Part shown: positions 1 to 64,000 of the stretch, piece by piece
How positions within the stretch are numbered: the first letter of the stretch is position 1
How the letters are laid out: each line of letters opens with the position of its first letter
Assembly (NCBI GenBank): GCA_903895695.1
Contig: CAITUY010000085.1
Coordinates: 25,052-89,051, forward strand
Length of the DNA stretch: 64,000 nt
Origin: an uncultured bacterium
GTDB lineage: Bacteria; Verrucomicrobiota; Kiritimatiellia; CAIKKV01; CAITUY01
Direction of reading: 5' to 3'
The notes under the pieces: generated by a model
Database searches by the model: none
Seen by the model: the letters and a program-made list of their open reading frames with translations, nothing else
What the model was told of the DNA's origin: nothing
Program-made: the position numbers and the translations under genes

Positions 1-771
1 AGGTTCAGGCGGATTTGCTCCCACTCGCCCGATGGGAAGAACTCCAGCAAACGGTGGATGGCCATGGAGGCGGTGCCCGAGTGGAGGGTGGTGAACACGA
101 GATGGCCGGTTTCGGCGGCCGCCAACGCAGTCCGGAAGCCGATCTGGTCGCGCATTTCGCCAATGACGATCACGTCTGGGTCCTGGCGGAGCACATGCTT
201 CAACGCGTCCGGGTAACTGAGGGTGTCGAGCCCAACCTCGCGTTGAGAGATAAGCGACTGCTTGTCGACGAACATGTACTCGATCGGGTCCTCAATCGTG
301 ATGATCCGCAGCTTTTCGGTCTCGTTCAGCAGGTTCAGGAGGGCCGCCAGCGTCGTGGACTTCCCTGAGCCCGTGGCGCCGCTGACGATCACGATGCCGC
401 GGGGCGCCTTGGCGATCTTGGTCAGCACGGGGGGCAGGTTGAGGTCTTCCAGCGTCGGCACCTTGGTTTTGACGTAGCGGAAGGCAAAGGCGGGCACGCC
501 CTGGGTCATGAAGGCATTAACGCGAAAGCGGCCGACTTTCGGGATGAAATAGGCGAAGTCGGCTTCATGCCGCTCCGTGAAGACGCTCAACAGGTGCGGC
601 GGCAGGATGGCTTTGAGCGCATCGTTCAACTCGGCGGCGGTTAGGGGCGGAAGGTCTGTCTCCTTCAGTTCGCTGTGGACACGGAAGCATGGCCGTTGGT
701 CCACTTTCAGGTGGATGTCGGATGCCTCGTTCTCCTTAGCCTGTGCCAGCAATGTGTCGAGCGATAGCATG
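1..771 (-). CDS. pilT: Twitching-motility ATPase PilT (type IV pilus retraction ATPase), 3' end truncated by window edge
   Basis: Reverse-strand translation starting at ATG 771 reads MLSLDTLLAQAKENEASDIHLKVDQRP...GIVIVSGATGSGKSTTLAALLN...IITIEDPIEYMF...DPDVIVIGEMRD...TGHLVFTTLHS: Walker A plus the Asp box and His box typical of PilT/PilU. Not in the ORF track because it runs off the window. Confidence 0.85.
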
Positions 772-973
772 GACCTACTCCTGTGCGCCGCGGGTTAGGC
801 GGATCAAAGCAAAACCAGCAGGGGATGACAAGCGTCGCAAACCGGCCGGATCGCCGTCCGGGTGCCTCGACTGGCGTCTGGCCTGCGACAGGTTCACGGC
901 GTGAAGGGCGGCTCGGTTGTGATTCCTGCGGCCGTGTGCTAAGTTGCCGCCGTCCAGAGCAAGGAAGACGAAG

Positions 974-1993
974 ATGATTATTGTCATGCGGGAAGGCGCC
1001 TCGCGGCGCGAGATAGACGAAGTTCAGGAGGAGATCAAGCGGATGGGGTATACCCCGCATCCGATCATAGGCGTGGAACGGACGGTGATCGGCGCCATCG
1101 GCGACGAGCGCGACAAAGCTCGTCTGCAGGAACTGGAGACCGCCCCGGGCGTGGAGCGCGTCATACCCATCCTCAAGCCCTACAAGCTGGCCGGGTTGGA
1201 GCTGAAGAAAGAGAAATCCCTGGTGGCGGTTGGCAGGGATGCCGTATTCGGCGGCAAGCGGATTCCGGTGATCGCCGGCCCCTGTTCGGTAGAGAGTCAC
1301 GAGCAGATTTGCCGCACTGCGGAGGCCGTGAAGGCCGCGGGTGCCACGCTGCTCCGCGGCGGCGCCTATAAGCCACGCACATCGCCCTATGCGTTTCAGG
1401 GTCTGGAAGAAGAGGGGCTCAAGATGTTGGCGGCCGCCCGCGACTGCACAGGGCTTCCGGTGGTTACCGAGGTGATGAAGGAGAGCGTGCTCGATCTCGT
1501 GGCCCGCTATGCGGATGTGCTGCAAATCGGCGCGCGCAACATGCAGAACTTCGATCTGCTCAAGGCCGTGGGCCAGCTCCGCAAGCCCATCCTGCTCAAG
1601 CGCGGACTAGCCAACACGGTCCGCGAGTGGCTGATGTCGGCCGAGTACATCATGGCGCAGGGCAACATGCAGGTGATCCTGTGCGAGCGCGGCATCCGCA
1701 CGTTCGAGACGGCCACACGCAACACGCTGGACCTGAGTGCGATTTCCGTTCTCAGGCGGGAGACCCACCTGCCTGTGGTCGTCGATCCGAGCCACGCCAC
1801 GGGCGTCGCCGCCTACGTGGAGAGTATGACCCTGGCCGCCGTGGCGGCAGGTGCGGACGGTATCATGATCGAGGTGCATCCCAATCCCCACGAAGCTTGG
1901 TCCGACGGCGCGCAGTCGCTGACCCCGGCGGCATTCGCGGGCGTGATGGGGAAGGCGAAAGCCGTGGCCGCCGCCGTGGGACGGGAGATTTGA
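974..1993 (+). CDS. aroF: 3-deoxy-7-phosphoheptulonate (DAHP) synthase, class I-beta with N-terminal ferredoxin-like regulatory domain
   Basis: [26 protein letters not shown] regulatory domain, then a KDSA/DAHPS TIM barrel ([31 protein letters not shown]). Internal ATG at 974 preferred over the ORF-track start 944. Confidence 0.85.
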
Positions 1994-2002
1994 GGCAGCC
2001 TG

Positions 2003-2980
2003 CTACTCTCGCGGCTTAAAAGTCGACACTCGACCGAGTTCCTCGAACAGTTCCCGCTCACGGGCGCTCAGGCGTTTGGGAACAACAATCCGGAGCACCG
2101 CGAAGAGGTCGCCCGGGGTGGTTTTGTGCGGCAGCCCCTTGCCGCGCAGGCGGAGGCGATGCCCCGACTCGCTGCCGGGAGGAATTTGGATGGCGGCTTG
2201 CCCGTCGGGCGTGGGCACCGTGATGCGGGCGCCGAGGGCCGCCTCCCACGGAGTGACCGGCACCTCAGTCTCCAGATCGTGGCCGTCAACTTTGAAGCGC
2301 GAATCCGGGGCTAGGTTGACGTTCAGGAAGAGATCACCGGCCTGCCCGCCGTTCCCGGCGCCGCCGCCCTGTCCGGCCAGCCGGATGCGGGCGCCCTGCG
2401 TGGTTCCCGCGGGAATGCGTACTTCGTAGGTGCGCGTGCGGCGTTGGACGCGCCCTCGGGCGTCGGGCTCCGCGAACTGCAGGGAGATGCTCTTCTTGGC
2501 GCCCCGATAGGCGTCATCGAGCGAGATGGTGACGGATGCCTCCTGGTCCTGGCCCCGATCCGACCAGCCGGCTTCTTCGGCCCACGGGCCGCCGCCTTGG
2601 CCCGCCTGGCGGAACCGTTCGCCGAAGATCGATTCGAAGAAGTCGCTGAAATCGGCGCCTTGCCGCGGGTCGAACCCGCCGCGGGGCGCACCGCGGAACT
2701 CGTAGCGGGCGCCGCCGCCACCCCAGCCGGGCGGCGGCTGGAAGTCCTGGCCCGCCTGCCAGTTGGGACCGAGTTCATCGTAGCGCTTGCGCTTCTCGAC
2801 GTCGCCGAGCACTTCGTACGCTTCGGAAACCTCCTTGAAGCGGTTCTCGGTGCCGGCGGATTTGCTGACATCCGGGTGGTACTTGCGCGCCAGGCGGCGG
2901 TACGACTTCTTGATCTCGTCCGCCGAGGCCGTGCGCGGTACTTCAAGGACTTCGTAGTAGTCTTTGTATTTCAGCGCCAT
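2003..2980 (-). CDS. cbpA: DnaJ-class chaperone, CbpA-like (J domain plus DnaJ C-terminal domains, no Zn finger)
   Basis: KDYYEVLEVPRTASADEIKKSYRRLARKYHPD J domain with HPD motif, Gly-rich linker, C-terminal DnaJ_C-like beta domains. Confidence 0.8.
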   Translation of the reverse strand: MALKYKDYYEVLEVPRTASADEIKKSYRRLARKYHPDVSKSAGTENRFKEVSEAYEVLGDVEKRKRYDELGPNWQAGQDFQPPPGWGGGGARYEFRGAPRGGFDPRQGADFSDFFESIFGERFRQAGQGGGPWAEEAGWSDRGQDQEASVTISLDDAYRGAKKSISLQFAEPDARGRVQRRTRTYEVRIPAGTTQGARIRLAGQGGGAGNGGQAGDLFLNVNLAPDSRFKVDGHDLETEVPVTPWEAALGARITVPTPDGQAAIQIPPGSESGHRLRLRGKGLPHKTTPGDLFAVLRIVVPKRLSARERELFEELGRVSTFKPRE

Positions 2981-3755
2981 GGGTCGCCTTTTCCTCCCGT
3001 TTCACTTCATTCCAGTGCGCGTCGAGTTCGGCGAGGCTGCAGTCGGTCATGGTCTTGCCTTGCGCATGCACGCGCTGCTCGATGGCCTGGAAGCGGCGCG
3101 CGAATTTGTCGACCGTGCCGGCGAGTAACTCCTCGGCCTGGAATTTCTGGAAGCGGCTGAGATTCACCACGGCGAAAAGGAGATCGCCGATTTCCTCGGC
3201 CACGTCCTCGCGGTCGCCGCGCAGTATGGCCTCCTTGACCTCGGCCAGTTCCTCGTCAACCTTGGCGACGACGTCGTGCAAGGCCGTCCAGTCGAATCCC
3301 ACGCGGGCGGCGCGACTCTGGACCTGATGCGCCTTCATGAGCGCCGGCAGATGGCGCGGAACGCCCTCCACCACCGACCGACGGCCGGTCTTCTTCTCCC
3401 TGGCCTTGATGGCTTCCCACTTGGTCAGAACATCCTTGGAACCGGTCACTTTCACGTCGGCGAACACGTGGGGATGCCGGCGGATGAGTTTCTCCGCCAG
3501 GGTCAGGCAAATGTCGTCGAAACCGAACTGGCCGGCTTCCTGCCGGAGTTGCACCTGGAAGACGATCTGCAGCAGGAGGTCGCCGAGTTCCTCCTTGTGC
3601 TTTTCGGCATCGCCGGAGTCGATGGCATCGATGAGTTCGTAGCATTCCTCGATGACGAACGGCTTCAGCGTGGCGAGCGATTGCTCGCGGTCCCACGGGC
3701 AGCCGCCCTGGGGATCGCGGAGCCGCCGCATGATTTCGAGTACCTGGTCAATCGG
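2943..3755 (-). CDS. mazG: Nucleoside triphosphate pyrophosphohydrolase MazG
   Basis: MTKPIDQVLEIMRRLRDPQGGCPWDREQS...EECYELIDAI, with a second EEIGDLLFAVVNL repeat (tandem MazG domains). Start chosen at the MTKPID Met (3755); 38-nt overlap with cbpA start. Confidence 0.8.
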   Translation of the reverse strand, partial: PIDQVLEIMRRLRDPQGGCPWDREQSLATLKPFVIEECYELIDAIDSGDAEKHKEELGDLLLQIVFQVQLRQEAGQFGFDDICLTLAEKLIRRHPHVFADVKVTGSKDVLTKWEAIKAREKKTGRRSVVEGVPRHLPALMKAHQVQSRAARVGFDWTALHDVVAKVDEELAEVKEAILRGDREDVAEEIGDLLFAVVNLSRFQKFQAEELLAGTVDKFARRFQAIEQRVHAQGKTMTDCSLAELDAHWNEVKREEKATHGAEIQRLLRSP

Positions 3756-5037
3756 CTTGGTCATGGATTCGCTTGCTCGTTCGGATGGCGCAAAAATCGC
3801 GGCCGCACATGGAACAGTGGTCGGTTTCCTGGCCGTCGCACGCGCGGGTCTGCTCGTAGCGGGCGCGGGCGCGGACCGGGTCGATCGAGAGGGCGAACTG
3901 GCGCTCCCAGTTGAAGGCCATGCGGGCCTCGGCCATGGCGTCATCGGCGGCCCGGGCGCCGGGCAGGCCGCGCGCCACGTCGGCGGCGTGGGCCGCAATC
4001 CGGTAGGCGATCACGCCCTGGTGCACTTCTTCCTCAGTCGGTAAGCCAAGGTGTTCGGCGGGGGTCACGTAGCAGAGCAGCGAAGCCCCATAGACGGCGG
4101 CCGCGGTGGCGCCAATGGCCGACGTGATGTGGTCGTAGCCCGGCGCAATGTCGGTCACGACCGGCCCGAGCACATAGAACGGGGCGTGGTCGCACACGCG
4201 TTGCTGCCGCTCCATGTTCTCCTGGATCTGGTTGAAGGGCACGTGGCCGGGGCCCTCGACCATGACTTGCACGCCTTCGCGGCGGCACCAGTGCACGAGT
4301 TCGCCGAGCACGTCCAGTTCACCGTACTGGGCCGCATCGCTGGCGTCGGCCAGGCAGCCGGGGCGCAGCCCGTCGCCGAGCGACAATGTCACGTCATGGG
4401 CCTTGCAGATCGCTAGAATTTCCGGCCAGTGGGTGAAGAGCGGGTTCTCCTGCTTGTGCTTCATCATCCACTCGGCCATGAGCGCGCCGCCGCGGCTGAC
4501 GATGCCCATCTTGCGCTGCAAGGCCAGGGGCACGTGGCGGCGCAGCAGGCCGGCGTGCAGGGTCATGAAGTCCACGCCCTGCTTCGCCTGGTCCTCAATG
4601 ACCTCGAGCAGTACCTGCGCCGTCAGTTTCAGGCTTTCGCCGCCCAGGCGCGATACGGCCTCGTAGATCGGGACCGTGCCCAGCGGGACCGGGCTGTGGT
4701 CAAGCATGCCCTGGCGGATGGCCGTCAAGTCGACGCCGACGCTCAGGTCCATGACGAAGTCCGCGCCGGCCTTGAGCGCCACGTCCAGCTTGCGGAGTTC
4801 TTCCGGTTCGGCGGAGCGCTCGGTCGAGCGGCCGAGGTTCGCATTGACCTTGGTCCTGAACGGCCGGCCTACGACCATCGGCTGGCGGGGGGCGTGCGCA
4901 GGATTGAAGGGGATGACGGCCCGGCCGGAAGCCACCGCGTCGAGCACGGTCTCTTGCGCCACGCCTTCAGCTTGGGCGACCGTCTTCATAACGGGAGTGA
5001 TTTCCCGGTTCTTGGCGTATTCAAGTTGCGTTGTCAT
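3748..5037 (-). CDS. thiC: Phosphomethylpyrimidine synthase ThiC
   Basis: MTTQLEYAKNREITPVMK...GPGHVPFNQIQENMERQ...CSMCGRDFCAIR (radical-SAM C-terminal CxxCxxxxC of ThiC). Start at 5037 (MTTQ). Confidence 0.9.
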   Translation of the reverse strand: MTTQLEYAKNREITPVMKTVAQAEGVAQETVLDAVASGRAVIPFNPAHAPRQPMVVGRPFRTKVNANLGRSTERSAEPEELRKLDVALKAGADFVMDLSVGVDLTAIRQGMLDHSPVPLGTVPIYEAVSRLGGESLKLTAQVLLEVIEDQAKQGVDFMTLHAGLLRRHVPLALQRKMGIVSRGGALMAEWMMKHKQENPLFTHWPEILAICKAHDVTLSLGDGLRPGCLADASDAAQYGELDVLGELVHWCRREGVQVMVEGPGHVPFNQIQENMERQQRVCDHAPFYVLGPVVTDIAPGYDHITSAIGATAAAVYGASLLCYVTPAEHLGLPTEEEVHQGVIAYRIAAHAADVARGLPGARAADDAMAEARMAFNWERQFALSIDPVRARARYEQTRACDGQETDHCSMCGRDFCAIRTSKRIHDQAD

Positions 5038-5154
5038 AGGTCGTAATTGTCTTTCGGCGGACAAGGGTAGGCGTTTTCGGGGCAGGGGTCAACCACGCGA
5101 GGGGACACCACGCGAGGGGAACAGTAGACAGTGAGCAGTGAATGGTTAACAGTC

Positions 5155-6720
5155 TCAGCGCGAGACCAGTTCCCGAAAGACCGACGGCAGTTCCTCTATC
5201 ACGTCCGAGGCGCAGAGGCTGGCCTGTGAGCGGCGCCAAGCGGCGTTGTCGCCTGCGCGGCCGTGCAGGAACACTCCCGCGCAGGCGGCTTGGAAAGGCG
5301 ACAGACCCTGGGCCATGAGGCCGCCGATCAGGCCGGCCAACACATCACCCATGCCGCCGGTTGCCATGCCGGCGTTGCCGGTCAGGTTGACGTGCAGGGG
5401 TTTGCCGTCCTGCACGACGAGAGTTCCGGCGCCTTTAAGCACCACCACGGCTTTCGTGAGCGCGGCCGCGCGCCGCGCCGCCGTTTCACGGTCGCCCTGG
5501 ATCTCGGCCGTCGTGCAGCCCAGCAGCCGGGCGAGTTCGCCGGGATGCGGGGTGATCACGAGCGGGCCGGCTGCGCGGGCCAGTTCGTCTGCACAGCCTT
5601 CGAATACGTTCAAGGCGTCGGCGTCGAGCAGGAGCGGCTTCGTGCAGGTACGCAACAGGTGGCGCACCCAGGCGGCGGTATCGGCATGGGGCGTCATGCC
5701 CGGGCCGGCCACGATGGCGTCGAAGGTGTTGGCGCGCGCTTCCCACGCCGGCCAGGCGGCGGCGCTCAGGGAGCCGGCCTCGGTTTCGGCAACGGGGTGA
5801 GTCATGACCTCCAGTGAGGCCCCGGCGACGATGGGATAGATGCCGCGCGGCACGACGGCCGTGGTGAGGCCGACGCCCGATCGTGATGCGGCCCGCGCCG
5901 CCATGGCGGCGGCGCCGGCAAAGCCGGTGGCCCCGCCGATAACCAGGACATGCCCGTACAGGCCCTTATGCGCGTCATTCGGCCGGCGCGGCAGATGGCG
6001 GCGAACGTCCCAACCGGTGATCAGCTCGCGGTCGCTTTCGTAGCGGTTGGCCAACTCGATGGGGATGCCGATGCTCACCACGTCGAGGCTGCCGACGTAA
6101 CGGATCGCCTTGGGCACCAGCAGGCCGGCCTTCGGGAGCCCAATGGTGGCCGTCACGTCCGCCACCACCGTTTCCCCGGGCGCCTCGCCCGTGTCCGCGT
6201 TCAGGCCCGACGGGACGTCGATGGAGATGACGACGTTATCCTCGGAAATGGCATTGATGTAGTGGATGGCGCCCGCGACCGGGCCACGGGCCGGTCCGTT
6301 GACCCCGATGCCGAGGACGCCATCCACCACGATCATCGCGCTGTTGGCCCCGTGCACGGCGTCTTCCCAGTCTTCCATGGTCGGCAGCTCGTGCAGCGGG
6401 ATTCCGGCCTGGCGCATCTTGCTGAGATGGCGAAGCGCATCGCCGCGCACCTCGGAGGCGGTTCCGGCGAGCAGAACTTCGACGTCGAAATCATCCTCGT
6501 GCAGATACCAGGCGGCGGCAAAGGCGTCGCCGCCGTTATTGCCGCGGCCCGCGATCAACTGCACGAACACGTCGCCCATGCGGCCCTGGTCGGCTATGAA
6601 ACTCACGACGGACGCGATGCCGCTTCCGGCTCGGCGCATGAGTTCCACACCGGCAATCTCGAATTCCGCGGATGCAATCTTGTCGAGTTCGCGCATCTGG
6701 GCGGTGGTGATCGCTTTCAT
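5155..6720 (-). CDS. nnr: Bifunctional NAD(P)H-hydrate repair enzyme Nnr (NnrE epimerase plus NnrD ADP-dependent dehydratase)
   Basis: N-terminal YjeF-N (LIAGRGNNGGDAFAAAW) and C-terminal carbohydrate-kinase-like YjeF-C (KGLYGHVLVIGGATGFAGAAAMAA...GGMGDVLAG) domains. Confidence 0.85.
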   Translation of the reverse strand: MKAITTAQMRELDKIASAEFEIAGVELMRRAGSGIASVVSFIADQGRMGDVFVQLIAGRGNNGGDAFAAAWYLHEDDFDVEVLLAGTASEVRGDALRHLSKMRQAGIPLHELPTMEDWEDAVHGANSAMIVVDGVLGIGVNGPARGPVAGAIHYINAISEDNVVISIDVPSGLNADTGEAPGETVVADVTATIGLPKAGLLVPKAIRYVGSLDVVSIGIPIELANRYESDRELITGWDVRRHLPRRPNDAHKGLYGHVLVIGGATGFAGAAAMAARAASRSGVGLTTAVVPRGIYPIVAGASLEVMTHPVAETEAGSLSAAAWPAWEARANTFDAIVAGPGMTPHADTAAWVRHLLRTCTKPLLLDADALNVFEGCADELARAAGPLVITPHPGELARLLGCTTAEIQGDRETAARRAAALTKAVVVLKGAGTLVVQDGKPLHVNLTGNAGMATGGMGDVLAGLIGGLMAQGLSPFQAACAGVFLHGRAGDNAAWRRSQASLCASDVIEELPSVFRELVSR

Positions 6721-7136
6721 GGGCGGAGTTCCTCGGTGGCATCGGCCATCAGCAGCGCGTGGGCTACGGCAAAGTGGTGCGTGTGCGAGAGGCTGATGAG
6801 AACGCGGGTCACGCCGCGCGAGCGGGCCAGTTCGCTGCCCTGGGTCCCGAGCCGCACCGATGGGGCGCCCGTTTCGGGATTGCGCACAACCTCGATATCG
6901 AGCCAGCCGATCGACGGACCGATCCCCGTGCCAAATGCCTTGGAAACGGCCTCCTTCACGGCGAACCGGCCGGCGTAGTAGAGCCAGGGCGAGGCTTTAC
7001 TTTCGCAGTATTCCTGTTCGGCCGGCAGGAACACGCGCTCGCGAAAGCGCGCCCCCCATTTTTCCAGCAGAAGGCGCAGGCGCTCGTTTTCCACCAGGTC
7101 GACGCCCGTCCCGACCACGTTGCCGGAAGGCGTCAC
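6717..7136 (-). CDS. acpS: Holo-[acyl-carrier-protein] synthase (4'-phosphopantetheinyl transferase)
   Basis: GVDLVENERL...FAVKEAVSKAFGTG...ISLSHTHHFAVAHALL; ~139 aa; 4-nt overlaps with nnr and pdxJ. Confidence 0.85.
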   Translation of the reverse strand: MTPSGNVVGTGVDLVENERLRLLLEKWGARFRERVFLPAEQEYCESKASPWLYYAGRFAVKEAVSKAFGTGIGPSIGWLDIEVVRNPETGAPSVRLGTQGSELARSRGVTRVLISLSHTHHFAVAHALLMADATEELRP

Positions 7137-7879
7137 CGCGTGCCTCCGCGGTAAGGACGCAGAGCGGCCAGCATGGCGCGCACGGCCGGCCGCAGGCCAA
7201 CGAAGATCGCGTCGCAGATGATGCTGTGGCCGATGTTAAGCGTGTCGAGGTGCGGCAGGCGCAGGATCGCGCCGACGTTGTCCAGATTGATGCCGTGCCC
7301 CGCATTGACGCACAGACCAAGGTCATGCGCCAGACGCGCACCGGCGATCAGACGCTGCAATTCCTGACGAGCCTTGGCGCCGCGGGCGTCGCAGAAGGTG
7401 CCGGTGTGCAGTTCAATGTAGGGCGCGCCCACAGCGACCGCCGCGCGGATCTGGCGGGGGTCGGGCGCTATGAACAGGCTCACGCAGATGCCGGCGGCCT
7501 TGAGACGGTCGATGGTTCGCCCCAGTTGGCGCGCCTGGCCCGCCACGTCGAGCCCGCCTTCGGTAGTCAGCTCGCGGCGACGCTCGGGAACCAGGCAGAC
7601 TTCGTGCGGCTTTACGTCCAGGGCCACGCCGACGATGTCGGGGTTATTGGCCATTTCCAGGTTCAGCCGCGTGCCGATAGAGCGCCGCAAGGCGTAGACG
7701 TCGCGATCCTGGATGTGCCGGCGGTCTTCGCGCAGATGGACCGTGATGCCGGCGGCGCCGGCGGCTTCACAGACACGCGCGGCTTCCACCACGTCAGGGT
7801 AGGTTGTGCCGCGCACCTGACGCAAGGTGGCCACATGGTCGATGTTGACGCCAAGCCGGCAGGGCTGCACTTTCTTCAT
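7133..7879 (-). CDS. pdxJ: Pyridoxine 5'-phosphate synthase PdxJ
   Basis: LGVNIDHVATLRQVRGTTYPDVV...ITVHLREDRRHIQDRDV...ELHTG; start at MKKVQ (7879). Confidence 0.9.
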   Translation of the reverse strand: MKKVQPCRLGVNIDHVATLRQVRGTTYPDVVEAARVCEAAGAAGITVHLREDRRHIQDRDVYALRRSIGTRLNLEMANNPDIVGVALDVKPHEVCLVPERRRELTTEGGLDVAGQARQLGRTIDRLKAAGICVSLFIAPDPRQIRAAVAVGAPYIELHTGTFCDARGAKARQELQRLIAGARLAHDLGLCVNAGHGINLDNVGAILRLPHLDTLNIGHSIICDAIFVGLRPAVRAMLAALRPYRGGTR

Positions 7880-8086
7880 GGTAGCACTCATAGGGTTTCG
7901 GCGTTGTCATATACACCACGCGTTATAGGGGCGGCAAGCCCACAACAGATGGGATCTGCCTGCTCTCCGCGCTTTTTTCCTTCCGCTGGCGGCGTCCAGC
8001 CCCTAACGTTTGCACAACTACCTGGCTGAACCGTTGTGTGGCCGATCGGGATCGTAAGGGCCTGAGAACCGTGGAGGAGAACCGAA

Positions 8087-8437
8087 ATGATCGCACGTAC
8101 TGTCTTGATTGCCTGCCTCATGGGTATGGCCATGGTCGTGGGATGTTCTACACCCCGGACACAGCCGGCACGTATTGCCGGTGCTTCGGTGAGCCCGGCC
8201 CAGCCAGCCAGAACCCTTGAGGACTTCCAGTCCCGGCTGGCCAAAGGCCTGACTCCCAAGATGGCCGAGGGAAGGTTTGGAAAGCCGGATAAGGTCATCG
8301 GGAGCGGCCTCCTGATCTACGTCTACGCACTAGCGGACGGGCGGGAAATCCTGCTGGGTTTCCCGGGACTGGGACCCATCCTGTATGCAAAGGTGAGAGC
8401 GCCGGATGGACGCACCGTAGAACTGAACCTCAAGTAG
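8087..8437 (+). CDS. Small lipoprotein of unknown function
   Basis: Signal peptide with lipobox MAMVVGC|S; GGAGGAG RBS 10 nt upstream of ATG. Confidence 0.6.
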   Translation: MIARTVLIACLMGMAMVVGCSTPRTQPARIAGASVSPAQPARTLEDFQSRLAKGLTPKMAEGRFGKPDKVIGSGLLIYVYALADGREILLGFPGLGPILYAKVRAPDGRTVELNLK

Positions 8438-8439
8438 AA

Positions 8440-9096
8440 TCAGAAGAAGACATCGCACGCCGGCAGGGCCTTGCGGATGCGATTCTTCTCCGCCTCGGGC
8501 AGCGGGTTGCCCGTGAGATACAGTCGCTTCAGGTTCTTCGTCCAGCCACTCATGTCGGCCGGCAGGTCTGTCAACTGATTGCTGTTCAGGCGCAACCATT
8601 TGAGCGACGCCAGTCGGCCCAGTTCCGGCGGCAGGGACGTTAATTTGTTCCGGTCGAGGTTCAAGTAGGTCAGTTTCGGTAAGTCGCCCAGGCTGGCTGG
8701 AACGGCGACGAGCGCATTGTCGTTGAGATAGAGGGCCGTCAGCGCGGGTAGGCGGCCGAGCGCAGGTGGCAGGTTGGTCAGCCCGGTCTGGCCCAGGTCC
8801 AACCAGCAAATCTTCGGGAGGGCCGCGATGCCGTCCGGCACGGTGCCGATGGCGTTCTTCCGCAGGCTGAGCCGTTCCAGGTTGGTGGCCGCAAGAAGCG
8901 GCTCCGGGAATCCCCGTAGGCTGTGATCGCAGAGGTCGACGTTGCGGACGATCGCAATTTTCTTGATAGCGTCGTCCAGCGTGGTCACCTTCTCGCCGAC
9001 ATCGGGCTTCTTCCAGAACTGGTCCGACGGTGAGCAGCCACTGACGAGCAGGGCTGCAAGTACCGTCCAAAGCCATCGTTTTGTGGAGTTATTCAT
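8440..9096 (-). CDS. Leucine-rich-repeat lipoprotein
   Basis: MNNSTKRWLWTVLAALLVSGCS lipobox, then ~8 LRRs (LxxLxLxxNxLtxLP). Start at MNN (9096) rather than the long upstream ORF extension. Confidence 0.75.
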   Translation of the reverse strand: MNNSTKRWLWTVLAALLVSGCSPSDQFWKKPDVGEKVTTLDDAIKKIAIVRNVDLCDHSLRGFPEPLLAATNLERLSLRKNAIGTVPDGIAALPKICWLDLGQTGLTNLPPALGRLPALTALYLNDNALVAVPASLGDLPKLTYLNLDRNKLTSLPPELGRLASLKWLRLNSNQLTDLPADMSGWTKNLKRLYLTGNPLPEAEKNRIRKALPACDVFF

Positions 9097-9131
9097 CGAA
9101 TTGGGATAGGGGTTGAGCGGAATATGCTTCG

Positions 9132-9779
9132 TCAACCTGCCTGAACCTTCTTCTGCCGCTGCCGCCAGGCATACACCATGATCATCGCCACGCAACTGAC
9201 CGCAGCAATATAAGCCGCAAGTTTGCCGTACGTCATGTACATTGCGTTCAATTGTTCCGTCGTCTTTCCCGCGCTTTCTTTTCCTATGCAATAGCCGATG
9301 ACGGTCAGAATCGAGCACCAGATTGCCGAGCCGGCGGCGGTGTAGGCCATGAATCGCGCCAGGCTCATCTTCGCGAGACCCGCCGGGAATGAAATCAGAT
9401 GTCGCACGCCGAAAATCAAACGGCCCGTGAATGTGCCGATTTCGCCGTGACGCAGAAAGAATCTTTCCATTTTTTCGAACTTATGTGGCGGGCAGAGAAA
9501 GTATTTGCCAAATTTGGTGAAGAACGGGCGGCCGAGAAAGAAGGCGACGCCATAGTTGATTCCCGCGCCGACCATGCAGCCGAGCGTGCCGACGATGACC
9601 GCCAGCGTTCCGCTCATCTGGCCCATCGTTGCCGCGGCATAACCCGCTGGCGGCATTACCAGTTCGCTCGGCACCGGCACAATCGTGCTCTCCAGCGTCA
9701 TCAAAACGAAGATGCCGGGATAGCCCCAGTTGTTTATCAAATGGACCAGATACTGAATCGCTTCGTGAACATGCTGCAT
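9132..9779 (-). CDS. dedA: DedA/SNARE-associated (TVP38/TMEM64) family membrane protein
   Basis: YPGIFVLMTLESTIVPVPSE...FFLGRPFFTKFGKYF...GRLIFGVRHLISFPAG; start at MQHVHEAIQYL. Confidence 0.75.
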   Translation of the reverse strand: MQHVHEAIQYLVHLINNWGYPGIFVLMTLESTIVPVPSELVMPPAGYAAATMGQMSGTLAVIVGTLGCMVGAGINYGVAFFLGRPFFTKFGKYFLCPPHKFEKMERFFLRHGEIGTFTGRLIFGVRHLISFPAGLAKMSLARFMAYTAAGSAIWCSILTVIGYCIGKESAGKTTEQLNAMYMTYGKLAAYIAAVSCVAMIMVYAWRQRQKKVQAG

Positions 9780-10052
9780 GGTGTCGCTCCAAAGGCGCAC
9801 GGTTTTGCCACATCCTAAAGGAGGCGGCAAGCCTCGAATGGGCTGGTGATGCCAGTTGGCGGTGTGGCGAGCGGGCACCGTCACGGTTGTGGCCAGCCGG
9901 TGTGCGAGGGCATGCGCCGTGCGCCGCCGAGAATAGCGTTCCCAGACGGGCCCGTTTCCAATACTGTTCTTGCGGACAGAGTGATCGTAGGCTTCCGGGT
10001 TGCTGAGTAATAGATGGCTGCCCCGGCGAATTCCTTTTGGAGGATAGTTCCA

Positions 10053-10712
10053 ATGTCAGATGACAAGCTCGAGAGTGACGGCGCCGAGAAGGAGACCGTG
10101 GCGCGTTTCGTGAGATCCAGATTGATCTCCGGCTTGTTCGTGTTGGTCCCAGTCTGGGTCACGATTGTCGTGATCGGCGCGGCCTTCGGCGCCATGTCGT
10201 CCCTACTGGCGCCCCTCGTCCGCATGGCGCCGTGGACCCTGTCGCCGTTGGCGGAGCGGGCGATTTCGGTCGTGGCGTTCGTGTTGCTGGTGTTTCTGTG
10301 CGGCGCCGTGGCGAGCCGCATGCTGGGGCGCCGCCTGCTGGCATGGGGCGAGTCGCTTATCCTGCGCGTCCCCCTGGTGAAGAGCATCTATTCGGCCTCC
10401 AAGCAGGTGGTGGATGCCATCTCGCTGACCAAACAGGCGGCGTTCAAGTCGGTGGTGCTGGTGGAGTACCCGCGGCCCGGCCTGAAAGCCATCGCCTTCG
10501 TGACAGGCGTCTCGTCGGACGCGGCCGGCCGGCGCTGGTGTCGGGTATTCATACCCGCGGCGCCTCCGACCTCGGGGTTCCTGGAACTCATTCCCATCGA
10601 GGACGTGGAGGCCACCGACATGAGCGTGGAGCAGGGCCTCAAGATGGTCGTTTCCGGCGGGTTCATTGCGCCGGACCGCATTGCCACGCATCCGTTCAGG
10701 GAAGAGACCTGA
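10053..10712 (+). CDS. DUF502-family membrane protein
   Basis: GGAGGATAG RBS then ATG 10053; LISGLFVLVPVWVTIVV TM, LILRVPLVKSIYSASKQVVDAI..FKSVVLVEYPRPG..GFLELIPIEDV characteristic of DUF502. Confidence 0.7.
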   Translation: MSDDKLESDGAEKETVARFVRSRLISGLFVLVPVWVTIVVIGAAFGAMSSLLAPLVRMAPWTLSPLAERAISVVAFVLLVFLCGAVASRMLGRRLLAWGESLILRVPLVKSIYSASKQVVDAISLTKQAAFKSVVLVEYPRPGLKAIAFVTGVSSDAAGRRWCRVFIPAAPPTSGFLELIPIEDVEATDMSVEQGLKMVVSGGFIAPDRIATHPFREET

Positions 10713-10721
10713 ACCTGTCGC

Positions 10722-11573
10722 ATGAGGAGGCGTATGCAGGAACTGGGCTGGTCGGTGCTGCGGGTCGGCGGGGCGACCTACGTGGGGCTGGCTCTCTGGA
10801 TGTATTTCCGCCAGGCGCATTACGTCTATTTCCCGGCCCGCGAACTGCGCCTGACGCCCGCCACGACGCGGCTGGCCTACGAGGATATCCGGGTGACCAC
10901 GGTGGACGGCGAGACGATCCACGGCTGGTTCGTGCCGCACCCGCAGGCGCGCGGCACGGTGCTATTCTGCCACGGCAACGCGGGCAACATCGCCGACCGG
11001 ATCGATTCCGTCTGGCGTCTTCACGACCTCGGTTTGAACGTATGCCTGTTCGACTACCGGGGGTATGGACTCAGCTCAGGCACGCCCACGGAGGAGGGCA
11101 CCTACCGCGATGCCGAGTCCGTCTGGGAGTGGCTGACCGTGACGCGTTCGCTTCCCGCCGATCGCATTGTCGTGTTCGGCGAATCGCTGGGCGGGGCCGT
11201 GGCGGCCTGGGTGGCGGAACGGAAGCAGCCAGGCGCGCTGATCCTGGAATCGACGTTCACCTCACTGCCGGATGCCGCGGCCCGCGTGTACCCGTTTCTG
11301 CCGGTCCGCTGGCTCTGCCGTTTCCGGTACGACACGCTGGCGCGCCTGCCGCAGATCGCCTGCCCGGTAATGGTGGCCCACAGCCCCGATGACGACATCA
11401 TTCCTTTCGCACAGGGAGAGAGACTTTTCAACGCCGCCCATGAGCCCAAGGTGTTCCTCACGATGAAGGGGCCGCACAACGGGGGACGCGATCAGACCGG
11501 CAGAGCCTACGACGATGCGGTGGATGGCTTTGTCACGCGGGCCCTGGGACCCCGCCCGGCTACGGTTCGATGA
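10722..11573 (+). CDS. Alpha/beta hydrolase (BAAT/prolyl-oligopeptidase-like fold)
   Basis: GTVLFCHGNAGN...VVFGESLGGAVA nucleophile elbow (GxSxG), acid/His in AHSPDDDIIPF...GPHNG. Confidence 0.75.
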   Translation: MRRRMQELGWSVLRVGGATYVGLALWMYFRQAHYVYFPARELRLTPATTRLAYEDIRVTTVDGETIHGWFVPHPQARGTVLFCHGNAGNIADRIDSVWRLHDLGLNVCLFDYRGYGLSSGTPTEEGTYRDAESVWEWLTVTRSLPADRIVVFGESLGGAVAAWVAERKQPGALILESTFTSLPDAAARVYPFLPVRWLCRFRYDTLARLPQIACPVMVAHSPDDDIIPFAQGERLFNAAHEPKVFLTMKGPHNGGRDQTGRAYDDAVDGFVTRALGPRPATVR

Positions 11574-12024
11574 TACTGATGTAACCTTGCGAGCGTTTCC
11601 GGAAACTCCCGGTCGCCAGGTTGCCGTCATCGATCTTCTGGTCGATCTCCAGCATGCGGTCGTCCTGCATAGCGGCGCCGAAGTAAACCGATACGCCGGC
11701 GGTAAACCCGAACGTTTGGTAGTCCCAGTCCCATTGGCCGCCGACCGGCGTGGTCTCGGTCCAGTGCATGCCCGCGAGATACGCATCCATGCCGGGCGGG
11801 ACGACGCCGGGCTGCCCGTCCGGCGGGTAATGGCCGACATCCATCGTGTAGTTCTGGAAGGCCGCGCAGGCGACCCGCAGGTCGTTAATGAACTGAGCGT
11901 TCTCGGTGTTGTGCCGGGCCAGGAAGAACGAGGGTATCGCGATCGCAAGAAGGAGGCCCACGATCGCCACCACGATCATGATCTCAAGCAGCGTGAATCC
12001 CGTATGCGAATATTTCGCCTGCAT
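11560..12024 (-). CDS. Prepilin-type N-terminal cleavage/methylation-domain pseudopilin (type II secretion / type IV pilin-like)
   Basis: MQAKYSHTG|FTLLEIMIVVAIVGLLLAIAIPSF: class III signal peptide with G|F cleavage site and Glu+5. Start 12024. Confidence 0.8.
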   Translation of the reverse strand: MQAKYSHTGFTLLEIMIVVAIVGLLLAIAIPSFFLARHNTENAQFINDLRVACAAFQNYTMDVGHYPPDGQPGVVPPGMDAYLAGMHWTETTPVGGQWDWDYQTFGFTAGVSVYFGAAMQDDRMLEIDQKIDDGNLATGSFRKRSQGYISIIEP

Positions 12025-12149
12025 AAGTGCGCCCGGACGCGAAAGCCGACCACACTGTATACAAGCGCCGTATCGACTTAAAGCGATTTTTTGTGGGGAC
12101 CCGCGCGACGTCTGGCGTCCCGGCATCGGGCGGGTGGCGCTGGTGTCGT

Positions 12150-13369
12150 CTACTCGTGGCGAAGGCTCTCGATGGGGCTGAGGCGGGCCGCCCGCCAAGC
12201 GGGGTAGAACCCGAAGAACACACCCACTCCGGCGGAGAACGACAGGGCGAGAAGGACGGACCCCGGCGAGATCAGCACCGGCCAGTGGTTGACCTGCGCC
12301 ACGGTCAGTGCGGCGCCAATGCCCAGCACAATGCCCAGGATGCCCCCGGCGCCGGCCAGCGCGACCGCTTCGACCAGGAACTGCAGCAGGATGTCGCGGC
12401 GACGGGCGCCCACCGCCATGCGCAGACCGATTTCGCGCGTCCGTTCCGTCACGGACACCAACATGATGTTCATGATGCCGATGCCGCCCACCACGAGCGA
12501 TATCGAGGCGATGACGGCCAACAACACCGTCATCAGGCTGGAAACCTTTGTGATCGTCTGGGTGATCTCGGTCATGTCGATGACCGTAAAATCGTCCTCG
12601 GCTCCCGGCGCCAGGCGATGACGCTGCCGCAGGATGCCGGCAATGTCTTCACGCGCCTGGGCCAGCGTGTCCATGGACGTGAGGCCGATGAGGAGCTGGT
12701 TGACGTTGTTGAAGGGGGAGTTCTGCAACACGCGTCGCGTAGTCGTCCAAGGGACGAGGATGGTATCGTCCTGGTCCTGCCCGAAGGCCGCGCTGCCTTT
12801 GCGCGTCAGCACGCCGATCACGCGGAACGACATGTTGCGGATACGGACCATCTTGCCGACCGGATCATCGTCGGCAAACAACTGATCGACCACGGTCTGA
12901 CCCAGGATGCAGACGCGTACCCCGGTGTGCATATCGTTTTCAGTGAACGGCTCGCCGGAGGCCAGGTCCCAGCTTCGCACGGGCAGATAACCGGTTCCGA
13001 TGCCCTGAATGGAGGTTGCCCAGTCGTTCTCGCGGTAGACGATTTGGGCACCGGTGCGGACGATGGGGCTCATGGCCGCCACGTAGGGGCAATCCTTGAG
13101 AATCGCATCGCCGTCTTCGGCCGTGAGTGTTTGCTGCGTGCCGGAGCCTCCGCGGAAACCCCCGGTGCGCTGGCTGCCGGGGAATACCATCACCAAGTTG
13201 CTGCCCATGGTGCTGATCTGGTCTTTCATGGATACGGAGGCGCCCTGGCCCACCCCTACGACGGCGATGACGGCCGCGATTCCGATGATGATGCCCAGCG
13301 CCGTCAGCAGGGACCGGCCTTTGTTTCGCTGCAGGGCGCGCATGGCGATCCGGACCGTGACGACGGCAT

Positions 13370-13373
<4 letters not shown>
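12150..13373 (-). CDS. ABC transporter permease, MacB/FtsX family
   Basis: MacB periplasmic domain plus C-terminal FtsX four-TM bundle (GGIGIMNIMLVSVTERTREIGLRMAVGARRRDI). Confidence 0.85.
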
Positions 13374-14035
<662 letters not shown>

Positions 14036-14043
14036 GGCGGCTC

Positions 14044-15276
14044 TCAGCGTCGGCGCGTGCCGGGCGGCATCGGCGGGGCGAAGGGGTTGACCGTTTCCGT
14101 CTTTGACGCCTTGCCCGTGGTGTCCGCCAGCCCCACAATGACGGTGCCGCCTTCCTGCAGCGAACCGGCGTCCTTGAGTTCCGTGAACGCCCCGTCGCTG
14201 ATGCCCAGAACGACCGGCACCTCGGTCGGGGGCGCATCCGGTGCCTTCTGTATCCAGACTACCTTGCGGGCAACCTTCCCCGGCCGCGGTCCCTTTGGGG
14301 GTTCGTCCGCCGCCTTGGTCCCACCGCTCTCCGGCTTGAACCGTAGGGCCGCGTTCGGCACTTTCAACGCCCCGGTGCGGCGGTCGACCTCGCAGGTGAT
14401 GTTCGCGGTCATGCCGGGAAATAACTTCTTGTCGGGGTTTTCGGTGCTGATGACGACCGGGTAGGTGACCACATTCTGGACCGTGGCGGCCGCCAGCCGT
14501 ACCTGCGAGACCTTCCCGTGGAAAGGCTCGTCATACGCGTCGACGGCGCATGTCACCGGCTGCCCGGGGCGAACCTTGCCGATATCGGCTTCCGGGATGC
14601 TCGCTTCGACCTGCACCTGCCGCAGGTCGGTGGCGATCGTAAACAACACCTGGGCCGACATGCTGGCTACCACCGTCTGACCCTCGTTGACATTGCGGGC
14701 CACAACGACGCCATCCACGGGCGAACTAATGGTCGTATAGCTGAGGTTGGCCTTGGACAGCCGTAGCGACGCTTTGGCTTGTTCCACGGCGGCCAGGACA
14801 ACCTTCAGTTGAGCCGCGAGCGAATCGCGCGTGGCTACGGCCGCGTCCAGGTCAGCCTGCGACAGCATATCGCGGCGGACGAGTTCCTGCGAGCGGGCGA
14901 GGTCCTTTTCGGCTTGTGACAGCTTGGCGCGCGTCTCCTCCACGCTGGCCTCGCTCTGCGCCAGGTTGGCGGTGTCCTGGGCCAGGTGCGCCTCGTACAC
15001 AATGGGGTCGATCTGTGCCACCAGGGCGCCGGCCTTGACCTCGTCGTTGTAGTCGACATAGAGCTTCGTGATGGGGCCGTTGACTTGCGTGCCGACCTGC
15101 ACAAGTTTGATCGGCTGCACGGTGCCGGTGGCCCGCACGGTCTGGACCAGATCGCCCCGTTCGATCCGCGCGAAACGGTACTCGGTTGGCTTGGCGCTCT
15201 TCGCGTGCCACCATGCCCATCCCCCGCCCGCGGCGAGAGCCGCGCCCACGACTACGATCAAAATCCAGCGTTTCAT
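14044..15276 (-). CDS. macA: Efflux periplasmic adaptor (HlyD/MacA family membrane fusion protein)
   Basis: N-terminal TM anchor, coiled-coil hairpin, lipoyl/beta-barrel domains; start at MKRWIL. Confidence 0.8.
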   Translation of the reverse strand: MKRWILIVVVGAALAAGGGWAWWHAKSAKPTEYRFARIERGDLVQTVRATGTVQPIKLVQVGTQVNGPITKLYVDYNDEVKAGALVAQIDPIVYEAHLAQDTANLAQSEASVEETRAKLSQAEKDLARSQELVRRDMLSQADLDAAVATRDSLAAQLKVVLAAVEQAKASLRLSKANLSYTTISSPVDGVVVARNVNEGQTVVASMSAQVLFTIATDLRQVQVEASIPEADIGKVRPGQPVTCAVDAYDEPFHGKVSQVRLAAATVQNVVTYPVVISTENPDKKLFPGMTANITCEVDRRTGALKVPNAALRFKPESGGTKAADEPPKGPRPGKVARKVVWIQKAPDAPPTEVPVVLGISDGAFTELKDAGSLQEGGTVIVGLADTTGKASKTETVNPFAPPMPPGTRRR

Positions 15277-15278
15277 GG

Positions 15279-16655
15279 TCATTCTTCCCCTATGGCGTGT
15301 TTGATCTGGGCCAGGGCCGTCTGGTAGTCGAAGCGCGCCTTGACCTGGTCGGCGCGAGCCTGGATAACGGCCACCTGGGCATCGGTTAGTTCGACCGACG
15401 AGGCCTGGCCCAGACGGTAGCGCTCAGTCGCCAGGCTCAGGCTCTCCTGCGCCTGGCGGACGATCAGCGCGGTCAGGTCCATCCGCTGGCGGGCGCCTGC
15501 CAGTTGGGCCAGAGACTGCGTGAGGACGAGATAGATCTGTTGGTCGCGGTCCGCGACCTGCGCACGAGCCGATCGCAACTGGGCAGTGGCCTCTGCAATG
15601 CGCGCCGTCTTGCGGCCGCCGCCGAACAGCTCGAACGCCGACTGGAGCGCGCCCGACCAGTTCCACACGAACGGCAACTGGGATCCGGTCACCGTGTAGC
15701 TGGCCTGCAACCCAAGCGAGGGGTAGAGGTCGGCGACGGCGGCATCGACCGCCGCGGACGCGACCAACTCCTGGTCGCGCAGCGCCCGCAGCTCGGGATG
15801 ATGCTCGCGCGCGGCGCTTATCAGCGTGGCGAGGTCGCCGGGGATATCCGCGAGCAGGCTTTCGCTCAGCCGGTAGCCCGGTTCCTCGGCGAGCCCGAGA
15901 CTTCGGTTCAAAGCGGCACGGGCGGTCGTGAGCCCATTGCGGGCTACGATCAGGGCCAGTTCCGCATTGCCAAGATCGACCTCGGCCTTGGTAACGTCAT
16001 ACCGGATGCGGCGTCCCACCTCGGCAAACGCCTTGACCTGGTTCAGGTGCTCTTGATACTGCCGCACGGCTTCCTCGGATACCTGCACCAGTTCCTGGGC
16101 CCGCAGCAGGTCGAAGAAGGCCGTCCGAACCGCGTAGGCCGTGTCGTTGCGCGCGGTGCGCAGGTTCTCGTCGGCAGCCATCTCGGCGAGGCAGGCCTGG
16201 CGCACCAGGGCGGGCGTCTTGCCAAAATCGTACAGCAGAAGATTGAGACCCAGCGACCCGTTGTACGCGCCGGTCGTGCGGGTACTGTGGGGCGTACCCG
16301 CCGCGTTCGCGGTGCTGCGCCCATAGCTGGCGTTGGCGTTCACGCCAGGCCAATAGGCGGCGCGCGTCTCGTCGACCTGGGCGGTCGCGACGGCCAACGC
16401 CTGGCGCGCCTGCGCCCCGGCCGGATGGTTTGACAGGGCGATGCGCACCGCATCGTCAAGCGAGATCACCGAGTTGGACGTCAGCCCGATCTCGGCGGCG
16501 CGAACGGTCCGCTCGCCGGCCGGCGCCCGGGCGTCCTGCTGGGCCAGGCGCGCCTGCCTGACGGTCGCACAGCCCGCGACCATGCAGCCGACCAGGGCCA
16601 GCAGCGTCCCGGCCCGCCCTGCGGCAAGACCCCGGTGTGTAAGGCGACCCCTCAT
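15279..16655 (-). CDS. tolC: TolC-family outer-membrane efflux protein
   Basis: Lipobox/signal peptide LALVGCMVAGC, two OEP repeats; start chosen at ATG 16655 forming ATGA overlap with marR stop. Confidence 0.8.
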   Translation of the reverse strand: MRGRLTHRGLAAGRAGTLLALVGCMVAGCATVRQARLAQQDARAPAGERTVRAAEIGLTSNSVISLDDAVRIALSNHPAGAQARQALAVATAQVDETRAAYWPGVNANASYGRSTANAAGTPHSTRTTGAYNGSLGLNLLLYDFGKTPALVRQACLAEMAADENLRTARNDTAYAVRTAFFDLLRAQELVQVSEEAVRQYQEHLNQVKAFAEVGRRIRYDVTKAEVDLGNAELALIVARNGLTTARAALNRSLGLAEEPGYRLSESLLADIPGDLATLISAAREHHPELRALRDQELVASAAVDAAVADLYPSLGLQASYTVTGSQLPFVWNWSGALQSAFELFGGGRKTARIAEATAQLRSARAQVADRDQQIYLVLTQSLAQLAGARQRMDLTALIVRQAQESLSLATERYRLGQASSVELTDAQVAVIQARADQVKARFDYQTALAQIKHAIGEE

Positions 16656-17131
16656 GGCGTGCTCCCCGATGCGGCACATTCGCCGGGCGTTTCGGTCGGC
16701 GGTCCGGCAATCTTGCGCATTAACGCCAGGAAGACGTCCTGTTCGCGGGTCGAGAGGGCGCCGAGCATGACGCTGCAGAAACGCTGGTGCATGCGCCGCA
16801 TGCGGGCGAAGTGCTGCCGGCCCCCGGCAGTCAGCCGCACGTGCACCGTGCGTCGGTCCTGATCCGAGCGCCGGCGGCCGACAAGTCCCTTGGCCTCCAG
16901 TCGGTCGATCAGGGCCGTCAGGCTGCTCATGCCGCATACCAGGGAACGCGCCAGCTCGCTCATCGTCCAGTCCTGCCGCTCCCCGAGCGCATGGATGACC
17001 CGGAATTCCTGGCGTGTCAGCGGGGCGTGATCGCGGCAGGCGGCTCGCTCCCGGTGCAACGTGCGCCGCGCGAACAGGGTCAGGTAGCGGTCGAGCTCGG
17101 CGGCCCTGGCGGAGATGTCGTTTGGCTTCAT
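16652..17131 (-). CDS. marR: MarR-family transcriptional regulator of the efflux operon
   Basis: Winged HTH: LTRQEFRVIHALGERQDWTMSELARSLVCGMSSLTALIDRLEAKGLVGRRRSDQDRRTVHVRLT. Confidence 0.8.
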   Translation of the reverse strand: MKPNDISARAAELDRYLTLFARRTLHRERAACRDHAPLTRQEFRVIHALGERQDWTMSELARSLVCGMSSLTALIDRLEAKGLVGRRRSDQDRRTVHVRLTAGGRQHFARMRRMHQRFCSVMLGALSTREQDVFLALMRKIAGPPTETPGECAASGSTP

Positions 17132-17210
17132 GGCGAATGCTTCTATATACGAATATTTCGTAATATGAATGAAGTGGCGGCGCGTGTCAACGGAAAGTTC
17201 TGCGGCGCCG

Positions 17211-17876
17211 TCAGGCGACAAGGTCGGCCAGCGTGAGTTCGGCGACGGTCGGGCGGATCAGGGCCGCGCGGCCGAGTTGGGCGGCCGGGAAACTCTGGGC
17301 CACGGCGATGCAGCGGATGCCGGCGGCGAGGGCGGCGTCGATGCCGTTGACGGCATCCTCGATTACGACGCACGCCGCGGGCGGCAGGTTCAGCGCGTGG
17401 GCCGCGGCGAGGAAGATGTCGGGCGCAGGTTTCTTGTGCTCCACCTTTTCGGCGGTGACGATCGCGTCCCACTCCCGGGGCGGGAGGCCGATCGCGTTCA
17501 GGTTGGCCTCAACCTTGATCCAGTCGGCGCTCGAGGCGACGGCCACGCGCAGGCAGGCAGCGAGGCAGCGGCGGACAAGGGCCACCGCGCCGGGGAATGC
17601 CTTGAGCCGGCCGGGGATCATCTGCAGGTAGAACTCGTACGTGCGCCGCTTGGCAGCCGGCAGGTCCAGGTTCAGGCCGTAACGTGCCGCGACCCCGCCC
17701 AGGTACCGGTCCTCGCCGGTGCCCACGAACGGCCGGAAATCCGCGGGCTGCGCGGTCACGCCCAGTTCCTTGAACATCGCGAGGGCGGCGTCGCAGATCA
17801 GGGGTTCGGAGTCGGTCAGTACCCCGTCCATGTCGAAGATGACCGCGCGCGTTCCGGACGTGGGGGAGGCTGTCAT
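17211..17876 (-). CDS. HAD-superfamily hydrolase (beta-phosphoglucomutase/phosphatase-like)
   Basis: DMDGVLTDSE motif I, S/T motif II, K..D motif IV (IEDAVNGIDAA). Confidence 0.8.
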   Translation of the reverse strand: MTASPTSGTRAVIFDMDGVLTDSEPLICDAALAMFKELGVTAQPADFRPFVGTGEDRYLGGVAARYGLNLDLPAAKRRTYEFYLQMIPGRLKAFPGAVALVRRCLAACLRVAVASSADWIKVEANLNAIGLPPREWDAIVTAEKVEHKKPAPDIFLAAAHALNLPPAACVVIEDAVNGIDAALAAGIRCIAVAQSFPAAQLGRAALIRPTVAELTLADLVA

Positions 17877-17919
17877 GGGGGCGGTTCTCGGTGCTCTGCC
17901 GTTCAGCCGGTCCGCCGGG

Positions 17920-18384
17920 TCAGCGTCCGTGCACGGCCAGATTGAGGAGCACGGCCCCGGTGGCGCCGACGAGCATGCCCGCCGCCACCTCGATGCGGGT
18001 GTGCCCGAGGAGCTCCTTCAGCTTCTGCTCCGACAGGTGATGGGCCTTGAAGAGCTCGTCGACGATCTGGTTGAGGAGCCGGGCCTGCTGCCCGGTGGCG
18101 CGGCGGACCGTGGACGCATCGAACATGACGATCAACGCCAGCGCCAGGGCGACGACGAACCCCGTGCTGCCGAACCCGTCGTTCAACCCCACCGACACGG
18201 CGAGACCGCTTACCATGGCCGAGTGCGCGCTCGGCATTCCCCCGAGGCTGGTCAGGTACTGGAAGTCGATCTTGCCGGTGCGGCGCAGGTTGCCGGCTGT
18301 CTTCAAGAGCCCGGCGGCCGTCCAGCCGATAACCGCTGACCAAAACGACACGTTCTTGAACATGTCTCCCACGGCGTAGTGCAT
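17920..18384 (-). CDS. Divergent PAP2 (acid phosphatase/YuiD-like) membrane protein
   Basis: GGMPSAHSAMVSGLA (PSxHS) motif of DUF212/divergent PAP2. Confidence 0.7.
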   Translation of the reverse strand: MHYAVGDMFKNVSFWSAVIGWTAAGLLKTAGNLRRTGKIDFQYLTSLGGMPSAHSAMVSGLAVSVGLNDGFGSTGFVVALALALIVMFDASTVRRATGQQARLLNQIVDELFKAHHLSEQKLKELLGHTRIEVAAGMLVGATGAVLLNLAVHGR

Positions 18385-18464
18385 GGCGCGGGATCATGGG
18401 GAATCGGTAGGGGTGGGTCAAACGAAAACGCAGAATCAGTGAACGGTGAACAGTCAACAGTGAA

Positions 18465-18612
18465 CAGTTTCCGAGAACCCGTCTGCCACAGGGAGCGGAG
18501 CAGCTTCCGGCTCCGGCCCTTCGATGGCGCTCAGGGCAGGCCGGCGCGGGAAGCCGCGTCGCTCCACAAGAGGCAGACGGGTTTCCGGAAAGCTCTAAGA
18601 GCCAGGAACCAA
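18465..18612. repeat. Copy A of a ~120-160-nt highly palindromic intergenic repeat family (REP/MITE-like), inverted relative to copies B and C
   Basis: Reverse complement reads GGCTCTTAGAGCTTTCCGGAAACCCGTCTGCCTCTTGTGGAGCGACGCGGCTTCCCGCGCCGGCCTGCCCTGAGCGCCATCGAAGGGCCGGAGCCGGAAGCTGCTCCGCTCCCTGTGGCAGACGGGTTCTCGGAAA; near-identical to 28476-28640 and 56120-56245. Confidence 0.8.
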
Positions 18613-18628
18613 GAACAGGAACCACCGA

Positions 18629-20032
18629 TCAGTACGCGTTCTTGCGGGCAAAGAACGTGCGCAGCAGGATCTTGAAATCGAATGAGAGCGACCAGTTCTC
18701 GAGGTAGTAAAGGTCGTACCGGATGCGATCTTCGATGCTCGTATTGCCGCGCAATCCGTTCACCTGCGCCCACCCGGTCATGCCGGGTTTGCATACGTGC
18801 CGCCACATGTAACGGCTGATATCCTCCTTGAACTGCTCGACGAAATGCGGCCGTTCGGGACGGGGCCCCACCAGGCTCATGTCGCCGGCAAGCACATTCC
18901 AGAGTTGCGGCAGCTCGTCGATGTTGTAGCGGCGGAGGAACGCTCCGATCCGCGTTCGGCGCGGGTCGTCCTTCACGGTCCAGACGGGGCCAGTCTCTTC
19001 TTCGGCGTTATCGACCATGGTGCGCAGTTTGTAGATCGTAAACGAGCGCCCGTTCTCGCCGCAGCGCTCCTGGCGGTAGAAGATCGGGCCCGGGGAACTG
19101 CGCCGGACGCAGGCGGCGGCCAGAAGAATGAGGGGCGATGCCACGGCGAGCCCGAACAGGGCGCCTACGATATCCTCGAGGCGTTTCAAGACGCGCTTCC
19201 AGAAATAGTCCAGGGGCCAGAGGCTGACGCCCAGCAGTGGGATGTCGTCGACGACGCGCATATCCATGCTGCCGGTCATAATGCGGAACATGTCCGGCAC
19301 CATGTTGAAAACGATGAGGTTGCGCTCGCAGGCGAGGATGATTTCCACGACACGCTGGTGCCCGAGCGTGCTGTCGGTTACGATCACCTGGTCGGCCGGG
19401 TGCGAGTCCAGGATGGACTCCAGGTCTTCGACGCGTCCACGAATCGCCTCGGCCGGCACGGCGGGATCGGCCGGGGTGGGCCCGGTGGCGACAAACCCCA
19501 CGACCCGCGAGCGCAGGCGCGGTTCGTCCTCCAGGCCGCGCTTGAGGTGGGCGGCAATGGAATCGGTGCCGACGATGAGCACGCGGTTATGGACGGAGGC
19601 CCGGCGGGCGTGTGCCACTTCGAGCCGGAACAACATGAAGCGCTCGATCAGCACCAGCAAGACGATCGTGAAGAAGGCGATGCCCACCGTGAGACGGGAG
19701 TAAGGCGGCTGGGTTCCCGCGGCGAAGGCCAGGGCCGTGGTAAGGAGAATGGCGATGCCGGTGGCCCGAACAAGCCGGGGAATCTTGTTGGCGAAGCCAC
19801 CGATCTGGGGGCGGATGTACAGCTCGAGCGCGCGATAGATGAACAGGAAGAGCAGCGTGGCGATCGCCGCGCCCTTTACGTACATGAGCCGCGGCGGGAT
19901 ACTGTCCACGGCGATCAGGTGACTATCGAACCGGATCCAGGTGGCGGCTAGGAAACCAATGAAGATCGCCGCGGCGTCGGCCAGCACAGCGATACCGCTG
20001 GCCAGAACATCCCAAGTATCTCTCGTGCGCAC
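18629..20032 (-). CDS. wbaP: Undecaprenyl-phosphate hexose-1-phosphate transferase (WbaP/EpsL-type polyprenyl glycosylphosphotransferase)
   Basis: N-terminal TM block, CoA-binding-like middle, C-terminal bacterial sugar transferase domain (PGMTGWAQVNGLRGNTSIEDRIRYDLYYLENWSLSFDFKIL). Confidence 0.85.
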   Translation of the reverse strand: MRTRDTWDVLASGIAVLADAAAIFIGFLAATWIRFDSHLIAVDSIPPRLMYVKGAAIATLLFLFIYRALELYIRPQIGGFANKIPRLVRATGIAILLTTALAFAAGTQPPYSRLTVGIAFFTIVLLVLIERFMLFRLEVAHARRASVHNRVLIVGTDSIAAHLKRGLEDEPRLRSRVVGFVATGPTPADPAVPAEAIRGRVEDLESILDSHPADQVIVTDSTLGHQRVVEIILACERNLIVFNMVPDMFRIMTGSMDMRVVDDIPLLGVSLWPLDYFWKRVLKRLEDIVGALFGLAVASPLILLAAACVRRSSPGPIFYRQERCGENGRSFTIYKLRTMVDNAEEETGPVWTVKDDPRRTRIGAFLRRYNIDELPQLWNVLAGDMSLVGPRPERPHFVEQFKEDISRYMWRHVCKPGMTGWAQVNGLRGNTSIEDRIRYDLYYLENWSLSFDFKILLRTFFARKNAY

Positions 20033-20089
20033 GCCGGGACTCTAGCGCACGCGGGGCGCGGGTGTCGAGGGGAGAGGGAGAAAACCTGC

Positions 20090-20926
20090 CTAGGTCCGAA
20101 TCCACAATTCGGGGCGTGACTCCAGGACTTTTAGGAAGGCGTCGATCACGGCGGGGGGGTGCTGAAACCCCCTGGTTTTCTCCAATTCGGCCAGAATCGT
20201 CGCCCGGGGAAGTTTCGTGCGGTAGGGCCGGTCCGAATTCATGGCGTCGAACATGTCGGCAACGGCAATGATGGACGCCTCGATCGGTATCTGCGACCCC
20301 TTGAGCCCTACGCCGTAGCCGGCGCCATCGTACCGTTCATGATGCAGAACCGCCGCCCGGACCTCATCGCGAAGGAAATCGAGAGACGAGAGTATGGTCG
20401 CCGTGCGGGCGGGGTGTTTCTTGAGGATTTCCCATTCCTCGCTCGTCAGCGGCCCGTTCTTATGCAAAATGGCGTCCGGTGTTTCGATCTTCCCCAGGTC
20501 GTGGAGAGCCGCCGCGCGGGACACAACGTTGACGCTTGTCGAACTCAGTCCCAGCATCTTCGCCAGTTCGACGGAAAGGCGCCTGACCTGCTCCGAGTGG
20601 CCGCGGGTATAGGGGTCCTTCGCTTCCACCGCCTCGACAAGCGCGGTCAGCATCCCGACGTGCGAATCCCGCAACGCTGCTTCCGACTTGGAAAGACGCG
20701 ATAGCGTCCGCGCCTGTTGCACCCACAGGTAGACGAGCAGGACCAGCATGACGGCCAACAGGACCTCGTCGGGGACATAAGCGGCATCCGGTGCGACTGC
20801 CGCGCTGACGAGCCGGTAACAGGTGAACGATGCCGCGAGGACAAGGATGAACCACTGGAACTGGGCCGTGACCAATCTCGTCTTGGGTGGTTGTTCCCGT
20901 GTCGCCATTTCCGCCGATTTTTCCAT
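20090..20926 (-). CDS. HD-GYP domain cyclic-di-GMP phosphodiesterase-like protein with N-terminal TM segments
   Basis: HSEQVRRLSVELAKMLGL...ALHDLGKI...HHERYDGAGYGVGLKG (HD...GYP motifs). Confidence 0.75.
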   Translation of the reverse strand: MEKSAEMATREQPPKTRLVTAQFQWFILVLAASFTCYRLVSAAVAPDAAYVPDEVLLAVMLVLLVYLWVQQARTLSRLSKSEAALRDSHVGMLTALVEAVEAKDPYTRGHSEQVRRLSVELAKMLGLSSTSVNVVSRAAALHDLGKIETPDAILHKNGPLTSEEWEILKKHPARTATILSSLDFLRDEVRAAVLHHERYDGAGYGVGLKGSQIPIEASIIAVADMFDAMNSDRPYRTKLPRATILAELEKTRGFQHPPAVIDAFLKVLESRPELWIRT

Positions 20927-21111
20927 GCCTCGGAACGCCTTCCTGATGCCCGTACACAGAGGGTAGAACGGCGGGATTTGGGAAGCAAGGCTGAACCGAA
21001 CCCGTGCCTTGGCTGCAGCGGAAAACGGCATAAATGGCGTATGGCGCAGTTGACAACGGCGGGACACAGCCATACCATTTGTCCTTTGTTGTCCAAACCG
21101 AATGGTGTCAG

Positions 21112-21813
21112 ATGCAGCTTGGCGTAAGAGATGTGGCTCGGATTCTGAATGTGTCCGAGAAGTCGATTTACCGATGGATTCAGCACGGGCAGTTGCCCGC
21201 TTACCGGGTCAACGAACAGTATCGGTTCAACCGATCGGAGCTCCTGGAGTGGGCCAATGCGCGCAAGATCAACGTCTCGGCCGAGATCTTCAAGGAGCCG
21301 GACACCACCACCGAGATGATGCCGGACCTGGCCGATGCGATCGAGGCCGGCGGCATTTTCTACCGGCTGGAGGGGCGGGATACCGAGTCGGCGCTCAAGG
21401 CGGTCGTGGGCGTGATGCACCTGCCCCAAGACGTCGACCGCGAGTTCCTCCTGCGCGTGCTGATGGCCCGCGAGTCCATGGCCTCGACCGGCATCGGCGA
21501 TGGCATAGCCATTCCACACGTCCGCAACCCGATCGTGCTGGCCGTCCACCAACCGACCATCTGTCTCTGTTTTCTGGAGCATCCCGTCGAATTCGGCGCG
21601 CTCGACGGCCAGCCCGTGAACACACTGTTCACCCTGATCAGTCCGACCGTTCGCGTGCACCTCTACCTCTTGTCTCGACTGGCGTTTGCCCTCCAGCAGC
21701 CGGGCTTCCGGGACGTGGTGCGGCGGCAGGCGCCGCGGGAGGAGATTGTGCCGGCATTACGGGCTGCTGAAGCGGCCGTGGCGCAGGCCAAGGCGGAGAA
21801 GGCGGCCGGGTGA
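21112..21813 (+). CDS. Transcriptional regulator: excisionase/MerR-like HTH fused to PTS EIIA(Ntr)-type phosphorylatable domain
   Basis: N-term MQLGVRDVARILNVSEKSIYRWIQHGQLPAYRVNEQYRFNRSELLEW (HTH_17). C-term LMARESMASTGIGDGIAIPHVRN matches the PtsN/EIIA-Ntr active-site His box. Stop overlaps GTG start of hyfB-1 (GTGA). Confidence 0.7.
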   Translation: MQLGVRDVARILNVSEKSIYRWIQHGQLPAYRVNEQYRFNRSELLEWANARKINVSAEIFKEPDTTTEMMPDLADAIEAGGIFYRLEGRDTESALKAVVGVMHLPQDVDREFLLRVLMARESMASTGIGDGIAIPHVRNPIVLAVHQPTICLCFLEHPVEFGALDGQPVNTLFTLISPTVRVHLYLLSRLAFALQQPGFRDVVRRQAPREEIVPALRAAEAAVAQAKAEKAAG

Positions 21814-23810
21814 GCGGCCTGCTGGTCAGCCTGATTCTGCTTCTAACCGCGTCGGCCCTGCCGCTGGCGGCGTGGCGGCGCCCGGCCCTGGCCTCGCGGC
21901 TTGGTTCCTGGGGCGGGGCCGCGGCGTGCGGCGTCGGCCTGGCTAGTTCGATCGCGGCGTTCGCCGGCAGCGTGACAGCCTCGCGCGCCTGGCCCTGGGT
22001 GACCCCGGTCGGCGGCGCGTTCAGCCTGGCGTTGGATCCGTTGAGCGCTTTCTTCCTGATCCCCATGTTCCTTGTCTGTGGACTCGGGGCCGTCTACGGC
22101 CGGGCCTATCTGGCCGGCGATGAAGGCCGTCTGGCGCTTGGTCCCTCCTGGTGTTTCTATAATCTCCTGACCGCCAGCATGATCGTCGTGCTTACCGCCT
22201 CCAACGCGTTGCTTTTCCTGGTGAGTTGGGAGGTGATGACGCTGGCGTCGTTTTTCCTGGTGACGTACGACCACGACCGCGCCGAGAGCCGTCTGGCTGG
22301 CCGTCTCTACCTCATTGCCGCGCATATCGGTACGGCATTTCTTGTCGTTTTCGTGCTGCTGGGCCGGCGTTACACGGGCACGCTGGACATGTCGCAATGG
22401 CCGGCGGCATTTGCCGGGATTCCGGCCGCGCGCCTGGGGCTGCTCTTCGTCTGCCTCGTGATCGGCTTTGGCACCAAAGCGGGCTTCATGCCGCTGCACG
22501 TCTGGCTGCCCGAGGCGCACCCGGCGGCTCCGAGCCATGTCTCGGCCGTGATGTCGGGTGTCATGATCAAGACCGGCATTTACGGGCTGCTGCGGTTCGG
22601 CACGATGCTGGGCACGCCGGCGCTCTGGTGGGGCGGCCTGCTCGTGGCCGTCGGCCTGGCGTCGTGCGTGTTCGGGATTCTGTTCGCCCTCGCGCAGCAG
22701 GATATCAAGCGGCAACTCGCGTATTCGAGCGTCGAGAACATGGGTATCGTTGCCTTGGCGCTCGGCGTCGCGTTGGTCGCCCGGGCACTGCAACTGCCGA
22801 CGGTCGCGCTGCTGGCTCTCGCGGCGGCCCTGCTGCACGTGCTGAACCATGCGGTCTTCAAGAGCCTGCTATTTTTTGGCGCCGGGGCGATTTACCGCGC
22901 CACGCACACCCGTAATCTCGATGCGCTGGGCGGGCTGCTTAAGCGCATGCCGCGGCTCGGGCTGGGCCTGATCGTCGGCGCGGCCGCCATCAGCGCCCTG
23001 CCTCCATTCAACGGGTTCGTGGGCGAATTCCTGCTCTACCGCGCTGCAGTGCTCGGCCTGAACTCCGACGCTGACGCCGGGATGATCCTGCTCGCGGCGA
23101 TCGGGGGCCTGGCCCTCACCGGGGGGCTGGCGGCTGCCTGTTTCACGCGTCTGGTCGGGGTGGCCCTGCTCGGGGAACCGCGCACGCCTGAAGCGGCGGC
23201 CGCCGTAGAGCCGGCCGGCGCCTTTCGGTGGCCGGTCACGATCCTGGCGGCGCTGTGCCTGGCGCTCGGAGTGCTGGGGCCATTTCTGGTTGTCCGCCTG
23301 GCGCCGCTCCTCTCCCTGCTGAGCGGCGATCCGCTGGCGAAGGTGTCGGGGTTGCTGGCCCCGGAAACCGGTCCGCTGACGGCCGTGACGCTCATGGCCT
23401 TGCTTGTCCTCGCGCTTGTGGTCATCGTGGCCTGGGCGCGGCACGGCTTGCTCCGCGGCCGCGACGTGCGCGAGGCCGGTACCTGGGATTGCGGCTATGC
23501 CCGCCCCACGGCCCGCATGCAGTACACGGCCACCTCGTTCGCACAGCCCCTCGTGGGGCTTTTCGTCCGGCTCCTGCGTAGCCGGCGCCGCTACGCCATC
23601 GCGCCTGGCCTGTTTCCCGCTTCCGCCTCGCTGAATGCCGAGACCCGCGACGTGGTGCGGGAACGCGTGTTCACGCCGGTGTTCCAGTTCGTCGACCGGT
23701 GGCTGTCGTTTCTGAAATGGCTCCAGTCTGGCCGTGTTCAGCTCTACATTCTCTACATCGTGATCACCCTGCTGGGGCTCTTGTTCTGGACTCTGAGGGG
23801 GGGCGCATGA
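21810..23810 (+). CDS. hyfB: Hyf/Mbh-type antiporter-like membrane subunit (HyfB/NuoL-like), cluster 1
   Basis: 666 aa polytopic protein; HVWLPEAHPAAPSHVSAVMSGVMIKTGIYG signature of the complex-I antiporter-like family; GTG start. Confidence 0.8.
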   Translation: MSGLLVSLILLLTASALPLAAWRRPALASRLGSWGGAAACGVGLASSIAAFAGSVTASRAWPWVTPVGGAFSLALDPLSAFFLIPMFLVCGLGAVYGRAYLAGDEGRLALGPSWCFYNLLTASMIVVLTASNALLFLVSWEVMTLASFFLVTYDHDRAESRLAGRLYLIAAHIGTAFLVVFVLLGRRYTGTLDMSQWPAAFAGIPAARLGLLFVCLVIGFGTKAGFMPLHVWLPEAHPAAPSHVSAVMSGVMIKTGIYGLLRFGTMLGTPALWWGGLLVAVGLASCVFGILFALAQQDIKRQLAYSSVENMGIVALALGVALVARALQLPTVALLALAAALLHVLNHAVFKSLLFFGAGAIYRATHTRNLDALGGLLKRMPRLGLGLIVGAAAISALPPFNGFVGEFLLYRAAVLGLNSDADAGMILLAAIGGLALTGGLAAACFTRLVGVALLGEPRTPEAAAAVEPAGAFRWPVTILAALCLALGVLGPFLVVRLAPLLSLLSGDPLAKVSGLLAPETGPLTAVTLMALLVLALVVIVAWARHGLLRGRDVREAGTWDCGYARPTARMQYTATSFAQPLVGLFVRLLRSRRRYAIAPGLFPASASLNAETRDVVRERVFTPVFQFVDRWLSFLKWLQSGRVQLYILYIVITLLGLLFWTLRGGA

Positions 23811-24718
23811 ACGGGCGCGGCTTGATCCATTACGCGCTGGCGCTGCTGCTGGCCCCGCTGCTGCTGGGCGTGATCAATCGCGTCAAGGCGGCCTTTGCCG
23901 GGCGCCGGGGCCAGCCGGTGCTGCAGCCCTACTACGACCTCGTCAAGCTGCTGCAGAAGGGCGCTGTCTACAGTCGGACCACCACGTGGGTCTTCCGGGC
24001 GGGCCCGGTCGTGACGCTTGCCGCACTGCTCGCGGCGCTGGCCCTGGTGCCGTTCGCGGGACAGGCCGGCCCGTTGTCGTTCCAGGGCGACGTGATCGTC
24101 TGTGTTTATCTGCTCGGACTGGCGCGCTTCTTCACAGTGCTGGCCGCGCTCGATACGGGGTCGGCCTTCGAGGGGATGGGGGCGAGCCGGGAAGTGCAGT
24201 TCTCGGCGCTGGCCGAGCCGGCATTGCTCGTCGGGCTGGTCGTGCTCGGACGGCAGACGAGCACGGCGTCGCTGGGTCCCATGTTTGCGGCTGTGGGGCC
24301 GGCGCTGTGGATGACCGCCGGTACGACGCTGGCCCTGCTTGCGGTGGCCTTCTTCATCGTGCTGTTGTCCGAGAACTCGCGCGTGCCGTTCGACGATCCC
24401 AATACGCATCTCGAGCTGACGATGATCCACGAGGTCATGGTGCTCGACCACGGCGGGCCGGACTTCGGACTGATTTTGTACGGCTCGGCGCTCAAGCTTT
24501 GGATCTTCAGCGCCTTTGTCGCGGGACTGGTCGTGCCGTACCGCTGCGGCAACGGCTGGGTCGACACGGCGGCGGCCGTCGGCGCGCTGCTCCTGACGGC
24601 GTTGGTGGTCGGCACGGTGGAATCGTGCATGGCGCGGTTGCGTCTGCTGCGCGTGCCGCACTTGCTGATCAGCGCGACCGTGGCGGCCGTGCTGGCATTT
24701 TTGTTGATGACGAGGTGA
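23807..24718 (+). CDS. hyfC: HyfC/HycD (NuoH-like) membrane subunit, cluster 1
   Basis: LQPYYDLVKLLQKG...ENSRVPFDDPNTHLELTMIHEVMVLDHGGP; ATGA overlap with hyfB-1. Confidence 0.8.
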   Translation: MNGRGLIHYALALLLAPLLLGVINRVKAAFAGRRGQPVLQPYYDLVKLLQKGAVYSRTTTWVFRAGPVVTLAALLAALALVPFAGQAGPLSFQGDVIVCVYLLGLARFFTVLAALDTGSAFEGMGASREVQFSALAEPALLVGLVVLGRQTSTASLGPMFAAVGPALWMTAGTTLALLAVAFFIVLLSENSRVPFDDPNTHLELTMIHEVMVLDHGGPDFGLILYGSALKLWIFSAFVAGLVVPYRCGNGWVDTAAAVGALLLTALVVGTVESCMARLRLLRVPHLLISATVAAVLAFLLMTR

Positions 24719-24722
24719 ACCG

Positions 24723-25388
24723 GTGACGTCGTGGCTTGATATTGTGATGGTGCTGCTGTTCCTGACCGACCTGGGCCTGCTCGGGTCGAGCCGGCTGGGC
24801 GTCTACGTGCGCCTGGCGGCCGTGCAGGGCGTGCTCGTGGGGGTGCTGCCCCTGCTGGTGCAGCACACGCTGGCGCTTGAAACCGTCGCCGTTGCCGCGG
24901 GCACGATCGCCGTCAAGAGCGTGTTGTTCCCCTGGCTCATGGCGCGGATCATGCGCGGCTTCGATGACCGTCGCGAACGGCAGCCGTACCTGGGTTACAC
25001 GGTGTCGCTCGTGTTGGGCGTGCTGGCGGTGGGCGCGGCCCTGTGGATCAGTCGGCGCCTGCCCGAGTCCGGGGCCGGTGGCCTGGCGGCCCACGGCTTC
25101 CTGATGCCCGCGGCCTTGTTCTCCATATTCACCGGCCTCATCCTGCTGGTCACGCGGCGCAAGGCCGTGACCCAGGTGCTGGGCTATCTTGTGATGGAAA
25201 ACGGCATCTACGTGGCCGGCATGGTACTGGTGCCGGAGTCGACGTTCCTGGTGGAGTTGGGGGTGCTGCTGGACTTGTTCGTGGGCGTGTTCCTCATGGG
25301 GATCATGATTTTCCACATCCAGCGTGAATTCGATCATATCGATACGGACCAACTGGCGGCCTTGAAGGATTGGGGGGGCGAGCCGTGA
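24723..25388 (+). CDS. hyfE: HyfE-like small membrane subunit, cluster 1
   Basis: 221 aa, ~6 TM; LGYLVMENGIYVAG motif shared with paralog at 32680; GTG start. Confidence 0.7.
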   Translation: MTSWLDIVMVLLFLTDLGLLGSSRLGVYVRLAAVQGVLVGVLPLLVQHTLALETVAVAAGTIAVKSVLFPWLMARIMRGFDDRRERQPYLGYTVSLVLGVLAVGAALWISRRLPESGAGGLAAHGFLMPAALFSIFTGLILLVTRRKAVTQVLGYLVMENGIYVAGMVLVPESTFLVELGVLLDLFVGVFLMGIMIFHIQREFDHIDTDQLAALKDWGGEP

Positions 25389-25404
25389 GGCGGCGCCGAC
25401 GCTC

Positions 25405-26880
25405 ATGCTGAGAGAACTGGTCATGTTGCCGGCCGGGGCCGGATTGATGGCGTTCTTCGTGCGTTCGCACGGGTGGCGTCGCGGCCTGCTCGTGGCGGCT
25501 GCCGTCGCGCACCTGGGCCTCACCGTCCGGGCGTGGGTCGCGCCGCCGGCCGTCGGCGGCTTCTGGCTGGGCCTGGACCCGCTCGGGCTCCTGTTCCTGA
25601 CCATCGTCAGCGTGCTGTTCATGGCCTGCGCCGTGTATGCCGTCGGCTACCTGGGCCGCGAGGACCACCAGCAGGAAAAGGCCGATCTTGAGGAGGGCCT
25701 GCTGTTCAGCAACCAGCCCGAGGCCGTGTTTACCGGATGCATGCTGCTGTTCCTGTCCATGATGTCGCTCGTGTGCCTGAGCCGGCATCTGGGCCTGCTC
25801 TGGGTGGCGATCGAGGCCACCACGCTCACGAGTGCGCCGCTGATCTACTACCACCGGCATCACCGCTCGCTCGAGGCGGCTTGGAAGTACATGCTGATTT
25901 GTTCGGTCGGCATCGGGTTGGCCTTGCTCGGCAACTTCTTCCTGGCCGTGGCCTTCACGCCCGCGGGCGGGGTGACGCCGGCGCTTGGACTGGACGGTCT
26001 GCTGACTGCCACGGTGGGGACGCGCGGCGTGTGGCTGAAGGTGGCCTTCGTGTTCATCGTCGTGGGCTACGGCACGAAGATGGGCCTGGCACCCATGCAC
26101 ACGTGGCTGCCCGATGCCCACAGCGAGTCGCCGTCCGTGGTTTCGGCCCTGCTGTCGGGGGCGCTGCTGAATTGCGCCTTCCTGGGCATTTTGCGCGTAT
26201 GGCAGGTGCTCGTGCACACGGGTCAGGCCGATTTCGCCCAACCCATCATGATCGGGTTCGGCCTGGCGTCGATGGCGGTCGCCGCTGTCTTCATCCTGGG
26301 TCAACCCGACTATAAGCGCCTGCTCGCCTATTCCAGCGTGGAGCACATGGGTATCCTGGCGCTCGGTGTCGGCCTCGGCGGCGCCGCCGTGTTCGGTAGC
26401 CTGCTGCACGCCGTGAACCACTCGTTGACGAAGTGCATGCTGTTCCTCACAGCCGGCAACATACTGGCCGTATACCGTACCAAGGAGTGCGGCAAGGCGC
26501 GCGGATTGCTGCGCGTGATGCCGGTCACGGGCGTGCTCTGGATCGCGGGCTTCCTGGCCATCACCGGCACGCCGCCGTTCGGCGTGTTCCTGAGCAAATT
26601 CATCGTGCTGAGCGCCGCGTTCAACAGCGGCCATCCGGTCATCGGCGTCGTCGCGCTGGCCCTGCTGGCCGTGATCTTCGTGGGCCTCTGCGTGATCGTG
26701 CTGCGCATGGGGCAGGGCGAACGCAGCGATGCGGTGCCGGAGGCGGTGCGCGAGCCCCTGTGGTCGATGATTCCGCCCGTGCTGCTCGGACTGGCCGTGC
26801 TTGCGCTGGGCCTGTGGTTGCCGAAGCCGCTGGAGACGGTCCTGCAGGCCGCCGCCAGGAGTTTGGGAGGCGGGCTGTAA
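25405..26880 (+). CDS. hyfF: HyfF (NuoN/M-like) antiporter-like membrane subunit, cluster 1
   Basis: HTWLPDAHSESPSVVSALLSGALLNCAFLG; 491 aa. Confidence 0.8.
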   Translation: MLRELVMLPAGAGLMAFFVRSHGWRRGLLVAAAVAHLGLTVRAWVAPPAVGGFWLGLDPLGLLFLTIVSVLFMACAVYAVGYLGREDHQQEKADLEEGLLFSNQPEAVFTGCMLLFLSMMSLVCLSRHLGLLWVAIEATTLTSAPLIYYHRHHRSLEAAWKYMLICSVGIGLALLGNFFLAVAFTPAGGVTPALGLDGLLTATVGTRGVWLKVAFVFIVVGYGTKMGLAPMHTWLPDAHSESPSVVSALLSGALLNCAFLGILRVWQVLVHTGQADFAQPIMIGFGLASMAVAAVFILGQPDYKRLLAYSSVEHMGILALGVGLGGAAVFGSLLHAVNHSLTKCMLFLTAGNILAVYRTKECGKARGLLRVMPVTGVLWIAGFLAITGTPPFGVFLSKFIVLSAAFNSGHPVIGVVALALLAVIFVGLCVIVLRMGQGERSDAVPEAVREPLWSMIPPVLLGLAVLALGLWLPKPLETVLQAAARSLGGGL

Positions 26881-26882
26881 TT

Positions 26883-28469
26883 ATGAGCACCCCCCGAACT
26901 CTGCGCATGGGCGAAGCCGTTCCCTTGGCCGAGATTCCGCGTCTCGACACCGCTGGATTCCGCGCCCGGGTGACCGACGTGGCCTGGCGTCTGCGCCTTG
27001 TCGCCCTCTTCGGTCGCCCCTCCTACGCCTTGACGGCTTCGGAGGGCAGGCCCTCGTCCTCTTCGGTGGCTGCGGAGGGCCAGTCTGCGGTCGAACCCGG
27101 GGCGCCGGTGACGCTCACTGCGATCTTTGCGGATGACCGCAACGGCCAGATGCAGGCGTTTTCGACGGACGTGGGGGCGTCGTACCCGGCGCTGACGCCC
27201 GACTGCCCCCAGGCCAACGGATTCGAGCGCGAAATCGCCGAGCAGTGGGGTGTGCGGCCTGAAGGGCACCCGTGGCTCAAGCCGCTCCGCTATCACCGTT
27301 CCGCTGTGCCGGGCCGTGACGCGTGGGGCCGCGCCCCAGGGACGGCGATAGAGCCGTCCGTGACCGATTTCTTCCGCGTGGAAGGCGAGGCCGTCCACGA
27401 GGTAGCGGTGGGCCCCGTGCATGCCGGCGTCATTGAGCCCGGCCATTTTCGGTTCCAGTGTTTTGGCGAGACCGTGCTGCACCTCGAGATCGCACTGGGT
27501 TACCAGCATCGCGGCGTGGAGCAGGCGCTGCGCCACGGCGACGCGCGGCGCGTGATGCCTTACATGGAAACGCTGGCCGGCGACACGACCATCGGCCACG
27601 CCACGGCCTATGCCCAGGCCCTCGAGTCCGCCGCCGGCGCCCGGGTGTCCGCGCGGGCCCATGCCCTGCGGGCCGTGGCCTTGGAACTCGAACGCCTGGC
27701 CAACCACACCGGCGATCTCGGCGCGCTGGCGGGCGACGTAGCCTTCCTGCCCACGATGTCCTACTGCGGCCGGATCCGCGGCGATTTTCTGAACATGACG
27801 GCCCTGATCTGCGGCAACCGGTTCGGGCGCGGACTGGTGCGGCCGGGCGGCGTGCGTTGGGATCTCGACCCGGCCCGCAAAGACGAACTGTTGTCGCGCC
27901 TGGCGGCCGCCGAGGCTGACACCAAGAGCGCGGTCGAGCTGATGTTCGACTCGCCGTCGGTGCTGGCCAGGTTCGAGGAAACCGGCACCGTGTCCTTCGA
28001 CGAGTGCGAGTCGCTCGGGCTCGTCGGGCCTGCAGCGCGAGCCTGCGGCGCCGAACGCGACGTGCGACAGGATTTCCCCGGCGGGATGTACCGGTTTCAG
28101 CAGATCCCGGTGGGAACGTGGAGCACCGGCGACGTATTTGGCCGCGCCTTCGTGCGCTGGCTGGAAATCCAGCGTTCCATCGCGTTCATTCGCGAGGTGC
28201 TGCAGACGCTGCCGGAGGGCGACGTGCTGGCGCCCTGCGGCCCGCTGGCGCCGGACAGCCTCGTGGTCTCCCTGGTCGAGGGGTGGCGGGGCGAGGTCGC
28301 CCACGTGCTGATCACCGGGGCGCAAGGACAGCGCGAGTTCTACAAGATTGTGGACCCTTCGTTCCATAACTGGATGGGCCTGGCGATCGCGATGCGAGAC
28401 CAGGCGATCTCCGATTTCCCGATCTGCAACAAGAGCTTCAACCTTTCGTACTGCGGGCACGATTTGTGA
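26883..28469 (+). CDS. Group-4 hydrogenase large-subunit homolog (fused NuoC-NuoD/HycE-like) lacking both NiFe-binding CxxC motifs (Ehr-like), cluster 1
   Basis: NuoC-like N-domain plus NuoD/HycE-like domain (VGPVHAGVIEPGHFRF). At the position of the paralog's N-terminal ERMCGVCSLSHG this protein has METLAGDTTIGHA. C-terminus CNKSFNLSYCGHDL replaces NKSFELCYSCTDR. Confidence 0.75.
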   Translation: MSTPRTLRMGEAVPLAEIPRLDTAGFRARVTDVAWRLRLVALFGRPSYALTASEGRPSSSSVAAEGQSAVEPGAPVTLTAIFADDRNGQMQAFSTDVGASYPALTPDCPQANGFEREIAEQWGVRPEGHPWLKPLRYHRSAVPGRDAWGRAPGTAIEPSVTDFFRVEGEAVHEVAVGPVHAGVIEPGHFRFQCFGETVLHLEIALGYQHRGVEQALRHGDARRVMPYMETLAGDTTIGHATAYAQALESAAGARVSARAHALRAVALELERLANHTGDLGALAGDVAFLPTMSYCGRIRGDFLNMTALICGNRFGRGLVRPGGVRWDLDPARKDELLSRLAAAEADTKSAVELMFDSPSVLARFEETGTVSFDECESLGLVGPAARACGAERDVRQDFPGGMYRFQQIPVGTWSTGDVFGRAFVRWLEIQRSIAFIREVLQTLPEGDVLAPCGPLAPDSLVVSLVEGWRGEVAHVLITGAQGQREFYKIVDPSFHNWMGLAIAMRDQAISDFPICNKSFNLSYCGHDL

Positions 28470-28475
28470 AGAGGG

Positions 28476-28640
28476 TCATTAGAGGCTATCCGAAAACTTG
28501 TCTGCCTCTTCTGGGAGCGGCGCGGCTTCCCGCGCCGGCCTGCCCTGAGCGCCATCGAAGGGCCGGAGCCGGAAGCGGCTCCGCTCCATGTGGCAAAGGG
28601 GTTTTCGGACAGGCTCTTATTGGACATTGGAGATTGGGCA
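28476..28640. repeat. Copy B of the palindromic intergenic repeat family, between the large- and small-subunit genes of cluster 1
   Basis: AGAGGCTATCCGAAAACTTGTCTGCCTCTTCTGGGAGCGGCGCGGCTTCCCGCGCCGGCCTGCCCTGAGCGCCATCGAAGGGCCGGAGCCGGAAGCGGCTCCGCTCCATGTGGCAAAGGGGTTTTCGGACAGGCTCTTATTGG; nested hairpins CGGCGCG/CGCGCCG and GGAGCCG/CGGCTCC. Confidence 0.8.
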
Positions 28641-28659
28641 TTAGTCATTGGGGCCAGGT

Positions 28660-29433
28660 ATGTTGAGTGTCATCAAAGCGCGGGCGAAGCAGAAGTATCG
28701 CACGAGCCGGTACCCGGCCGAGGCGCCGGTGATGCCGGATCGTTTCCAGGGACTGCCCGAGGTGAAGCCGGACGCCTGCGGCGCGGACTGCCAGGCGGGT
28801 TGCGTGCAGGCGTGTCCCGTGGGCGCCGTCTCGCGCGGGGGGGGCCGGCTGGCCGTCGACCTGGGGCGTTGCCTGTTCTGCGGCGAATGCGAGCGCGCCT
28901 GCCCGCACGGTTGCATTCGGTTTACCCGCGATCACGCGCTGGCGGCCCGATCCCGCGAGGCGTTTGTGCGTGACGGCGGGCCCAAGCCGCTGGCCGCCGC
29001 GCTCGACGGCCGCCTGCGAAAACTGTACGGCCGGTCCCTCAAGCTGCGCCAGGTCAGCGCGGGCGGGTGCAACGCCTGCGAGGCGGACTGCAACGTGCTC
29101 GGCACGCTCGTCTTCGACTTGGGCCGCTTCGGCATCCAGTTCGTCGCGTCGCCGCGGCACGCCGACGGGCTTCTCATTACCGGGCCGGTGACGAAGAACA
29201 TGGAGCTGGCCCTGCGCAAGACTTACGACGCCGTGCCCGAGCCGCGCATCGTCATCGCGGTCGGCGCCTGCGCGATCGCCGGCGGTCCCTACATCGACCA
29301 TGATGAGGTTCGCAATGGCGCCGCGAGCGTGGTGCCGGTCGACCTCTACGTGCCGGGCTGCCCGCCCAATCCCTGGACCATCCTCGACGGCCTCCTGCGC
29401 CTGCTTGGCCGGATCCCAGATCACGCCGGGTGA
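28660..29433 (+). CDS. Fusion of 2x[4Fe-4S] ferredoxin-like domain (HyfH/NuoI-like) and hydrogenase small subunit (HyfI/HycG/NuoB-like), cluster 1
   Basis: N-term CGADCQAGCVQACP (unusual Cx3Cx3Cx3CP) and canonical CLFCGECERACP. C-term NuoB-like with proximal-cluster Cys GGCNACE...VGACAIAGG...VPGCPP. ATG 28660 preferred over TTG 28648. Confidence 0.75.
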   Translation: MLSVIKARAKQKYRTSRYPAEAPVMPDRFQGLPEVKPDACGADCQAGCVQACPVGAVSRGGGRLAVDLGRCLFCGECERACPHGCIRFTRDHALAARSREAFVRDGGPKPLAAALDGRLRKLYGRSLKLRQVSAGGCNACEADCNVLGTLVFDLGRFGIQFVASPRHADGLLITGPVTKNMELALRKTYDAVPEPRIVIAVGACAIAGGPYIDHDEVRNGAASVVPVDLYVPGCPPNPWTILDGLLRLLGRIPDHAG

Positions 29434-29569
29434 TAGTGACGACGGAACTCGGTCTTCCAAGCTGCAGACTCGTGTTTCGGCCTTTTCGAGCCGCGTGCAC
29501 CGGTACGAGAACGTTGTCGCCCCGTCTTGCTCTTCGTCCTAGCTGAGGATCTGGTCATCTGCTGCGTCC

Positions 29570-29598
29570 TTGTAGCTTGCACGTCAGTCGGGTATATA
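29570..29598 (+). promoter_or_regulatory. Candidate sigma70-like promoter for the second hyf-like cluster in a 230-nt lower-GC, G/T-rich spacer
   Basis: TTGTAG (29570-29575) - 17 nt - TATATA (29593-29598), ~65 nt upstream of ATG 29665; the only AT-rich patch between the two clusters. Confidence 0.35.
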
Positions 29599-29664
29599 TG
29601 GTTTGTTTGACTTTGCTTGGTTGTGTCTGTCGGGTGTTGAGTTGGCTGCGGTTTGGCAGGACTG

Positions 29665-31728
29665 ATGACGACGATGGCGACAAGCGTCCGCGCAAGCGGC
29701 GATGGAGATAAACTGACCGCGCATCCCCTGGTCGACAAGGGTGCGGGACCGGTTGTGCGGTGTGCGGTCTGGTTGGGCCACTGGCTTACGCTGGCCGGTG
29801 CGTTGGCCGGCGCCGCGGTGGCCCTGCGCGTCCTGGGCGGTTCCGCGCCCGTTCACGTGGCGCTTCCGAAACTCTTCCCATTCGCTGAGATGTCTCTCCA
29901 CGTGGACGGGCTTTCCGCGTTCTTTCTCCTGGTCGTTTGCGTGGTCGCCGTCGCGGCCTCGGTCTATGGCCCTTCCTACCTCGGCGCGCACGCCAAGGCG
30001 CCGCTGGTCCAAACCCTGGCCTTCATGGTGTTTGTCCCCTGCATGGCCCTGGTATGCTGCGCCGGCGACGCGCTCACGTTTCTGCTGGCCTGGGAGGGCA
30101 TGACGCTCGCGAGCTACGTGCTCGTCGTGAGCGATACGGCGGACGCGGAAAAGACGCGCGCGGGACTGCTTTACCTGATCATGGCGCATGCGGGCACCGC
30201 GGCGCTGCTCGCCGTGTTCCTCACGCTCACCGTGCACGCGCAGGCGTTCGACTTCCCCGCGTTGCGCGACGCGGCGGGCCGGTTGGACGGCTCCACGCGC
30301 ACGGTGCTGTTCATGCTGGCGCTGCTCGGTTTCGGGGCCAAGGCCGGCGTCGTGCCGCTGCACATCTGGCTCCCGGCGGCGCACCCGGCCGCGCCCAGCC
30401 ACGTGTCGGCCCTGATGTCGGGTGCGATGCTCAAGGTCGCCATCTACGGCATCTTCCGTTTCGGGTTTGCGCTGCTGGCCTCGACGACCGGCCCGCTGCC
30501 CCCGTCGTGGGGCTGGACCGTCCTATTCCTGGGCACCGTTTCCGCCGTGTTCGGTGTCTTGCTAGCCCTCCAGCAACATGACCTGAAGCGTCTACTCGCG
30601 TATCACAGCGTGGAGAACATCGGCATCATTCTTATCGGCGCGGGGCTGGCTATGTTGCTGGGCGGCAGACCCGGCACGGAGCGGCTGGCCACGCTGGCCT
30701 TGGCGGCCTCGCTCCTGCACACCTTGAATCACGCGGCGTTCAAGGGCTTGTTGTTCCTGGGCGCCGGCAGCGTCGTCAGCCGCACGTTCACCCGCAACAT
30801 GGAGGAGTTCGGCGGCCTGGCCCGCCGCATGCCCTGGACGGCCTGGCTGTTCCTGCTCGGGTCGGTCGCCATATCGGCGCTGCCGCCGCTAAACGGGTTT
30901 GTCAGCGAGTGGATGACGTTCCAGGCCCTGGTACTGGGCGGCGCCAGAATGGGCGGCGCGTCGGGCCTGCTCGCCGGAATTGCGGCCTCGATGCTCGCGC
31001 TGACCGGCGGCCTGGCGGCCGCCTGCTTTGCGAAGGCCTTCGGCGTTACCTTCCTCGGCCGGCCGCGCTCGGCGCACGCCGAGCACGCGACTGAATCGCC
31101 GGCGCCGATGATCGCCGGCATGCTCCTGCTGGCGGGCGCCTGCGTGGCACTCGGCCTGGTGCCGGGGTATGCCATGCGCCTGCTGGACCGGCCCACCGCT
31201 GAAGTTATGGGCGGCCTGAGCGCCAGCGCGGTCGTCGCTGCCCGGGGGCCCCTCGTCCTTTCCGCCGGCGGCGGGCCGGCGGGCCTGGAGGCGACCTCGA
31301 TCTCGGTGACCCTGGCCGCATCGGTGTTCCTGTTGATCGCCGTGGCCGTGTGGTTTGTGCGGAGTTGGCCACGGAAGGCGCCGCGCCGGCTTGCGCCGAC
31401 CTGGACGTGCGGGATGACCCCCACCAGCCGCTTCGACTATACGGCGACTGCGTTCGCCAAGCCGTTGCGGCTCATCTTTGCCGCCGTTTACCGGCCGCAC
31501 CGGGCGATCGCGCGGGAGCCTGGTCCTTCGCCCTACGTGCCCCGGCGGTTGGTCTACTCGGGCGAGGTTGTCGATCTCACGGAGACGGTCTTCTACGCCC
31601 GGTTCAAACACGCGGTGACCGCCGTGTCCCAAGCCATCCGCGCCCGGAGCACCGGGCGGATCCACGGGTACATCGCCTACGTGCTGGCCACGCTGGTGAT
31701 TGTGCTACTTCTCTTCGGGAAAGGGTGA
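29665..31728 (+). CDS. hyfB: HyfB/NuoL-like antiporter-like subunit, cluster 2
   Basis: Paralog of 21810-23810 (HIWLPAAHPAAPSHVSALMSGAMLKVAIYG); first ATG at 29665. Confidence 0.8.
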   Translation: MTTMATSVRASGDGDKLTAHPLVDKGAGPVVRCAVWLGHWLTLAGALAGAAVALRVLGGSAPVHVALPKLFPFAEMSLHVDGLSAFFLLVVCVVAVAASVYGPSYLGAHAKAPLVQTLAFMVFVPCMALVCCAGDALTFLLAWEGMTLASYVLVVSDTADAEKTRAGLLYLIMAHAGTAALLAVFLTLTVHAQAFDFPALRDAAGRLDGSTRTVLFMLALLGFGAKAGVVPLHIWLPAAHPAAPSHVSALMSGAMLKVAIYGIFRFGFALLASTTGPLPPSWGWTVLFLGTVSAVFGVLLALQQHDLKRLLAYHSVENIGIILIGAGLAMLLGGRPGTERLATLALAASLLHTLNHAAFKGLLFLGAGSVVSRTFTRNMEEFGGLARRMPWTAWLFLLGSVAISALPPLNGFVSEWMTFQALVLGGARMGGASGLLAGIAASMLALTGGLAAACFAKAFGVTFLGRPRSAHAEHATESPAPMIAGMLLLAGACVALGLVPGYAMRLLDRPTAEVMGGLSASAVVAARGPLVLSAGGGPAGLEATSISVTLAASVFLLIAVAVWFVRSWPRKAPRRLAPTWTCGMTPTSRFDYTATAFAKPLRLIFAAVYRPHRAIAREPGPSPYVPRRLVYSGEVVDLTETVFYARFKHAVTAVSQAIRARSTGRIHGYIAYVLATLVIVLLLFGKG

Positions 31729-31732
31729 GTCC

Positions 31733-32683
31733 ATGGCGAGTATCGAACACATCGGGGCCGCCTGCGCGCAGACCGGGCTTCTGGTTGTGCTCGGACCCCT
31801 TGTGACCGGGTTCATCCAGAAGATCAAGGCGCGCCTTCAGTGCCGGCAGGGGGCGAGCGTCTGGCAGCCGTACCAGGACCTCGCGAAGTTGCTGCGCAAG
31901 GGAACCGTGCAAAGCGACACGGCCAGCCCGTTCTTCCAGGTCGTGCCGGTGCTCGTGCTGGCCGCCACCGTGACGGCCGCCGCCATGCTGCCCGTACTGC
32001 GCTCCTCGGTGGGCTCCTCAGCCCTGCCGTTCGGCGACGCCATTCTGCTCGTGGCCCTGCTGGCCCTGGCCCGTTTTCTCCTGGCGATCGGGGCGCTGGA
32101 TGCCGGGGGCGCGTTCGGCGGGATGGGGGCCTCCCGCGAAATGACCGTCGGCCTCTTGGTCGAGCCGGCCTTGATGCTCGTCGTTTTTTCGGTGGCGATC
32201 GTGGGCGGGACCACCGAGTTGGGCGACCTGGCCACGCGCCGGCATACGCTCGCTGCCATGGCGTGGCAGGCGCCCGACCTGCTCGCATTCTTCGCGATGC
32301 TGGTCCTGATACCGGCGGAAACCGGGCGGATCCCCGTGGATAACCCGGACACCCACCTCGAGCTCACGATGCTGCACGAAGGCATGCTCCTCGAGCACTC
32401 GGGGCCTGGCCTGGCCTGCATCGCCCTGGCCACGCACACCAAGCAGATCGTCATCCTCAGCCTGACCGTGGCGCTCTTCTGCCCGTACGGCATGGCACAG
32501 GACATCACGCCGGAGGCCTTGGGTCTGGCCCTGGCGGCCTTCGTCGCCAAACTTTTTGTGTTCGTGGTGTTTCTGGGCGTGATCGAGTCTTCCTACGCCA
32601 AGATGCGTTTCTTCAGGGTTCCCCAATTCCTGGCGTTGGGGTTGCTGTGCGCGTTCCTGTCCCTGGCGTTGAGGATCCTATGA
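31733..32683 (+). CDS. hyfC: HyfC/HycD (NuoH-like) subunit, cluster 2
   Basis: WQPYQDLAKLLRKG...ETGRIPVDNPDTHLELTMLHEGMLLEHSGP. Confidence 0.8.
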   Translation: MASIEHIGAACAQTGLLVVLGPLVTGFIQKIKARLQCRQGASVWQPYQDLAKLLRKGTVQSDTASPFFQVVPVLVLAATVTAAAMLPVLRSSVGSSALPFGDAILLVALLALARFLLAIGALDAGGAFGGMGASREMTVGLLVEPALMLVVFSVAIVGGTTELGDLATRRHTLAAMAWQAPDLLAFFAMLVLIPAETGRIPVDNPDTHLELTMLHEGMLLEHSGPGLACIALATHTKQIVILSLTVALFCPYGMAQDITPEALGLALAAFVAKLFVFVVFLGVIESSYAKMRFFRVPQFLALGLLCAFLSLALRIL

Positions 32684-33336
32684 GCATCGAGCTGGCCACC
32701 CGCCTGATCAATGACCTGGGAGCGCTGCTCCTGGTCACCATGATGCTTATCCTGGCGTCCGGGCAGTTGTTCCGCGCTATCTTCGCCGTCGCCGCGCAGG
32801 CCGTGTTCCTGGGAATCGCCGGCGTGATCCTGGGGATCGTCACCGGGAATCGCGACCTGTGGATTATTGCGGGCATCACGATCGTCGTGAAAGCCGTCCT
32901 GCTGCCCTGGCTGTTGATCCGGGTCGTCAAGCGGGTCCAGATCCAGCGCGAGATCGAGCCGGCCATCCCGATTTCCATCACGCTCATACTCGGCGCGGCC
33001 ATCGTGGTGCTCGCCTTCCACCTCAGCGCCACGCTGGGCCCGGTCCGGCAGGCGATCACCGGCAACGCGCTGCCCGTGGGCGTGGCGCTGACGTTGCTCG
33101 GCGTCCTGGTGATGGCCTCCCGGAAGAAGGCGCTGACCCAAATGGTCGGCCTGTTCGCCTCCGAAAACGGCATCTTCTTCACCGCCATGGCGATCAGCCA
33201 GGGCATGCCGTTCATCATTGAGATCGGTGTCATCCTCGACGTTGTCCTCGGTGCGCTCGTGATGGGAATTATGATCCTGCGGGTCCGTTCCGACGTGGAT
33301 ACGGATATCGCCGATCTTGAAAGTCTGAAGGGCTGA
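32680..33336 (+). CDS. hyfE: HyfE-like small membrane subunit, cluster 2
   Basis: Paralog of 24723-25388; ATGA overlap with hyfC-2. Confidence 0.7.
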   Translation: MSIELATRLINDLGALLLVTMMLILASGQLFRAIFAVAAQAVFLGIAGVILGIVTGNRDLWIIAGITIVVKAVLLPWLLIRVVKRVQIQREIEPAIPISITLILGAAIVVLAFHLSATLGPVRQAITGNALPVGVALTLLGVLVMASRKKALTQMVGLFASENGIFFTAMAISQGMPFIIEIGVILDVVLGALVMGIMILRVRSDVDTDIADLESLKG

Positions 33337-34808
33337 TGACCTCGACGCTTCCATGGGTTCTGCCGCTGGTGCCCGTCATCTCCGGGCTGTGTATGCTGCT
33401 CTTCCGCGACCGGCGGGTGCTCGCGGCGCTCGACATGGCCAGTTCGGGGGTAATCCTGGCGCTCGGGCTGGTGCTGGCGGGTGAGGTCGCCGCCGCCGGT
33501 CCTATCAGTGCTCTGGGCGCCATGCGTGCGGATGAAGTCACGGTGATCTTCCTGCTGCTGATCGGGTTTCTCGCCCTGGCGGTATCGATCTGCACGGTCG
33601 GCTGGATGCGGCAGTCCCTGGCGCGCTCGGAAATGAAGGCGGATCGGCTGCACTATTACTACGCGCTGGTGCAGGGCTTCATCGCCACGATGCTGGTGAC
33701 GGTACTGTCGGACAATCTCGGGATCCTGTGGATCGCCATGGAAGGCACCACCATCACGTCCGCGGTCCTGGTGGGCTTCCAGGGCAACAAGCACAGCCTT
33801 GAAGCGGCGTGGAAGTATATCATTGTGACCACGATCGGGATTTCGTTCGGCCTTTTCGGTACGGTGCTCATCTACGGGGCGGCCGCGCACGCGCAGGGCG
33901 GCGTTTTTGCCGGGGCCATGAACTGGTCGAGCATCTCGGCCATTTCAGGCAAGCTCGATCCCGGCATCGTGCGCATGGGGTTCATCTTTGTGCTCGTGGG
34001 CTACGGGACGAAGGCCGGTCTGGCCCCCGTTCATATGTGGCTGCCGGATGCGCACAGCCAGGCGCCCACGCCGGTCTCGGCGCTTCTGTCCGGCGCGCTC
34101 ATCAAGTGTGCGCTGTTTGGCATCATCCGGTTCCACACGATTGCGCGCGGCGCCTGCGGCCCGGAGTTCAGCGGGAACCTGCTGCTCTGGTTCGGCGTCA
34201 TCTCGGTGGTGGTGGCGACGCCGTTCATCATCGTCCAGCATGACTTGAAACGGCTGCTTGGCTATCACAGCGTCGAGCACGTCGGGATCGTCGTGCTGGG
34301 CCTGGGCTTCGGCGGCCCCCTCGGGACCTACGGGGCCCTGCTGCACACGATCAACCACGGGGTGACCAAGGCGTTGGCGTTCCTGATCGCGGGCGATGCG
34401 ATTCATCGCTACGACAGCCGCGACATGCGCGTGATCAAGGGCTTCCTGGGCGTCGCGCCGTGGGCGGGCACGCTGCTGTTCATGGGGGCGTTCTCCCTCG
34501 CCGGCACGCCGCCGTTCTCCATCTTCATCAGTGAACTGCTCATCGTTCGTGCGGGGCTCGCCTCCAGCCACTACTGGGCCGTGGGCATCTTTCTCGTCAT
34601 GGTGGTGGTCATCTTTGCGGGCCTGATCCACCACGTCGGGCAGATGGTCCTGGGCATCGCGGCAGAACCCGTGAGCCGCGAGAAGGAGTCCCGCCTGGGG
34701 CTGCTGGGGCTGCTTTTGCTGGCGGCGGTGATCGTGCTGCTGGGAGTGTGCATGCCCGCCGGGTTCGATCGGCTGCTCGTGCGGGCCACGGAGATCATCC
34801 ATGGATGA
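33336..34808 (+). CDS. hyfF: HyfF (NuoN/M-like) subunit, cluster 2
   Basis: HMWLPDAHSQAPTPVSALLSGALIKCALFG; ATGA overlap with hyfE-2. Confidence 0.8.
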   Translation: MTSTLPWVLPLVPVISGLCMLLFRDRRVLAALDMASSGVILALGLVLAGEVAAAGPISALGAMRADEVTVIFLLLIGFLALAVSICTVGWMRQSLARSEMKADRLHYYYALVQGFIATMLVTVLSDNLGILWIAMEGTTITSAVLVGFQGNKHSLEAAWKYIIVTTIGISFGLFGTVLIYGAAAHAQGGVFAGAMNWSSISAISGKLDPGIVRMGFIFVLVGYGTKAGLAPVHMWLPDAHSQAPTPVSALLSGALIKCALFGIIRFHTIARGACGPEFSGNLLLWFGVISVVVATPFIIVQHDLKRLLGYHSVEHVGIVVLGLGFGGPLGTYGALLHTINHGVTKALAFLIAGDAIHRYDSRDMRVIKGFLGVAPWAGTLLFMGAFSLAGTPPFSIFISELLIVRAGLASSHYWAVGIFLVMVVVIFAGLIHHVGQMVLGIAAEPVSREKESRLGLLGLLLLAAVIVLLGVCMPAGFDRLLVRATEIIHG

Positions 34809-36426
34809 TTCAACCATGGAATTGGAATCGGTTCTGAAGATGCGGCTGGGCAGTCTCGTCGCCTTCGGGCGCGGTCCGCGTCCATGGGATTTTACCCTGC
34901 GGCTGCGGCGCGCGGAGGACGTCGTCGCGGCCGTCGCGGCGTTCCAGGAGACTGGGCTTTGCCTGGCCACCCTCGTCGCAACCGACGAAGAGGCGACCGA
35001 TGAACACGATTTGAAGGTCCGCTATATCTTCGAACCGGGAATCGGTTTCCCGTTTCCGCTCCCGGACCTGTTCGTCACGCTCACGGCCTCGCTCGATCCC
35101 CGGTGCCCGGTCCTGCCGTCGATCGCGGCGCAGATCCCGGCGGCCAACTGGCACGAGCGGGAGGCCCGGGATTTGTTCGGGATTGTCTTCACCGGCCATC
35201 CGGACCCGAGGCCGTTGGTCGTTCACGACGGCTGGCCGCAGGGCCTGTACCCGTTCCGAAAGGGATTTGATGCCGGACAGCGCCCGGCCGTGGAGCCGGC
35301 CGAGGAATTTCCGCATCTGGTGGTCGAGGGCGAGGGCGTGTTCGAGGTGCCCGTGGGTCCCATCCATGCGGGCATCATCGAGCCGGGGCATTTCCGGTTC
35401 AGCACGATCGGTGAGAAGGTGCTGTTCCTGGACCCCCGCCTTTTCTACACCCATCGGGGGTTGGAGAAGCGCGTCGAGGGCCTGACGGCGCTCGACGGCT
35501 TCATCGTGGCCGAGCGCATGTGCGGCGTGTGTTCGCTCTCGCACGGGCTCGGGTTTTGCGAAGCGGCCGAGCAGATCGCGGGAATCGACATACCGGGGCG
35601 CGCGCGGACGATCCGGACCGTGGCCCTCGAACTGGAACGGCTCTACAACCACGTGGGGGACCTCGGCAACATCAGCGCGGGCGCGAGCTACCACTACGGC
35701 AATTCGGCCGGCTCGCGCATGAAGGAAGCGTTGCAGCAGGTCAACGAGCAACTGGCAGGCAACCGGTTCCTGCGCGGGTTGCTGACGCCCGGCGGCGTCA
35801 GTTTCGACCTGACGGCCGAAGTGGCCCAGTCAATTGGGCGCGTCATCGATGCCACGGAAGAAGCCCTCCGGGACCTGACGGAGCGGATCGAGAATAACCC
35901 GACCGTTCTCGACCGGCTGGATACGACGGGGATCCTGTCGCGTGCGGATGCCGTCAACTTGGGCGTGACGGGCATCGCGGCCCGTGCCAGCGGCCTCGAC
36001 CGCGATGCCCGGAGGGATCACCCCCATGGCGCGTATGCCGACGACGACGGCCCGCGCGTCAAAGTGATGACCGTGGATGAGGGCGACGTTCACGCCCGCC
36101 TGGTGCTGCGCGCGGCCGAGGCCGGCGAGTCCATGCGGTTGATTCGCGCCTTACTGGCGGACGTTCCCACCGGGCTGATCCGGGTCGATTTTCCCGGGGC
36201 ACTGCCCCCGTGGCGGGTTGGGCTCTCGGCCATCGAATCGCCGCGCGGGGCTTGCCTGCACTGGCTTCGCTCCGACGCGGCGGGGCGGATCGATCGTTAC
36301 CACCTGCGCGCGGCGAGCTATGCCAACTGGCCGGCTGTGGCGATCGCGGCCGAGACCGCGATCATTCCCGACTTTCCGCTGGTGAACAAGAGTTTCGAGC
36401 TTTGCTATTCCTGCACCGATCGATGA
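34801..36426 (+). CDS. hyfG: [NiFe] hydrogenase large subunit (HyfG/HycE/EchE-like, fused NuoC-NuoD) with intact Ni-binding motifs, no C-terminal extension
   Basis: N-terminal RMCGVCSLSH (L1 CxxC) and C-terminal ELCYSCTDR-stop (L5 CxxC at the very C-terminus, as in Ech/Coo-type enzymes). Confidence 0.8.
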   Translation: MDDSTMELESVLKMRLGSLVAFGRGPRPWDFTLRLRRAEDVVAAVAAFQETGLCLATLVATDEEATDEHDLKVRYIFEPGIGFPFPLPDLFVTLTASLDPRCPVLPSIAAQIPAANWHEREARDLFGIVFTGHPDPRPLVVHDGWPQGLYPFRKGFDAGQRPAVEPAEEFPHLVVEGEGVFEVPVGPIHAGIIEPGHFRFSTIGEKVLFLDPRLFYTHRGLEKRVEGLTALDGFIVAERMCGVCSLSHGLGFCEAAEQIAGIDIPGRARTIRTVALELERLYNHVGDLGNISAGASYHYGNSAGSRMKEALQQVNEQLAGNRFLRGLLTPGGVSFDLTAEVAQSIGRVIDATEEALRDLTERIENNPTVLDRLDTTGILSRADAVNLGVTGIAARASGLDRDARRDHPHGAYADDDGPRVKVMTVDEGDVHARLVLRAAEAGESMRLIRALLADVPTGLIRVDFPGALPPWRVGLSAIESPRGACLHWLRSDAAGRIDRYHLRAASYANWPAVAIAAETAIIPDFPLVNKSFELCYSCTDR

Positions 36427-36446
36427 GAACACCGTAGGAACCCGGC

Positions 36447-37256
36447 ATGATAAGGGCCATTCTGAGGAACTTGAAGACGGGCGTGGTGACGCAACGCGCC
36501 CCGCTGCCGCCCCCGGCCCGTTTCCGGGGCACGCCGAGCGTCAACCCCGGCGTTCCCTTCGATTCCCTGCCCGGGCCCTCGGTCTGCCCGAGCGGCGCCA
36601 TCACCGGCGGCGCGGGCACGGATGGATACGCGATCGACATTGCCCGCTGCGTCTTCTGCGGACGCTGCGCCCTGGCGTCGCCCGCCAATGCCATTGAGCT
36701 GGGCCGCGAAGTCGAACTGTCGGCGCGCCGTCGCGATCGGCTCGTGGTCCGTGTCGAGCGCGGCGCCGACGGACGGACGGTGATCCCGGCCGCCCCCGCC
36801 GCCCTCGAACCCGTGGCCAACCGAATCCGGCGCCTGCTGGGCCGCTCGCTGCACCTGCGCCACGTGGATTCCGGTTCCTGCAATGCCTGCGACTGGGAGC
36901 TCACCGCACTGTTGAACCCTGTCTACGACATACGGCGGCTTGGTATCGACTTCGTGGCCTCGCCCCGGCATGCCGATGGGATCGTGGTCACCGGTCCGGT
37001 GACCCGCAACCTGGAGACAGCCGTGCGGCGGACCCTGGAAGCCGTTCCCGAGCCGCGCCTGGTCATCGCGATCGGCGCCTGCGCCTCATCGGGCGGCATC
37101 GTCGGGCGCAGCTATGCCAGCGCCGGCGGCGTGGATGCTATTCTGCCGGTGGACGTCTACGTGCCCGGTTGCCCGCCGCGTCCCGATGCGATCATTTTCG
37201 GGATCCTTCTCGCCATTGGCCGGCTCGGCGAGCGCCAACCGGCCGGCCCGCGTTAA
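36447..37256 (+). CDS. Ferredoxin-like::hydrogenase small subunit (HycG/NuoB-like) fusion, cluster 2; Fd domain reduced to one predicted [4Fe-4S] site
   Basis: Motif 1 reduced to a single Cys-Pro (SVCPSG); motif 2 CVFCGRCALASP (Cys4 changed to Ser). Small subunit HLRHVDSGSCNACDWE...IGACASSGG...VPGCPP. Confidence 0.75.
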   Translation: MIRAILRNLKTGVVTQRAPLPPPARFRGTPSVNPGVPFDSLPGPSVCPSGAITGGAGTDGYAIDIARCVFCGRCALASPANAIELGREVELSARRRDRLVVRVERGADGRTVIPAAPAALEPVANRIRRLLGRSLHLRHVDSGSCNACDWELTALLNPVYDIRRLGIDFVASPRHADGIVVTGPVTRNLETAVRRTLEAVPEPRLVIAIGACASSGGIVGRSYASAGGVDAILPVDVYVPGCPPRPDAIIFGILLAIGRLGERQPAGPR

Positions 37257-37404
37257 GATGCGCACGGATGATCGGCGCCCGCCCGGTGGCGCCTCAGGGT
37301 TCGCGCCGGCGAGTCTGGGGGACTCCCCGATGGACGGTCGCCCATGACGCAGTAGAGTGCGGCCAGTATGCCTGTGCAACGCAACCGCGGAAGGAGAAGG
37401 TCGC

Positions 37405-37782
37405 ATGAAGAAGTCGTCGAATCCTGTCGGATGGTTTGAACTGCCGGTCAAGGAGATGAAACGCGCCAAGGCGTTCTATCAGCAGGTCTTCAAGGTCAAG
37501 CTGGAGGTGGCGAAGATGGGCGCCTGTCGCATGGCGTTCTTCGCGATGAGCGATAAGACCTATGGGACTGCCGGCGCCCTGGTCGAGGGCAAAGACTATA
37601 AACCGTCGACCAGCGGCGTACTGGTGTATTTCTTTACGGCGGATATTGAAGCGACGCTGGCGCTGGCCAAGGAGAATGGCGGGCGCGTGTTGCTTCCCAA
37701 GACGTCCATCGGGGAATACGGGTTCATCGGCTGGTTCCGCGATTGCGAAGGGAACCGCGTCGGCTTGCATGCGATGAAGTAG
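37405..37782 (+). CDS. VOC (glyoxalase/bleomycin-resistance fold) family protein
   Basis: GGAAGGAGAAGG RBS; NPVGWFELPVKEMKRAKAFYQQVF...GNRVGLHA typical VOC single domain. Confidence 0.7.
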   Translation: MKKSSNPVGWFELPVKEMKRAKAFYQQVFKVKLEVAKMGACRMAFFAMSDKTYGTAGALVEGKDYKPSTSGVLVYFFTADIEATLALAKENGGRVLLPKTSIGEYGFIGWFRDCEGNRVGLHAMK

Positions 37783-37879
37783 GCGGGAGGACTTGAGTCT
37801 TCTCGACCGGCCGGGGACGGCCGGCTCCAGCGTTCGGAATGATCTGGAGCCGGCGGTCCCCGCCGGTATCTTCAGGCCG

Positions 37880-40800
37880 CTAGGTCCGGCTCGGCGTCAA
37901 CCGCAGCGTCTTGATCTCGAACGGCCGGAAGTCCAGGCGCACCGCGCCGCGTTTCACCGCCGCGTGGCTGCCTTCGGTCTCCAGCATGTTCGTGACGGCC
38001 GCGGCTTTCACGGGGAACCCGATGGCCAGCGTGCAGGTTGTGGCCGTGTGCTTGGCCTCGTAGAGACGCACGATGATGTCGCCCGACTCGTCTTCGGCCG
38101 GCTTGACGGTCTCGACGATGACGTTGGGCGCATCCACACGGAAGAGCGATCTGGTGCCGGCGGCGCCGGCAGCCGTGAACGCGGCTACGTTCAGCTCATA
38201 GGCCTCGCGTACCAACCCGCTCTCGAAGAAGGTCCCGGTCCAGGCGTGGAAGGCGTAAGTGAATTCTTGCATCCCCTGGTCGGCGTGCATGTCGGGCGCC
38301 TGCGGCGCCCGCAGCAGCGTCAGGTTGATGCTCCCGCCGTCAACGTTCACGCCGTACTTGCAGTCGTTCAATACGGCCGCGCCGCAGTTCTCTTCAGTCA
38401 GGGCCGTCCACTTGTGGTTACACACCTCGAAGCGGTCGGCGTCGAACGGCCGCGACGCGTGGTTCGGGCGCCGGAGGTGTCCGAACTGGATATCGTGCAC
38501 GGCCTCGTTCGCGTGGATCGTCGTCGGGAAGTTCACCTTCAGGAGCTTGTGCTTTTCGTTCCAGTCGATCCGGGTCCGGAACTCCACGCGGCGGCTGCCG
38601 GCGGCCAGTCGGATTTCCTGTTCCAGCCGCGACTGGTGCAGGGTCCGCGTCACGCGGACGATCGCCACCAGCGGGCCGGCCGCCACCACGGTCACTTCGG
38701 CCTTGCCGGTCAGCGCGACCGGCGTTGCGGTGTAGGTCGAATCGATGTCCCATGCATCGAACCAGCGTGGCACGTCTTTGTACATCCGGAAACTATTCAT
38801 CGCCCCGGCGGCGAGTTCTCGGCCACTCTGCTTGTCGACCAGGCTCGCGATCTCGCCGTTGGCATTGAGCGTGAGGCGCAGGTGCTCGTTCTCCAGGCCC
38901 CCGATTGAGACCTTGAGGTCCGCGGGCATCGGTGCCGGCCTGGCGCTGGCCAGGGTGGTCCAGCCGCAGGAGGGGACCGTGGTGGCCACGTAAGCCGTCC
39001 CGCCGATCTTTTGTGCGGGCAGGGCCCGGCCATCCTGCGTCGCGCCGGACCAGCCCTTGGGCAGGGCCACGAGCGCCTGGCGGTCCCAGGACAGCGAGTT
39101 GAATACGGTCACGGCCGCGGCCTTGCGGGCCGTCAGTTTCGTGGCCGCGGCAACGGCCGTGGCCCGTGCAGTCGCGAGGATCCCGGCGTAGAGGGCCTCG
39201 GCCTCCTTGTACACGCGGGCGATCGACGAACCGGGAATGATGTCGTGGAACTGGTTGAGCAGCACGCCCTTCCAGGTCTCGTCAATCAGCGCGTACGGGT
39301 AGCGGAAGCCGGGACCGACCATGGCCGCCACGCTCCACATCTCGGCTTCGCGCAGGGCGAGTTCGCTCGTGCGGTTGCCGCGCTTGGTGCGCGCCTGGCT
39401 GGTGTAGGTGCCGCGGTGGGCCTGAAAGTACAGTTCGCCCACGTAGGTGGGCCACGTCTTCGTGCGCTTGAGTTCGGCGCGCAGGTACTCGACGGGTCCC
39501 CCCATTTCCGCCTTGGGCGTGCCTTCCAGGTCCTTTTGCCGGCGCAGGAACTCCAGATGCTCGCGGGTCGGTCCGCCGCCACCGTCGCCGTACCCGAACG
39601 GCACCATGCGGCCGTACAGGCCGTCCTTCTGGACGCGCTCGTTCCAGCGCTGCTGGAGGGAGGCCGGATTGGTGCGCGAATTGTAGTCGTTGTGCAGGTG
39701 GCTCAGCACGCGCGTGCCGTCGATGCCTTCCCACCAGAAGGTGTTGTACGGGAAGCGGTCGCCGCCATTGTAAGTCCAGAAGATCTTCTGCGTGGAGAAG
39801 TACTTGATGCCGCAGCCGGCCATGATCTGGGGCAGGGCGCCGGAATAGCCGAACACGTCGGGCAGCCACATGAGTTCGGATTCCACGCCCAGCTCCTCGC
39901 GGTAGAAGCGCTTGCCGTGGAGGAACTGGCGGATCAGGCTTTCGCCGCCGGTGATGTTGGTGTCGGCTTCGACCCACATGCCGCCCTCGGGCAGCCAGCG
40001 GCCCTGGCGAATCGCCGTCTTGATGCGCGCGTAGAGTTCCGGGTAGAGCCGCTGGGTCATCCGGTAGAGGTGCGGCTGGCTCTGCAGGTACTTGTACTCC
40101 GGGTAGCGCTCCATGAGCGCGAGCTGCGTGCCGAAGGTGCGCGCGCACTTGCGTTCGGTTTCGGCCAGCGGCCATAGCCACGCGACGTCGATGTGCGAGT
40201 GGCCGAAGCAGTACATCGTCGGCGTCGTGGGGCCGTTGCGGCAGTCCAGCACGTCCTTCAGCCGGCGGCGGGCGGCGCGCACGGAAGCCAACAACTCGGC
40301 GCGCGGCAATTCGAGATCGGCGATCGTCGTGAAGTCACGCAGGGCTGCGTCAATCTCGGCCAGGCGCAGGCTGTTGGCGTCGAGGGCGTCGCGGACCTCC
40401 AGGAGGGTGAGCAGGTCGATCCACGCCTGGTAGAGATCCTCCTGCCAGATGCCGAACGAGGTGGCGCCCAGCGTGTGCTGGCGGGCCGGCGTCTCCGGCA
40501 CCGTGGGGTGCCCGTCCGGGGCGGGGCCCCCGCCGCATGGCGTGGGGCCGTGGCCGGCGTAGAGTTCCATCAGGATCTCGAAACGGGCGCCAGGCTTGCC
40601 GCGGGCGGCCAATTCGATCGTGCCGTGTTCGCGGTCGCGTCCGCCGGCTTCCCGGCCGTTCACCAGGACCCGGCCTTCGCCGAAGAATCCGTGCGAATCG
40701 GCAGTGGCGAACACGATCGTTTCGCCGACCGCTTCGGCGGGCAGCTTCACGAAGCCGCGCAACCAGGCGTATTCCCACTTTGCGCCCCACGGGGTCCCGA

Positions 40801-40963
40801 CGGGCATGGACTTGAATGCGTGTTTCAGCGCCTGTTTGGGCGAGAGTTGGTCTTGGGTGACGAACCCGGCCAGGGGGACCTGGCCCAATTCGACGTAGAA
40901 CAGTTTTTCGAGGGTCCACTTCCAGTGGTCGATGCGTCCGCGCCATTCCGGTGTCAGTGACAT
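37880..40963 (-). CDS. GH38 alpha-mannosidase
   Basis: 1027 aa; GH38 N-domain (FGHSHIDVAWLW...WLPDVFGYSGALPQI), central and C-terminal beta-sandwich domains. Confidence 0.85.
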   Translation of the reverse strand: MSLTPEWRGRIDHWKWTLEKLFYVELGQVPLAGFVTQDQLSPKQALKHAFKSMPVGTPWGAKWEYAWLRGFVKLPAEAVGETIVFATADSHGFFGEGRVLVNGREAGGRDREHGTIELAARGKPGARFEILMELYAGHGPTPCGGGPAPDGHPTVPETPARQHTLGATSFGIWQEDLYQAWIDLLTLLEVRDALDANSLRLAEIDAALRDFTTIADLELPRAELLASVRAARRRLKDVLDCRNGPTTPTMYCFGHSHIDVAWLWPLAETERKCARTFGTQLALMERYPEYKYLQSQPHLYRMTQRLYPELYARIKTAIRQGRWLPEGGMWVEADTNITGGESLIRQFLHGKRFYREELGVESELMWLPDVFGYSGALPQIMAGCGIKYFSTQKIFWTYNGGDRFPYNTFWWEGIDGTRVLSHLHNDYNSRTNPASLQQRWNERVQKDGLYGRMVPFGYGDGGGGPTREHLEFLRRQKDLEGTPKAEMGGPVEYLRAELKRTKTWPTYVGELYFQAHRGTYTSQARTKRGNRTSELALREAEMWSVAAMVGPGFRYPYALIDETWKGVLLNQFHDIIPGSSIARVYKEAEALYAGILATARATAVAAATKLTARKAAAVTVFNSLSWDRQALVALPKGWSGATQDGRALPAQKIGGTAYVATTVPSCGWTTLASARPAPMPADLKVSIGGLENEHLRLTLNANGEIASLVDKQSGRELAAGAMNSFRMYKDVPRWFDAWDIDSTYTATPVALTGKAEVTVVAAGPLVAIVRVTRTLHQSRLEQEIRLAAGSRRVEFRTRIDWNEKHKLLKVNFPTTIHANEAVHDIQFGHLRRPNHASRPFDADRFEVCNHKWTALTEENCGAAVLNDCKYGVNVDGGSINLTLLRAPQAPDMHADQGMQEFTYAFHAWTGTFFESGLVREAYELNVAAFTAAGAAGTRSLFRVDAPNVIVETVKPAEDESGDIIVRLYEAKHTATTCTLAIGFPVKAAAVTNMLETEGSHAAVKRGAVRLDFRPFEIKTLRLTPSRT

Positions 40964-40964
40964 G

Positions 40965-43892
40965 TCAATGCTCCTTCTTCAATTCAATGCCCAGCGTGAC
41001 GAACCCGAATGCCGGGATCGTCGTTGCGATGGTGCGGCCCTTGCGCGTCACGGCCTGGCCCTTGACCGGGCGTTCCATCAGGTCCAGCGCTTCCGCGCCG
41101 ACAGGCGCGAAAGGCGCCGCCTTGTCGAAGATCACCTCTGCTTTGACGTCCGTGCCATTCGGGTTCACCAGGCGCACGACGAGCCTCTCGCCGTCCTCGG
41201 CCTTTTTCAGCCCGCACAACCCAATGGCGGCCGGCGTGACCGTGAGGTAGCGGGCCGTGGCCGGCAGGGCGCCCACGTGGACATCCGTGCCGACCGCGCG
41301 GAGGGCATGGTTGAGCGCGTCCCCGGCGCGGGTGGCCGCGGCCACGTCCAGGTCGCCGGCGAACGGCAAAAGGGCGAGATGCACCTCGTGCTGGCCGATC
41401 TCCGGCAGGATGTCGGGCTCGTAACTGCTGCGGATTAATGTCAGCCGTAACGTGCTGCCATCCAGCGAATGGCCATACTTGGAATCGTTGACCAGCAGGC
41501 AACCGGCCGAAGCGCCATTGGCCGCAATGCCGGTGACCTGCGCCCACTGGCGGGCGGGCACTTCCTCGCGGCCGTTCAATGCGCGCTCGATGGCGCCGAA
41601 CGGAATCTCGTAGCGGGCACGGGCCTCGCGGAGCGCGAGCGGCAACACGAACGCCAGGGCCGGCACGCCAGTCTCCTTGGTGCCGCGTTGAAACCACGTT
41701 CCGCGCAGGTGCACGTGCAGGCGCGGATCGCCGGCGCGCAACTCGTAGGTGAGCGTGAAGGTCGATTCGTGAACAACCTGGTCGACCTCGATGGCCACCT
41801 TGTGTGGTCCCTTGAGCGTGCGCCGCAGGGCCGTCGTCTTCATCGGCTCAGGGACGGCCCCGGCGTGGTCGATCAGCCAGGCGGTCATCCCGTGGGGCCG
41901 TTCGGTTTCGTATTCCAGGATCGGCGCCGGCCGGTCGGGCGTCACCAGTTCGACGCCCGTGCGGCGGTCGAGCAGCCGCCGGATGCCGCCGGTGACCGGA
42001 TCGAGCTCGACACGCACGAATTCGTTTTCCAGCCCTTCGACGCTGCGTTCGACGAACGCGTAGCCGCAGTGATGCACGGCGCCGGACTGCACGGCCGCCG
42101 GGCCGGCGGCGGGCGCGCCGGCGGCGCCGGCGGCCGTTTCGATTACCGTGTAAACGGCATGGCCCAGGCCGGGCACGCGCGCCGGGAAGGCGAGCGTCGC
42201 ATGGTCGTGGCCCCAGTAACCGCCGCCGCCGAGAACCTGGGCGGGAATGAGGGCGCCGTCAGGTGTGCGCACGTCGTAACTCCGGTCGCGCATGGGCTGA
42301 GTACCTGCCGGTCCGTTATCCCACACCGCGACCTCGACCACCTCGTCGCGATCGAAGGCGGTGGGGTTGAACAGGACGAACGGCCGCTGATCCTGGCCGG
42401 TGCTGACGTCGGCCCGCGACAGGCCGCCGTCCTGCGTGCCGTGGCCGACGCCGGCCCCGAGGCCCGAGCGCAGGCGCGACGGCGGCACGGCCGCCCTCGT
42501 CGCCGGCGGGGTCCCGGCCGACGTGTCGACCGCCGTGGCCAGGAGGCGCAGGGACTGGGTTTCGGCCTGGGCCGTGGCGGCCATGGTTTGCTGGAAGAGG
42601 CCGTGGGAGTAGGTGCGCGTGTCCATTACGCCCGAGCCGGGCAGGATGTCGTGGAAGTGATTGAAGAGTACGTTGCGCCAGCCGGTTTCAAACGCCTTGC
42701 CGGGATAGGGGGCGCCCACGGCGGCATGCGTGAGGGCGGCGGCGATCTCGGCGTCGACAAGCCGGTTCTCGCCGAACCGGTTGGCCTTCTTGATCAGCGT
42801 TTGCGTGGTATAGCAACCGGTGAACTCCACGTTCAACTCGCCGCGATGCACGGGCAGGCGCCCGCCTTGCGGCGCGACCGTATCGAAGAAGCGGCGTGTG
42901 GTGGAGAACTGGAAGCGGGGATAAATCGGCCACTGGCTCAGTTCCATGCCCATTTCCAAGTCGCGGCGCGTCGGGCCACCGCCGTGATCGCCCACACCGT
43001 AAACATACATTGTATCCTGGAGTCCGGTGGCCTTGAAGGTGGTGAAGGTCTCCCGGTAGAGATCGGCGGAAATCGCGCCGTTGTAGCCGCTCCGCGTGTT
43101 CGAATCATTGCGCACCAGCACGCGCGTGCCGTCCGGTCCTTCCCACCAGAACAGCCAGGGCCGCTCGGGCGTCCACGTGCCCGGGCGGTGCATGTAGAGG
43201 TATTTCACGCCGCCGCGGACCAGGTAGGTGGGAACGGTTGCGGGGTGCCCGAACGTGTCGGGCGACCAGTCGATCGTCACGTCTTCCGGCGCGAGCTTGA
43301 ACAGTTTTTGGAGATAGCGGCGTGTATAGAGGATGTGGCGGCAAAGGCTTTCGGCGCTCGCCAGGTTCTTGTCGCCCTCGACCCAGTGGCTCGCGGTCAC
43401 CTCCCAGCGGCCCTCTTTGACGCGGCGCGCAATGGTCTTCAGCAAGTCGGGCCGGTGTTCCTCGACCAACGCGTAGACGCTGGCCTGGCTCTGCGAAAAG
43501 CAGAAGTCGGGGTACAGTTCCATCAGGCGCAGCACGGTGGTGAACGTGTCCACGGTGACGGCCACGGTTTCGGGCCAGGACCACATCCAGTTCATGTCGA
43601 TGTGCGCGTGGCCCACGCCATGAATGGTGTAAGTCTTGGCCACGGGCCCGAGCGGGGCCAGGGTCGTCTCGACGGTTTCCACGGCGCGGCGCAACGCCGT
43701 GAGGTCGCCGCTTGCCAGGGCCTCGCTCGCCTGGCCTTCGGCTTTGGCGATCAGAGGCTGCCAGGCCGGGCTCTTCTCGGGGTGCAAGGCGCAGAGTTCG
43801 TTCGCGACTCCGATCTCGGCGGCGAGGCGTTCGGTCAGGTGACGGACGTGGGCCGCCGCCTGGTCGGCCGCTGCCATAAGCTTGCTTGTCAT
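40965..43892 (-). CDS. GH38 alpha-mannosidase (second, divergent paralog)
   Basis: HGVGHAHIDMNWMW...WSPDTFGHPATVPTYL...FNHFHDILPGSG; start at MTSKLMAAAD (43892). Confidence 0.85.
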   Translation of the reverse strand: MTSKLMAAADQAAAHVRHLTERLAAEIGVANELCALHPEKSPAWQPLIAKAEGQASEALASGDLTALRRAVETVETTLAPLGPVAKTYTIHGVGHAHIDMNWMWSWPETVAVTVDTFTTVLRLMELYPDFCFSQSQASVYALVEEHRPDLLKTIARRVKEGRWEVTASHWVEGDKNLASAESLCRHILYTRRYLQKLFKLAPEDVTIDWSPDTFGHPATVPTYLVRGGVKYLYMHRPGTWTPERPWLFWWEGPDGTRVLVRNDSNTRSGYNGAISADLYRETFTTFKATGLQDTMYVYGVGDHGGGPTRRDLEMGMELSQWPIYPRFQFSTTRRFFDTVAPQGGRLPVHRGELNVEFTGCYTTQTLIKKANRFGENRLVDAEIAAALTHAAVGAPYPGKAFETGWRNVLFNHFHDILPGSGVMDTRTYSHGLFQQTMAATAQAETQSLRLLATAVDTSAGTPPATRAAVPPSRLRSGLGAGVGHGTQDGGLSRADVSTGQDQRPFVLFNPTAFDRDEVVEVAVWDNGPAGTQPMRDRSYDVRTPDGALIPAQVLGGGGYWGHDHATLAFPARVPGLGHAVYTVIETAAGAAGAPAAGPAAVQSGAVHHCGYAFVERSVEGLENEFVRVELDPVTGGIRRLLDRRTGVELVTPDRPAPILEYETERPHGMTAWLIDHAGAVPEPMKTTALRRTLKGPHKVAIEVDQVVHESTFTLTYELRAGDPRLHVHLRGTWFQRGTKETGVPALAFVLPLALREARARYEIPFGAIERALNGREEVPARQWAQVTGIAANGASAGCLLVNDSKYGHSLDGSTLRLTLIRSSYEPDILPEIGQHEVHLALLPFAGDLDVAAATRAGDALNHALRAVGTDVHVGALPATARYLTVTPAAIGLCGLKKAEDGERLVVRLVNPNGTDVKAEVIFDKAAPFAPVGAEALDLMERPVKGQAVTRKGRTIATTIPAFGFVTLGIELKKEH

Positions 43893-44176
43893 GGTGCGTC
43901 GAGCTCCTCTATGGGCCCTGTCCGGAGGGCCTGACTTGGGGCTGAATTGGCCGCTGACAATGGAAGAAACGCAGGGGTCCGTCAAGTGAAGAGCACGGGG
44001 CCCCATTGGGGCGGAAACGGAGGGAGCGGCTCAAGAAGGAAGGCAATGAAACCGTGACGGATTGTCACGCTTTCAAACAGACTAAGGGTAATGGCAAGCT
44101 GCGCTGATCGTTTTTCAACTGTTTTCCGGCTGTCTTCCGGCTTGAGCGACAACGCTAACCGTGGTAAACGTCAATC

Positions 44177-44392
44177 GTGGTAAATACCGACAAATACAGC
44201 AGTAATGCCGCGACAACGGCCGACCTGATGGAAGGCGGCATCGCGTTGATGCGGCAGAACATTCGGCGGCGCAATCCGGTCGCGTCCGAGGCCCAAATCG
44301 ACGCCTTGCTGGTTGCCTGGCTGCACCGCACGGACGACCCCTTTCCCGGCGATACGGCCGGCCAAGTTCGCGTGCGCGAGTGGGTTCCATGA
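44177..44392 (+). CDS. Small protein of unknown function, translationally coupled (ATGA) to the downstream nucleotidyltransferase-fold gene
   Basis: 71-aa ORF; stop overlaps ATG 44389 of next gene. Confidence 0.4.
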   Translation: MVNTDKYSSNAATTADLMEGGIALMRQNIRRRNPVASEAQIDALLVAWLHRTDDPFPGDTAGQVRVREWVP

Positions 44393-44988
44393 ACCGTCTG
44401 GAGTCACTCTTGCGGCAGATTGCCGCTTTGTTCGGCGGACAAGATCCACGTTGGGCCTTGGTGGGCGGGCTGGCGGTTTCCGTGCGCACGGAACCGCGTT
44501 TTACGCGCGACCTGGATCTCGCCATGGCCGTGTCCGACGACCGAGAGGCAGAGGCCTTCATCCATCGGTTGCGTAACGCTGGGTTTCGTGTGCTGGCAAT
44601 AGTGGAACAAGAGGCGGCACATCGTCTGGCGACAGCGCGACTGGCGGTGCCCGAGGACGAACCCCAGGGGCTGATGCTCGACCTCTTGTTTGCCTCATCG
44701 GGAATCGAACAAGAAGTCTGTGCGAATGCGGAATTGATGCAGGTTTTTCCGGGACTTGTCGTGCCGGTTGCACGACTTCACCATCTCATCGTGCTCAAGA
44801 CCTTGGCTCGTGACGACCGTACCCGCCCACAAGACGCTGGCGATCTGCGTCAGTTGATCGCGGCGGCGGCTCCCACCGAGCTGGATGCGGCTCGTGACGC
44901 TGCCCGGCTCATTGAACAACGCGGTTTCAATCGATCGCGCGATTTGGTCGAGGCAGTGTCGAGAGCGTGGCAGGAATTTCGACCGTGA
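44389..44988 (+). CDS. Minimal-nucleotidyltransferase-fold protein (AbiEii/MNT-like)
   Basis: WALVGGLAVSVRTEPRFTRDLDLAM = hG[GS]-x(9-13)-DxD NTase signature. Confidence 0.55.
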   Translation: MNRLESLLRQIAALFGGQDPRWALVGGLAVSVRTEPRFTRDLDLAMAVSDDREAEAFIHRLRNAGFRVLAIVEQEAAHRLATARLAVPEDEPQGLMLDLLFASSGIEQEVCANAELMQVFPGLVVPVARLHHLIVLKTLARDDRTRPQDAGDLRQLIAAAAPTELDAARDAARLIEQRGFNRSRDLVEAVSRAWQEFRP

Positions 44989-45444
44989 TGTCACGCGCGT
45001 GTGGCAACAGAATAGTGACCGTTGCACCGTCTGCTTGACGGTCAGCGGCGTCGCTGGTGTTGCGTGCCCCATCCCTGTGCGGTACCTTCTTGCCATGTCG
45101 CGGCAGGGGGATGTCGCCGAATGGAACTGTCGATGAAACGCATTCTAGTCCTGGCGACCACCATCCTCCCTGGCCCTTGGCGTCTTTGCGCCGCCCCGCC
45201 CGCCATCACGTCGTTTGACAATTCACAGGAGAATCCACGGCATGGAGAACTGCGTTTGCCAACTGGCGGAAGCCATCACACGGATCCGCCTGACGCCTAT
45301 CATCCCTCGCCCGACACCTTACTATGCGTCATCAAACTGTCATAACTTGCGTATTGCCAATGCAACTCATGAGGTTCTTCACGGTCAGTGACGCACCGGC
45401 GGTTTGCCATGCTTGACGGCTAATACAAGGCTCAGGGAGATAGA

Positions 45445-46017
45445 ATGGAAAATGATGTCATCGCCGTAGACAAGAAGATCCGGGCGGAAGGCGATCGTCT
45501 CCTCAATGTTACCGGGCTGGGAGAACTGATTCGAGAATACGCCCCGTTCGCTGTGACCGGGAGTCACACGCTTGAACTGATGGTCTGGCGAGACTTGGAC
45601 ATTGCGATGAACGCCCCCGGAATCTCCATTGATGACTTCTTTGACCTCGGTAAACGCATCACGGCCCTTCTATCCCCCTGGAAGATGTTCTTCACGAACA
45701 ATCGCGACAACAACGGAGGACGATACCCTGTCGGGCTGTATTGGGGCACTCGTCTCGGCGACATCAAGAAGGGGGCATGGAAGCTGGACCTTTGGGCATT
45801 CAGCACTGAAGAGTTCAGGCAGAAGGTGGAGGAGTGCCAGAATCTGAAAGGACGTCTGAATGACGGGAACCGTCTGACAATCTTGACGATCAAGGCGCAG
45901 ATTTGGAACCATCCTAAGTACAGGGACACGATGACAAGCCAAGACATTTACGACGCGGTCCTGGACCACGGGGTTACTTCGCTTGAAGGGTTCTGGCAGT
46001 ACATGAAGTCAAAATGA
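45445..46017 (+). CDS. Nucleotidyltransferase-domain protein in a low-GC (~50%) patch
   Basis: FAVTGSHTLELMVWRDLDIAM (GS...DxD) NTase motif; codon usage and GC clearly atypical for the flanking DNA. Confidence 0.55.
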   Translation: MENDVIAVDKKIRAEGDRLLNVTGLGELIREYAPFAVTGSHTLELMVWRDLDIAMNAPGISIDDFFDLGKRITALLSPWKMFFTNNRDNNGGRYPVGLYWGTRLGDIKKGAWKLDLWAFSTEEFRQKVEECQNLKGRLNDGNRLTILTIKAQIWNHPKYRDTMTSQDIYDAVLDHGVTSLEGFWQYMKSK

Positions 46018-46271
46018 GGAGTCAACCAGCAAGTGCTCGGTACGGTTTCGCCGCCCGAGATTTGCGCCGTTGGGCACTGGAAAGGGCAGTGGGGCCGCAT
46101 CGCAACATCTAACAATTGCCAGTCCGGGCAGCCGACGATGAACAAGGCACAAACCAAACTCCAAATCCGCGACAGCACGGCCGAGTTCCTGATTCCCACC
46201 CGGCGGGCGGGCGAGGACGGGATCGAGGTGCGGGTGGAGCGGGAGACGGGCGGACAGAACGAGGCTAATCC

Positions 46272-47315
46272 ATGAGTGACGATCAATTGCCGAAGTCCGA
46301 GATCATCCTCTATCAGACCGAGGACGGGCGGACGCGGATCCAGTGCCGATTCGAGAACGATACGCTGTGGTTGACGCAGGCGCTCATCGCTGAGTTGTTC
46401 CAGATCGGCGTGAACACGGCCAATTACCACTTGAAGTCTATCTTTGCCGAGGAGGAGCTACAAAAGGAGGCAACTATTCGACGTTATCGAATAGTTCAAA
46501 CCGAGGGTTCTCGGCAAATTGCCCGCGAGGTTGAGCACTACAGCCTGCCCGCCATCCTTGCCGTGGGCTACCGTGTGCGGAGCCATCGCGGCACCCAGTT
46601 CCGGCAGTGGGCGACGGCGCGCTTGAGTGAGTACCTGGTGAAAGGTTTCACCATGGACGACGAGCGGCTCAAGAACCCGCCGGGCAAAGGTCAGAAGGAC
46701 TACTTCGACGAGCAACTGGAGCGCATTCGCGACATCCGTTCCTCGGAGCGGCGTTTCTATCAGAAGGTGCTCGATATTTACGCGACGAGCGTGGACTACA
46801 CGCCGGATACGGCTGTGTCGCAGCAGTTCTTCGCCACGGTGCAGAACAAGATGCATTGGGCAGCGCACGGTCACACGGCGGCGGAGGTGATTCATGAGCG
46901 CGTTGACGCCGGGAAGCCTTTCATGGGTCTGAAAACGACGCGCCCGGGTGGCATCGTGCGGCGGGAGGATGTGTCCATAGCCAAGAACTACCTCGACGCA
47001 ACGGAACTCGGGGTGTTGAACCGCATCGTGAACGCCTATATCGAATTCGCGGAGTTGCAGGCGCTCCGGCGCAAGGTCATGACCATGCGGGACTGGATCG
47101 AGAAGCTGGACGATTTCCTGAAATTGTCGGAGCACGAGTTGTTGAATCACGCAGGCAAGATAACCGCCGAATCCGGCAAGGCAAAAGCGGAACTGGAATA
47201 CGAGCGCTATCGGGCGCTCGTGGATGCGCAGCCGCGCCCGGTCGATGCGGATTTCGAGAAGGCGGCGAAGCAGTTGAAAACGGCTCACGCGGAGACGCGG
47301 AGAACGCGGAGGTAA
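46272..47315 (+). CDS. rhuM: RhuM-family (virulence-associated, KilA-N/ORF6N-like N-terminal domain) protein
   Basis: KSEIILYQTEDGRTRIQCRFENDTLWLTQALIAELFQ N-terminal signature and ~345-aa length typical of RhuM. Confidence 0.7.
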   Translation: MSDDQLPKSEIILYQTEDGRTRIQCRFENDTLWLTQALIAELFQIGVNTANYHLKSIFAEEELQKEATIRRYRIVQTEGSRQIAREVEHYSLPAILAVGYRVRSHRGTQFRQWATARLSEYLVKGFTMDDERLKNPPGKGQKDYFDEQLERIRDIRSSERRFYQKVLDIYATSVDYTPDTAVSQQFFATVQNKMHWAAHGHTAAEVIHERVDAGKPFMGLKTTRPGGIVRREDVSIAKNYLDATELGVLNRIVNAYIEFAELQALRRKVMTMRDWIEKLDDFLKLSEHELLNHAGKITAESGKAKAELEYERYRALVDAQPRPVDADFEKAAKQLKTAHAETRRTRR

Positions 47316-47362
47316 CCGAGACAGTTTGCCTTGCCCGCGAATAATATCCGAACGGAACTCCT

Positions 47363-48151
47363 ATGAACCCAACCGCAAACAGCCCCTGGCCCGCCGGTCA
47401 ACGGTGCGCCGTGTCATTGACCTACGACGACGCGGTGCCCGTGCACTACCAACACGTGGCGCCGCTCCTGTCGGCTAAAGGCCTGACGGGGACCTTCAAC
47501 CTGACGGGCCAGGCTAGCGTGACGGAGGCGATCGAGCAATGGCGGCACGTGGCGGAGGCCGGGCACGAACTCGGCAATCACACCCTGTTCCACCCTTGCC
47601 GGCGGGATCCGCCCGAGCGCTATGGCTGGCTGGAGCCGCATTACGACCTGTGCGCCTACACCATGCAGCGTCTGGCGGACGAACTGCGGGTCGCCAACGC
47701 CCTGCTGCGGCTGATTGACCGGCGCACGCGGCGGACGTTCGCCCACCCGTGCGGCCACGCCACGGTCGGCCCGGCCGGCCGCGAGATCAGTATCGACGAT
47801 CTCGTGCTGCGGCTGTTCGTCGCCGGGCGCGGCTCCAGCACCGGACGTCTCGTCGATCCCGCCTGCCCGAACTACGCGTCGCTCGGGTGTGTCGGCGGCG
47901 ACGGCAAGACGTTTGACAGCCTCCGCGAGTCGGTCGAGCAGGCCGTCGAATGCGGCGCCTGGTTGATCTTCATATTTCACGGCGTGGGCAAGGGGACGCA
48001 CGGCGGGTATGTCGAAACCGAAGCGCACGACGCGCTGGTGGACTACCTGGCGGCCAACGCCGACCGGTGCTGGGGCGCATCCATGGTTGAGGTGGCCCTC
48101 CACCTGCAGGCCCAGGCGCCCGCGAAGCGTCCGGACGGTCCGGCGACCTGA
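47363..48151 (+). CDS. Polysaccharide deacetylase (NodB-homology) family protein
   Basis: AVSLTYDDA...HELGNHTLFH...FHGVG motifs. Confidence 0.7.
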   Translation: MNPTANSPWPAGQRCAVSLTYDDAVPVHYQHVAPLLSAKGLTGTFNLTGQASVTEAIEQWRHVAEAGHELGNHTLFHPCRRDPPERYGWLEPHYDLCAYTMQRLADELRVANALLRLIDRRTRRTFAHPCGHATVGPAGREISIDDLVLRLFVAGRGSSTGRLVDPACPNYASLGCVGGDGKTFDSLRESVEQAVECGAWLIFIFHGVGKGTHGGYVETEAHDALVDYLAANADRCWGASMVEVALHLQAQAPAKRPDGPAT

Positions 48152-48247
48152 CCGCGGCCCGTTTTCCCATTGCGGCCCAGCGGCGGCATCTGACATAGTG
48201 CCACCGCACAGGGACCGACGTGTCGTCCCTCCTGCGAGGATACCGGT

Positions 48248-49231
48248 ATGAAACGTTTCGGCATTGTTTTCTGGGCGGCAGCAACCCTGTCCGCCGTGGC
48301 CCTGGCGGAGCCCATCACCGTCGACGGCGTGGCGGCCTATGTGAACGATTCCGTGATCACGATCAGCGAAGTGCGCGAGGCCATGGCCCCGATGGTGCCG
48401 GAACTGCGCGAGGTTTACCAGGGCCCCGACCTGCAGGCCAAGATCCAGGAGACGTACGACGACGTGCTGCAGAGCATGATCGACGACAAGCTCATCGTGC
48501 GCGCCTACGACGCGGATACCAAGCTGAACAAGGATGCGATGAACCGACACGTCGAGCGGCGCGTCACCGAGTTCATCGAGGAGCGGTTTGGCGGCGACCG
48601 CCAGGAGTTCCTCAAGGTGCTTAAGGACGAGCACATGCCCTACGACCAATGGCACCAGCGGATGCGAGACCACTTGATCGTGGGCATGATGCGGCAGAAG
48701 GAAGTCGACGGCCAGATCGTGATCCCGCCGCGCGAAGTTCGTCGGATTTACGAGGAGAACGCGGCCAAGTACCAGAAGCCCGAACGCGTGCGGATCAGCG
48801 TGATCGTCATCCACGCCGGCACGAACGACGAGACTCGCGTGGCCAAGCTCAGGCTGGCCACCGAGACCCTGGCACAGCTCAAGGGCGGCGCGTCGTTCGC
48901 CGAGACCGCCAAGCGTGTCTCCGAAGAGACCAAGGCGCAGGAAGGCGGCGACTGGGGCTGGCTCGACCTGGCGGACCTGCGCCGCGAGCTGGTTGAGGCC
49001 GTGAAGCCGCTCGGATTTGGCGCCCTGAGCGGCTTGGTGAGCGTCGATGGCGATCTCTACGTGGTCAAGCTCGTCGGTCGCCAGGCTGCCGGCCTGACGC
49101 CCTTCGACACGGTGCGCGCCGACATCGAGAAGGACCTGCGGCGCAAGGAAACCAAGCGGCTTTACAAGCTGTGGGTCGACCGCCTGCGCAAGGATGCCTT
49201 CGTCCAGGTCGTGAAAACCAACAACCCGTGA
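48248..49231 (+). CDS. surA: SurA-like periplasmic chaperone / parvulin-type peptidyl-prolyl isomerase
   Basis: Signal peptide, SurA N-domain, one parvulin PPIase domain (RISVIVIHAG...GGDWGWLD). Confidence 0.8.
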   Translation: MKRFGIVFWAAATLSAVALAEPITVDGVAAYVNDSVITISEVREAMAPMVPELREVYQGPDLQAKIQETYDDVLQSMIDDKLIVRAYDADTKLNKDAMNRHVERRVTEFIEERFGGDRQEFLKVLKDEHMPYDQWHQRMRDHLIVGMMRQKEVDGQIVIPPREVRRIYEENAAKYQKPERVRISVIVIHAGTNDETRVAKLRLATETLAQLKGGASFAETAKRVSEETKAQEGGDWGWLDLADLRRELVEAVKPLGFGALSGLVSVDGDLYVVKLVGRQAAGLTPFDTVRADIEKDLRRKETKRLYKLWVDRLRKDAFVQVVKTNNP

Positions 49232-49241
49232 GGAGGCGGGG

Positions 49242-50258
49242 GTGAAGCGACCCGTTGTGCTCGGACTCACGTTGGGCGACCCGGCCGGGATCGGCCCCGA
49301 GATCGCGGTCAAGGCGGCCTTGGGTCGCCGTTGGCCGGGATCACTCCGGCTCGTCCTGATCGGCTCTGCCGCCCTCATCCGCGCCGAATGCCGCCGGCAG
49401 AGACTGCCGTTCCCCCCTATCCGCGGGGATGGCATCGAGCTTCCGCCCGTCAGTCTGTGGGATCCAACCCCCGGCCCGGCCGCAGCCGTTCCTCCGGGGC
49501 GCTGTTCGGCCCGGGGCGCCCGACAGGCCGTGGCCTGGATCGAGGCCGCCGTGCGCGCCTGCCAGTCCGGCGAACTGGACGGACTTGTGACGGGGCCCGT
49601 CAACAAGGAAGGACTCAAGCGGGCCGGCGTGCCGTTCCCCGGGCACACCGAAATGCTGGCCGCGCTGACGGGCACGCGCCGCTTCGCGATGCTGCTGGTC
49701 GGGGGCCCCCTGCGCGTCGTGCTGGCGACCCGCCATATCCCGCTGGCCGAGGTGGCCGCGCGCCTTGATGCGCCGGCCATCATCGAGGCCGCCACCCTCA
49801 TGGCGCAGGCGCTGCCCTGGCTGGGGGCGCCCAAGGGCACCATCGGCGTCTGCGCGCTGAACCCGCATGGCGGCGACGGCGGCGCGCTCGGCGACGAAGA
49901 ACGCCGCGTCATCACGCCCGCGCTAAGGGCTCTGCGCCGGCGCGGCATCCCGGTCGAGGGACCTGTGCCGGCCGATGTCATCTTCCACCAGGCGATGCGC
50001 GGGCGCTACGCCGCCGTGCTGGCCCTGTACCACGACCAGGGGTTGGGACCGCTCAAGATGCTCGCCTTTGAGTCGGGCGTGAACGTCACCCTGGGACTGC
50101 CGATCGTCCGGACCTCGCCCGACCACGGCACGGCCTACGATATCGCCGGCCGCGGCACGGCCAGTCCCGCGAGCCTGGTGGAGGCGATCCGCCTGGCCGC
50201 GGACCTGGCCGCGCGGCCGAATCCATGGCGGCGCGCCGCCGCCGGGAGCCGCGCATGA
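49242..50258 (+). CDS. pdxA: 4-hydroxythreonine-4-phosphate dehydrogenase PdxA
   Basis: GDPAGIGPEI...TGPVNKE...PGHTEMLA...LNPHGGDGG...HGTAYDIAG. Confidence 0.9.
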   Translation: MKRPVVLGLTLGDPAGIGPEIAVKAALGRRWPGSLRLVLIGSAALIRAECRRQRLPFPPIRGDGIELPPVSLWDPTPGPAAAVPPGRCSARGARQAVAWIEAAVRACQSGELDGLVTGPVNKEGLKRAGVPFPGHTEMLAALTGTRRFAMLLVGGPLRVVLATRHIPLAEVAARLDAPAIIEAATLMAQALPWLGAPKGTIGVCALNPHGGDGGALGDEERRVITPALRALRRRGIPVEGPVPADVIFHQAMRGRYAAVLALYHDQGLGPLKMLAFESGVNVTLGLPIVRTSPDHGTAYDIAGRGTASPASLVEAIRLAADLAARPNPWRRAAAGSRA

Positions 50259-51148
50259 GCGAAGCCGTCAACCTGACCAGTCCCACCCGGATCCGGGCGC
50301 TGCTCGAGGAACGCGGGCTCCAGACCAGTCAGACGATGGGCCAGAATTTTCTGATTGACGCGAATATTCGCGATATCATCGTCGCGACCGCGGCCGTCGG
50401 CCCGGACGATGTCGTGCTGGAGGTCGGCCCCGGCCTCGGCGTGATCACCGAGCCGCTGACGCGGCTGGCCCGCCGCGTCATTGCGGTTGAAAAGGACGCG
50501 GGCTTTTTCGCGTGGCTGCAGGAGTCGCTGGGCAGCCGGCCCAACCTGGAGTTGATCAAGGGCGACGCCCTCGACCTGGTCGCCGAACGCGTGCCCGGCT
50601 GGGGCGTCACACAGGTGGTCTCGAATCTGCCGTACTCGGTCGGCAGCCGCATCCTGATGGATCTGTTTGCCTTGCCCGATCCGCCGGCGTTCATTACGGT
50701 GACCGTCCAGCTCGAAGTCGCCGAGCGGCTGAAGGCGCGGGTGGGGCACCCCGAGCGCGGGCTGATGGGTGTGTGGGCCCAGCGGTGGTATGACGTCAAG
50801 GTCGTCAAGACCATCCACCCCACGTGTTTCTTGCCGCGGCCCAAGGTGCAGTCGGCCATCGTCCGGCTGACCCGGCACGGGAACGTGCCGACGGCCGACG
50901 GGGCGTTCTTCCGGGCGCTCACGCGGGTTGCCTTCGGGTACCGGCGCAAGCAGATCGCCACGATTTTGAACCGGTCGGCGGCCGAACTGCGCCTGGACGG
51001 CGCGGCCACGACGGCGGCCCTGGGCGAACTCGGGATCGACCCGCAACGGCGGCCCGAAACGTTCGACCGGGAAACGTGGGAGCGGCTGGCCGGACGGTTG
51101 GCGGAGGGACGGACGCAGGGGACGAGCATGGAGACGACGACGGCATGA
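50255..51148 (+). CDS. rsmA: 16S rRNA (adenine1518/1519-N6)-dimethyltransferase RsmA/KsgA
   Basis: GQNFLID...VLEVGPGLGVIT...VVSNLPY; ATGA overlap with pdxA. Confidence 0.9.
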   Translation: MSEAVNLTSPTRIRALLEERGLQTSQTMGQNFLIDANIRDIIVATAAVGPDDVVLEVGPGLGVITEPLTRLARRVIAVEKDAGFFAWLQESLGSRPNLELIKGDALDLVAERVPGWGVTQVVSNLPYSVGSRILMDLFALPDPPAFITVTVQLEVAERLKARVGHPERGLMGVWAQRWYDVKVVKTIHPTCFLPRPKVQSAIVRLTRHGNVPTADGAFFRALTRVAFGYRRKQIATILNRSAAELRLDGAATTAALGELGIDPQRRPETFDRETWERLAGRLAEGRTQGTSMETTTA

Positions 51149-53652
51149 GCGGCGAAACGTTGACCCCGATGATGGCCCAGTACCGGCAGGTGCGCAACCG
51201 CCTGCCGTCCAATACCATTCTGTTCTTCCGGCTCGGCGACTTTTACGAAATGTTTTTCGAGGACGCCAAGACGGCGGCGCAAATCCTCGATATCGCCCTC
51301 ACCAAGCGGCAGGGCATACCAATGTGCGGCGTGCCGCATCACAGCGTCGACGTCTACCTGGCCAAGCTCATCCGGGCCGGCAAGAAGGTGGCGATCTGCG
51401 ACCAGGTCGAGGACGCGGCCGTGGCCAAGGGGATCGTGCGGCGCGAGGTGACGGGCATCGTGACCCCGGGCACCGTGATGCAGGATGCAATCCTGACCTC
51501 GGCCCAGAACAACTATCTCGGCGGCCTGTGCCGGAGTGGCGCGCTGGGCGGATTGGCCATGCTTGACGTGTCGACCGGTGCCTTCTGGATCGAGGAATCC
51601 GAGGACCTGGGCCGCCTGGCCGACACGCTGCGCCGCTTCGGTCCGCGCGAAATCGTAGTGCCGTCCGAGCAGATGAACGATCCGGCGCTTCGCCGGGCGC
51701 TCCAGTCCCTGCCGGGCCTGGTCGTGAACCCCTGCGAGGACTGGGTGTTCCAGGTCGGCGTCGCCCGGGACCGGCTGATCCGCCAGTTCGCGGTTCATTC
51801 GCTGGAGGGGTTCGGCTGCGAACAGAAGACCGCGGCCGTCGGCGCGGCCGGGGCGGTCCTGTACTACGTGCAGGAGGAGTTGCACCGGGACGTGCGCCAC
51901 GTGCGCGGCGTGCGGTTGAACAACCCGGCCGACTTCATGGTGCTCGACGAGTCCACGGGCGCGAACCTCGACTTGATTCCGCGCCGGGGCGAGGAACGGC
52001 GCGGCTCGTTCACGCTGCTGGGCGTGCTCGACGTGACGCAGACGCCCATGGGCGCCCGGCTGCTGCGCGAGTGGATCCTGCGGCCGCTGGCCGAGGTGCG
52101 CGGCATCGTGCGGCGGCTCGACGCGGTCGAGGCCTGCGTGCGCGACCGCGGCCTGCTGCGCGACCTGCGCGATCCGCTGAGCGGCATCCGCGACCTCGAG
52201 CGGCTCGTCGCGCGGCTTAGCGCGGGCGCGGGCAACGCCCGGGACCTGCGCGCCATGGGGATGTCCCTGGCGGCCCTGCCGGGCCTCAAGGCCGTGGCCG
52301 TCAGCCATGCCGACCCTCTTTTCCATGAACTGGGCGAAAGCATCACGCTGCTGCCCGAGGTCGCGGGCCTGATCGAAAAGGCCATCGCCGACGAGCCGCC
52401 CGCCACGCTCAAGGAAGGCGGGATGATCCGCAAGGGGTACCGGCTCGATCTCGACGAGTTGCGCTCGGCGGCGACCCAGGGGCGGGAGTGGCTGGCGGAA
52501 TTCCAGGCACGCGAACAGGCGCGCACCGGCATCAAGACGCTCAAGGTCCGCCACAACCGGGTGTTCGGTTATTACATCGAGATTTCGCGCGGGCAACTGG
52601 CCAACGTGCCGCCCGAGTACCAGCGCAAGCAGACACTCGTCAACGGCGAACGGTTCGTCACGCCGGAACTCAAGGAATACGAGGACAAGATTGTCGGCGC
52701 CCAGGACAAGGCCGTAGCCCTCGAATACGAGGTGTTCGTCGAGGTGCGCGACCGGGTGGTGGCCGAGACGGCCGCCATCCAGCGCACGGCGGCCGCCCTG
52801 GCCCAGGTCGATGTGCTGACCGCGCTGGCCGACCGCGCCGCGGTGCTGCGCTACGTGCGGCCGCGCGTGCATGACGGCGATCGGTTGTGGATCAAGGACG
52901 GGCGGCATCCGGTGATCGAGCAACTGCCGGAGGCCGAGCGGTTCGTGCCCAACGACACGCTGCTCGACGGCACGCAGAACCAGTTGGTTGTGCTTACCGG
53001 GCCGAACATGGCCGGCAAGTCCACCTACATCCGGCAGGTGGGCCTGATCGTGATCATGGCGCAACTGGGTTCGTTCGTTCCGGCGGCCGAGGCCGAGATC
53101 GGCATCGCCGACCAGGTGTTCACGCGGGTGGGGGCGAGCGACGATATTGCCCGGGGCCGCAGCACGTTCATGGTTGAGATGCAGGAAACCGCGAACATCC
53201 TGAACAACGCGACGCCGCGCAGCCTGATCATCCTGGACGAGATCGGGCGCGGCACGAGCACGTTCGACGGGATCAGCATCGCCTGGGCCGTGGCGGAGTT
53301 CCTGCACAACAATCCGAAAGCCAAGGCGAAAACCTTGTTCGCCACGCACTACCACGAGTTGACTGACCTGGCCCTGACCCTGCCGGGCGTGAAGAACTAC
53401 AACGTGCTCGTGAGCGAACGCAACGACTCGGTGGTATTCCTGCGCAAGATCGTGCCCGGGGCCGCGGACAAGAGTTACGGGATCCAGGTGGCGCGGTTGG
53501 CGGGGTTGCCCCTGGAGGTTGTGGACCGGGCCAAGGAGATCCTGGCCAATCTTGAAGAAGGCGAGTTCGGCGAGGCCGGGCAACCCAAGCTGGCCCGGCA
53601 GAGCCGCCGCAGAGGCCGGCCGAGCGACGGGCAGATGAACCTGTTCGGGTGA
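51145..53652 (+). CDS. mutS: DNA mismatch repair protein MutS
   Basis: TPMMAQY...FFRLGDFYEMF mismatch-binding domain; Walker A GPNMAGKST; STFMVEMQETA; ATGA overlap with rsmA. Confidence 0.95.
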   Translation: MSGETLTPMMAQYRQVRNRLPSNTILFFRLGDFYEMFFEDAKTAAQILDIALTKRQGIPMCGVPHHSVDVYLAKLIRAGKKVAICDQVEDAAVAKGIVRREVTGIVTPGTVMQDAILTSAQNNYLGGLCRSGALGGLAMLDVSTGAFWIEESEDLGRLADTLRRFGPREIVVPSEQMNDPALRRALQSLPGLVVNPCEDWVFQVGVARDRLIRQFAVHSLEGFGCEQKTAAVGAAGAVLYYVQEELHRDVRHVRGVRLNNPADFMVLDESTGANLDLIPRRGEERRGSFTLLGVLDVTQTPMGARLLREWILRPLAEVRGIVRRLDAVEACVRDRGLLRDLRDPLSGIRDLERLVARLSAGAGNARDLRAMGMSLAALPGLKAVAVSHADPLFHELGESITLLPEVAGLIEKAIADEPPATLKEGGMIRKGYRLDLDELRSAATQGREWLAEFQAREQARTGIKTLKVRHNRVFGYYIEISRGQLANVPPEYQRKQTLVNGERFVTPELKEYEDKIVGAQDKAVALEYEVFVEVRDRVVAETAAIQRTAAALAQVDVLTALADRAAVLRYVRPRVHDGDRLWIKDGRHPVIEQLPEAERFVPNDTLLDGTQNQLVVLTGPNMAGKSTYIRQVGLIVIMAQLGSFVPAAEAEIGIADQVFTRVGASDDIARGRSTFMVEMQETANILNNATPRSLIILDEIGRGTSTFDGISIAWAVAEFLHNNPKAKAKTLFATHYHELTDLALTLPGVKNYNVLVSERNDSVVFLRKIVPGAADKSYGIQVARLAGLPLEVVDRAKEILANLEEGEFGEAGQPKLARQSRRRGRPSDGQMNLFG

Positions 53653-53678
53653 GGCAGGGGCGGGCTCCGGCCCCAAAA

Positions 53679-53712
53679 AGAAACCGGCCGGGGTTGCCCC
53701 CGGCCGGTTGTG
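53679..53712. terminator. Bidirectional rho-independent terminator between convergent mutS and the RRM-protein gene
   Basis: CCGGCCGGGG-TTGC-CCCCGGCCGG 10-bp GC stem; T-run on minus strand (TTTCTTTTTGGGG) and weaker TTGTGGGTCTTCT on plus. Confidence 0.6.
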
Positions 53713-53732
53713 GGTCTTCTGCGAGGTGTAGG

Positions 53733-54032
53733 CTACCAGCGACGTTCGCGGGATTCGCCGCCGCCGCCACCGCCATTGCGCGGGGCATCCGTGCGCGGAC
53801 GCGCTTCGTTCACCTTAAGTTTGCGGCCGCCCATATCCTTGTCGTTCAAGGCGCCGATCGCGCTCTGGGCCTGCGTTGCATCAGGCATCACGACGAAACC
53901 AAAGCCCTTCGACCGGCCGGTTTCGCGGTCCTGGATGATGTTCACCGATTCCACGGTGCCATGCTGTTCGAACATCTGACGCATTTCTTCCTGCGTCGTC
54001 GAATAAGGGAGATTGCCAACGTAAATATTCAC
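53733..54032 (-). CDS. RRM (RNP-1) glycine-rich RNA-binding protein
   Basis: MNIYVGNLPYSTTQEEMRQMFEQHG...KGFGFVVMP (RNP2/RNP1) plus G-rich tail. Confidence 0.9.
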   Translation of the reverse strand: MNIYVGNLPYSTTQEEMRQMFEQHGTVESVNIIQDRETGRSKGFGFVVMPDATQAQSAIGALNDKDMGGRKLKVNEARPRTDAPRNGGGGGGESRERRW

Positions 54033-54287
54033 TCTGTCACCTTGCTTGAAAACTAAGACTTACTACACATTACCCAAACAACCGATCGCGTCTAACGTGT
54101 CGCCAACTCTGCCTGCCTCGTACACCTCCATATATTGCCCGCGCCCACTTTCAGGCACTATAGGGCGGGACAATACCGCAACCCCAAACGGCCGCGCAAC
54201 AGTTTTTTTGATGGTTTGGCGGGGCTTCGAAAACGCTGCGTTGCCGGGTATGGTCTCTTGTGTTATTGAGGGTCATAACAAGGTTAC

Positions 54288-55187
54288 TTGACGATGCTTA
54301 AGTATTCCGTCTACGTGCTGGCAGAGGCGGTGAGCCGGGCTATCCCCCGGCCGTTCGCCTACTGGCTCAGCCTGCGGATCGCCGACGCCTACTTCTTCTG
54401 TGACCGGCGCGGGCGGGAAGCGGTGATGGACAACCTGCGGCACGTGCTGACGTTCGGCGGGGCCGCGGTTTCGGAGCGCGAGTTGCGCCTGGCGGCCCGG
54501 CGCACGTTTCAACACTTCGGCAAGTACCTCGTCGAATTTTTTACGTTCGCGCGGCTTACGCCGGAACAGATTCGGGAGTTGGTGGCCGTCGAGCACCGTG
54601 AGTATCTTGAGAAGGCTGTGGCCGCCGGCCGCGGCGTGATCGTGGTGACCGCGCATCTCGGCAACTGGGAACTAGGTGGGGCCGTGATGGCGGGGTTGGG
54701 TTATCCCCTCAATGTCGTCACCCTGCAGCAGACCTCGGCCAAGCTGAACGAGTTCTTCCAGCACCACCGGCAGCGGCGCGGCATGGCGATCATTCCGCTG
54801 GGGCATGCCGTGCCGCAGCTGATCCGGGCCTTGAGGCGCAAGGAATGCGTGGCGTTGCTGGCCGATCGCGATTACTCGCAGCGCACGGATTTCTCTCCGC
54901 TGTTCGGCGCCGCAGCGTGCCTGCCGCGGGGGCCGGTCTGGCTGGCGGAAAAGACGGGGGCCTTGGTCCTGCCCGGTTTCATGTTGCGCAAGGAGAACGA
55001 TACGTTCGAGTTGCGTTTCCATCCGCCCATCGACCCGACCGGCCTGTCCGCGGAACAGATCCGGAGTGCCATCGGCGCGGTTCTCGAGGACAGCGTCGCG
55101 CGCAATCCCCACCAGTGGTTCATGTTCGAGCGCGTTTGGAACGGACAGAGCTACGGTCGGGAAGCCGGGAAAGCCAGCGAACAGTGA
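54288..55187 (+). CDS. Lipid A biosynthesis acyltransferase family (LpxL/HtrB-like lysophospholipid acyltransferase)
   Basis: ~300 aa; HLGNWE (HX4D-like) motif and overall LpxL/LpxM architecture. Confidence 0.7.
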   Translation: MTMLKYSVYVLAEAVSRAIPRPFAYWLSLRIADAYFFCDRRGREAVMDNLRHVLTFGGAAVSERELRLAARRTFQHFGKYLVEFFTFARLTPEQIRELVAVEHREYLEKAVAAGRGVIVVTAHLGNWELGGAVMAGLGYPLNVVTLQQTSAKLNEFFQHHRQRRGMAIIPLGHAVPQLIRALRRKECVALLADRDYSQRTDFSPLFGAAACLPRGPVWLAEKTGALVLPGFMLRKENDTFELRFHPPIDPTGLSAEQIRSAIGAVLEDSVARNPHQWFMFERVWNGQSYGREAGKASEQ

Positions 55188-55354
55188 AGGGGTGCCGAGA
55201 CTGTAGGCTATAGGCTGTAGACCTTAGGAATACTGCAGCTTTTGGCTCTGGTGCTCGGCAAGGCATTTTCGACCTTCAGTTCCTGGATCTGCCCCGTTCG
55301 GCCCTACAGCCTACAGCCTAAGCTGCTACAGTCTTGGTGTTCACTGTTCACTGG
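55179..55354. repeat. Long imperfect palindromic element built from CTGTAGGCT/AGCCTACAG units, bounded by inverted CAGTGAA motifs
   Basis: Left arm GACTGTAGGCTATAGGCTGTAGACC (55199-55223) pairs with right arm GGCCCTACAGCCTACAGCCTAAGCTGCTACAGTC (55301-55334); GCAGCTT/AAGCTGC inner pairing; outer ACAGTGAA ... TTCACTGTTCACTG. Confidence 0.6.
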
Positions 55355-55411
55355 CTTCCTTGACGAACCTCGTGAGGCCCGGCATAGTACGGCGAACACG
55401 GGAACGTTAAC

Positions 55412-56113
55412 ATGTCACAAACGCGGCAATTGCAACGCGGATGCGTGGTCATACCGGCTTACAATGAGGAGCGGCGCATTGCCGCGGTGGTGCGGCGCGC
55501 GAAGGAGCAGGTTCCGGCGGTAATCGTGGTGGACGACGGATCGCGCGACGGGACGGCGCGTGAGGCGGAAGCGGCGGGGGCGTCTGTGTTGCGGCACGAG
55601 TCCAATCGCGGCAAGGGCGCGGCCCTTGAGACCGGCTTCCGTTATGCGCGCGGGCATGGGTTCGACTACGTCATCACGATGGATGGCGACGGCCAGCACG
55701 ATCCGGCCGATCTGCCGAAATTTGTGGAGGCTTATGTGCGCACCGGGATTCCCGTGCTGGTCGGCAACCGGATGGCCGATGCGGGCCAGATGCCGTGGAT
55801 CCGGCGATTCACCAATCGTGTCATGAGTTGGTTGTTGAGTCGCGATATGGGGCAGTACGTGCCCGACACGCAGTGCGGGTACCGGCTGCTGCGGTGCGAC
55901 GTTGTGCCGCTGGTATCGGCCGAATCCACGCGCTATGCGGCGGAATCCGAGATGCTGCTGCACGTGGCCGACCGGGGGATCCGGATCGATGCCGTGCCCG
56001 TCGCCACGATCTACCGGGACGAGAAGAGCAAGATCAACCCCTTCCGCGACACGATCCGGTTTATCCGGATGCTCCGGAACTATCGTCGGAAGAAGCGCGC
56101 CGCACGCCGGTGA
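55412..56113 (+). CDS. Family 2 glycosyltransferase (polyprenyl-phosphate sugar transferase, DPM1/ArnC-like)
   Basis: VVIPAYNEE...VVDDGSRDGT...DGDGQHDP (DXD). Confidence 0.8.
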   Translation: MSQTRQLQRGCVVIPAYNEERRIAAVVRRAKEQVPAVIVVDDGSRDGTAREAEAAGASVLRHESNRGKGAALETGFRYARGHGFDYVITMDGDGQHDPADLPKFVEAYVRTGIPVLVGNRMADAGQMPWIRRFTNRVMSWLLSRDMGQYVPDTQCGYRLLRCDVVPLVSAESTRYAAESEMLLHVADRGIRIDAVPVATIYRDEKSKINPFRDTIRFIRMLRNYRRKKRAARR

Positions 56114-56119
56114 GGGGTG

Positions 56120-56245
56120 CGGGTGCGAAGTCCGTCCTTTCTGGTCTGCCTCTTCTGGGAGCGGCGCGACTTCCCGCGCCGGCCGGAGCCGGAAGCGGCT
56201 CCGCTCCTTGTGGCAGGATGGTTTTCGGAGGCCTCTAGGACAACA
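56120..56245. repeat. Copy C (shorter variant) of the palindromic intergenic repeat family
   Basis: GTCTGCCTCTTCTGGGAGCGGCGCGACTTCCCGCGCCGGCCGGAGCCGGAAGCGGCTCCGCTCCTTGTGGCAGGATGGTTTTCGGAGGCCTC; lacks the central 26-nt segment present in copies A and B. Confidence 0.75.
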
Positions 56246-56610
56246 GGGATTTCACCACCCGCTGCGCTTGAGACACGGAGACCCGGAGGGGGATGCGGAG
56301 AGCACCAGAGGGGAAAAGATGCCGCTGCATCCTCCTATGCACTCGGCAGCTCGGTGTTGCGCGCATTTGGCACAGGGCTGCACCTCGCACGGGACCGGCC
56401 AATCGCCTGAAAGGCCCTCGCCCTGTGCCAAATGCGCGCAACGTTTCCACGGGAGAAGAAGGGGGCAGTGCCAAGCCAGGTCTTCCCCGTGCCTTCGCGC
56501 CCTCGGCCCGCCGTAGCTAACAGCGAAGGCGGCTCCAGCGTAGCGGGTGGTTCAGTTCTCGAGATAAGCTACGCCAACCTGGATTTCCCGGATTTCCCGC
56601 CGGAAACCTT

Positions 56611-56638
56611 TTGACATGGCGGCCGTTTCCGATATGCT
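56611..56638 (+). promoter_or_regulatory. Candidate promoter of tRNA-Pro
   Basis: TTGACA (56611-56616) - 16 nt - TATGCT (56633-56638), ~20 nt upstream of the tRNA 5' end. Confidence 0.35.
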
Positions 56639-56658
56639 TGTTGGGCTTTTTGGTCAGT

Positions 56659-56735
56659 CGGGGTGTAGCGCAGACTGGTAGCGCGTTTGGTTCGGGACCA
56701 AAAGGTCGGGGGTTCAAATCCCCCCGCCCCGACCA
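56659..56735 (+). tRNA. tRNA-Pro (anticodon CGG); 3' half serves as attachment site for the downstream integrated element
   Basis: Manual cloverleaf: acceptor CGGGGTG/CGCCCCG, D-arm, anticodon stem TTTGG/CCAAA with loop TTCGGGA (CGG), T-arm GGGGG-TTCAAAT-CCCCC, discriminator A, encoded CCA. Confidence 0.85.
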
Positions 56736-56820
56736 TTTCTTCCTTGCGTAGAATCACTCGAAAGCCCTGTGAATACAGGCTCTAATCGATGTTCAGCGCC
56801 TGCGGCGGTCCGCCTGCACT

Positions 56821-56884
56821 TCTGTGGAATTCTGCGAAATCCCTTTCTGTGGTTGCCACAGTTTTTACCACAGTTACCACAGTC
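56821..56884. promoter_or_regulatory. Cluster of CTGTGG / CCACAGT repeats at the left end of the integrated element (candidate integrase arm-type sites)
   Basis: TCTGTGGAATTCTGCGAAATCCCTTTCTGTGGTTGCCACAGTTTTTACCACAGTTACCACAGTC; matching TTGCCACAGTTTTAACCACAGTAGG at 63311-63334 near the other end. Confidence 0.5.
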
Positions 56885-56934
56885 GGCCGGGAAGAAAAAA
56901 CCTGAGTATTGTGCATGTGGTCCAATGCGCTTGC

Positions 56935-57342
56935 TCAGTTTGTGAACATTGCGCGCCACTTGAACCAGGCAAACCAGGAGATCGTGACGCCCAGGAAGCG
57001 CACGCCCGCGCGCACCGACCCCATTCCATACGCGCACTGGGTCCGGTAGAACCGCACGTTCGCATCCCACCCGCCGTTGCCCGTGCCCCAGTCGAAGTCA
57101 TGCCGCAGGCACGGCGGGAAGTAGATCGTCGGCCAGTAGACCTCCGACACCCCGGTGCACCCGTCGCAGTCCGTGAACCAGTCCCACTTGTCGGAGTCCA
57201 GCGCCTCCCGGATTAACGCCTGGATGTCCGCCGGCACGTTCAGCACGTCGAACGACTCGATGATTCGCCGGTACTCGGTCGCCCGGTCCAACCCTTCGCT
57301 CTTACCCTTGCCACACCCCATCACCCCGCAACGCCCGCTCAT
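56935..57342 (-). CDS. Hypothetical Cys/Trp-rich protein (last gene of the caspase-like operon)
   Basis: 136 aa from ATG 57342 (TAA-1nt-ATG junction with upstream gene); aromatic C-terminus ISWFAWFKWRAMFTN; no family recognised. Confidence 0.45.
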   Translation of the reverse strand: MSGRCGVMGCGKGKSEGLDRATEYRRIIESFDVLNVPADIQALIREALDSDKWDWFTDCDGCTGVSEVYWPTIYFPPCLRHDFDWGTGNGGWDANVRFYRTQCAYGMGSVRAGVRFLGVTISWFAWFKWRAMFTN

Positions 57343-57343
57343 A

Positions 57344-57601
57344 TTACCGCCCTTTCGCAATAGCCCACTTGAACAACAGGATCAGTCCCATGACGGCCGC
57401 AGTGAGGACCGTGCCCACGATGATCGAGAGCGCCCAAAGAAGACCGTGCAGAATCTGCTCGTGCCGCTCGATCCGGGTCTGAATCGACAAGGTCCCGTTA
57501 TCGCGGAATAACCGTTTCTCGATGGACTCCAGCTTCTGAAACACGCGCTGGTTGATCTCGCCGCATTGCGCGTGCGTCACGAATTCCCCTGTCTCCTTCA
57601 T
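57344..57601 (-). CDS. Small membrane protein, XhlA/holin-like (N-terminal coiled-coil, single C-terminal TM)
   Basis: 85 aa; INQRVFQKLESIEKRLFRDNGTLSIQTRIERHEQILHGLLWALSIIVGTVLTAAVMGLILLF; ATGA overlap with caspase-like gene. Confidence 0.5.
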   Translation of the reverse strand: MKETGEFVTHAQCGEINQRVFQKLESIEKRLFRDNGTLSIQTRIERHEQILHGLLWALSIIVGTVLTAAVMGLILLFKWAIAKGR

Positions 57602-58395
57602 TCCAACGCCCTGCCGTTTCTGAACGCCTCCAGGACCGTGCCGTATTCCTCATAGACCGGCACTTGAGTCCCCGGCATCAACGCGGCCGCGTTCGTGAAC
57701 CAGGACCGATACGTTCCCGTCTCGCTCCAGGCGTCAACCAGTGCCGTCGTGAATACGCCGCCTTGCGGCCCGCCGAGACTGCTCTGCCCGTCCGCACATC
57801 CGCCGTAGTGAATCAGCGCTGCATGGAACGGGGCAGGGAGGGCCTTCTTGTAGGACCGGCGCCGATAGTTCGTGCCTGAGTTGCAGGTATCGGTCACGAA
57901 GAAGACCCGCACGCCGACCGGAACCTCGGCCAGCACCGTGGAAAGGTAGGTGTCCGTCATCTGGCCATCCCAAAGGCAAAGCGTCTCGGAAAGACCATCC
58001 GCCTCCGTGGTGTCCCCATCGTCTACCTGGCCGCCGTGCCCCGATACGTACACCACGAGCAGGTCACCGGCCTTCATGCCCGCGCATGCCGCCCGAGCGG
58101 CCGCCTCCAGTGCGCCCTTGGTCGCCGCCGCGTTGTGATGCAGCGACACCTGCAGGCCCCGCTCGCGGCAGAGCATTGCGAATGTATCCGCATCCACGTC
58201 ACACCCGGGGCACGCGCCCGCCCACCCGCCGTATGCCGCCGGATCCACGGCCGTCAACCCGGCGACCACCGCCCGGCGCACTACGCCGGTCACCGACGTG
58301 AAGTCGTTCGTACAGTCGGTCACCGGTTGTGGCGCCGGCTGGCTCGCGCAACCCGCCATCAAAACACCCGCCAGAACGATCAAGATACCTCGCAT
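57598..58395 (-). CDS. Peptidase C14 caspase/metacaspase-like (orthocaspase) lipoprotein
   Basis: Lipobox LAGVLMAGC|AS; p20-like catalytic dyad in metacaspase context: LLVVYVSGHGGQVDDGDTTEADGLSETLCLWDGQ...VRVFFVTDTCNSGT (His in SGHG, Cys in DxCxSG). Confidence 0.7.
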   Translation of the reverse strand: MRGILIVLAGVLMAGCASQPAPQPVTDCTNDFTSVTGVVRRAVVAGLTAVDPAAYGGWAGACPGCDVDADTFAMLCRERGLQVSLHHNAAATKGALEAAARAACAGMKAGDLLVVYVSGHGGQVDDGDTTEADGLSETLCLWDGQMTDTYLSTVLAEVPVGVRVFFVTDTCNSGTNYRRRSYKKALPAPFHAALIHYGGCADGQSSLGGPQGGVFTTALVDAWSETGTYRSWFTNAAALMPGTQVPVYEEYGTVLEAFRNGRALE

Positions 58396-58496
58396 GTTAA
58401 ATCCCCCCTTGTTGTGTTTTCACCCTCGTCCGGGCAGCACTCGCCGCCCACTCACACCCGCATTACGCCTACCGCGCCACCCAAAGCCCGCCACCC

Positions 58497-59018
58497 ATGA
58501 CCACAGCGATGTGGTACTCGGACGGCAGTGTCAATGCCTGCCGTGTCAGCATTCCCGATCATGCCGGCCGCGAGGGCTATCTCCGGGAATACCCATCGCA
58601 CGCCGAAGTCAAAGCGCACATGCAAACGCGTCTGCAGCAAGGCGTGGCGTGTCCAACCCATGCCGGTGCGGTGACGACCACCCTCCCGTCCCGCGCTGCC
58701 ATGCGACAGTGCATGTCAACCTGTCCTGCAGGCACATGCACGACAAGAACTGCCGTTAAGTGCTATGCGCGCCGGCATGCCGGCGAACTCGAAGCCCGAT
58801 TCCAGAGAGCGGTAGTCGAGGGATTCGATGCCCTGTGGCAGTTTGGGGTGGGGGTGGCCTATGCCCTGTGGCCAGAAGCAGGACGGCAGCATGCCGGCCC
58901 GTTTTGTGCCGTCATGGCCATCGCCGGAAGCATGGGCATGTCCGAACGGGACATGCAGGTGCTGAGGGGTAACATGGCCCGACTAAGCGATACCCAGCGA
59001 CAAGGAGGCCCAACGTGA
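58497..59018 (+). CDS. Hypothetical protein (first of a translationally coupled trio on the island); start uncertain
   Basis: ORF ends with AAGGAGG RBS and GTGA overlap into next gene; C-terminal half protein-like, N-terminal half Cys/Thr-rich and possibly not coding. Confidence 0.35.
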   Translation: MTTAMWYSDGSVNACRVSIPDHAGREGYLREYPSHAEVKAHMQTRLQQGVACPTHAGAVTTTLPSRAAMRQCMSTCPAGTCTTRTAVKCYARRHAGELEARFQRAVVEGFDALWQFGVGVAYALWPEAGRQHAGPFCAVMAIAGSMGMSERDMQVLRGNMARLSDTQRQGGPT

Positions 59019-59611
59019 AAGAGGCGAGTATCATCGACGAACAAGCCGCCGATTCGGAAAAAGTGCAGGTCGGTCATCTGAAGGAACACACGGAGACGGA
59101 AAGGCTTGAGGGTGCGGCGGAGCATATCAGCCAGATCAAGCAGCTTCGGCCCGAAGTGTGGTCGGGTCTCACCGAGGCAGGGCGCGAGAGCTGCTTGCGG
59201 CAAGTCGGGCGGAGATTGTCGGAAGCCTATGAGTGTCCTGCCCCGCCGTTTATCGGAAGCCGCCTGGCCGAGGATGATCGCGGCATTACCCTTGGCGAGC
59301 ACTCCGATGACGAGTACATCACGAAAGTGAACCACAAGGTGCTCAACATGAACGAGTCTGGCCGGGCACTGGAGACATACAGCCACGAATTCCGCCACGC
59401 CTATCAGCACGAGATGGCGACTCGGTACAACTCAGCATTTAGACACCTGTGCCACGATGAAACCAAGGCCGCCCAGTGGGCCGAGAACCTGAAGCCCGGA
59501 AGCTACGTCTCCTTTGACGTGAACGCGGAGGGCTATGAGGCGCAGCCGGTCGAGAAGGATGCACGGGACTTCGCTGCCAGACTCAAGGAGGAGGTGCGGA
59601 GAAGGCAATGA
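59015..59611 (+). CDS. Hypothetical protein with HExxH zincin-like motif
   Basis: GTG start after AAGGAGG; acidic N-terminus; SHEFRHAYQHE motif. Confidence 0.45.
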   Translation: MKEASIIDEQAADSEKVQVGHLKEHTETERLEGAAEHISQIKQLRPEVWSGLTEAGRESCLRQVGRRLSEAYECPAPPFIGSRLAEDDRGITLGEHSDDEYITKVNHKVLNMNESGRALETYSHEFRHAYQHEMATRYNSAFRHLCHDETKAAQWAENLKPGSYVSFDVNAEGYEAQPVEKDARDFAARLKEEVRRRQ

Positions 59612-59705
59612 AGACGAACCACATGATACCAACTGCACGAGTTCTGCTCACGACTGAGTTGACGGCCGGACACGTCTCGCGCTAGGAAAACTGGAGGTAC
59701 GAAAG

Positions 59706-59945
59706 ATGGGATTCACGCTTGCAGGAGATATCACCGTCAAGGTGACGACTATGGCGCGTACGATGGGCACCAGCGATGAAGCGGTGGTCATTCCGGACAC
59801 AAACAATCAGGTGCTCGTTAGGCTCGGTTCAAGAGCCTTCCATGAACGGATGAAAGACACGACGATATTCAAGATTCCGGTAAGGTTGAAGACCGTGATA
59901 GGCGGGGTTGAGACTGAAGAACTATTCTTCGTTTGTACAAAGTGA
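59706..59945 (+). CDS. Small hypothetical protein, lower GC
   Basis: 79-aa ORF with AT-richer codon usage than host; preceded by GGAGG. Confidence 0.35.
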   Translation: MGFTLAGDITVKVTTMARTMGTSDEAVVIPDTNNQVLVRLGSRAFHERMKDTTIFKIPVRLKTVIGGVETEELFFVCTK

Positions 59946-60062
59946 TGTCGTGGGCACGTGCCAAGCACTGCGGTGCCAACGCGGCGAACCCTTGATGACA
60001 GATATTCCGCATTTGCCCCGCACTAATGCGCGGGGTTCAGGAATACGAACGGTCAAACCCTG

Positions 60063-61043
60063 TCATCTGAGCGCGTTAATTTCGGCTTCGAGTGCCTGCA
60101 ATCCGGCCACAATGACGCCGAAATCGGGCCGCTCGCCGAAGATCATGGACTGCATCTGTTCGTAATCGCGCGCTAACACCTTCATCACATGCTCAGGCGG
60201 CACGAGTTTCATCGTTCCCGGCGTCGCCAGGTCGTACCGAGCCCACCCGCGGTGATAGAACTTGTCCTTGAAGGCCGCCACCGCATGAAGCAGATCCAGG
60301 TCGGCGAACGCGTCACCCTTCACCCGGGTCTGCGCCATGCGATGCACGTCGTAGTAATGCCGCGAGTAACCCGCCGGCTGGACGCTTCCGGCGGGACGGT
60401 TGGCCTCATGATGCAGGATCGTGATCTTCTCCCAAAACGTTCGTTCCGCCTTGATGGCCTGTACCCGGCACGTCGGCCGCCGGAACACCGCAGGCAACGC
60501 CTCGGCCGAATAGGGCCGGATGTCATACTCCGCGTTCGGGATCCACGCAGCCAGTGGCCCCACTTCGAGTTGGATCTCCGGCCTCAGGTAGTCGCTGCCG
60601 AATGCCGCCGGATACTTGACCTTCACAATCTCGGGGTTGTCCCCGATCGTCGCCTCGCACGTGTCCCCTACGAGCCGGCGGACCTCAGGCAGGAAGGTCT
60701 CCCGCAGATACACGTGCGCCTGCCGCAGCAGTTCCTTGTTGAACACATCCTGTCGACTGACGGATCGCGCGGCCCGCGGATCCTCCTGCGTGATCTCCGT
60801 CCAGTCCAGGATCAGGTCGATGTCTTCGGAGAACCGCTCGATCAGACCAAATACCTTCGATAGGGAAGTGCCGCCTTTGAACAGAATCCTGCGGCCAATG
60901 GTCGCCGAACCGAATAACCGATCCAGCGTCCAGCACACCCAGAAGTCTTTCTCCACGACTTCCGGGGGCATCTTCTTGATCGCAGCGGCCTCGCGCATCA
61001 GATCCGCGCGGTCGGCCGCGCTCCAAGTGGCAACGGCATCCAT
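60063..61043 (-). CDS. abiEii: Type IV toxin-antitoxin nucleotidyltransferase toxin AbiEii/AbiGii family (DUF1814)
   Basis: ILFKGGTSLSKVFGLIERFSEDIDLIL hallmark motif; ~326 aa. Confidence 0.8.
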   Translation of the reverse strand: MDAVATWSAADRADLMREAAAIKKMPPEVVEKDFWVCWTLDRLFGSATIGRRILFKGGTSLSKVFGLIERFSEDIDLILDWTEITQEDPRAARSVSRQDVFNKELLRQAHVYLRETFLPEVRRLVGDTCEATIGDNPEIVKVKYPAAFGSDYLRPEIQLEVGPLAAWIPNAEYDIRPYSAEALPAVFRRPTCRVQAIKAERTFWEKITILHHEANRPAGSVQPAGYSRHYYDVHRMAQTRVKGDAFADLDLLHAVAAFKDKFYHRGWARYDLATPGTMKLVPPEHVMKVLARDYEQMQSMIFGERPDFGVIVAGLQALEAEINALR

Positions 61044-61654
61044 CAGGATTCCTCCCGGCAGATCTTCAGGATCGTGTCACGCACCCAGCCGCTCGCCGTC
61101 GCTGTGTCTTTCAACACCTTGGCCCGGAGCCCGGCGTTCAGGAAACCGCGTAGGGCCCGGATCGTGTCCGCAGTGATCCGGTCTGGCCCGAGTGTCTTCA
61201 ACGCCTGCACCAACAAGGAACTCTCCCGCTGTTTGAAACCGGCCTCTTTCAGCATGGTATGCTCAAACACGAGTTCCTGGCCGCCGACACGATACGTCCG
61301 GTCCGGTCCATCGGAGAGGTACGCGACGCGACCCATGACTTGCGTCGACAGCCCCAGCAGGTTCAACGCAGCCGGCCCGGTTGCCTGAATGCGCCACCCG
61401 AACTTCCGCGCCAACGCGTGCGCCACGCGGTCGATATCGGGACTCAACTCCCGGTCCAATTTCTTGCTGTACCGGGGATAGTCGTAGAGGCCCCGTATGA
61501 CACGGCGGATAGTCCCCCGTGCAAGCAATCGGTGCAGCGCCACATCAACCGCCGTCCGGGTCCCGATCCCGCTAAAATCAGTCTCGGAAAATGCCCAACC
61601 CCTCCCGTTGCCATAGACCCGGCTAACGACCCTGTTTTCAACGGTATTGTGCAT
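61043..61654 (-). CDS. abiEi: AbiEi-family antitoxin / transcriptional regulator
   Basis: ~203 aa, immediately upstream of and overlapping (1 nt) abiEii; size and position typical of AbiEi. Confidence 0.65.
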   Translation of the reverse strand: MHNTVENRVVSRVYGNGRGWAFSETDFSGIGTRTAVDVALHRLLARGTIRRVIRGLYDYPRYSKKLDRELSPDIDRVAHALARKFGWRIQATGPAALNLLGLSTQVMGRVAYLSDGPDRTYRVGGQELVFEHTMLKEAGFKQRESSLLVQALKTLGPDRITADTIRALRGFLNAGLRAKVLKDTATASGWVRDTILKICREES

Positions 61655-61755
61655 CTGAGTGACCCTGTTCCTGTAAGAAAATGTGCCACCTTCTTCTTAC
61701 AGCCGCAAGCCCCATCTTCACGCGCCCAATGCGCCGGCCGATCGCGCACTTCCCG

Positions 61756-63246
61756 TCATACCCTCTGCGCTTCCCGTACCACCCGCGAGTCAACCCAGTC
61801 TTTAGCCTGATTGACCAAATCGGCGGCCGTCTTCACTTGCTTCCGCCAACTCGGCTCAGGCACGATGGCTGCATTCTCCGCCAGGGCCGCCTGCAGCAAC
61901 TTCAGCCCTGCTTCCAGCAACTCACCCGGCCCTTGGGCCTCCCCGTACGTCTGACCGTCGTCACGCAGCACCGGCGCCCCTATGTCGGCCGGCTTCTTGC
62001 CTTCCCCCAGCATCAGCGCCGGCATCGCCCCCGTGATCGTCTTCGTAAAGTCATCACGCCCCGGCTTGAAGTAATTCTTGAGCACCACGTCCGCCGCCTT
62101 GTGGCCGGTCACGCGTCGAACCAGTTCCATCGGCACCCCCGCTGCCAGCGCCATGGTGATCCATGTGACCCGGAAACTGTGGAACCCCCGCACGTTCGCA
62201 GGGTGCAGCCCCTTGCCCCCTTCGCGCTCCACATGCACGTCTCCGCGCGTCTTGGTGTCGAGGCGTGCCAGCCCCTTCTTCTCCCGTTCCTTGTTCTTCT
62301 TGTCGATGACCGCTTGGTCGATGAACCCCGCCTTCTTGAACACAACCCCCAACCGCCAGTTCACACCATCGGGGTTATTCTGGTACATGTGCGCCAGTTC
62401 CGGGAACACGTACCCGCTCGCAGCGGCCGTCCGCTTCTCGAGTTCCTCCCGGAGCAACGCCAATAACGGGATTTCAACAGTCTCCCCGGTCTTGGACGTC
62501 TTCACCCGGATGTAGTTGTTCTTGAGGTCAACCGATTCCCACTTCAACAGGCAGGCATCCCCGCGCCGCATGGCCGTGCAGACGCCCACCACGACCAACG
62601 GTCGCATGAGTTCGTCATTCATCGCGGCATTCAGGATGATCCTCAGTTCCTCGGCGCTGAACGGCTTGCGGTGGATCGTATCCCGGTCCTTCGTCACGAT
62701 CCTGCCAAAGGGGTTCGTCAGCATGCCGGCGTCCTCGCGCAGGTGTTCGAAGGCGCCGCGCAGCAGGATCAGTTCCGAATTGAACGTCTTTGGGCTGATC
62801 TTGCGGTCATCCTCATGACGCATGAACGCTTCCGCCACCTTCTTGTCGACGGCCGCCATTTCCTTCACGCGCGGGAACTTGTCCTTTACGAAGTCCTGTA
62901 GGCGTTCAAACGTCCGCTCCGCCCACTTCACGTAGTGCTTCTTCGGTTGGCGTTTCCGCGGGATCTTCTTCCAGGCATCGTTCAGGTGGAGCAGGGGAAT
63001 ACTGCCGATCCGGTGCCCGAACTTCACCCTGTGGATCTCTTGCACCAGATCCTCCGGCCGCTTCTGCTGGTCGGAGTCCGCCACGACCTTTTCGAACGCC
63101 GTGAGCGCTGCTTGCCGGGTCACCTCGAAAGCCGGCTCGCCCGGTTTACCCACCGCCTCGACATTCAGGCGAGCGAAGTGCCGTTTCCCGTCCCGCATCC
63201 ACCGTCCGTACCAATTTTTACTGCCCGGCTTGAGTTCAATCCCCAT
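61756..63246 (-). CDS. int: Tyrosine site-specific recombinase / phage-type integrase
   Basis: C-terminal catalytic domain with R...HSFRVTWITMALAAGV...RVTGHKAADVVLKNY (R-H-R-Y tetrad); N-terminal SAM-like/arm-binding domains. Confidence 0.85.
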   Translation of the reverse strand: MGIELKPGSKNWYGRWMRDGKRHFARLNVEAVGKPGEPAFEVTRQAALTAFEKVVADSDQQKRPEDLVQEIHRVKFGHRIGSIPLLHLNDAWKKIPRKRQPKKHYVKWAERTFERLQDFVKDKFPRVKEMAAVDKKVAEAFMRHEDDRKISPKTFNSELILLRGAFEHLREDAGMLTNPFGRIVTKDRDTIHRKPFSAEELRIILNAAMNDELMRPLVVVGVCTAMRRGDACLLKWESVDLKNNYIRVKTSKTGETVEIPLLALLREELEKRTAAASGYVFPELAHMYQNNPDGVNWRLGVVFKKAGFIDQAVIDKKNKEREKKGLARLDTKTRGDVHVEREGGKGLHPANVRGFHSFRVTWITMALAAGVPMELVRRVTGHKAADVVLKNYFKPGRDDFTKTITGAMPALMLGEGKKPADIGAPVLRDDGQTYGEAQGPGELLEAGLKLLQAALAENAAIVPEPSWRKQVKTAADLVNQAKDWVDSRVVREAQRV

Positions 63247-63398
63247 ACGCGCCTCCCGGTTTAACCCTGTGCAATTCCTTTCAATCCGGCGACCTAAGTC
63301 ACCTACGAAATTGCCACAGTTTTAACCACAGTAGGCCAAAAAATCAACTCAAGAAGCCAGTAATGTCGGCAATCATTGGCAAAAACAGCAATTTCCGA

Positions 63399-63441
63399 TT
63401 TGGTTCGGGACCAAAAGGTCGGGGGTTCAAATCCCCGACCA
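63399..63441 (+). repeat. attR: 38-nt exact (43 with GACCA) direct repeat of the tRNA-Pro anticodon/T-arm
   Basis: Identical to 56686-56723 of the tRNA gene; the upstream half of the tRNA is absent here. Confidence 0.85.
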
Positions 63442-63458
63442 TCTTTCGTGAATAAAAA

Positions 63459-63497
63459 CCTCGCATTTCTTCAGGAAATGCGGGGTTTCTTGTCTTT
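63459..63497 (+). terminator. Rho-independent terminator (presumably the original tRNA-Pro terminator displaced to the far side of the island)
   Basis: CCTCGCATTTC-TTCAG-GAAATGCGGGG 11-bp stem (one G-U) followed by TTTCTTGTCTTT. Confidence 0.6.
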
Positions 63498-64000
63498 CAG
63501 CCGAAATGTTTTTCAGTCTGAAACAGGGCTGAATTTCTTGGTCAAGAACACCCACAAACGCACCCACAAACACCCACGAAATTTTGGGTCGCCGAGTGTG
63601 AGGGTCTACGGCAGCAACAAGTACCCAACGGCGGACGATGCACCGTCCGATGACGCCCAGCCATTCACGAGGTTCCTGCGTGCCGTGAGCCGCCTTGCTG
63701 ACGGACGAACCTTCGAGTGAACATGGGCAAGTACGAAATCCTCGCCCTGGGCGTGATCGCCGTCTGCCCCGCCATCCCGTGAGGGAACCGCCCGTCCACG
63801 GAATGCACCTGCGAAAAAACCGCCCACGGAACTGGCAACGCCGACGGTTGCGATCCTTGCGTGCAGGCACTGCATTTCAGTAATAATGAAATGTAGTTGA
63901 CCGTTTGTGCCTCGGGCTCTACCGTGCCACAAGGTGCGGCATATGAAACCGACTACTCGTACCGTAGGCAAACGTGTTGCGAAGGCGAGGCTGGCGATGA

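Follow-up and report, generated by a model that had tools for sequence, protein, structure and literature searches.

The three intergenic repeats of the window (the whole 64-kb stretch of DNA analysed here) are probably copies of a non-autonomous palindromic element of the REPIN/BIME type, composed of two inverted REP-like units and mobilised by a REP-associated tyrosine transposase (RAYT). The element is small and probably mobile. The earlier note had read the repeats as nested hairpins of REP/MITE-like character that might be mobile, and this reading held: each copy is a REP doublet, the doublets lie in unrelated contexts, a RAYT-like gene is flanked by units of the same family in relatives, and an orthologous site of one copy was found empty.

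The three copies were located at approximately 18468-18603 (full form, inverted, minus strand), 28480-28619 (full form, plus strand) and 56144-56239 (short form, plus strand), at or very near the positions reported previously, and they can be aligned across the whole core. Two 27-nt core/arm motifs occurred three times each in the window, against 0.00 expected from 100 shuffles, one scan giving a fourth, cross-arm match. The unit template GGAGCGGnnnnnCTTCnnnnnCCGG, with up to two mismatches allowed, occurred six times compared to 0.61 expected, and these six units make up exactly three inverted pairs, while the outer arm occurred five times compared to 0.07 expected. The copy at 18 kb, described by the earlier note as inverted, is indeed the reverse complement of those at 28 and 56 kb, with an inverted match of 96 nt that is 94% complementary.

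Template matches, alignment, arm scans and folds defined the parts of each copy. In copy 2, the terminus and left arm (28480-28506, plus strand) are followed by unit A (28514-28538, plus strand; GGAGCGGCGCGGCTTCCCGCGCCGG), a spacer (28539-28562), unit B (28563-28587, minus strand; GGAGCGGAGCCGCTTCCGGCTCCGG) and the right arm with its terminus (28592-28619). In copy 1, which has a 23-nt spacer, the order on the minus strand is A-spacer-B, with unit A at 18541-18565 (minus strand; GGAGCGACGCGGCTTCCCGCGCCGG) and unit B at 18492-18516 (plus strand; GGAGCGGAGCAGCTTCCGGCTCCGG as read on that strand), and the outermost terminus on the B side is absent. In copy 3, delimited by alignment and by template and arm scans, unit A (56158-56182) directly abuts unit B (56183-56207), so that the spacer is zero; the right arm lies at 56212-56239, and the left arm is reduced to its proximal part (56144-56150). 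The claim that this copy is shorter was thus correct, but what it lacks is the 23-nt central spacer together with the distal part (about half) of the left arm, rather than a 26-nt core. Among the three window copies, two thus have an arm cut short on one side.

All units are 25 nt in length and fit the template GGAG-CGGnnnnG-CTTC-CnnnnCCG-G, in which the conserved tag GGAG at the 5' end is followed by an 8-bp stem closed by a CTTC loop and by a final G at the 3' end. The three basal pairs of the stem (CGG/CCG) are fixed, while the upper five vary by compensatory changes. Unit A has the stem CGCGG (CGGCGCGG) and unit B the stem AGCCG (CGGAGCCG). In the lineage of the window, the doublet always consists of unit A facing unit B tail-to-tail, with 0 or 23 nt between them in the window, and all three window copies show the inverted REP doublet (A> <B) that characterises REPINs. 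All six window units carry the GGAG tag, and none carries GTAG or GT[AG]G. The doublet is enclosed by outer inverted arms of about 26 nt (TAGAGCCTATCCGAAAACCTGTCTGCC and its complement), which are terminal inverted repeats of the kind expected of a MITE. Both the terminal inverted repeats described earlier (CCGAAAAC/GTTTTCGG and TCTGCC/GGCAGA) and the pair of internal GC hairpins were confirmed, and the nested-hairpin description agrees with both the single-sequence folds and the consensus fold. The left half of the core is approximately the complement of the right half, being found as a three-mismatch match of it, and each half also forms a hairpin of its own.

Folding of the full copies as RNA gave -77 to -84 kcal/mol on either strand, with z values of -4.9 to -8.1, and as DNA -43 to -47 kcal/mol. 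The short copy at 56 kb, folded as a whole, showed no significant structure (z of about -1 as RNA and -2.1 as DNA). A single unit, an imperfect palindrome with a length within the 20-40 nt of REP stem-loops, folded as DNA at -11 to -12.8 kcal/mol. The RNAalifold consensus of 12 composite copies comprised an outer stem and the two unit hairpins, forming a three-way junction, while single-sequence folds favoured one long hairpin in which A is paired with B; according to these predictions, a single strand can take either form.

Searches outside the window revealed that the repeats belong to a dispersed family. An exact 22-mer of unit B was found in 82 metagenome stretches with unrelated flanks, most of them from a few JGI projects (contig-name prefixes Ga0118677, Ga0316226/Ga0316229, Ga0163144, Ga0073936, Ga0182021 and TBL_comb47_HYPO). 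Copies therefore occur elsewhere and their neighbours belong to no single gene family, the two points on which the earlier note had made its interpretation depend. Approximately 25 non-redundant metagenome copies share the architecture seen in the window, with both arms present in 11, and the ends of the element are sharply defined across unrelated loci. Three spacer classes were distinguished among the copies: no spacer, the 23-nt spacer CCTGCCCTGAGCGCCATCGAAGGG and an alternative of 30 nt; in one copy (L057) the 23-nt central spacer is inverted. The arrangement of units is modular: some contigs have A>spacer<B enclosed by arms, and others have the reverse order of B and A, with about 17 nt between the units and no arms. 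In the species-representative genome collection, the 27-mer was found in a single MAG contig (L001, named Lentisphaeraceae). Short-read contigs stop inside or beside the element at the 18-kb and 56-kb sites, as expected because assemblers break at multi-copy repeats.

An inventory of GGAG-tagged hairpins of the form CGGn5-n4-n5CCG contained 155 members, 144 of them with the CTTC loop, and the stems AGCCG, CGCGG, AACGG, ACGCG, CGTGG and AACGC were represented, each with the matching 3' half. The loci were picked via unit B, and counts of B are therefore biased, while unit A and the other stems were unselected. The second position of the tag was G (GGAG) in 162 of 167 units; the remaining five, all at loci other than the window, carry GTAG. 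The upper stem covaries: across 28 distinct units, 93.8% of cells were paired and five of the eight pairs had changed on both sides. The covariation score was 0.433, compared to 0.141 in shuffles, none of 500 shuffles reaching the observed value, and slid-register controls gave a pairing of 31-51%.

Comparison of orthologous sites showed that the element at 18 kb was gained recently. The spacers between the sugar transferase and DUF212 genes were located in other samples via near-identical DUF212 proteins. In L102 (sugar transferase identity 78%) and in L095/L096 (88%), the spacer is 45 and 51 nt long, respectively, and has no repeats; in L099/L101 (84%), it is 104 nt long and contains six TCACYGY heptamers, the element being absent; in the window (100%), it is 244 nt long and consists of heptamers, the element and again heptamers. 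As the spacers of the relatives are short and either repeat-free or with heptamers only, the short spacer is the older state, and the array without an element in L099/L101 shows that heptamers and element arrived separately. The difference between 244 nt in the window and 45-51 nt in close relatives points to the recent gain.

In comparison with L095, the block absent from the close relatives comprises 193 nt (18441-18633) of heptamers, element and heptamers. The direct repeat ATCAGT (18435-18440 and 18628-18633; ACTGAT on the gene strand) borders this block on both sides, so that its ends are ambiguous by 6 nt. In this one site, the only comparison of a filled with an empty state, the direct repeat bounds the heptamers plus the element, and not the element itself; no consistent target duplication was seen at the other copies, from metagenomes. 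One heptamer array (CAGTGAA-like, about 4.6 units, 18437-18468) abuts copy 1 and is present in L099 and L101 without the element, and a second, short one (CCAGGAA/CCAAGAA, 18603-18622) lies on the other side of the copy. A third array (ATTGGAC-like, about 4.7 units, 28619-28651) separates copy 2 from the HyfI-like gene, whose start codon is at 28660. The arrays were considered as a possible part of the element and rejected, since most metagenome copies have none and L099/L101 have an array without the element.

The 28-kb site, in the hyfG-hyfI spacer, also varies. The element is present in one relative (L098), while in another (L097) a 95-nt spacer holds other heptamers (GGTGGAN) and a GTAG-tagged hairpin in its place; presence or content thus differs between close relatives at both the 18-kb and the 28-kb site, as would be expected of a mobile element. 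By contrast, the one other contig found for this site in a same-protein look-up has an identical gene spacing of 190 nt. Where the large- and small-subunit genes meet in the second, paralogous hyf-like cluster of the window, the spacer measures only 20 nt. For the 56-kb copy, no polymorphism was seen in four other contigs with the site, two of which end inside the element. A candidate empty 18-kb site in L002 was rejected: this contig lacks the element upstream of DUF212 but has a different gene on the other side. Its sequence matches the window at 100% identity as far as the element's edge and then continues into other DNA with a similar GGTTCC heptamer array; the contig reflects either a rearrangement or a chimeric assembly.

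By definition, a REPIN consists of two inverted REPs separated by a spacer; it can fold into a hairpin, and RAYTs, the genes of which are flanked by REPINs, are thought to move it (PMC3337134, PMC3116915). The anatomy, the spread, the recent gain and, in relatives, the association with a transposase agree with this definition. A search for a cognate TnpA(REP), as proposed by the earlier note, was fruitful in relatives but not in the window itself: a motif scan (HUH followed by Y..NP) detected no Y1/HUH transposase in the 64 kb, and two candidates in related loci. In L045, a RAYT-like pseudogene with an internal stop codon is accompanied by about ten units of the family, of which three are upstream, three are in-frame inside the gene and four are downstream. 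A search with the L045 protein, from which the insertion had been removed, retrieved 78 homologues, many of them named by JGI as 'REP element-mobilizing transposase RayT', and some homologues of the RAYT clade are named by NCBI from Lentisphaerae and Verrucomicrobia MAGs. The intact homologue P0002, recorded on seven contigs and with the unit arrangement read on three of them (L091-L093), is preceded by a unit A at a distance of 57 nt, contains an in-frame A/B doublet and is followed by a unit pair 5 nt beyond the stop codon. The RAYT-flanking doublets in L045 and L091 have no outer arms, and these contigs come from relatives and not from the lineage of the window. A further homologue, P0022 (L094, a Lentisphaerae MAG), is flanked by units with a GGAGCGG...CCGG foot, AT-richer stems and GTGA-type loops. 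As only this foot is kept by the P0022 units, the tag and the stem base travel with the protein clade, whereas the upper part of the stem and the loop drift. A Y1_Tnp-family gene in L036 (Pfam 33.3 bits), about 250 nt from a half element, was rejected as evidence of association, because only one half copy accompanies it, nothing is found upstream, and the protein, extended at its C-terminus, is of a long type.

Members of the RAYT clade keep the HUH motif (DHLHLLW) and the tyrosine motif (FYIAENPVR), the pair by which RAYTs are recognised. Their best NCBIfam match was REP_Tyr_transpos, with E values of 1e-11 to 3e-16 and 45-60 bits, which is below the 80-bit equivalog cut-off. The only PDB match of the clade was 4ER8, the E. 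coli TnpA-REP, nearly over the full length (E 2e-7). The TnpA-REP enzyme family recognises a hairpin together with a 5' tetranucleotide (PMC3479197). By analogy with this enzyme (PMC3479197) and with IS200/IS605, a Y1/HUH REP-associated tyrosine transposase encoded elsewhere in the genome would recognise the GGAG tag and the hairpin on single-stranded DNA, and would then move or copy the doublet into intergenic DNA. We infer that a RAYT of the P0002/L045-type clade is present in the genome of the window and catalyses this movement. Two points lie outside the definition of a REPIN, namely the GGAG tag and the non-identical halves, and for the present element both a transposase in its own genome and the chemistry of transposition are put forward here from relatives and known systems.

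Several known groups of repeats resemble the family in part. ERIC and Correia/NEMIS elements are imperfect palindromes of about 120-150 nt, intergenic or intra-operon, and have long terminal inverted repeats, as do the copies described here; they do not, however, consist of REP units of the RAYT type. Insertion of Correia elements duplicates a TA target, whereas no TA duplication was demonstrated for copies of the window family.

A close likeness in organisation is found in the REPINs of Pseudomonas fluorescens SBW25 (PMC3116915, PMC3337134), which are likewise intergenic, with inverted palindromic units, a variable spacer and a hairpin formed by the whole element. Both families have several spacer-length classes, both doublet configurations and copies that are present or absent between close relatives, and in both a short HUH/Tyr transposase gene is flanked by family units (here in related contigs). 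Unlike in SBW25, where REPINs never mix REP groups (PMC3337134), the window doublets pair two different stems, A and B. Further differences from the SBW25 REPINs are the GGAG tag, the extra outer arms of about 26 nt, the uncultured PVC host, the repeated in-frame entry of units into the transposase ORF (in related contigs) and a transposase that, for the genome of the window, is presumed.

The GTAG-tagged REP super-family (Di Nocera et al. 2013, PMC3733652) comprises stem-loops of 20-40 nt with a terminal conserved tetranucleotide, often RAYT-associated, and has been reported in the PVC superphylum, including Verrucomicrobia (PMC3733652). The present units agree with this description, and the few related units with GTAG (five, at other loci) do so in the tag as well; in contrast, the window units carry GGAG, which is neither GTAG nor CGTC, and the term GGAG is absent from the paper on the GTAG and CGTC super-families (PMC3733652). 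The BIMEs of E. coli and their TnpA-REP (4ER8; PMC3479197) offer a mosaic of REP variants in alternating orientation with a small set of linkers, as observed here. They differ in that there is no similarity between the repeat sequences, the protein similarity is remote (E 2e-7) and the outer arms have no BIME counterpart. Several details are unusual: the GGAG tag, the doublets of unlike halves (A/B), the arms outside them, the occurrence of units within the transposase ORF and the heptamer arrays nearby. They could conceivably mark a distinct GGAG-tagged REP/RAYT system of PVC bacteria whose features go beyond those reported from Pseudomonas and enterobacteria, with hetero-doublets of two co-varying stems favouring the three-way junction, extra arms, repeated in-frame insertion of units into one loop of the transposase, and a preference for insertion beside heptamer arrays that precede start codons and change between close relatives; this stronger proposal is considered unlikely. 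If its link to the heptamer arrays is true, such a system might rewire translation-initiation regions.

The outer arms could also be read as those of a classical MITE: the arms of about 26 nt would be terminal inverted repeats left by a deleted IS, a DDE transposase (e.g., IS630/Tc1-like, with a TA target) would mobilise the element in trans, and the inner hairpins would be cargo. The arms are long and consistently end in TAGAGCC...GGCTCTA, many copies are bordered by T, TA or TTA, and the gained 18-kb block is bounded by a 6-nt direct repeat, all of which would accord with such an origin. However, it is the inner units that are conserved and covarying, and these occur without arms around RAYT genes and at numerous other loci; two window copies out of three have an incomplete arm on one side; and the direct repeat at 18 kb encloses heptamers plus element and not the element itself. 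No arm pair (TAGAGCCTATCCGAAAAC) bounding a longer element or a parent IS was found in the window and about 470 kb of related loci, a limited search space, and the plasmid and phage DNA collections held no similar element. A DDE-type MITE is therefore quite improbable, because conservation and covariation lie in the inner units, truncated arms are frequent and the loci searched yielded no parent IS.

A comparably small probability is attached to a host cis-regulatory RNA (a terminator, attenuator, mRNA stabiliser or processing site) that is kept by selection and is not mobile DNA. REPs in E. coli are known to influence mRNA decay and termination. Gene context was determined from GC3-guided ORFs and Pfam, in a window of 65% G+C. 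The 18-kb copy lies between a sugar transferase gene (18629-20032, minus strand) and a DUF212 gene (17920-18384, minus strand), the 28-kb copy between a Complex1_49kDa/HyfG-like gene (end at 28469) and an Oxidored_q6/HyfI-like gene (28660-29433, plus strand), and the 56-kb copy between a GT2 gene (55412-56113, plus strand) and tRNA-Pro (56659-56735). Named homologues of the sugar transferase come from Lentisphaerota, Lentisphaerae, Verrucomicrobia and Spartobacteria MAGs, with 62-64% identity. Judged by these names and by those attached to the RAYT clade and to L001, the host is an uncultured PVC bacterium and probably belongs to the Lentisphaerota. The placement of one copy inside a hyf-like cluster, between the genes of the large and small subunits, was accordingly right for the 28-kb copy (HyfG-like to HyfI-like). 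Of the gene ends proposed before, convergent or same-direction, only the latter were found, at all three sites. In metagenomes, the orientation of copies relative to flanking genes was mixed, by crude GC3-based calls that miscalled the window's own genes.

The same-direction genes around all three copies, the operon-like cluster around one of them and the very stable RNA folds (-77 to -84 kcal/mol) would suit a regulatory RNA, as would the effect of E. coli REPs on mRNA decay and termination mentioned in the abstract of PMC3733652. The role as terminator suggested by the earlier note was not borne out: no T-run follows the hairpin, a T4 run belonging to the paired arm, so that the pattern of an intrinsic terminator was not seen, and a scan of 17000-30000 listed no terminator-like site at the 18-kb or 28-kb copies. 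A search of the window against Rfam 15 at the gathering score matched only tRNA-Pro, and at a permissive threshold the region of the 28-kb copy gave only chance miRNA matches far below threshold. The neighbours are unrelated genes, the element is absent at the same site in close relatives and in the paralogous cluster, and the hairpin also covaries in units inside coding sequence. A purely regulatory role is thus unlikely as the reason for the existence of the family, because of the unrelated flanks, the absence in relatives, the missing T-run and the lack of an Rfam match; secondary co-option at single sites is possible. If the hyf-like cluster is one transcript, the 28-kb copy would be part of its mRNA and may well affect its stability or processing.

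The least probable alternative is spread by recombination (illegitimate or homologous exchange between heptamer-sharing intergenic regions, or gene conversion) with a merely historical link to the transposase, which would account for the heptamers on both sides and the short direct-repeat ends of the gained 18-kb block, for the identity of L002 up to the element edge before it joins other GGTTCC-heptamer DNA and for the inverted central spacer of L057, but against which stand the many metagenome copies, the majority, without adjoining heptamer arrays, the sharp ends of the element across unrelated loci and the possibility that L002 is an assembly chimera. It stays a minor rival because neither the direct repeat of 6 nt nor the gain of heptamers along with the element is explained by a simple Y1/HUH single-strand mechanism; transposition of the IS200/IS605 type is not known to yield a bounding direct repeat of 6 nt.

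As a REPIN/BIME-type element, the family is new, but its kind is well known in other bacteria, and the finding is useful rather than surprising and leaves the current understanding of REP elements unchanged. With it, the range of REPIN/RAYT-type repeats grows to include an uncultured freshwater PVC lineage, and a clean unit template (GGAG + CGG-N5 / N5'-CCG + CTTC loop) becomes available for annotating the repeats, for explaining where MAG contigs of the group break and for finding the cognate transposase. The copy in the hydrogenase-4/Mrp-like cluster represents a natural test of the effect of a hairpin on operon expression. The orthologous 18-kb site, seen in three states (free of repeats; with heptamers alone; with heptamers and the element), gives a rare direct view of how intergenic repeats accumulate.

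Analysis of the intergenic DNA of the window and of related contigs revealed short tandem heptamer arrays, among them CAGTGAA, ATTGGAC, CCTACAG, TGTTCAC and TGACCAA, whose unit varies from site to site and which often end at a start codon. Within the window, arrays were located at 18437-18468, 18603-18622, 28619-28651, 55201-55221 and 55303-55353, and two of the three REPIN-like elements adjoin such arrays. Further arrays were found in the related contigs L006 and L082, in L099 (about 1097-1140) and at the RAYT-like pseudogene locus L045 (1514-1552 and about 2655-2700), and close relatives differ by their gain or loss. The three CTGTAGG units (55201-55221) and the two to three CCTACAG units (55303-55323) form arrays that are mutual reverse complements, and in the spacer separating the lipid A acyltransferase gene from the GT2 gene they bracket a stretch of approximately 80 nt.

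The heptamer arrays resemble the STRR repeats carried by cyanobacteria. They are also similar to the TAACTGA repeats of Beggiatoaceae (PMC4679880), and no description of such repeats in PVC bacteria was found in the literature searched.

The REP units were also detected in frame within the RAYT-like gene itself, at positions 2822-2880 of contig L091, in contigs L092 and L093, and at about 2030-2115 of L045. These internal units encode peptides that include GAARLPAPG and GAGSGSAP. Alignment of the RAYT-like homologues P0002, P0001 and P0010 with L045 placed the internal units in one common loop, which separates the HUH motif from the Tyr motif. In P0010 the repeat-derived peptide is a different one, present at both the N- and C-termini of the protein as well as in the loop.

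Downstream of the 56k copy, a genomic island occupies 56659-63436, with tRNA-Pro(CGG) as its integration site: a 38-nt stretch of the 3' part of the tRNA (56686-56723) recurs exactly at 63399-63436. The latter repeat adjoins a tyrosine integrase gene on the minus strand (61756-63246). Among the genes carried by the island are those for an AbiEii/AbiEi-like toxin-antitoxin pair (60063-61654) and for a protein with a caspase domain (57598-58395).

Contig L002 and the window are 100% identical over 1596 nt and diverge at the element edge. Beyond this point (L002 1-232, against the window from 18469 onward), L002 has a heptamer array of a similar kind, GGTTCC, followed by a fragment of another gene, and it represents either a population rearrangement or an assembly chimera. 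In contig L057 (415-488), the 23-nt central spacer of the composite element is inverted relative to units A and B, suggesting that it was flipped by recombination between the inverted arms.

The two hydrogenase-4/Mrp-like clusters (21810-29433 and 29653-37256) are tandem paralogues (repeat families D1, D2, D4 and D7), and only the first contains the element. In a close relative, the orthologue of the operon junction at 28470-28659 is a 95-nt spacer (L097, 175-269), which instead of the element carries heptamers of the form GGTGGAN together with a hairpin bearing a GTAG tag (GTAGGGGCGTCGCTTGCCGACGCCC), and therefore this junction is a hot spot of repeat turnover.

Follow-up and report, generated by a model that had tools for sequence, protein, structure and literature searches.

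The locus described here carries two six-gene membrane modules in succession, which raises the question of whether one hydrogenase operon was duplicated in place or two distinct systems came to be neighbors. The DNA analyzed, hereafter the window, is a stretch of 64,000 nucleotides from an uncultured bacterium. Based on the evidence below, it seems likely that an Ehr cassette lies beside a separate, anciently diverged [NiFe]-hydrogenase, most likely of group 4f, and that their adjacency is secondary.

The initial annotation had described two adjacent, co-oriented six-gene clusters of identical order, and ORFs and Pfam domains confirm both the layout and its coordinates. Modules A (21810-29433, +) and B (about 29674-37256, +) stand head to tail. 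Each runs from a NuoL-like through NuoH-like, HyfE-like, and NuoN-like subunits to a NuoC::D-like large and a NuoI::NuoB-like small subunit (Proton_antipo_M, NADHdh, HyfE-like protein, Proton_antipo_M, Complex1_30kDa+49kDa, Fer4+Oxidored_q6). The features are as follows.

21112-21813 (+): fusion of HTH_17 (7.6e-16) and PTS EIIA-2 (PtsN/FruA-like; Pfam PTS_EIIA_2, 1.4e-22), regulator-like gene of the Ehr cassette
21810-23810 (+): EhrA, A subunit 1, NuoL/HyfB-like antiporter-like membrane subunit, 666 aa; Proton_antipo_M 1.2e-51; NCBIfam "hydrogenase 4 subunit B" 585 bits, below the cut-off of 667
23804-24718 (+): EhrB, A subunit 2, NuoH/HyfC-like membrane subunit, 304 aa; Pfam NADHdh 4.5e-32; 36% identity to B2
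24723-25388 (+): EhrC, A subunit 3, HyfE-like membrane subunit, 221 aa; NCBIfam "hydrogenase 4 membrane subunit" 2.8e-23 (below cut-off); weak Oxidored_q2
25405-26880 (+): EhrD, A subunit 4, NuoN/HyfF-like antiporter-like subunit, 491 aa; Proton_antipo_M 2.1e-51; "Hydrogenase 4 subunit F" 2.3e-111 (below cut-off)
26883-28469 (+): EhrL (A5), NuoC::NuoD/HycE-like large subunit, 528 aa; alignment to HycE 7z0s_E and Nqo4, Ehr clade placement
28470-28659 (+): EhrL-EhrS spacer, 190 bp, long imperfect hairpin (sequence, folding)
28660-29433 (+): EhrS (A6), NuoI/HycF-like domain fused to NuoB-like domain, 257 aa; Pfam Fer4_7 and Oxidored_q6; NCBIfam FHL iron-sulfur subunit (residues 1-104) and NuoB
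29434-29673 (no strand): inter-module spacer (sequence, promoter/terminator scan)
29674-31728 (+): B1, NuoL/HyfB-like antiporter-like subunit; Proton_antipo_M 5.7e-52; NCBIfam "Hydrogenase 4 subunit B" 652 bits against a cut-off of 667
31733-32683 (+): B2, NuoH/HyfC-like membrane subunit, 316 aa; Pfam NADHdh 9.3e-41
32680-33336 (+): B3, HyfE-like membrane subunit, 218 aa; NCBIfam "hydrogenase 4 membrane subunit" 3.9e-21 (below cut-off); 32% identity to A3
33336-34808 (+): B4, NuoN/HyfF-like antiporter-like subunit, 490 aa; Proton_antipo_M 4.7e-56
34801-36426 (+): B5, NuoC::[NiFe]-hydrogenase large subunit, 541 aa; Pfam Complex1_30kDa, Complex1_49kDa, NiFeSe_Hases
36447-37256 (+): B6, NuoI-like domain fused to NuoB-like domain, 269 aa; Pfam Oxidored_q6 1.7e-30 and NCBIfam

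Module B is, to judge by its sequence, a stand-alone six-gene group 4 [NiFe]-hydrogenase with every sequence hallmark present. Its large subunit had been said to keep both Ni-ligating pairs, and in the alignment to E. coli HycE (7z0s_E; E 2.1e-74) RMCGVCSLSH and CYSCTDR indeed fall on HycE C241/C244/C531/C534. These four cysteines (C241, C244, C535, and C538 in B5 numbering) are 100% conserved among 52 family members. As was also noted, B5 lacks a C-terminal extension, ending in ...CTDR, and the window is devoid of maturation and partner genes: none of the approximately 60 ORFs scanned across it carries a Hyp, HycI, HyfA/HycB, formate dehydrogenase, or CO dehydrogenase domain. Maturation of module B would thus rely on genes outside the window. 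Group 4f enzymes are usually proposed to be coupled to formate, whereas no formate dehydrogenase lies near module B. The module is probably of the group 4f (Ehf) type in HydDB naming, to which it is likened by its six-gene layout and clade position. Group 4f consists of a six-gene membrane-bound unit (ehfA-F), still biochemically uncharacterized (bioRxiv 10.1101/2025.08.29.672306), and is the group reported closest to Ehr (PMC10284858; bioRxiv 10.1101/2025.08.29.672306); module B likewise lies in a clade sister to Ehr, with complete L1/L2 cysteines.

The HTH-EIIA gene and module A behind it make up a full Ehr cassette. The name "energy-converting (Ech) hydrogenase related" was first given to such a complex in Geobacter (G. 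sulfurreducens GSU0739-0745; Coppi 2005; Marreiros et al. 2013). Ehr is described as devoid of CxxC motifs, near to group 4f, and without a known function (PMC10284858, PMC6349859), and its subunits reach higher levels in G. sulfurreducens grown on formate (PMC7894505). Like module A, the Geobacter complex comprises EhrA (NuoL-like), EhrB (NuoH-like), EhrC (HyfE-like), EhrD (NuoN-like), EhrL, and EhrS, and its large subunit is likewise missing the two CxxC motifs. A5 has its clade and its AGDT / LSYCG signatures in common with loci of Geobacteraceae and Geomonas, so that the earlier description of the upstream module as Ehr-like is borne out by clade and family motifs. In contrast, Geobacter-type loci have two EhrA genes and the ending ...CGFDL, while the window has one EhrA, the ending ...CGHDL, and a true hydrogenase module directly after the cassette.

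Specifically, A5 possesses A232, T235, S522, and G525 at the four HycE cysteine positions, within ETLAGDTTIGH and NLSYCGHDL, in agreement with the loss of Ni ligands first reported for it. One cysteine, C524, sits a single residue ahead of the fourth ligand position, but 7 of the 83 family members have A or S there. The signatures AGD(T/S) and LSY(C/A/S)G are those of the Ehr family. The claim that A5 is unable to bind a NiFe center holds, on this alignment, for the canonical site. That Ehr is not a hydrogenase, however, we can only infer, because Ehr large subunits have conserved cysteines of their own and the related Cys-less Hyq is reported to be active as a hydrogenase in vivo (PMC3357923). 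Five cysteines of A5 (C193, C295, C310, C515, and C524) are found in most Ehr large subunits and are missing from the compared relatives; no description of them or of the HTH-EIIA gene was found in the literature that could be searched.

In Azorhizobium caulinodans, the Hyq "endo-hydrogenase" (hyqRBCEFGI; Ng 2009, Sprecher 2012) reportedly both takes up and produces H2 in vivo, and a reaction with quinone has been proposed for it. It resembles the Ehr cassette in having a regulator and a core of six subunits (B, C, E, F, G, I), but its small subunit lacks the NuoI-like domain of those in the window. As described, HyqG is without either CxxC motif and carries a small number of cysteines close to its C-terminus that are conserved in its family (PMC3357923). 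Since this related Cys-less family has reported in vivo hydrogenase activity, it would be unsafe to rule out H2 chemistry for Ehr.

Among solved structures, the best matches for A5 and B5 are the E. coli hydrogenases 3/4 (Hyc/Hyf, group 4a formate hydrogenlyase; PDB 7Z0S). Counterparts of HyfB, C, E, F, G, H, and I are all recognizable in the window, whereas HycB/HyfA, HyfD, the FdhF partner, HycI, and the C-terminal extension are absent, and HyfH and HyfI are fused as one small subunit. Module A also resembles Mbx/MBS (Pyrococcus furiosus, PDB 6U8Y) and complex I (NuoD/Nqo4), which are hydrogenase-derived and have lost the Ni-Fe site; their chemistry takes place at or near the proximal cluster in MBS and in the quinone cavity in complex I. 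However, module A has neither the additional Mrp-type subunits of MBS nor the NADH-oxidizing module of complex I. A5 is far nearer to HycE than to MbsL (E 1.9e-10; Nqo4, E 2.7e-31), and where Nqo4 has its quinone-binding Tyr87, A5 has Gly.

Both modules look functional from their sequences, because the Fe-S ligands and ion-translocation residues are kept. EhrS has eight conserved cysteines in the NuoI/HycF-like domain (two [4Fe-4S] sites) and four in the NuoB-like domain (proximal cluster), all 12 being 90-97% conserved in 73 sequences. The NuoI-like domain of B6 has four only (one [4Fe-4S] site), with four more in the NuoB-like domain, and these 8 are 100% conserved in 38 sequences. Equivalents of NuoL E144, K229, and K399 are present in all four antiporter-like subunits: the ion-path residues are conserved in EhrA and B1, EhrD keeps the TM5 Glu, TM7 Lys, and TM12 Lys, and B4 has Glu, Lys, and Glu.

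The regulator ORF opens at 21034, but the start conserved among homologues is M27 (21112), and its 3' end overlaps the start of ehrA by 4 nt. NCBIfam recognizes a PtsN/fruA-type EIIA and an excisionase domain, and across 34 homologues linked to Ehr the phospho-His motif GDGIAIPH shows conservation of 90% or more. A homologue occurs in 41 of 56 informative Ehr loci (38 on the same strand, 7 inside the operon); no further conserved neighbor of Ehr cassettes was found. Within module A, the EhrL-EhrS spacer is an insertion relative to the closest relatives (27-37 bp) and folds into a hairpin of -90.3 kcal/mol (z = -2.87); it is single copy within the window and has no match in Rfam.

The two modules had been thought to share regulation. 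Module A has its own upstream regulator and a promoter-like site (21050-21078) by that gene, and co-regulation is unproven because a spacer of 231-321 bp, richer in AT than the genes and long enough to hold a separate promoter, parts A from B. Its length is set by the true start of B1, whose ORF opens at 29653 with ATGs at 29665 and 29674, while homologue N-termini favor approximately 29755. It is rather unlikely, on balance, that A and B are co-expressed partners whose adjacency is kept by selection; the hydrogenase could, for example, exchange H2 with a low-potential carrier pool that Ehr re-oxidizes or reduces against a second acceptor, the ion gradient being shared. The modules lie on the same strand, and the promoter/terminator scan found no terminator-like hairpin in the spacer. 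Additionally, the same two families adjoin in two metagenome contigs in other orientations, as B followed by regulator and Ehr (L128) and as B with a convergent Ehr large subunit (L120); the Ehr copies there are only 51-54% identical to A5, suggesting independent events. Other tandem pairs of six-gene modules occur in L049, L055, L114, and a Variovorax plasmid, the second Cys-less modules beside Ehr in L055 and the plasmid having a Hyq-like layout with a plain NuoB small subunit. Against a partnership, no Cys-bearing module lies within 10 kb of any of the 80 species-level Ehr loci, 60 of which continue for at least 3 kb more downstream, and the nearest relatives of each module stand alone.

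There is little reason to believe that a chimeric join in the metagenome-assembled genome brought A and B together, even though the source is uncultured, relatives are found only at the MAG level, and the exact B5 and B1 proteins are unrecorded on other contigs. The modules share no long repeats able to mislead an assembler, and GC content is even over the junction. In an indirect check by gene positions, an independent contig of 3183 bp, derived from a different sample, has A5 and A6 followed by a plus-strand gene that begins 241 nt past EhrS, a start equal to 29674 (the B1 ATG). Assembly duplication or collapse is excluded, as A and B share only short patches of DNA at 66-80% identity, and the two clusters are real.

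Very improbable is the duplication in place of a hydrogenase operon whose upstream copy then lost its Ni-Fe ligands, which the phrase "tandem duplicated" in the initial annotation had implied. The shared order and orientation would fit it, and paralogy itself is upheld: homology is clear for every one of the six pairs (blastp E 2e-27 to 6e-103), and the peptides HVWLPEAHPAAPSHVSAV and HIWLPAAHPAAPSHVSAL quoted for A1 and B1 are present. However, A/B identity is just 32-42%, whereas counterparts in other phyla are far nearer. Ehr large subunits from Verrucomicrobiota, Planctomycetota, Geobacterales, and others match A5 at 49-78% identity; such relatives, which share its motifs, occur in at least 80 species-level genomes across many phyla, Geobacter and Geomonas among them. 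For B5, identity to members of its own family from Lentisphaerae, Isosphaerales, and Anaeromyxobacter is 58-78%. In a simple neighbor-joining tree of large subunits, built without support values, A5 groups with L083/L084 deep inside the Ehr clade and B5 with L086/L088/L090 deep inside the sister Cys-bearing clade, while E. coli HycE and HyfG fall outside both. The C-terminal motif NKSF(N/E)L is likewise common to the Ehr and B clades, with IGSLDP in group 4a. The closest relatives of module A (78%, 77%) consist of the regulator and six genes without module B, those of module B (78%, 71-74%) are stand-alone clusters, and their neighborhoods are unrelated. The replacement residues are family-wide signatures rather than local decay. 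Together, the stand-alone relatives, separate clades, and low identity indicate that the split long predates this genome and that adjacency is secondary; a fresh tandem duplication is rejected. Modules A and B are anciently diverged members of the group 4 hydrogenase/complex I superfamily placed side by side, most likely by rearrangement or acquisition.

That module A is a decaying, functionless pseudo-operon, as loss of all four Ni-Fe ligands, the 190-bp A5-A6 insertion, and a low-complexity stretch inserted into the N-terminal domain of A5 might suggest, is almost certainly wrong and is rejected, being contradicted by six intact ORFs with tight or overlapping junctions, many invariant columns across phyla, the conserved Fe-S and ion-path residues, and the detection of Ehr proteins by Geobacter proteomics (PMC7894505).

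For this Ehr cassette and its neighboring hydrogenase, the comparisons above show the identities, the conserved ligand and ion-path residues, the placement in families, and how rare the adjacency is; donor, acceptor, direction, regulation, and any cooperation we infer. In module B, electrons from a soluble low-potential carrier would pass through the single NuoI-type cluster and the NuoB-type proximal cluster to the Ni-Fe site, where protons would be reduced or, in reverse, H2 oxidized, coupled to ion translocation through the NuoH-, HyfE-, NuoL-, and NuoN-like subunits. Module A would be the same machine with a three-cluster wire and a rebuilt pocket, AGD(T/S) and LSY(C)G replacing both CxxC pairs, and would exchange electrons, in one direction or the other, with a putative acceptor while moving ions. 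Its expression may be set by the DNA-binding EIIA(Ntr)-like protein sensing the phosphorylation state of the PTS. Overall, Ehr and group 4 hydrogenases are both known kinds of complex, and it is their arrangement that is rare; given its recurrence in L128 and L120 and the other tandem module pairs, the adjacency may be selected rather than accidental.

Thirteen tightly packed genes occupy 21.0-37.3 kb on the plus strand of the window, whose base composition is GC-rich (approximately 58-70%). They form two six-gene modules with the same gene order, module A upstream (21810-29433) and module B downstream (~29674-37256), preceded by a regulator-like gene. In the list, the genes of the modules are numbered A1-A6 and B1-B6 by position.

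Genes of modules A and B and the gene in front of them (domains assigned with Pfam/NCBIfam)
21112-21813, plus strand: 233-aa HTH-EIIA gene, in front of module A
21810-23810 (A1) and ~29674-31728 (B1), plus strand: NuoL/HyfB-like subunit, position 1
23804-24718 (A2) and 31733-32683 (B2), plus strand: NuoH/HyfC-like subunit, position 2
24723-25388 (A3) and 32680-33336 (B3), plus strand: HyfE-like subunit, position 3
25405-26880 (A4) and 33336-34808 (B4), plus strand: NuoN/HyfF-like subunit, position 4
26883-28469 (A5) and 34801-36426 (B5), plus strand: NuoC::NuoD-like large subunit, position 5
28660-29433 (A6) and 36447-37256 (B6), plus strand: small subunit, NuoI/HycF-like Fe-S domain fused to a NuoB-like domain, position 6

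The two modules are indeed paralogous, as the initial annotation proposed. All six A/B pairs are homologous (E-values of 2e-27 to 6e-103), and the peptides it quoted are present in the window sequence. Its observations were correct and its interpretation half right, the part that failed being the tandem duplication: the A/B pairs share 32-42% identity, compared with up to 78% to proteins of other genomes, and fall in separate clades. A duplication introduced during assembly is ruled out, because the DNA similarity between the modules is limited to short patches at 66-80% identity.

Each module has its own closer relatives elsewhere. Thousands of homologues of A5 are present in databases, the top matches being 78 and 77% identical, with named relatives at 61-67% in the Kiritimatiellae, Verrucomicrobiia, Methylomirabilota, Binatia, Hydrogenedentes and Deltaproteobacteria. 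When one genome per species was scanned with A5, 80 loci with 49-65% identity were obtained, among them loci of Geobacter, Geomonas, Pelobacter, Planctomycetota and Verrucomicrobiota. The B5 family is also large (58-78% identity) and includes Lentisphaerae, Isosphaerales and Anaeromyxobacter. A neighbour-joining tree of the large subunits, with E. coli NuoCD as the root, has HycE and HyfG as its first branches; the remainder divides into a Cys-less Ehr clade ('energy-converting (Ech) hydrogenase related', a complex named in Geobacter) and a Cys-bearing clade. A5 is placed beside its own 77-78% relatives in the former and B5 beside Lentisphaerae-type sequences in the latter. The C-terminal motif NKSF(N/E)L is common to both clades, while group 4a possesses IGSLDP there. 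Taken together, the low A/B identity, the closer relatives of each module and the separate clades indicate that A and B are members of sister families that split long before this genome existed. As for gene neighbourhoods, the A5 relatives at 78 and 77% identity each belong to a cassette consisting of the HTH-EIIA gene and the six genes. Unrelated genes come after the cassette (nitroreductase and rubrerythrin in one case, a SIS-domain gene in the other), and the genes before it differ from those of the window. The 78, 74 and 71% relatives of B5 lie in six-gene clusters in unrelated neighbourhoods.

Module A matches the Ehr complex, a known kind of assembly. Its subunit set, EhrA-D with EhrL and EhrS, was recognized with Pfam/NCBIfam models in one operon, and the gene order is kept in 80 related loci. 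Ehr complexes combine NuoL-, NuoH-, HyfE- and NuoN-like membrane subunits with EhrL and EhrS, and their large subunit is devoid of CxxC motifs; they are reported to be phylogenetically near group 4f, and no function has been assigned to them (PMC6349859, PMC10284858). In G. sulfurreducens, the Ehr subunits (GSU0739-45) are more abundant during growth on formate (PMC7894505). For the Geobacter type, the comparison covered loci from Geobacter sp., the Geobacteraceae and Geomonas limicola, which fall in the clade of A5 with 51-60% identity and the same motifs. Neither A5 nor B5 reached the cut-off of the NCBIfam large-subunit models.

When aligned with HycE (PDB 7Z0S chain E), A5 possesses A232, T235, S522 and G525 at the positions of C241, C244, C531 and C534. 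The canonical Ni-Fe cysteines are missing from all four ligand positions of the upstream large subunit, as noted previously. The quinone-site tyrosine of complex I is also absent, and Gly233 aligns with Nqo4 Tyr87 in a phmmer alignment. In the tblastn set of Ehr loci, which comprises the 80 of the genome scan together with the nearest relatives, [A/G/S]-G-D-[T/S] stands in place of the first CxxC and L-S-Y-[C/A/S]-G in place of the second. Both replacements are signatures of the whole family that are under selection and do not reflect local decay. A5 also carries a Ser/Ala/Gly-rich low-complexity insertion in its NuoC-like domain (residues ~48-75), due to which it is 528 aa long, ~20 residues more than the ~507 aa of its homologues.

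EhrS contains 12 cysteines, each 90-97% conserved in 73 sequences, which is sufficient for two NuoI-type [4Fe-4S] clusters and a NuoB-type proximal cluster. Equivalents of NuoL Glu144, Lys229 and Lys399 are present in both antiporter-like subunits of module A. Because the Fe-S ligands and ion-path residues are kept, Ehr looks like a working redox-driven ion-translocating machine. An intermediate place between hydrogenases and complex I has been discussed for Ehr complexes. To our knowledge, no substrate, structure or phenotype has been described for them, and no biochemical or structural papers on Ehr were found in the literature searched.

Five cysteines of the large subunit, C193, C295, C310, C515 and C524 (A5 numbering), are 92-99% conserved among 83 Ehr large subunits (A5 and 82 homologues), and all five occur together in 71 of these. 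They are not conserved at the aligned positions of the B clade, HycE, HyfG and NuoCD, the exceptions in the B clade being two sequences with a cysteine at the C310 position. A second, Hyq-like type of Cys-less large subunit shares only the C515 equivalent, in one of two sequences. A comparable observation has been made for Hyq itself, where three cysteines are conserved in a Cys-less large subunit (PMC3357923). Four early-branching members have other residues at both C295 and C310, and three of these also lack C524; position 295 is Asp in the closest relative of the window. On this pattern of conservation, the five cysteines are candidate ligands of a rebuilt Ehr site. A universal alternative metal site formed by C524, H526 and D527 was rejected, since A or S occupies position 524 in 7 of the 83 sequences and many have F, Y, N or V at position 526. 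An AlphaFold2 model of A5, built from a 21-sequence alignment, has a mean pLDDT of 65.6, with confidence below 50 in precisely the two stretches that surround the former active site (residues 157-207 and 494-528).

Module A is preceded by a gene coding for a fusion of an excisionase-type HTH (HTH_17) and a PTS EIIA-2 domain (PtsN/FruA-like), and the stop of this gene overlaps the start of ehrA. A promoter-like site is located at 21050-21078, immediately before the conserved start of this gene. A homologue is present in 41 of the 56 Ehr loci having enough upstream sequence, across phyla; it lies on the same strand as Ehr in 38 and between the structural genes in 7. In several Verrucomicrobiota/Opitutae loci, the HTH-EIIA gene is found between two EhrA genes. 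The motif GDGIAIPH, whose histidine is the residue phosphorylated in EIIA domains, is at least 90% conserved in the Ehr-linked homologues. The Ehr papers searched contained no description of this gene.

Apart from this regulator, no conserved partner was found beside Ehr cassettes by all-against-all clustering of 184 flanking ORFs from related loci. The clusters consisted only of generic two-component regulators. The lack of any other conserved neighbour argues against a partner enzyme encoded in cis and suggests that Ehr would work with a general soluble electron carrier.

Module B shows all the sequence features of a group-4 membrane-bound [NiFe]-hydrogenase and is predicted to be one. In the alignment with HycE (PDB 7Z0S chain E), C241, C244, C535 and C538 of B5 fall on the four Ni-Fe ligand positions, in agreement with the initial annotation that the downstream large subunit keeps both Ni-ligating pairs. 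These residues lie in an L1 motif RMCGVCSLSH (RxCGxCxxxH) and an L2 motif CYSCTDR (CxxCxxR) and are 100% conserved in 52 relatives of B5. The protein terminates at CTDR, so the C-terminal extension is absent, as had been supposed. The NuoB-like domain of the small subunit possesses the four cysteines for the proximal cluster, and the membrane part comprises a NuoH-like subunit and two antiporter-like ones, whose ion-path residues are intact. The NuoI-like domain retains just four cysteines, of which one comes from the first motif (the CP cysteine) and three from the second (CxxCxxC). Ferredoxin folds with two [4Fe-4S] clusters have a ligand-swapped cysteine pattern, and the four retained residues therefore account for one cluster, probably the one adjoining the proximal cluster. 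The two small subunits thereby differ in their wiring: the NuoI-like domain of EhrS has eight cysteines (two clusters) while that of B6 has four (one cluster), and both arrangements are family-wide.

The subgroup of module B is likely 4f (Ehf), judging from its layout of six genes, its placement as sister to Ehr and published work. Ehr has been reported to be closest to group 4f (PMC10284858), which is described as uncharacterised (bioRxiv 10.1101/2025.08.29.672306). Assignment to the Hyc/Hyf formate hydrogenlyases of group 4a was rejected: HycB/HyfA, HyfD, FdhF, HycI and the C-terminal extension are all missing in the window, and HycE and HyfG fall outside the clade formed by A and B.

The NiFe(CN)2CO cofactor is inserted by HypA-F. 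As the initial annotation stated for hyp, HycI and hyfA, the ~60 ORFs scanned across the whole 64-kb window include none for Hyp, HycI, HycB/HyfA, formate dehydrogenase or CO dehydrogenase; the neighbouring ORFs are housekeeping and carbohydrate genes. MutS of the window has relatives at 75-87% identity, and its relatives with taxon names, at 65-68%, belong to Kiritimatiellia, Lentisphaerae and Verrucomicrobiota, which places the window in an uncultured member of the PVC group. Directly downstream of module B, on the minus strand at 37880-44006, are two neighbouring GH38 alpha-mannosidase paralogues (1027 and 1013 aa). Two islands of lower GC content (44000-47300 and 57600-63250) carry defence and mobile-element genes, namely an AbiEii fragment, RhuM, a caspase-like peptidase, an AbiEii/AbiEi toxin-antitoxin pair and a phage-type integrase.

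Neighbouring genes of the same module abut or overlap by 1-8 nt, with the exception of A5 and A6, which a 190-bp gap separates. This EhrL-EhrS insertion (28470-28659), where the closest relatives have a spacer of only 27-37 bp, folds as a long imperfect hairpin (-90.3 kcal/mol, z = -2.87). No second copy was found in the window, and no Rfam match occurs within 20000-38500, the hairpin included. A small palindromic mobile element is one possible identity, an element of transcript processing or stability another. The spacer between A6 and B1 is 231-321 bp, depending on the true start of B1. It is AT-richer than the genes and has room for a promoter, and a promoter/terminator scan found no terminator-like hairpin in it, so that shared regulation of modules A and B is only possible. 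A 3183-bp contig from an independent sample carries A5, A6 and a plus-strand gene starting 241 nt past A6, the position of a B1 ATG; by its gene positions, this contig supports the junction indirectly. Exact-sequence look-ups of the B5 and B1 proteins returned no other record.

Sixty of the 80 Ehr loci reach at least 3 kb beyond the last module gene. A second module is present in only two of the 80 (L049 and L055), in both with a Cys-less large subunit, and none of these species-level loci has Ehr adjoining a Cys-complete module. A survey of the B family covered 49 metagenome loci, most of them on short contigs. In one (L128), an HTH-EIIA gene and an Ehr module come after the B small subunit, and in another (L120) a convergent Ehr large subunit comes after the B module; three more (L114, L115 and L133) continue with a third kind of module. 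Ehr beside a Cys-complete sibling hydrogenase is rare and arose more than once, in different orders. The direct adjacency of A and B is uncommon, not unique and not a duplication, and both parts are of known kinds. Six-gene modules in general are occasionally found paired, as on plasmid 3 of the cultured aerobe Variovorax sp. PBL-E5 (525073-542953). There, two co-oriented modules lie 3.4 kb apart, both large subunits are Cys-less, and one small subunit is a fused NuoI::NuoB and the other a plain, Hyq-like NuoB. Such pairing may reflect function or shared mobility.

Several loci show further variation in this group of modules. In the Verrucomicrobia MAG contig JACRJZ010000060.1 (L049, 122-12082), the Ehr E and N genes are followed by a complete second six-gene module, whose large subunit is Cys-less (SGDSS and SYSGTDR), and then by the Ehr large and small subunits. 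This interleaving is either an insertion into the Ehr operon or a mis-assembly. Two metagenome contigs (L145 and L146) encode large subunits with Ser in place of the first Cys of each pair (RISGxC and SYACxDR), leaving two of the four Ni-Fe ligands; these proteins sit inside an otherwise Cys-complete clade and may be intermediates or Mbx/MBS-like forms. The mobilizable plasmid pRZP3 of Rhodococcus sp. ZPP carries, beside an IS110 transposase and integrases, a cluster of six genes (50211-57499) that begins with the small subunit and has a large subunit of the Cys-less type (RISGDTTIGH and SYAGNDL).

A broader reading can be proposed, in which Ehr carries a rebuilt Cys-based site instead of having merely lost its metal site. 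In this genome, an EIIA(Ntr)-type sensor would govern its expression jointly with that of the sibling [NiFe]-hydrogenase, and the two machines would form a circuit via H2 or ferredoxin and the ion gradient. As a whole, this combination is speculative, and we consider it improbable.

Ehr is widespread in anaerobic and facultative bacteria, including Geobacter, Planctomycetota, Verrucomicrobiota, Nitrospira and relatives of the Cyanobacteria. The locus described here narrows the question of its function without solving it, in four ways. It presents the Ehr cassette as self-contained, made up of the regulator and the six genes and not accompanied by a conserved partner enzyme; it makes an EIIA(Ntr)-type sensor the candidate regulator of Ehr; it flags cysteines that are largely Ehr-specific as candidate ligands of a rebuilt site; and it provides natural pairings of Ehr with a true hydrogenase of the sister clade, in which co-expression is testable. 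For annotation, the lesson is that such pairs of modules should not be called recent duplicates or 'two hydrogenases'.

Follow-up and report, generated by a model that had tools for sequence, protein, structure and literature searches.

A BldC/excisionase-type HTH fused to a PtsN-like EIIA domain, a candidate autoregulator at the head of operons for Ehr complexes

In an uncultured bacterium of the Kiritimatiellia, the gene preceding a set of genes for an energy-converting-hydrogenase-related (Ehr) complex almost certainly encodes a fusion of a helix-turn-helix (HTH) domain with a PtsN-like EIIA domain and is a member of the Ehr operon. On balance, we regard the protein as an autoregulating, one-component regulator which leads the Ehr operon and the EIIA domain of which senses a regulatory PTS. 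It is also rather likely dedicated to a single subfamily of the Ni-Fe-less Ehr complexes and co-inherited with it. The gene was found in a contig stretch of 64 kb, here called the window, and all positions given below refer to it. As to the taxonomic position of the bacterium, the relatives of MutS indicated Kiritimatiellia, Verrucomicrobiota and Lentisphaerae.

Results

The reading frame of the regulator is open over 21,034–21,813 on the forward strand. Its start was placed at ATG 21,112 because all homologues open with MQLxV(R)DVA. A longer gene starting at ATG 21,034 was rejected, since the homologues begin with MQL and the promoter and operator described below would fall inside it. The gene (21,112–21,813, + strand) thus delimited encodes 233 amino acids arranged as HTH, linker and EIIA_2 domain. 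Its TGA stop codon is located at 21,811–21,813, and the gene end at 21,825 given in the preliminary description was 12 nt too far. The HTH–EIIA fusion proposed there was confirmed by a Pfam profile search, in which both domains scored above their cut-offs: HTH_17 (PF12728; 8.8e-16, 58.4 bits vs. a cut-off of 27) at aa 3–51 and PTS_EIIA_2 (PF00359; 1e-22, 81.1 bits vs. a cut-off of 27) over profile positions 7–141 of 144. The former corresponds to a BldC/excisionase-type winged HTH (nt 21,118–21,264, +), which is also matched by the excisionase-type model TIGR01764 (45.1 vs. a cut-off of 28.8), and the latter to a PtsN-like EIIA_2 domain at aa 81–216 (nt 21,352–21,759, +). The Pfam matches were of the HTH type and EIIA_2 only, with no PRD or EIIB domain in the protein. 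The predicted model has a mean pLDDT of 86.9. All homologues of at least 64% identity carry the fusion in full length, as do nearly all of the 150 50%-cluster representatives listed from the 424 that reached E ≤ 1e-30.

The operon opens with the regulator gene, whose stop codon overlaps or abuts the start codon of the first structural gene. The GTGA overlap reported earlier for the window is present as described, with GTG at 21,810–21,812 and TGA at 21,811–21,813. The concern that the hyfB-like gene might start at a downstream ATG was dispelled, GTG being the sole in-frame start ahead of the conserved N-terminus of HyfB. Alignments of homologous HyfB proteins begin at residue 1–4. An SD-like sequence, GGAGAAGG (21,795–21,802, +), was read from the sequence within the 3′ end of the regulator gene, 7 nt 5′ of GTG. 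The NTGA type of overlap was found in 25 other loci, and in 11 more the start directly follows the stop. The hyfB-like gene (21,810–23,810, +) encodes an antiporter-type subunit of 666 aa (Proton_antipo_M, 1.2e-51) which scored 585.5 bits with NF005086 (hydrogenase 4 subunit B), under the cut-off of 667.

The rest of this cluster (cluster 1; 23,807–29,433), all on the + strand, comprises genes for NuoH/HyfC-like (23,807–24,718, with an ATGA overlap with hyfB), HyfE-like (24,723–25,388) and HyfF-like (25,405–26,880) subunits, a fused NuoC/D-like large subunit without Ni-Fe cysteines (26,883–28,469) and a ferredoxin-NuoB-like small subunit (28,648–29,433). Its Pfam content includes Proton_antipo_M twice, NADHdh, Oxidored_q6 and Complex1_49kDa. 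In the large subunit, ETLAGDTTIGH and NLSYCGHDL replace the motifs RxCGxCxxxH and CxxCxxR, and these Cys-less motifs recur in 67 related loci. The earlier view of the cluster as Ehr-like was borne out because its large subunit lacks the Ni-Fe cysteines. This composition agrees with the Ehr classification of Marreiros et al. 2013, as cited in PMC6349859 and 10.1101/765248: two or three Mrp-antiporter-like subunits are present together with NuoH-like, NuoC/D-like and NuoB-like subunits, and all four Ni-Fe Cys ligands are absent. The nearest characterised relatives are E. coli Hyf and FHL, and the solved chain nearest to the large subunit is HycE (7Z0S_E). The NF005086 score below its cut-off and the absence of Ni-Fe cysteines separate cluster 1 from the E. 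coli-type hydrogenase 4 (Hyf).

The large subunit of the second cluster of the window retains the Cys motifs (RMCGVCSLSH and ELCYSCTDR), and cluster 2 is a true [NiFe] group-4 hydrogenase. It is not a conserved partner, as tandem Ehr and NiFe clusters occurred in only 1 of 74 other loci. The region preceding it (29,434–29,652) contained no TGTCC repeat and no promoter-like or terminator-like site, and cluster 2 may be co-transcribed by read-through.

The comparison of gene neighbourhoods proposed in the preliminary description revealed near-universal linkage. The same six-gene cluster lies directly downstream of the regulator gene in 107 of the 111 HTH-EIIA homologues of at least 40% identity for which at least 1 kb of downstream DNA was available. 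None of the 14 stand-alone EIIA controls was accompanied by an Ehr cluster, the two nominal exceptions being fusions cut by the contig end. The linked loci come from more than 100 genomes of over a dozen phyla and include Verrucomicrobiota, Planctomycetota, Binatia, Myxococcota, Desulfobacterales and Elusimicrobia. The linked cluster is always of the Ehr type without Ni-Fe cysteines, and the upstream flanks of the regulator vary from locus to locus. The arrangement is a widespread cassette, not peculiar to one genome (the complete chromosome of Fontivita pretiosa B-254 is another carrier), and appears to be undescribed; the full text of CC-licensed PMC and bioRxiv articles yielded nothing linking EIIA or PtsN to Ehr. 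The regulator, with 59–79% identity across phyla, is at least as conserved as each of the structural subunits (median identity 62% vs. 45–63%), and the peripheral subunits G and I diverge in correlation with it (rho 0.43–0.45).

The HD-GYP gene next to the regulator (20,090–21,073, − strand) was rejected as a part of the system, being adjacent to the regulator in no other distinct locus. The only other match with this neighbour, L001, is a contig identical to the window. Near the regulator locus, Rfam showed neither a riboswitch nor any other RNA family.

The His box STGIGDGIAIPHVRN, which had been quoted earlier for the EIIA domain, matches the His73 box of E. coli PtsN (1A6J) residue for residue, and the region aligns with EIIA-2 family proteins without the misalignment that had been feared. 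R120, H136 and H183 of the regulator align to the active-site residues R57, H73 and H120 of E. coli PtsN; the His136 codon is located at 21,517–21,519 (+). These residues are kept in 137, 136 and 134, respectively, of 146 sequences (the query and 145 50%-identity cluster representatives), His136 being absent in about 7% of them. The best solved structures matching the model were all PtsN (3URR, 2A0J, 1A6J and 4GQX; target-normalised TM 0.78–0.80 for the best chains), and PtsN chains were also the closest solved sequences (E about 1e-12). The PtsN equivalog cut-offs were not reached by the regulator (TIGR01419, 59.3 vs. 138.7; NF008145, 52 vs. 221 bits). Neither rpoN nor hpf was found near its gene, which thus does not share the rpoN-hpf-ptsN-rapZ-ptsO neighbourhood of PtsN proper.

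No genes for EI, HPr/NPr or HprK were detected in the 64-kb window by tblastn (queries: presumed sequences of HPr from E. coli and B. subtilis and of NPr from E. coli), by an HPr HMM run on all stop-to-stop ORFs of the window and of the loci L001–L085 or by Pfam scans of about 50 genes. An HPr-like neighbour was encountered in only one of about 165 loci, L029, where an HPr-family gene lies directly upstream of the regulator; relatives of this HPr are located in rpoN-hpf-hprK-EIIA(Man)-HPr-EI clusters. In Planctomycetes and Chlamydiales, EI and HPr are reported to form a regulatory chain in the absence of PTS transporters (PMC2405797). In our view, the chances are about even that the signal to the regulator is PTS phosphorylation of His136.

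The HTH domain resembles BldC in its DNA-contacting residues. Pairwise BLASTP aligned K17, R21, W22 and R38 of the regulator, which are invariant in homologues of at least 64% identity, to K26, R30, W31 and R47 of what is presumably the BldC sequence, its numbering fitting the residues named in PMC5859096. In BldC, K26 and R30 touch bases and W31 kinks the DNA, and the protein binds GGAC-containing direct repeats head to tail (PMC5859096). The match to the BldC family profile NF033787 was weak (17.7 bits vs. a cut-off of 77), as were phmmer matches of the HTH alone to the PDB (RacA, 0.08; BldC 6AMK/6AMA, E = 1.4–1.7), and Foldseek matches with the full model were dominated by the EIIA domain. 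The features of classical MerR proteins, i.e. a coiled-coil dimerisation helix, a palindromic operator and a promoter spacer of 19–20 bp, do not describe the system: PF00376 scored 20.7 vs. a cut-off of 28.2, the spacer is 17 nt long, and the repeat is direct, not palindromic.

A putative sigma-70-like promoter, assigned by its match to the consensus (10 of 12 positions), precedes the regulator gene at 21,050–21,078 (+) with TTGACA at 21,050–21,055, a 17-nt spacer and TACCAT at 21,073–21,078. It was the sole match in 20,850–21,250 (0.2 expected from shuffles). One base past the −10 hexamer, a candidate operator TGTCC-TTTGT-TGTCC (21,080–21,094, +) forms a direct repeat with a 10-bp period, which is the single exact match to TGTCC-N5-TGTCC in the window. 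Within 160 nt upstream of the regulator gene, this repeat occurs exactly in 38 of 82 loci and with at most one mismatch in 54; its position peaks at −49 from the ATG, and its extended consensus is ATGTCCAAAGATGTCCAAA. Five exact matches in 2.63 Mb of background correspond to a more than 1000-fold enrichment. In 34 of 54 related loci, a TTGACN hexamer ends 21–24 nt before the repeat, in the register seen at 21,050–21,055, and a −35-like hexamer in fixed register to the repeat is present in 41. An inverted half-site GGACA (21,062–21,066, +), also read from the sequence, is situated inside the promoter spacer, 13 nt 5′ of the first TGTCC, and 14 of 54 loci have GGACA at a distance of 11–13 nt upstream from the repeat. 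No repeat, or one with two or more mismatches, was seen in about a third of the loci of at least 60% identity; below 50%, this applies to nearly every locus. The preliminary description had named 29.43–29.66 kb as a second EMSA target; since it holds nothing comparable to the repeat at 21,080–21,094, we found no support for it as a target of the regulator.

The conserved direct repeat at the promoter co-varies with the recognition helix, being found in 58 of the 98 loci whose regulator has K17-R21-W22 vs. 1 of the 42 with other residues (Fisher test, 1.7e-11, which ignores phylogeny and is confounded by shared ancestry). The pairing of the regulator with TGTCC is based on this covariation and on cis-linkage; BldC-like head-to-tail binding is a prediction. 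From these sequence data, the regulator is probably a DNA-binding autoregulator acting at the predicted TGTCC site.

Discussion

We propose that HTH domains would occupy both TGTCC repeats in head-to-tail order, in the manner of BldC on its 9-bp repeats. Bound there, they would most likely block RNA polymerase, because the repeat extends from about −5 to about +10 or, in other lineages, occupies the −35/−10 spacer. The protein would in this way repress its own operon, i.e. the regulator and Ehr genes, although we give repression and activation nearly the same weight. BldC-type proteins can activate as well as repress. HPr or NPr of a regulatory, transporter-less PTS would phosphorylate the EIIA domain at His136, the phosphorylation state of which may alter oligomerisation or DNA affinity. 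The expression of Ehr would thereby be tied to PEP/pyruvate and to the carbon-nitrogen state of the cell.

It is conceivable, if unlikely, that the EIIA domain is not a PTS acceptor but a protein–protein or ligand-sensing module reading the state of the Ehr complex. Docking on the cytoplasmic face of the complex could, for example, sequester the DNA-binding protein at the membrane, in parallel to Mlc held by EIICB(Glc) and MtlR held by its transporter; another option is post-translational modulation of the complex, as exerted by PtsN on its targets TrkA and KdpD. Conservation at least like that of the structural subunits is unusual for a simple repressor and suggests several constrained surfaces, and the divergence of the regulator tracks that of subunits G and I. 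Furthermore, 164 of 165 loci are without linked PTS genes, the EIIA_2 fold also forms the regulatory cytoplasmic domain of SLC4 transporters, and membrane sequestration of MtlR is reported in PMC13421365. However, contact between the regulator and the complex is conjectural, and the complete Arg-His-His site is kept in more than 90% of the family representatives, for which phosphorylation is the simplest explanation. Sensing of the complex and PTS phosphorylation are not mutually exclusive and can both hold.

Distinctly unlikely, as we see it, is a combined form, in which the HTH-EIIA protein would be the universal, co-inherited switch of the Ehr subfamily with the invariant large-subunit motifs GDTTxGH and SYCGHDL, coupling the regulatory PTS to a complex-I-like ion pump both as a promoter-bound repressor and by phosphorylation-dependent docking (membrane sequestration or feedback). 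PtsN is classically known for regulating K+ and ion homeostasis systems; a docking switch, if true, would thus speak for a role of Ehr in cation homeostasis or energy state and define a new class of PTS output.

The TGTCC repeat might instead be bound by an unlinked factor such as a response regulator of the OmpR/PhoB type, in which case the HTH-EIIA protein would, for instance, serve the complex as an accessory or assembly factor or regulate other targets. Such response regulators also recognise 10–11-bp direct repeats, and PhoB and ArcA boxes typically consist of TGTCA-like pentamers repeated directly every 11 bp. A recognisable repeat is absent in about one third of the close homologues, and in L029 genes for a histidine kinase and for a sigma-54-dependent response regulator lie ahead of that of the HTH-EIIA protein. 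We consider this very doubtful, as an unlinked factor of identical specificity would be needed in more than 12 phyla, whereas the motif follows the recognition-helix residues of the regulator and the DNA-contact residues of BldC are conserved in its HTH. Moreover, the motif lies after or inside a complete −35/−10 pair, whereas activator boxes replace the −35 element.

A merely fortuitous or local linkage, by which an ordinary PtsN paralogue or a mobile-element excisionase became fused by chance, as the excisionase-type models HTH_17 and TIGR01764 and an integrase island in the window (about 35 kb away) could suggest, is refuted by the neighbourhood statistics and hardly credible, since 107 of 111 loci, from many phyla and with unrelated flanking regions, show the linkage, no integrase adjoins the gene and the fusion is full-length in every homologue of at least 64% identity.

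The regulator shares the EIIA_2 fold and the Arg-His-His site with PtsN (1A6J; 2A0J from N. meningitidis; 3URR/4GQX from Burkholderia), a regulatory, non-transport EIIA acting on ion-transport systems. PtsN is a stand-alone protein of about 150–160 aa which is encoded beside rpoN and works by protein–protein contact, whereas the regulator has an N-terminal DNA-binding domain and is encoded with Ehr genes. Pairing of DNA binding with an EIIA-type domain is also known from the PRD-containing PTS regulators. In MtlR, LicR, ManR and LevR of Firmicutes and in E. coli FrvR-type proteins, an EIIA(Mtl/Fru)-type domain is present and activity is set by PTS phosphorylation. These regulators have 600–900 aa, contain PRD and EIIB-like domains and control sugar-PTS operons, in contrast to the HTH-EIIA protein with its 233 aa and a respiratory-type membrane complex as the target. 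Like BldC, the regulator has a small MerR-superfamily winged HTH without a coiled-coil and a candidate site that is a head-to-tail direct repeat with an AT-rich tract and GGAC; read on the other strand, the site contains CTTTGGACAT twice and that of BldC AATTCGGAC twice. The period is 10 bp in the former and 9 bp in the latter, and BldC differs in being a stand-alone domain of 68 aa which has no sensor and controls development genes. In E. coli, the sigma-54 activator HyfR controls hyf, whereas cluster 1 is linked to the HTH-EIIA protein.

Complex I and the energy-converting hydrogenases have widespread relatives in the Ehr complexes, for which PMC6349859 and 10.1101/765248 state that neither the substrate nor the physiological role is known and name no regulator. 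Since a dedicated regulator is co-inherited with Ehr in many phyla, the function of the complex becomes experimentally approachable, and the predicted operator together with the PtsN-type receiver domain offers a first testable handle on the signal to Ehr and on its expression conditions. The candidate regulator would add a minimal architecture, a BldC/Xis-type HTH with an EIIA(Ntr)-like domain, to the known forms of transcription control by the PTS and would extend the outputs of the regulatory PTS to a respiratory-type membrane complex in PVC bacteria, Binatia, Myxococcota and others. Databases at present list the homologues as ‘PTS sugar transporter subunit IIA’ or as ‘nitrogen regulatory IIA component’, names which obscure the DNA-binding function.

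The HTH–EIIA regulator and its coupling to the hyfB-like gene

The regulator lies on the forward strand in an open frame at 21034–21813. The ATG at 21112 was taken as its start, giving a product of 233 aa, because all aligned homologues (15/15 and 68/68) open with MQLxV(R)DVA. The stop codon TGA occupies 21811–21813, so the gene end at 21825 given in the preliminary description was 12 nt too far. The fusion of an HTH to an EIIA(Ntr)/PtsN-like domain proposed there was borne out by Pfam HMMs, which placed HTH_17 at aa 3–51 (58.4 bits) and PTS_EIIA_2 at aa 81–216 (81.1 bits), both against a cut-off of 27. Among the NCBIfam models, the excisionase-type domain TIGR01764 was also above cut-off and the PtsN and FruA equivalogs gave sub-threshold matches only. 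The nearest solved sequences were four PtsN/EIIA(Ntr) structures (E about 1e-12), and the same structures were the best structural matches of the AlphaFold model (mean pLDDT 86.9), with target-normalised TM scores of 0.78–0.80 for the best chains. The His box that had been described as phosphorylatable aligns with PtsN: R120, H136 and H183 occupy the positions of R57, H73 and H120 in the E. coli protein (1A6J).

The GTGA overlap between the regulator stop and the hyfB-like start, noted earlier, is present in the sequence. As to a possible downstream ATG, GTG 21810 is the sole in-frame start before the conserved HyfB-like N-terminus, and HyfB-like homologues align starting at residue 1–4. The sequence GGAGAAGG is found 7 nt 5′ of this GTG. 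In 25 other loci the regulator stop is likewise overlapped by the start codon (NTGA), and in 11 more the start directly follows the stop.

A conserved cassette of regulator and Ehr cluster

The HTH–EIIA fusion is not rare. A word-indexed search returned more than 7000 matches, the best 120 of which all carried HTH_17 and EIIA_2, and when the 50%-identity representatives were searched exhaustively, 424 proteins scored E ≤ 1e-30; the fusion was full-length in nearly all of the best 150 of these. When a single genome from each species was scanned, at least 593 relatives were found. The best 80 of them (59–79% identity) include members of Verrucomicrobiota, Kiritimatiellia, Lentisphaeria, Planctomycetota, Binatia, Methylomirabilota and Myxococcota, as well as Desulfobacterales, Krumholzibacteriia, Eisenbacteria, Elusimicrobia, Fibrobacteria, Anaerolinea, Treponema and Bryobacteraceae MAGs, and also the cultured planctomycete Fontivita pretiosa B-254 (complete chromosome NZ_CP191258.1; regulator in locus L081). 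Further loci, down to about 25% identity, came from a metagenome scan for which distant members served as seeds, as did stand-alone EIIA genes.

The regulator gene travels with the cluster as if the two were inherited as a single cassette. The proteins of the first cluster in the window were compared with all fetched loci by tblastn, and a locus with 1 kb or more of sequence downstream was counted as linked when a same-strand antiporter-like gene of the cluster followed the regulator. Linkage was found in 12/12 loci at ≥ 70% identity to the window regulator, 68/69 at 60–70%, 16/18 at 50–60% and 11/12 at 40–50%, so that the gene-neighbourhood comparison suggested in the preliminary description upheld the association in 107/111 loci at ≥ 40% identity; below 40% it was seen in 2/5. 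The cluster was linked to none of the 14 genuine stand-alone EIIA genes (two nominal exceptions were in fact fusions truncated at the contig end). The upstream flanks of the regulator are unrelated between loci. Median identity to the window copy was 62% for the regulator and 45–63% for the structural subunits; the regulator is at least as conserved as any structural subunit by this measure, and how far it has diverged is correlated with the divergence of subunits G and I (rho 0.43–0.45). In many cassettes (L004, L006–L008, L030, L032, L043, L044, L081 and others) the HyfB-like gene is separated from the regulator by an extra antiporter-like (Proton_antipo_M) gene, and the distance from the regulator to the start of the HyfC-like gene is then about 4 kb, not 2 kb.

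In the window, two six-gene clusters, both ordered B-C-E-F-G-I, follow the regulator on the same strand. The large subunit of the first (26883–28469, + strand), whose nearest solved chain is E. coli HycE, has ETLAGDTTIGH and a C-terminal NLSYCGHDL at the Ni-Fe motif positions instead of the RxCGxCxxxH and CxxCxxR of [NiFe] hydrogenases, which makes the cluster Ehr-type (energy-converting-hydrogenase-related). A large subunit with the same Cys-less motifs was present in all 67 loci where the fetched DNA reached the gene. The linked complex fits the Ehr definition. Across phyla, both motifs show almost no variation (NLSYCGHDL in 52/64 loci), as if a different type of site (Asp/Thr/His/Cys) were being conserved and the Ni-Fe motifs had not simply decayed.

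The second cluster (29653–37256, + strand) is a true group-4 [NiFe] hydrogenase: its large subunit (34801–36426, + strand) has all four cysteines, in RMCGVCSLSH and ELCYSCTDR, and stops at the latter motif without a C-terminal extension. This cluster lies outside the cassette, since the tandem Ehr and NiFe arrangement occurs in only 1/74 other loci (L074). The 219-nt gap between the clusters (29434–29652) is T/G-rich and contains no promoter-like, terminator-like or TGTCC site; transcripts of the first cluster may read through into the hydrogenase genes.

The function of Ehr complexes has been stated to be unknown, with no regulator mentioned (PMC6349859, 10.1101/765248), and we found no report of an HTH–EIIA/Ehr association in the openly licensed literature (PMC and bioRxiv). 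What is new here is the conserved cassette of regulator, candidate operator and Ehr cluster across many phyla, which gives a practical handle on what the complex does.

A candidate operator upstream of the regulator gene

When the 160-nt regions 5′ of the regulator genes were aligned at the ATG, a direct repeat emerged, TGTCC-N5-TGTCC, with the extended consensus ATGTCCAAAGATGTCCAAA. The repeat is exact in 38/82 non-redundant loci and has at most one mismatch in 54/82, with a sharp peak of its position at −49 from the ATG. The other 2.63 Mb of locus DNA (both strands) contained 5 exact and 76 one-mismatch copies, i.e. 0.0003 and 0.0046 per 160 nt, respectively. In the window, the repeat at 21080–21094 is the sole exact match in 64 kb. 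It begins one base 3′ of the end of a promoter-like TTGACA-17-TACCAT (21050–21078), the spacer of which includes an inverted GGACA (21062–21066). Transcription is predicted to begin close to 21085.

The most likely ligand of this repeat is the HTH–EIIA protein itself, which would then autoregulate its operon. Regulator residues K17, R21, W22 and R38 align to K26, R30, W31 and R47 of Streptomyces BldC (the BldC sequence used matches PMC5859096 in residue numbering). In BldC, K26 and R30 contact bases and W31 kinks the DNA; the protein, which resembles Xis, forms head-to-tail multimers on direct repeats of 9 bp (AATTCGGAC twice) (PMC5859096). The other strand of the TGTCC repeat reads as two copies of CTTTGGACAT, each an AT-rich tract with GGAC after it, at a period of 10 bp. 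The repeat was present in 58/98 loci whose regulator has K-R-W at K17/R21/W22 and in 1/42 with other residues (Fisher 1.7e-11, shared ancestry being ignored). Distant subfamilies (40–55% identity; L128, L143, L103/L104) lack TGTCC and have other direct repeats upstream, such as GACACCGTCAGG twice in L128 and TTGAC-N5-TTGAC in L143, which fits a changed operator specificity.

A TTGACN hexamer ends 21–24 nt 5′ of the repeat in 34/54 loci, which places the repeat immediately 3′ of the −10 element, and abuts it in 7/54, so that the repeat fills the −35/−10 spacer. A protein bound at either place would obstruct RNA polymerase, and the sign of autoregulation is more likely repression than activation.

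The regulator would work like a PtsN-type receiver joined to a BldC/Xis-type DNA-binding head, a variant of already known kinds of regulator. It belongs to both the EIIA_2 and the HTH_17 superfamily. It is not PtsN proper (below the equivalog cut-offs, fused, no rpoN context), and the BldC family was rejected by score. A classical MerR regulator was dismissed because of the 17-nt spacer and the direct repeat, and a PRD-type PTS regulator because there is no PRD or EIIB domain.

A proposed signal to the EIIA domain

The preliminary observation of a fusion regulator coupled to the cluster was thus confirmed, and its reading as control through the PTS is supported, the PTS input itself being our inference. 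Of 146 sequences (145 50%-identity representatives plus the query), 137, 136 and 134 retain R120, H136 and H183, respectively, and all three residues are invariant in the most distant members aligned; this retention of the Arg-His-His site across the family argues for phosphorylation of the EIIA domain. No EI, HPr/NPr or HprK gene was found in the 64-kb window. In L029, a Planctomycetia MAG locus with a degenerate TGTCC repeat (two mismatches), an HPr-family gene (PF00381) lies directly upstream of the regulator, preceded by genes for a sensor histidine kinase and a sigma-54-dependent NtrC-type response regulator (2606–6910 in L029). This HPr keeps His15 and has Leu for Arg17 and Asn for Ser46, and its relatives are located in rpoN-hpf-hprK-(rapZ)-EIIA(Man)-HPr-EI clusters. 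Together with the regulatory EI/HPr chain without PTS transporters described in Planctomycetes and Chlamydiales (PMC2405797), these neighbourhoods indirectly support a phosphoryl donor. Alternatively, the EIIA domain might read the Ehr complex directly, by docking or sequestration, which would fit the unusually high conservation of the regulator.

Other genes of the window

Divergent from the regulator is an HD-GYP-type (HD_5) gene (20090–21073, − strand) with predicted N-terminal membrane segments; it adjoins the regulator in no other distinct locus, the sole match being L001, a contig identical to the window. The remainder, in which no PTS gene was found, comprises housekeeping genes, two tandem GH38 alpha-mannosidase genes (37883–44006, − strand; 1027 and 1013 aa) and a probable integrated island 3′ of tRNA-Pro(CGG) (56659–56735). 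The island region (56659–63246) includes a caspase-like peptidase C14 (57601–58395), an AbiEii toxin with a DUF6088 partner (60066–61654) and a tyrosine integrase (61759–63246). A second AbiEii-type nucleotidyltransferase (44380–44985), a RhuM-family gene (46272–47312) and a large ORF without a Pfam match (47417–49981, − strand) were also found. By its MutS relatives, the organism lies close to Kiritimatiellia, Verrucomicrobiota and Lentisphaerae. The MutS ORF (50824–53652, + strand) has 942 aa from its first start codon, and its homologues, of about 833 aa, span only 89% of this length; translation probably begins some 100 codons further downstream.
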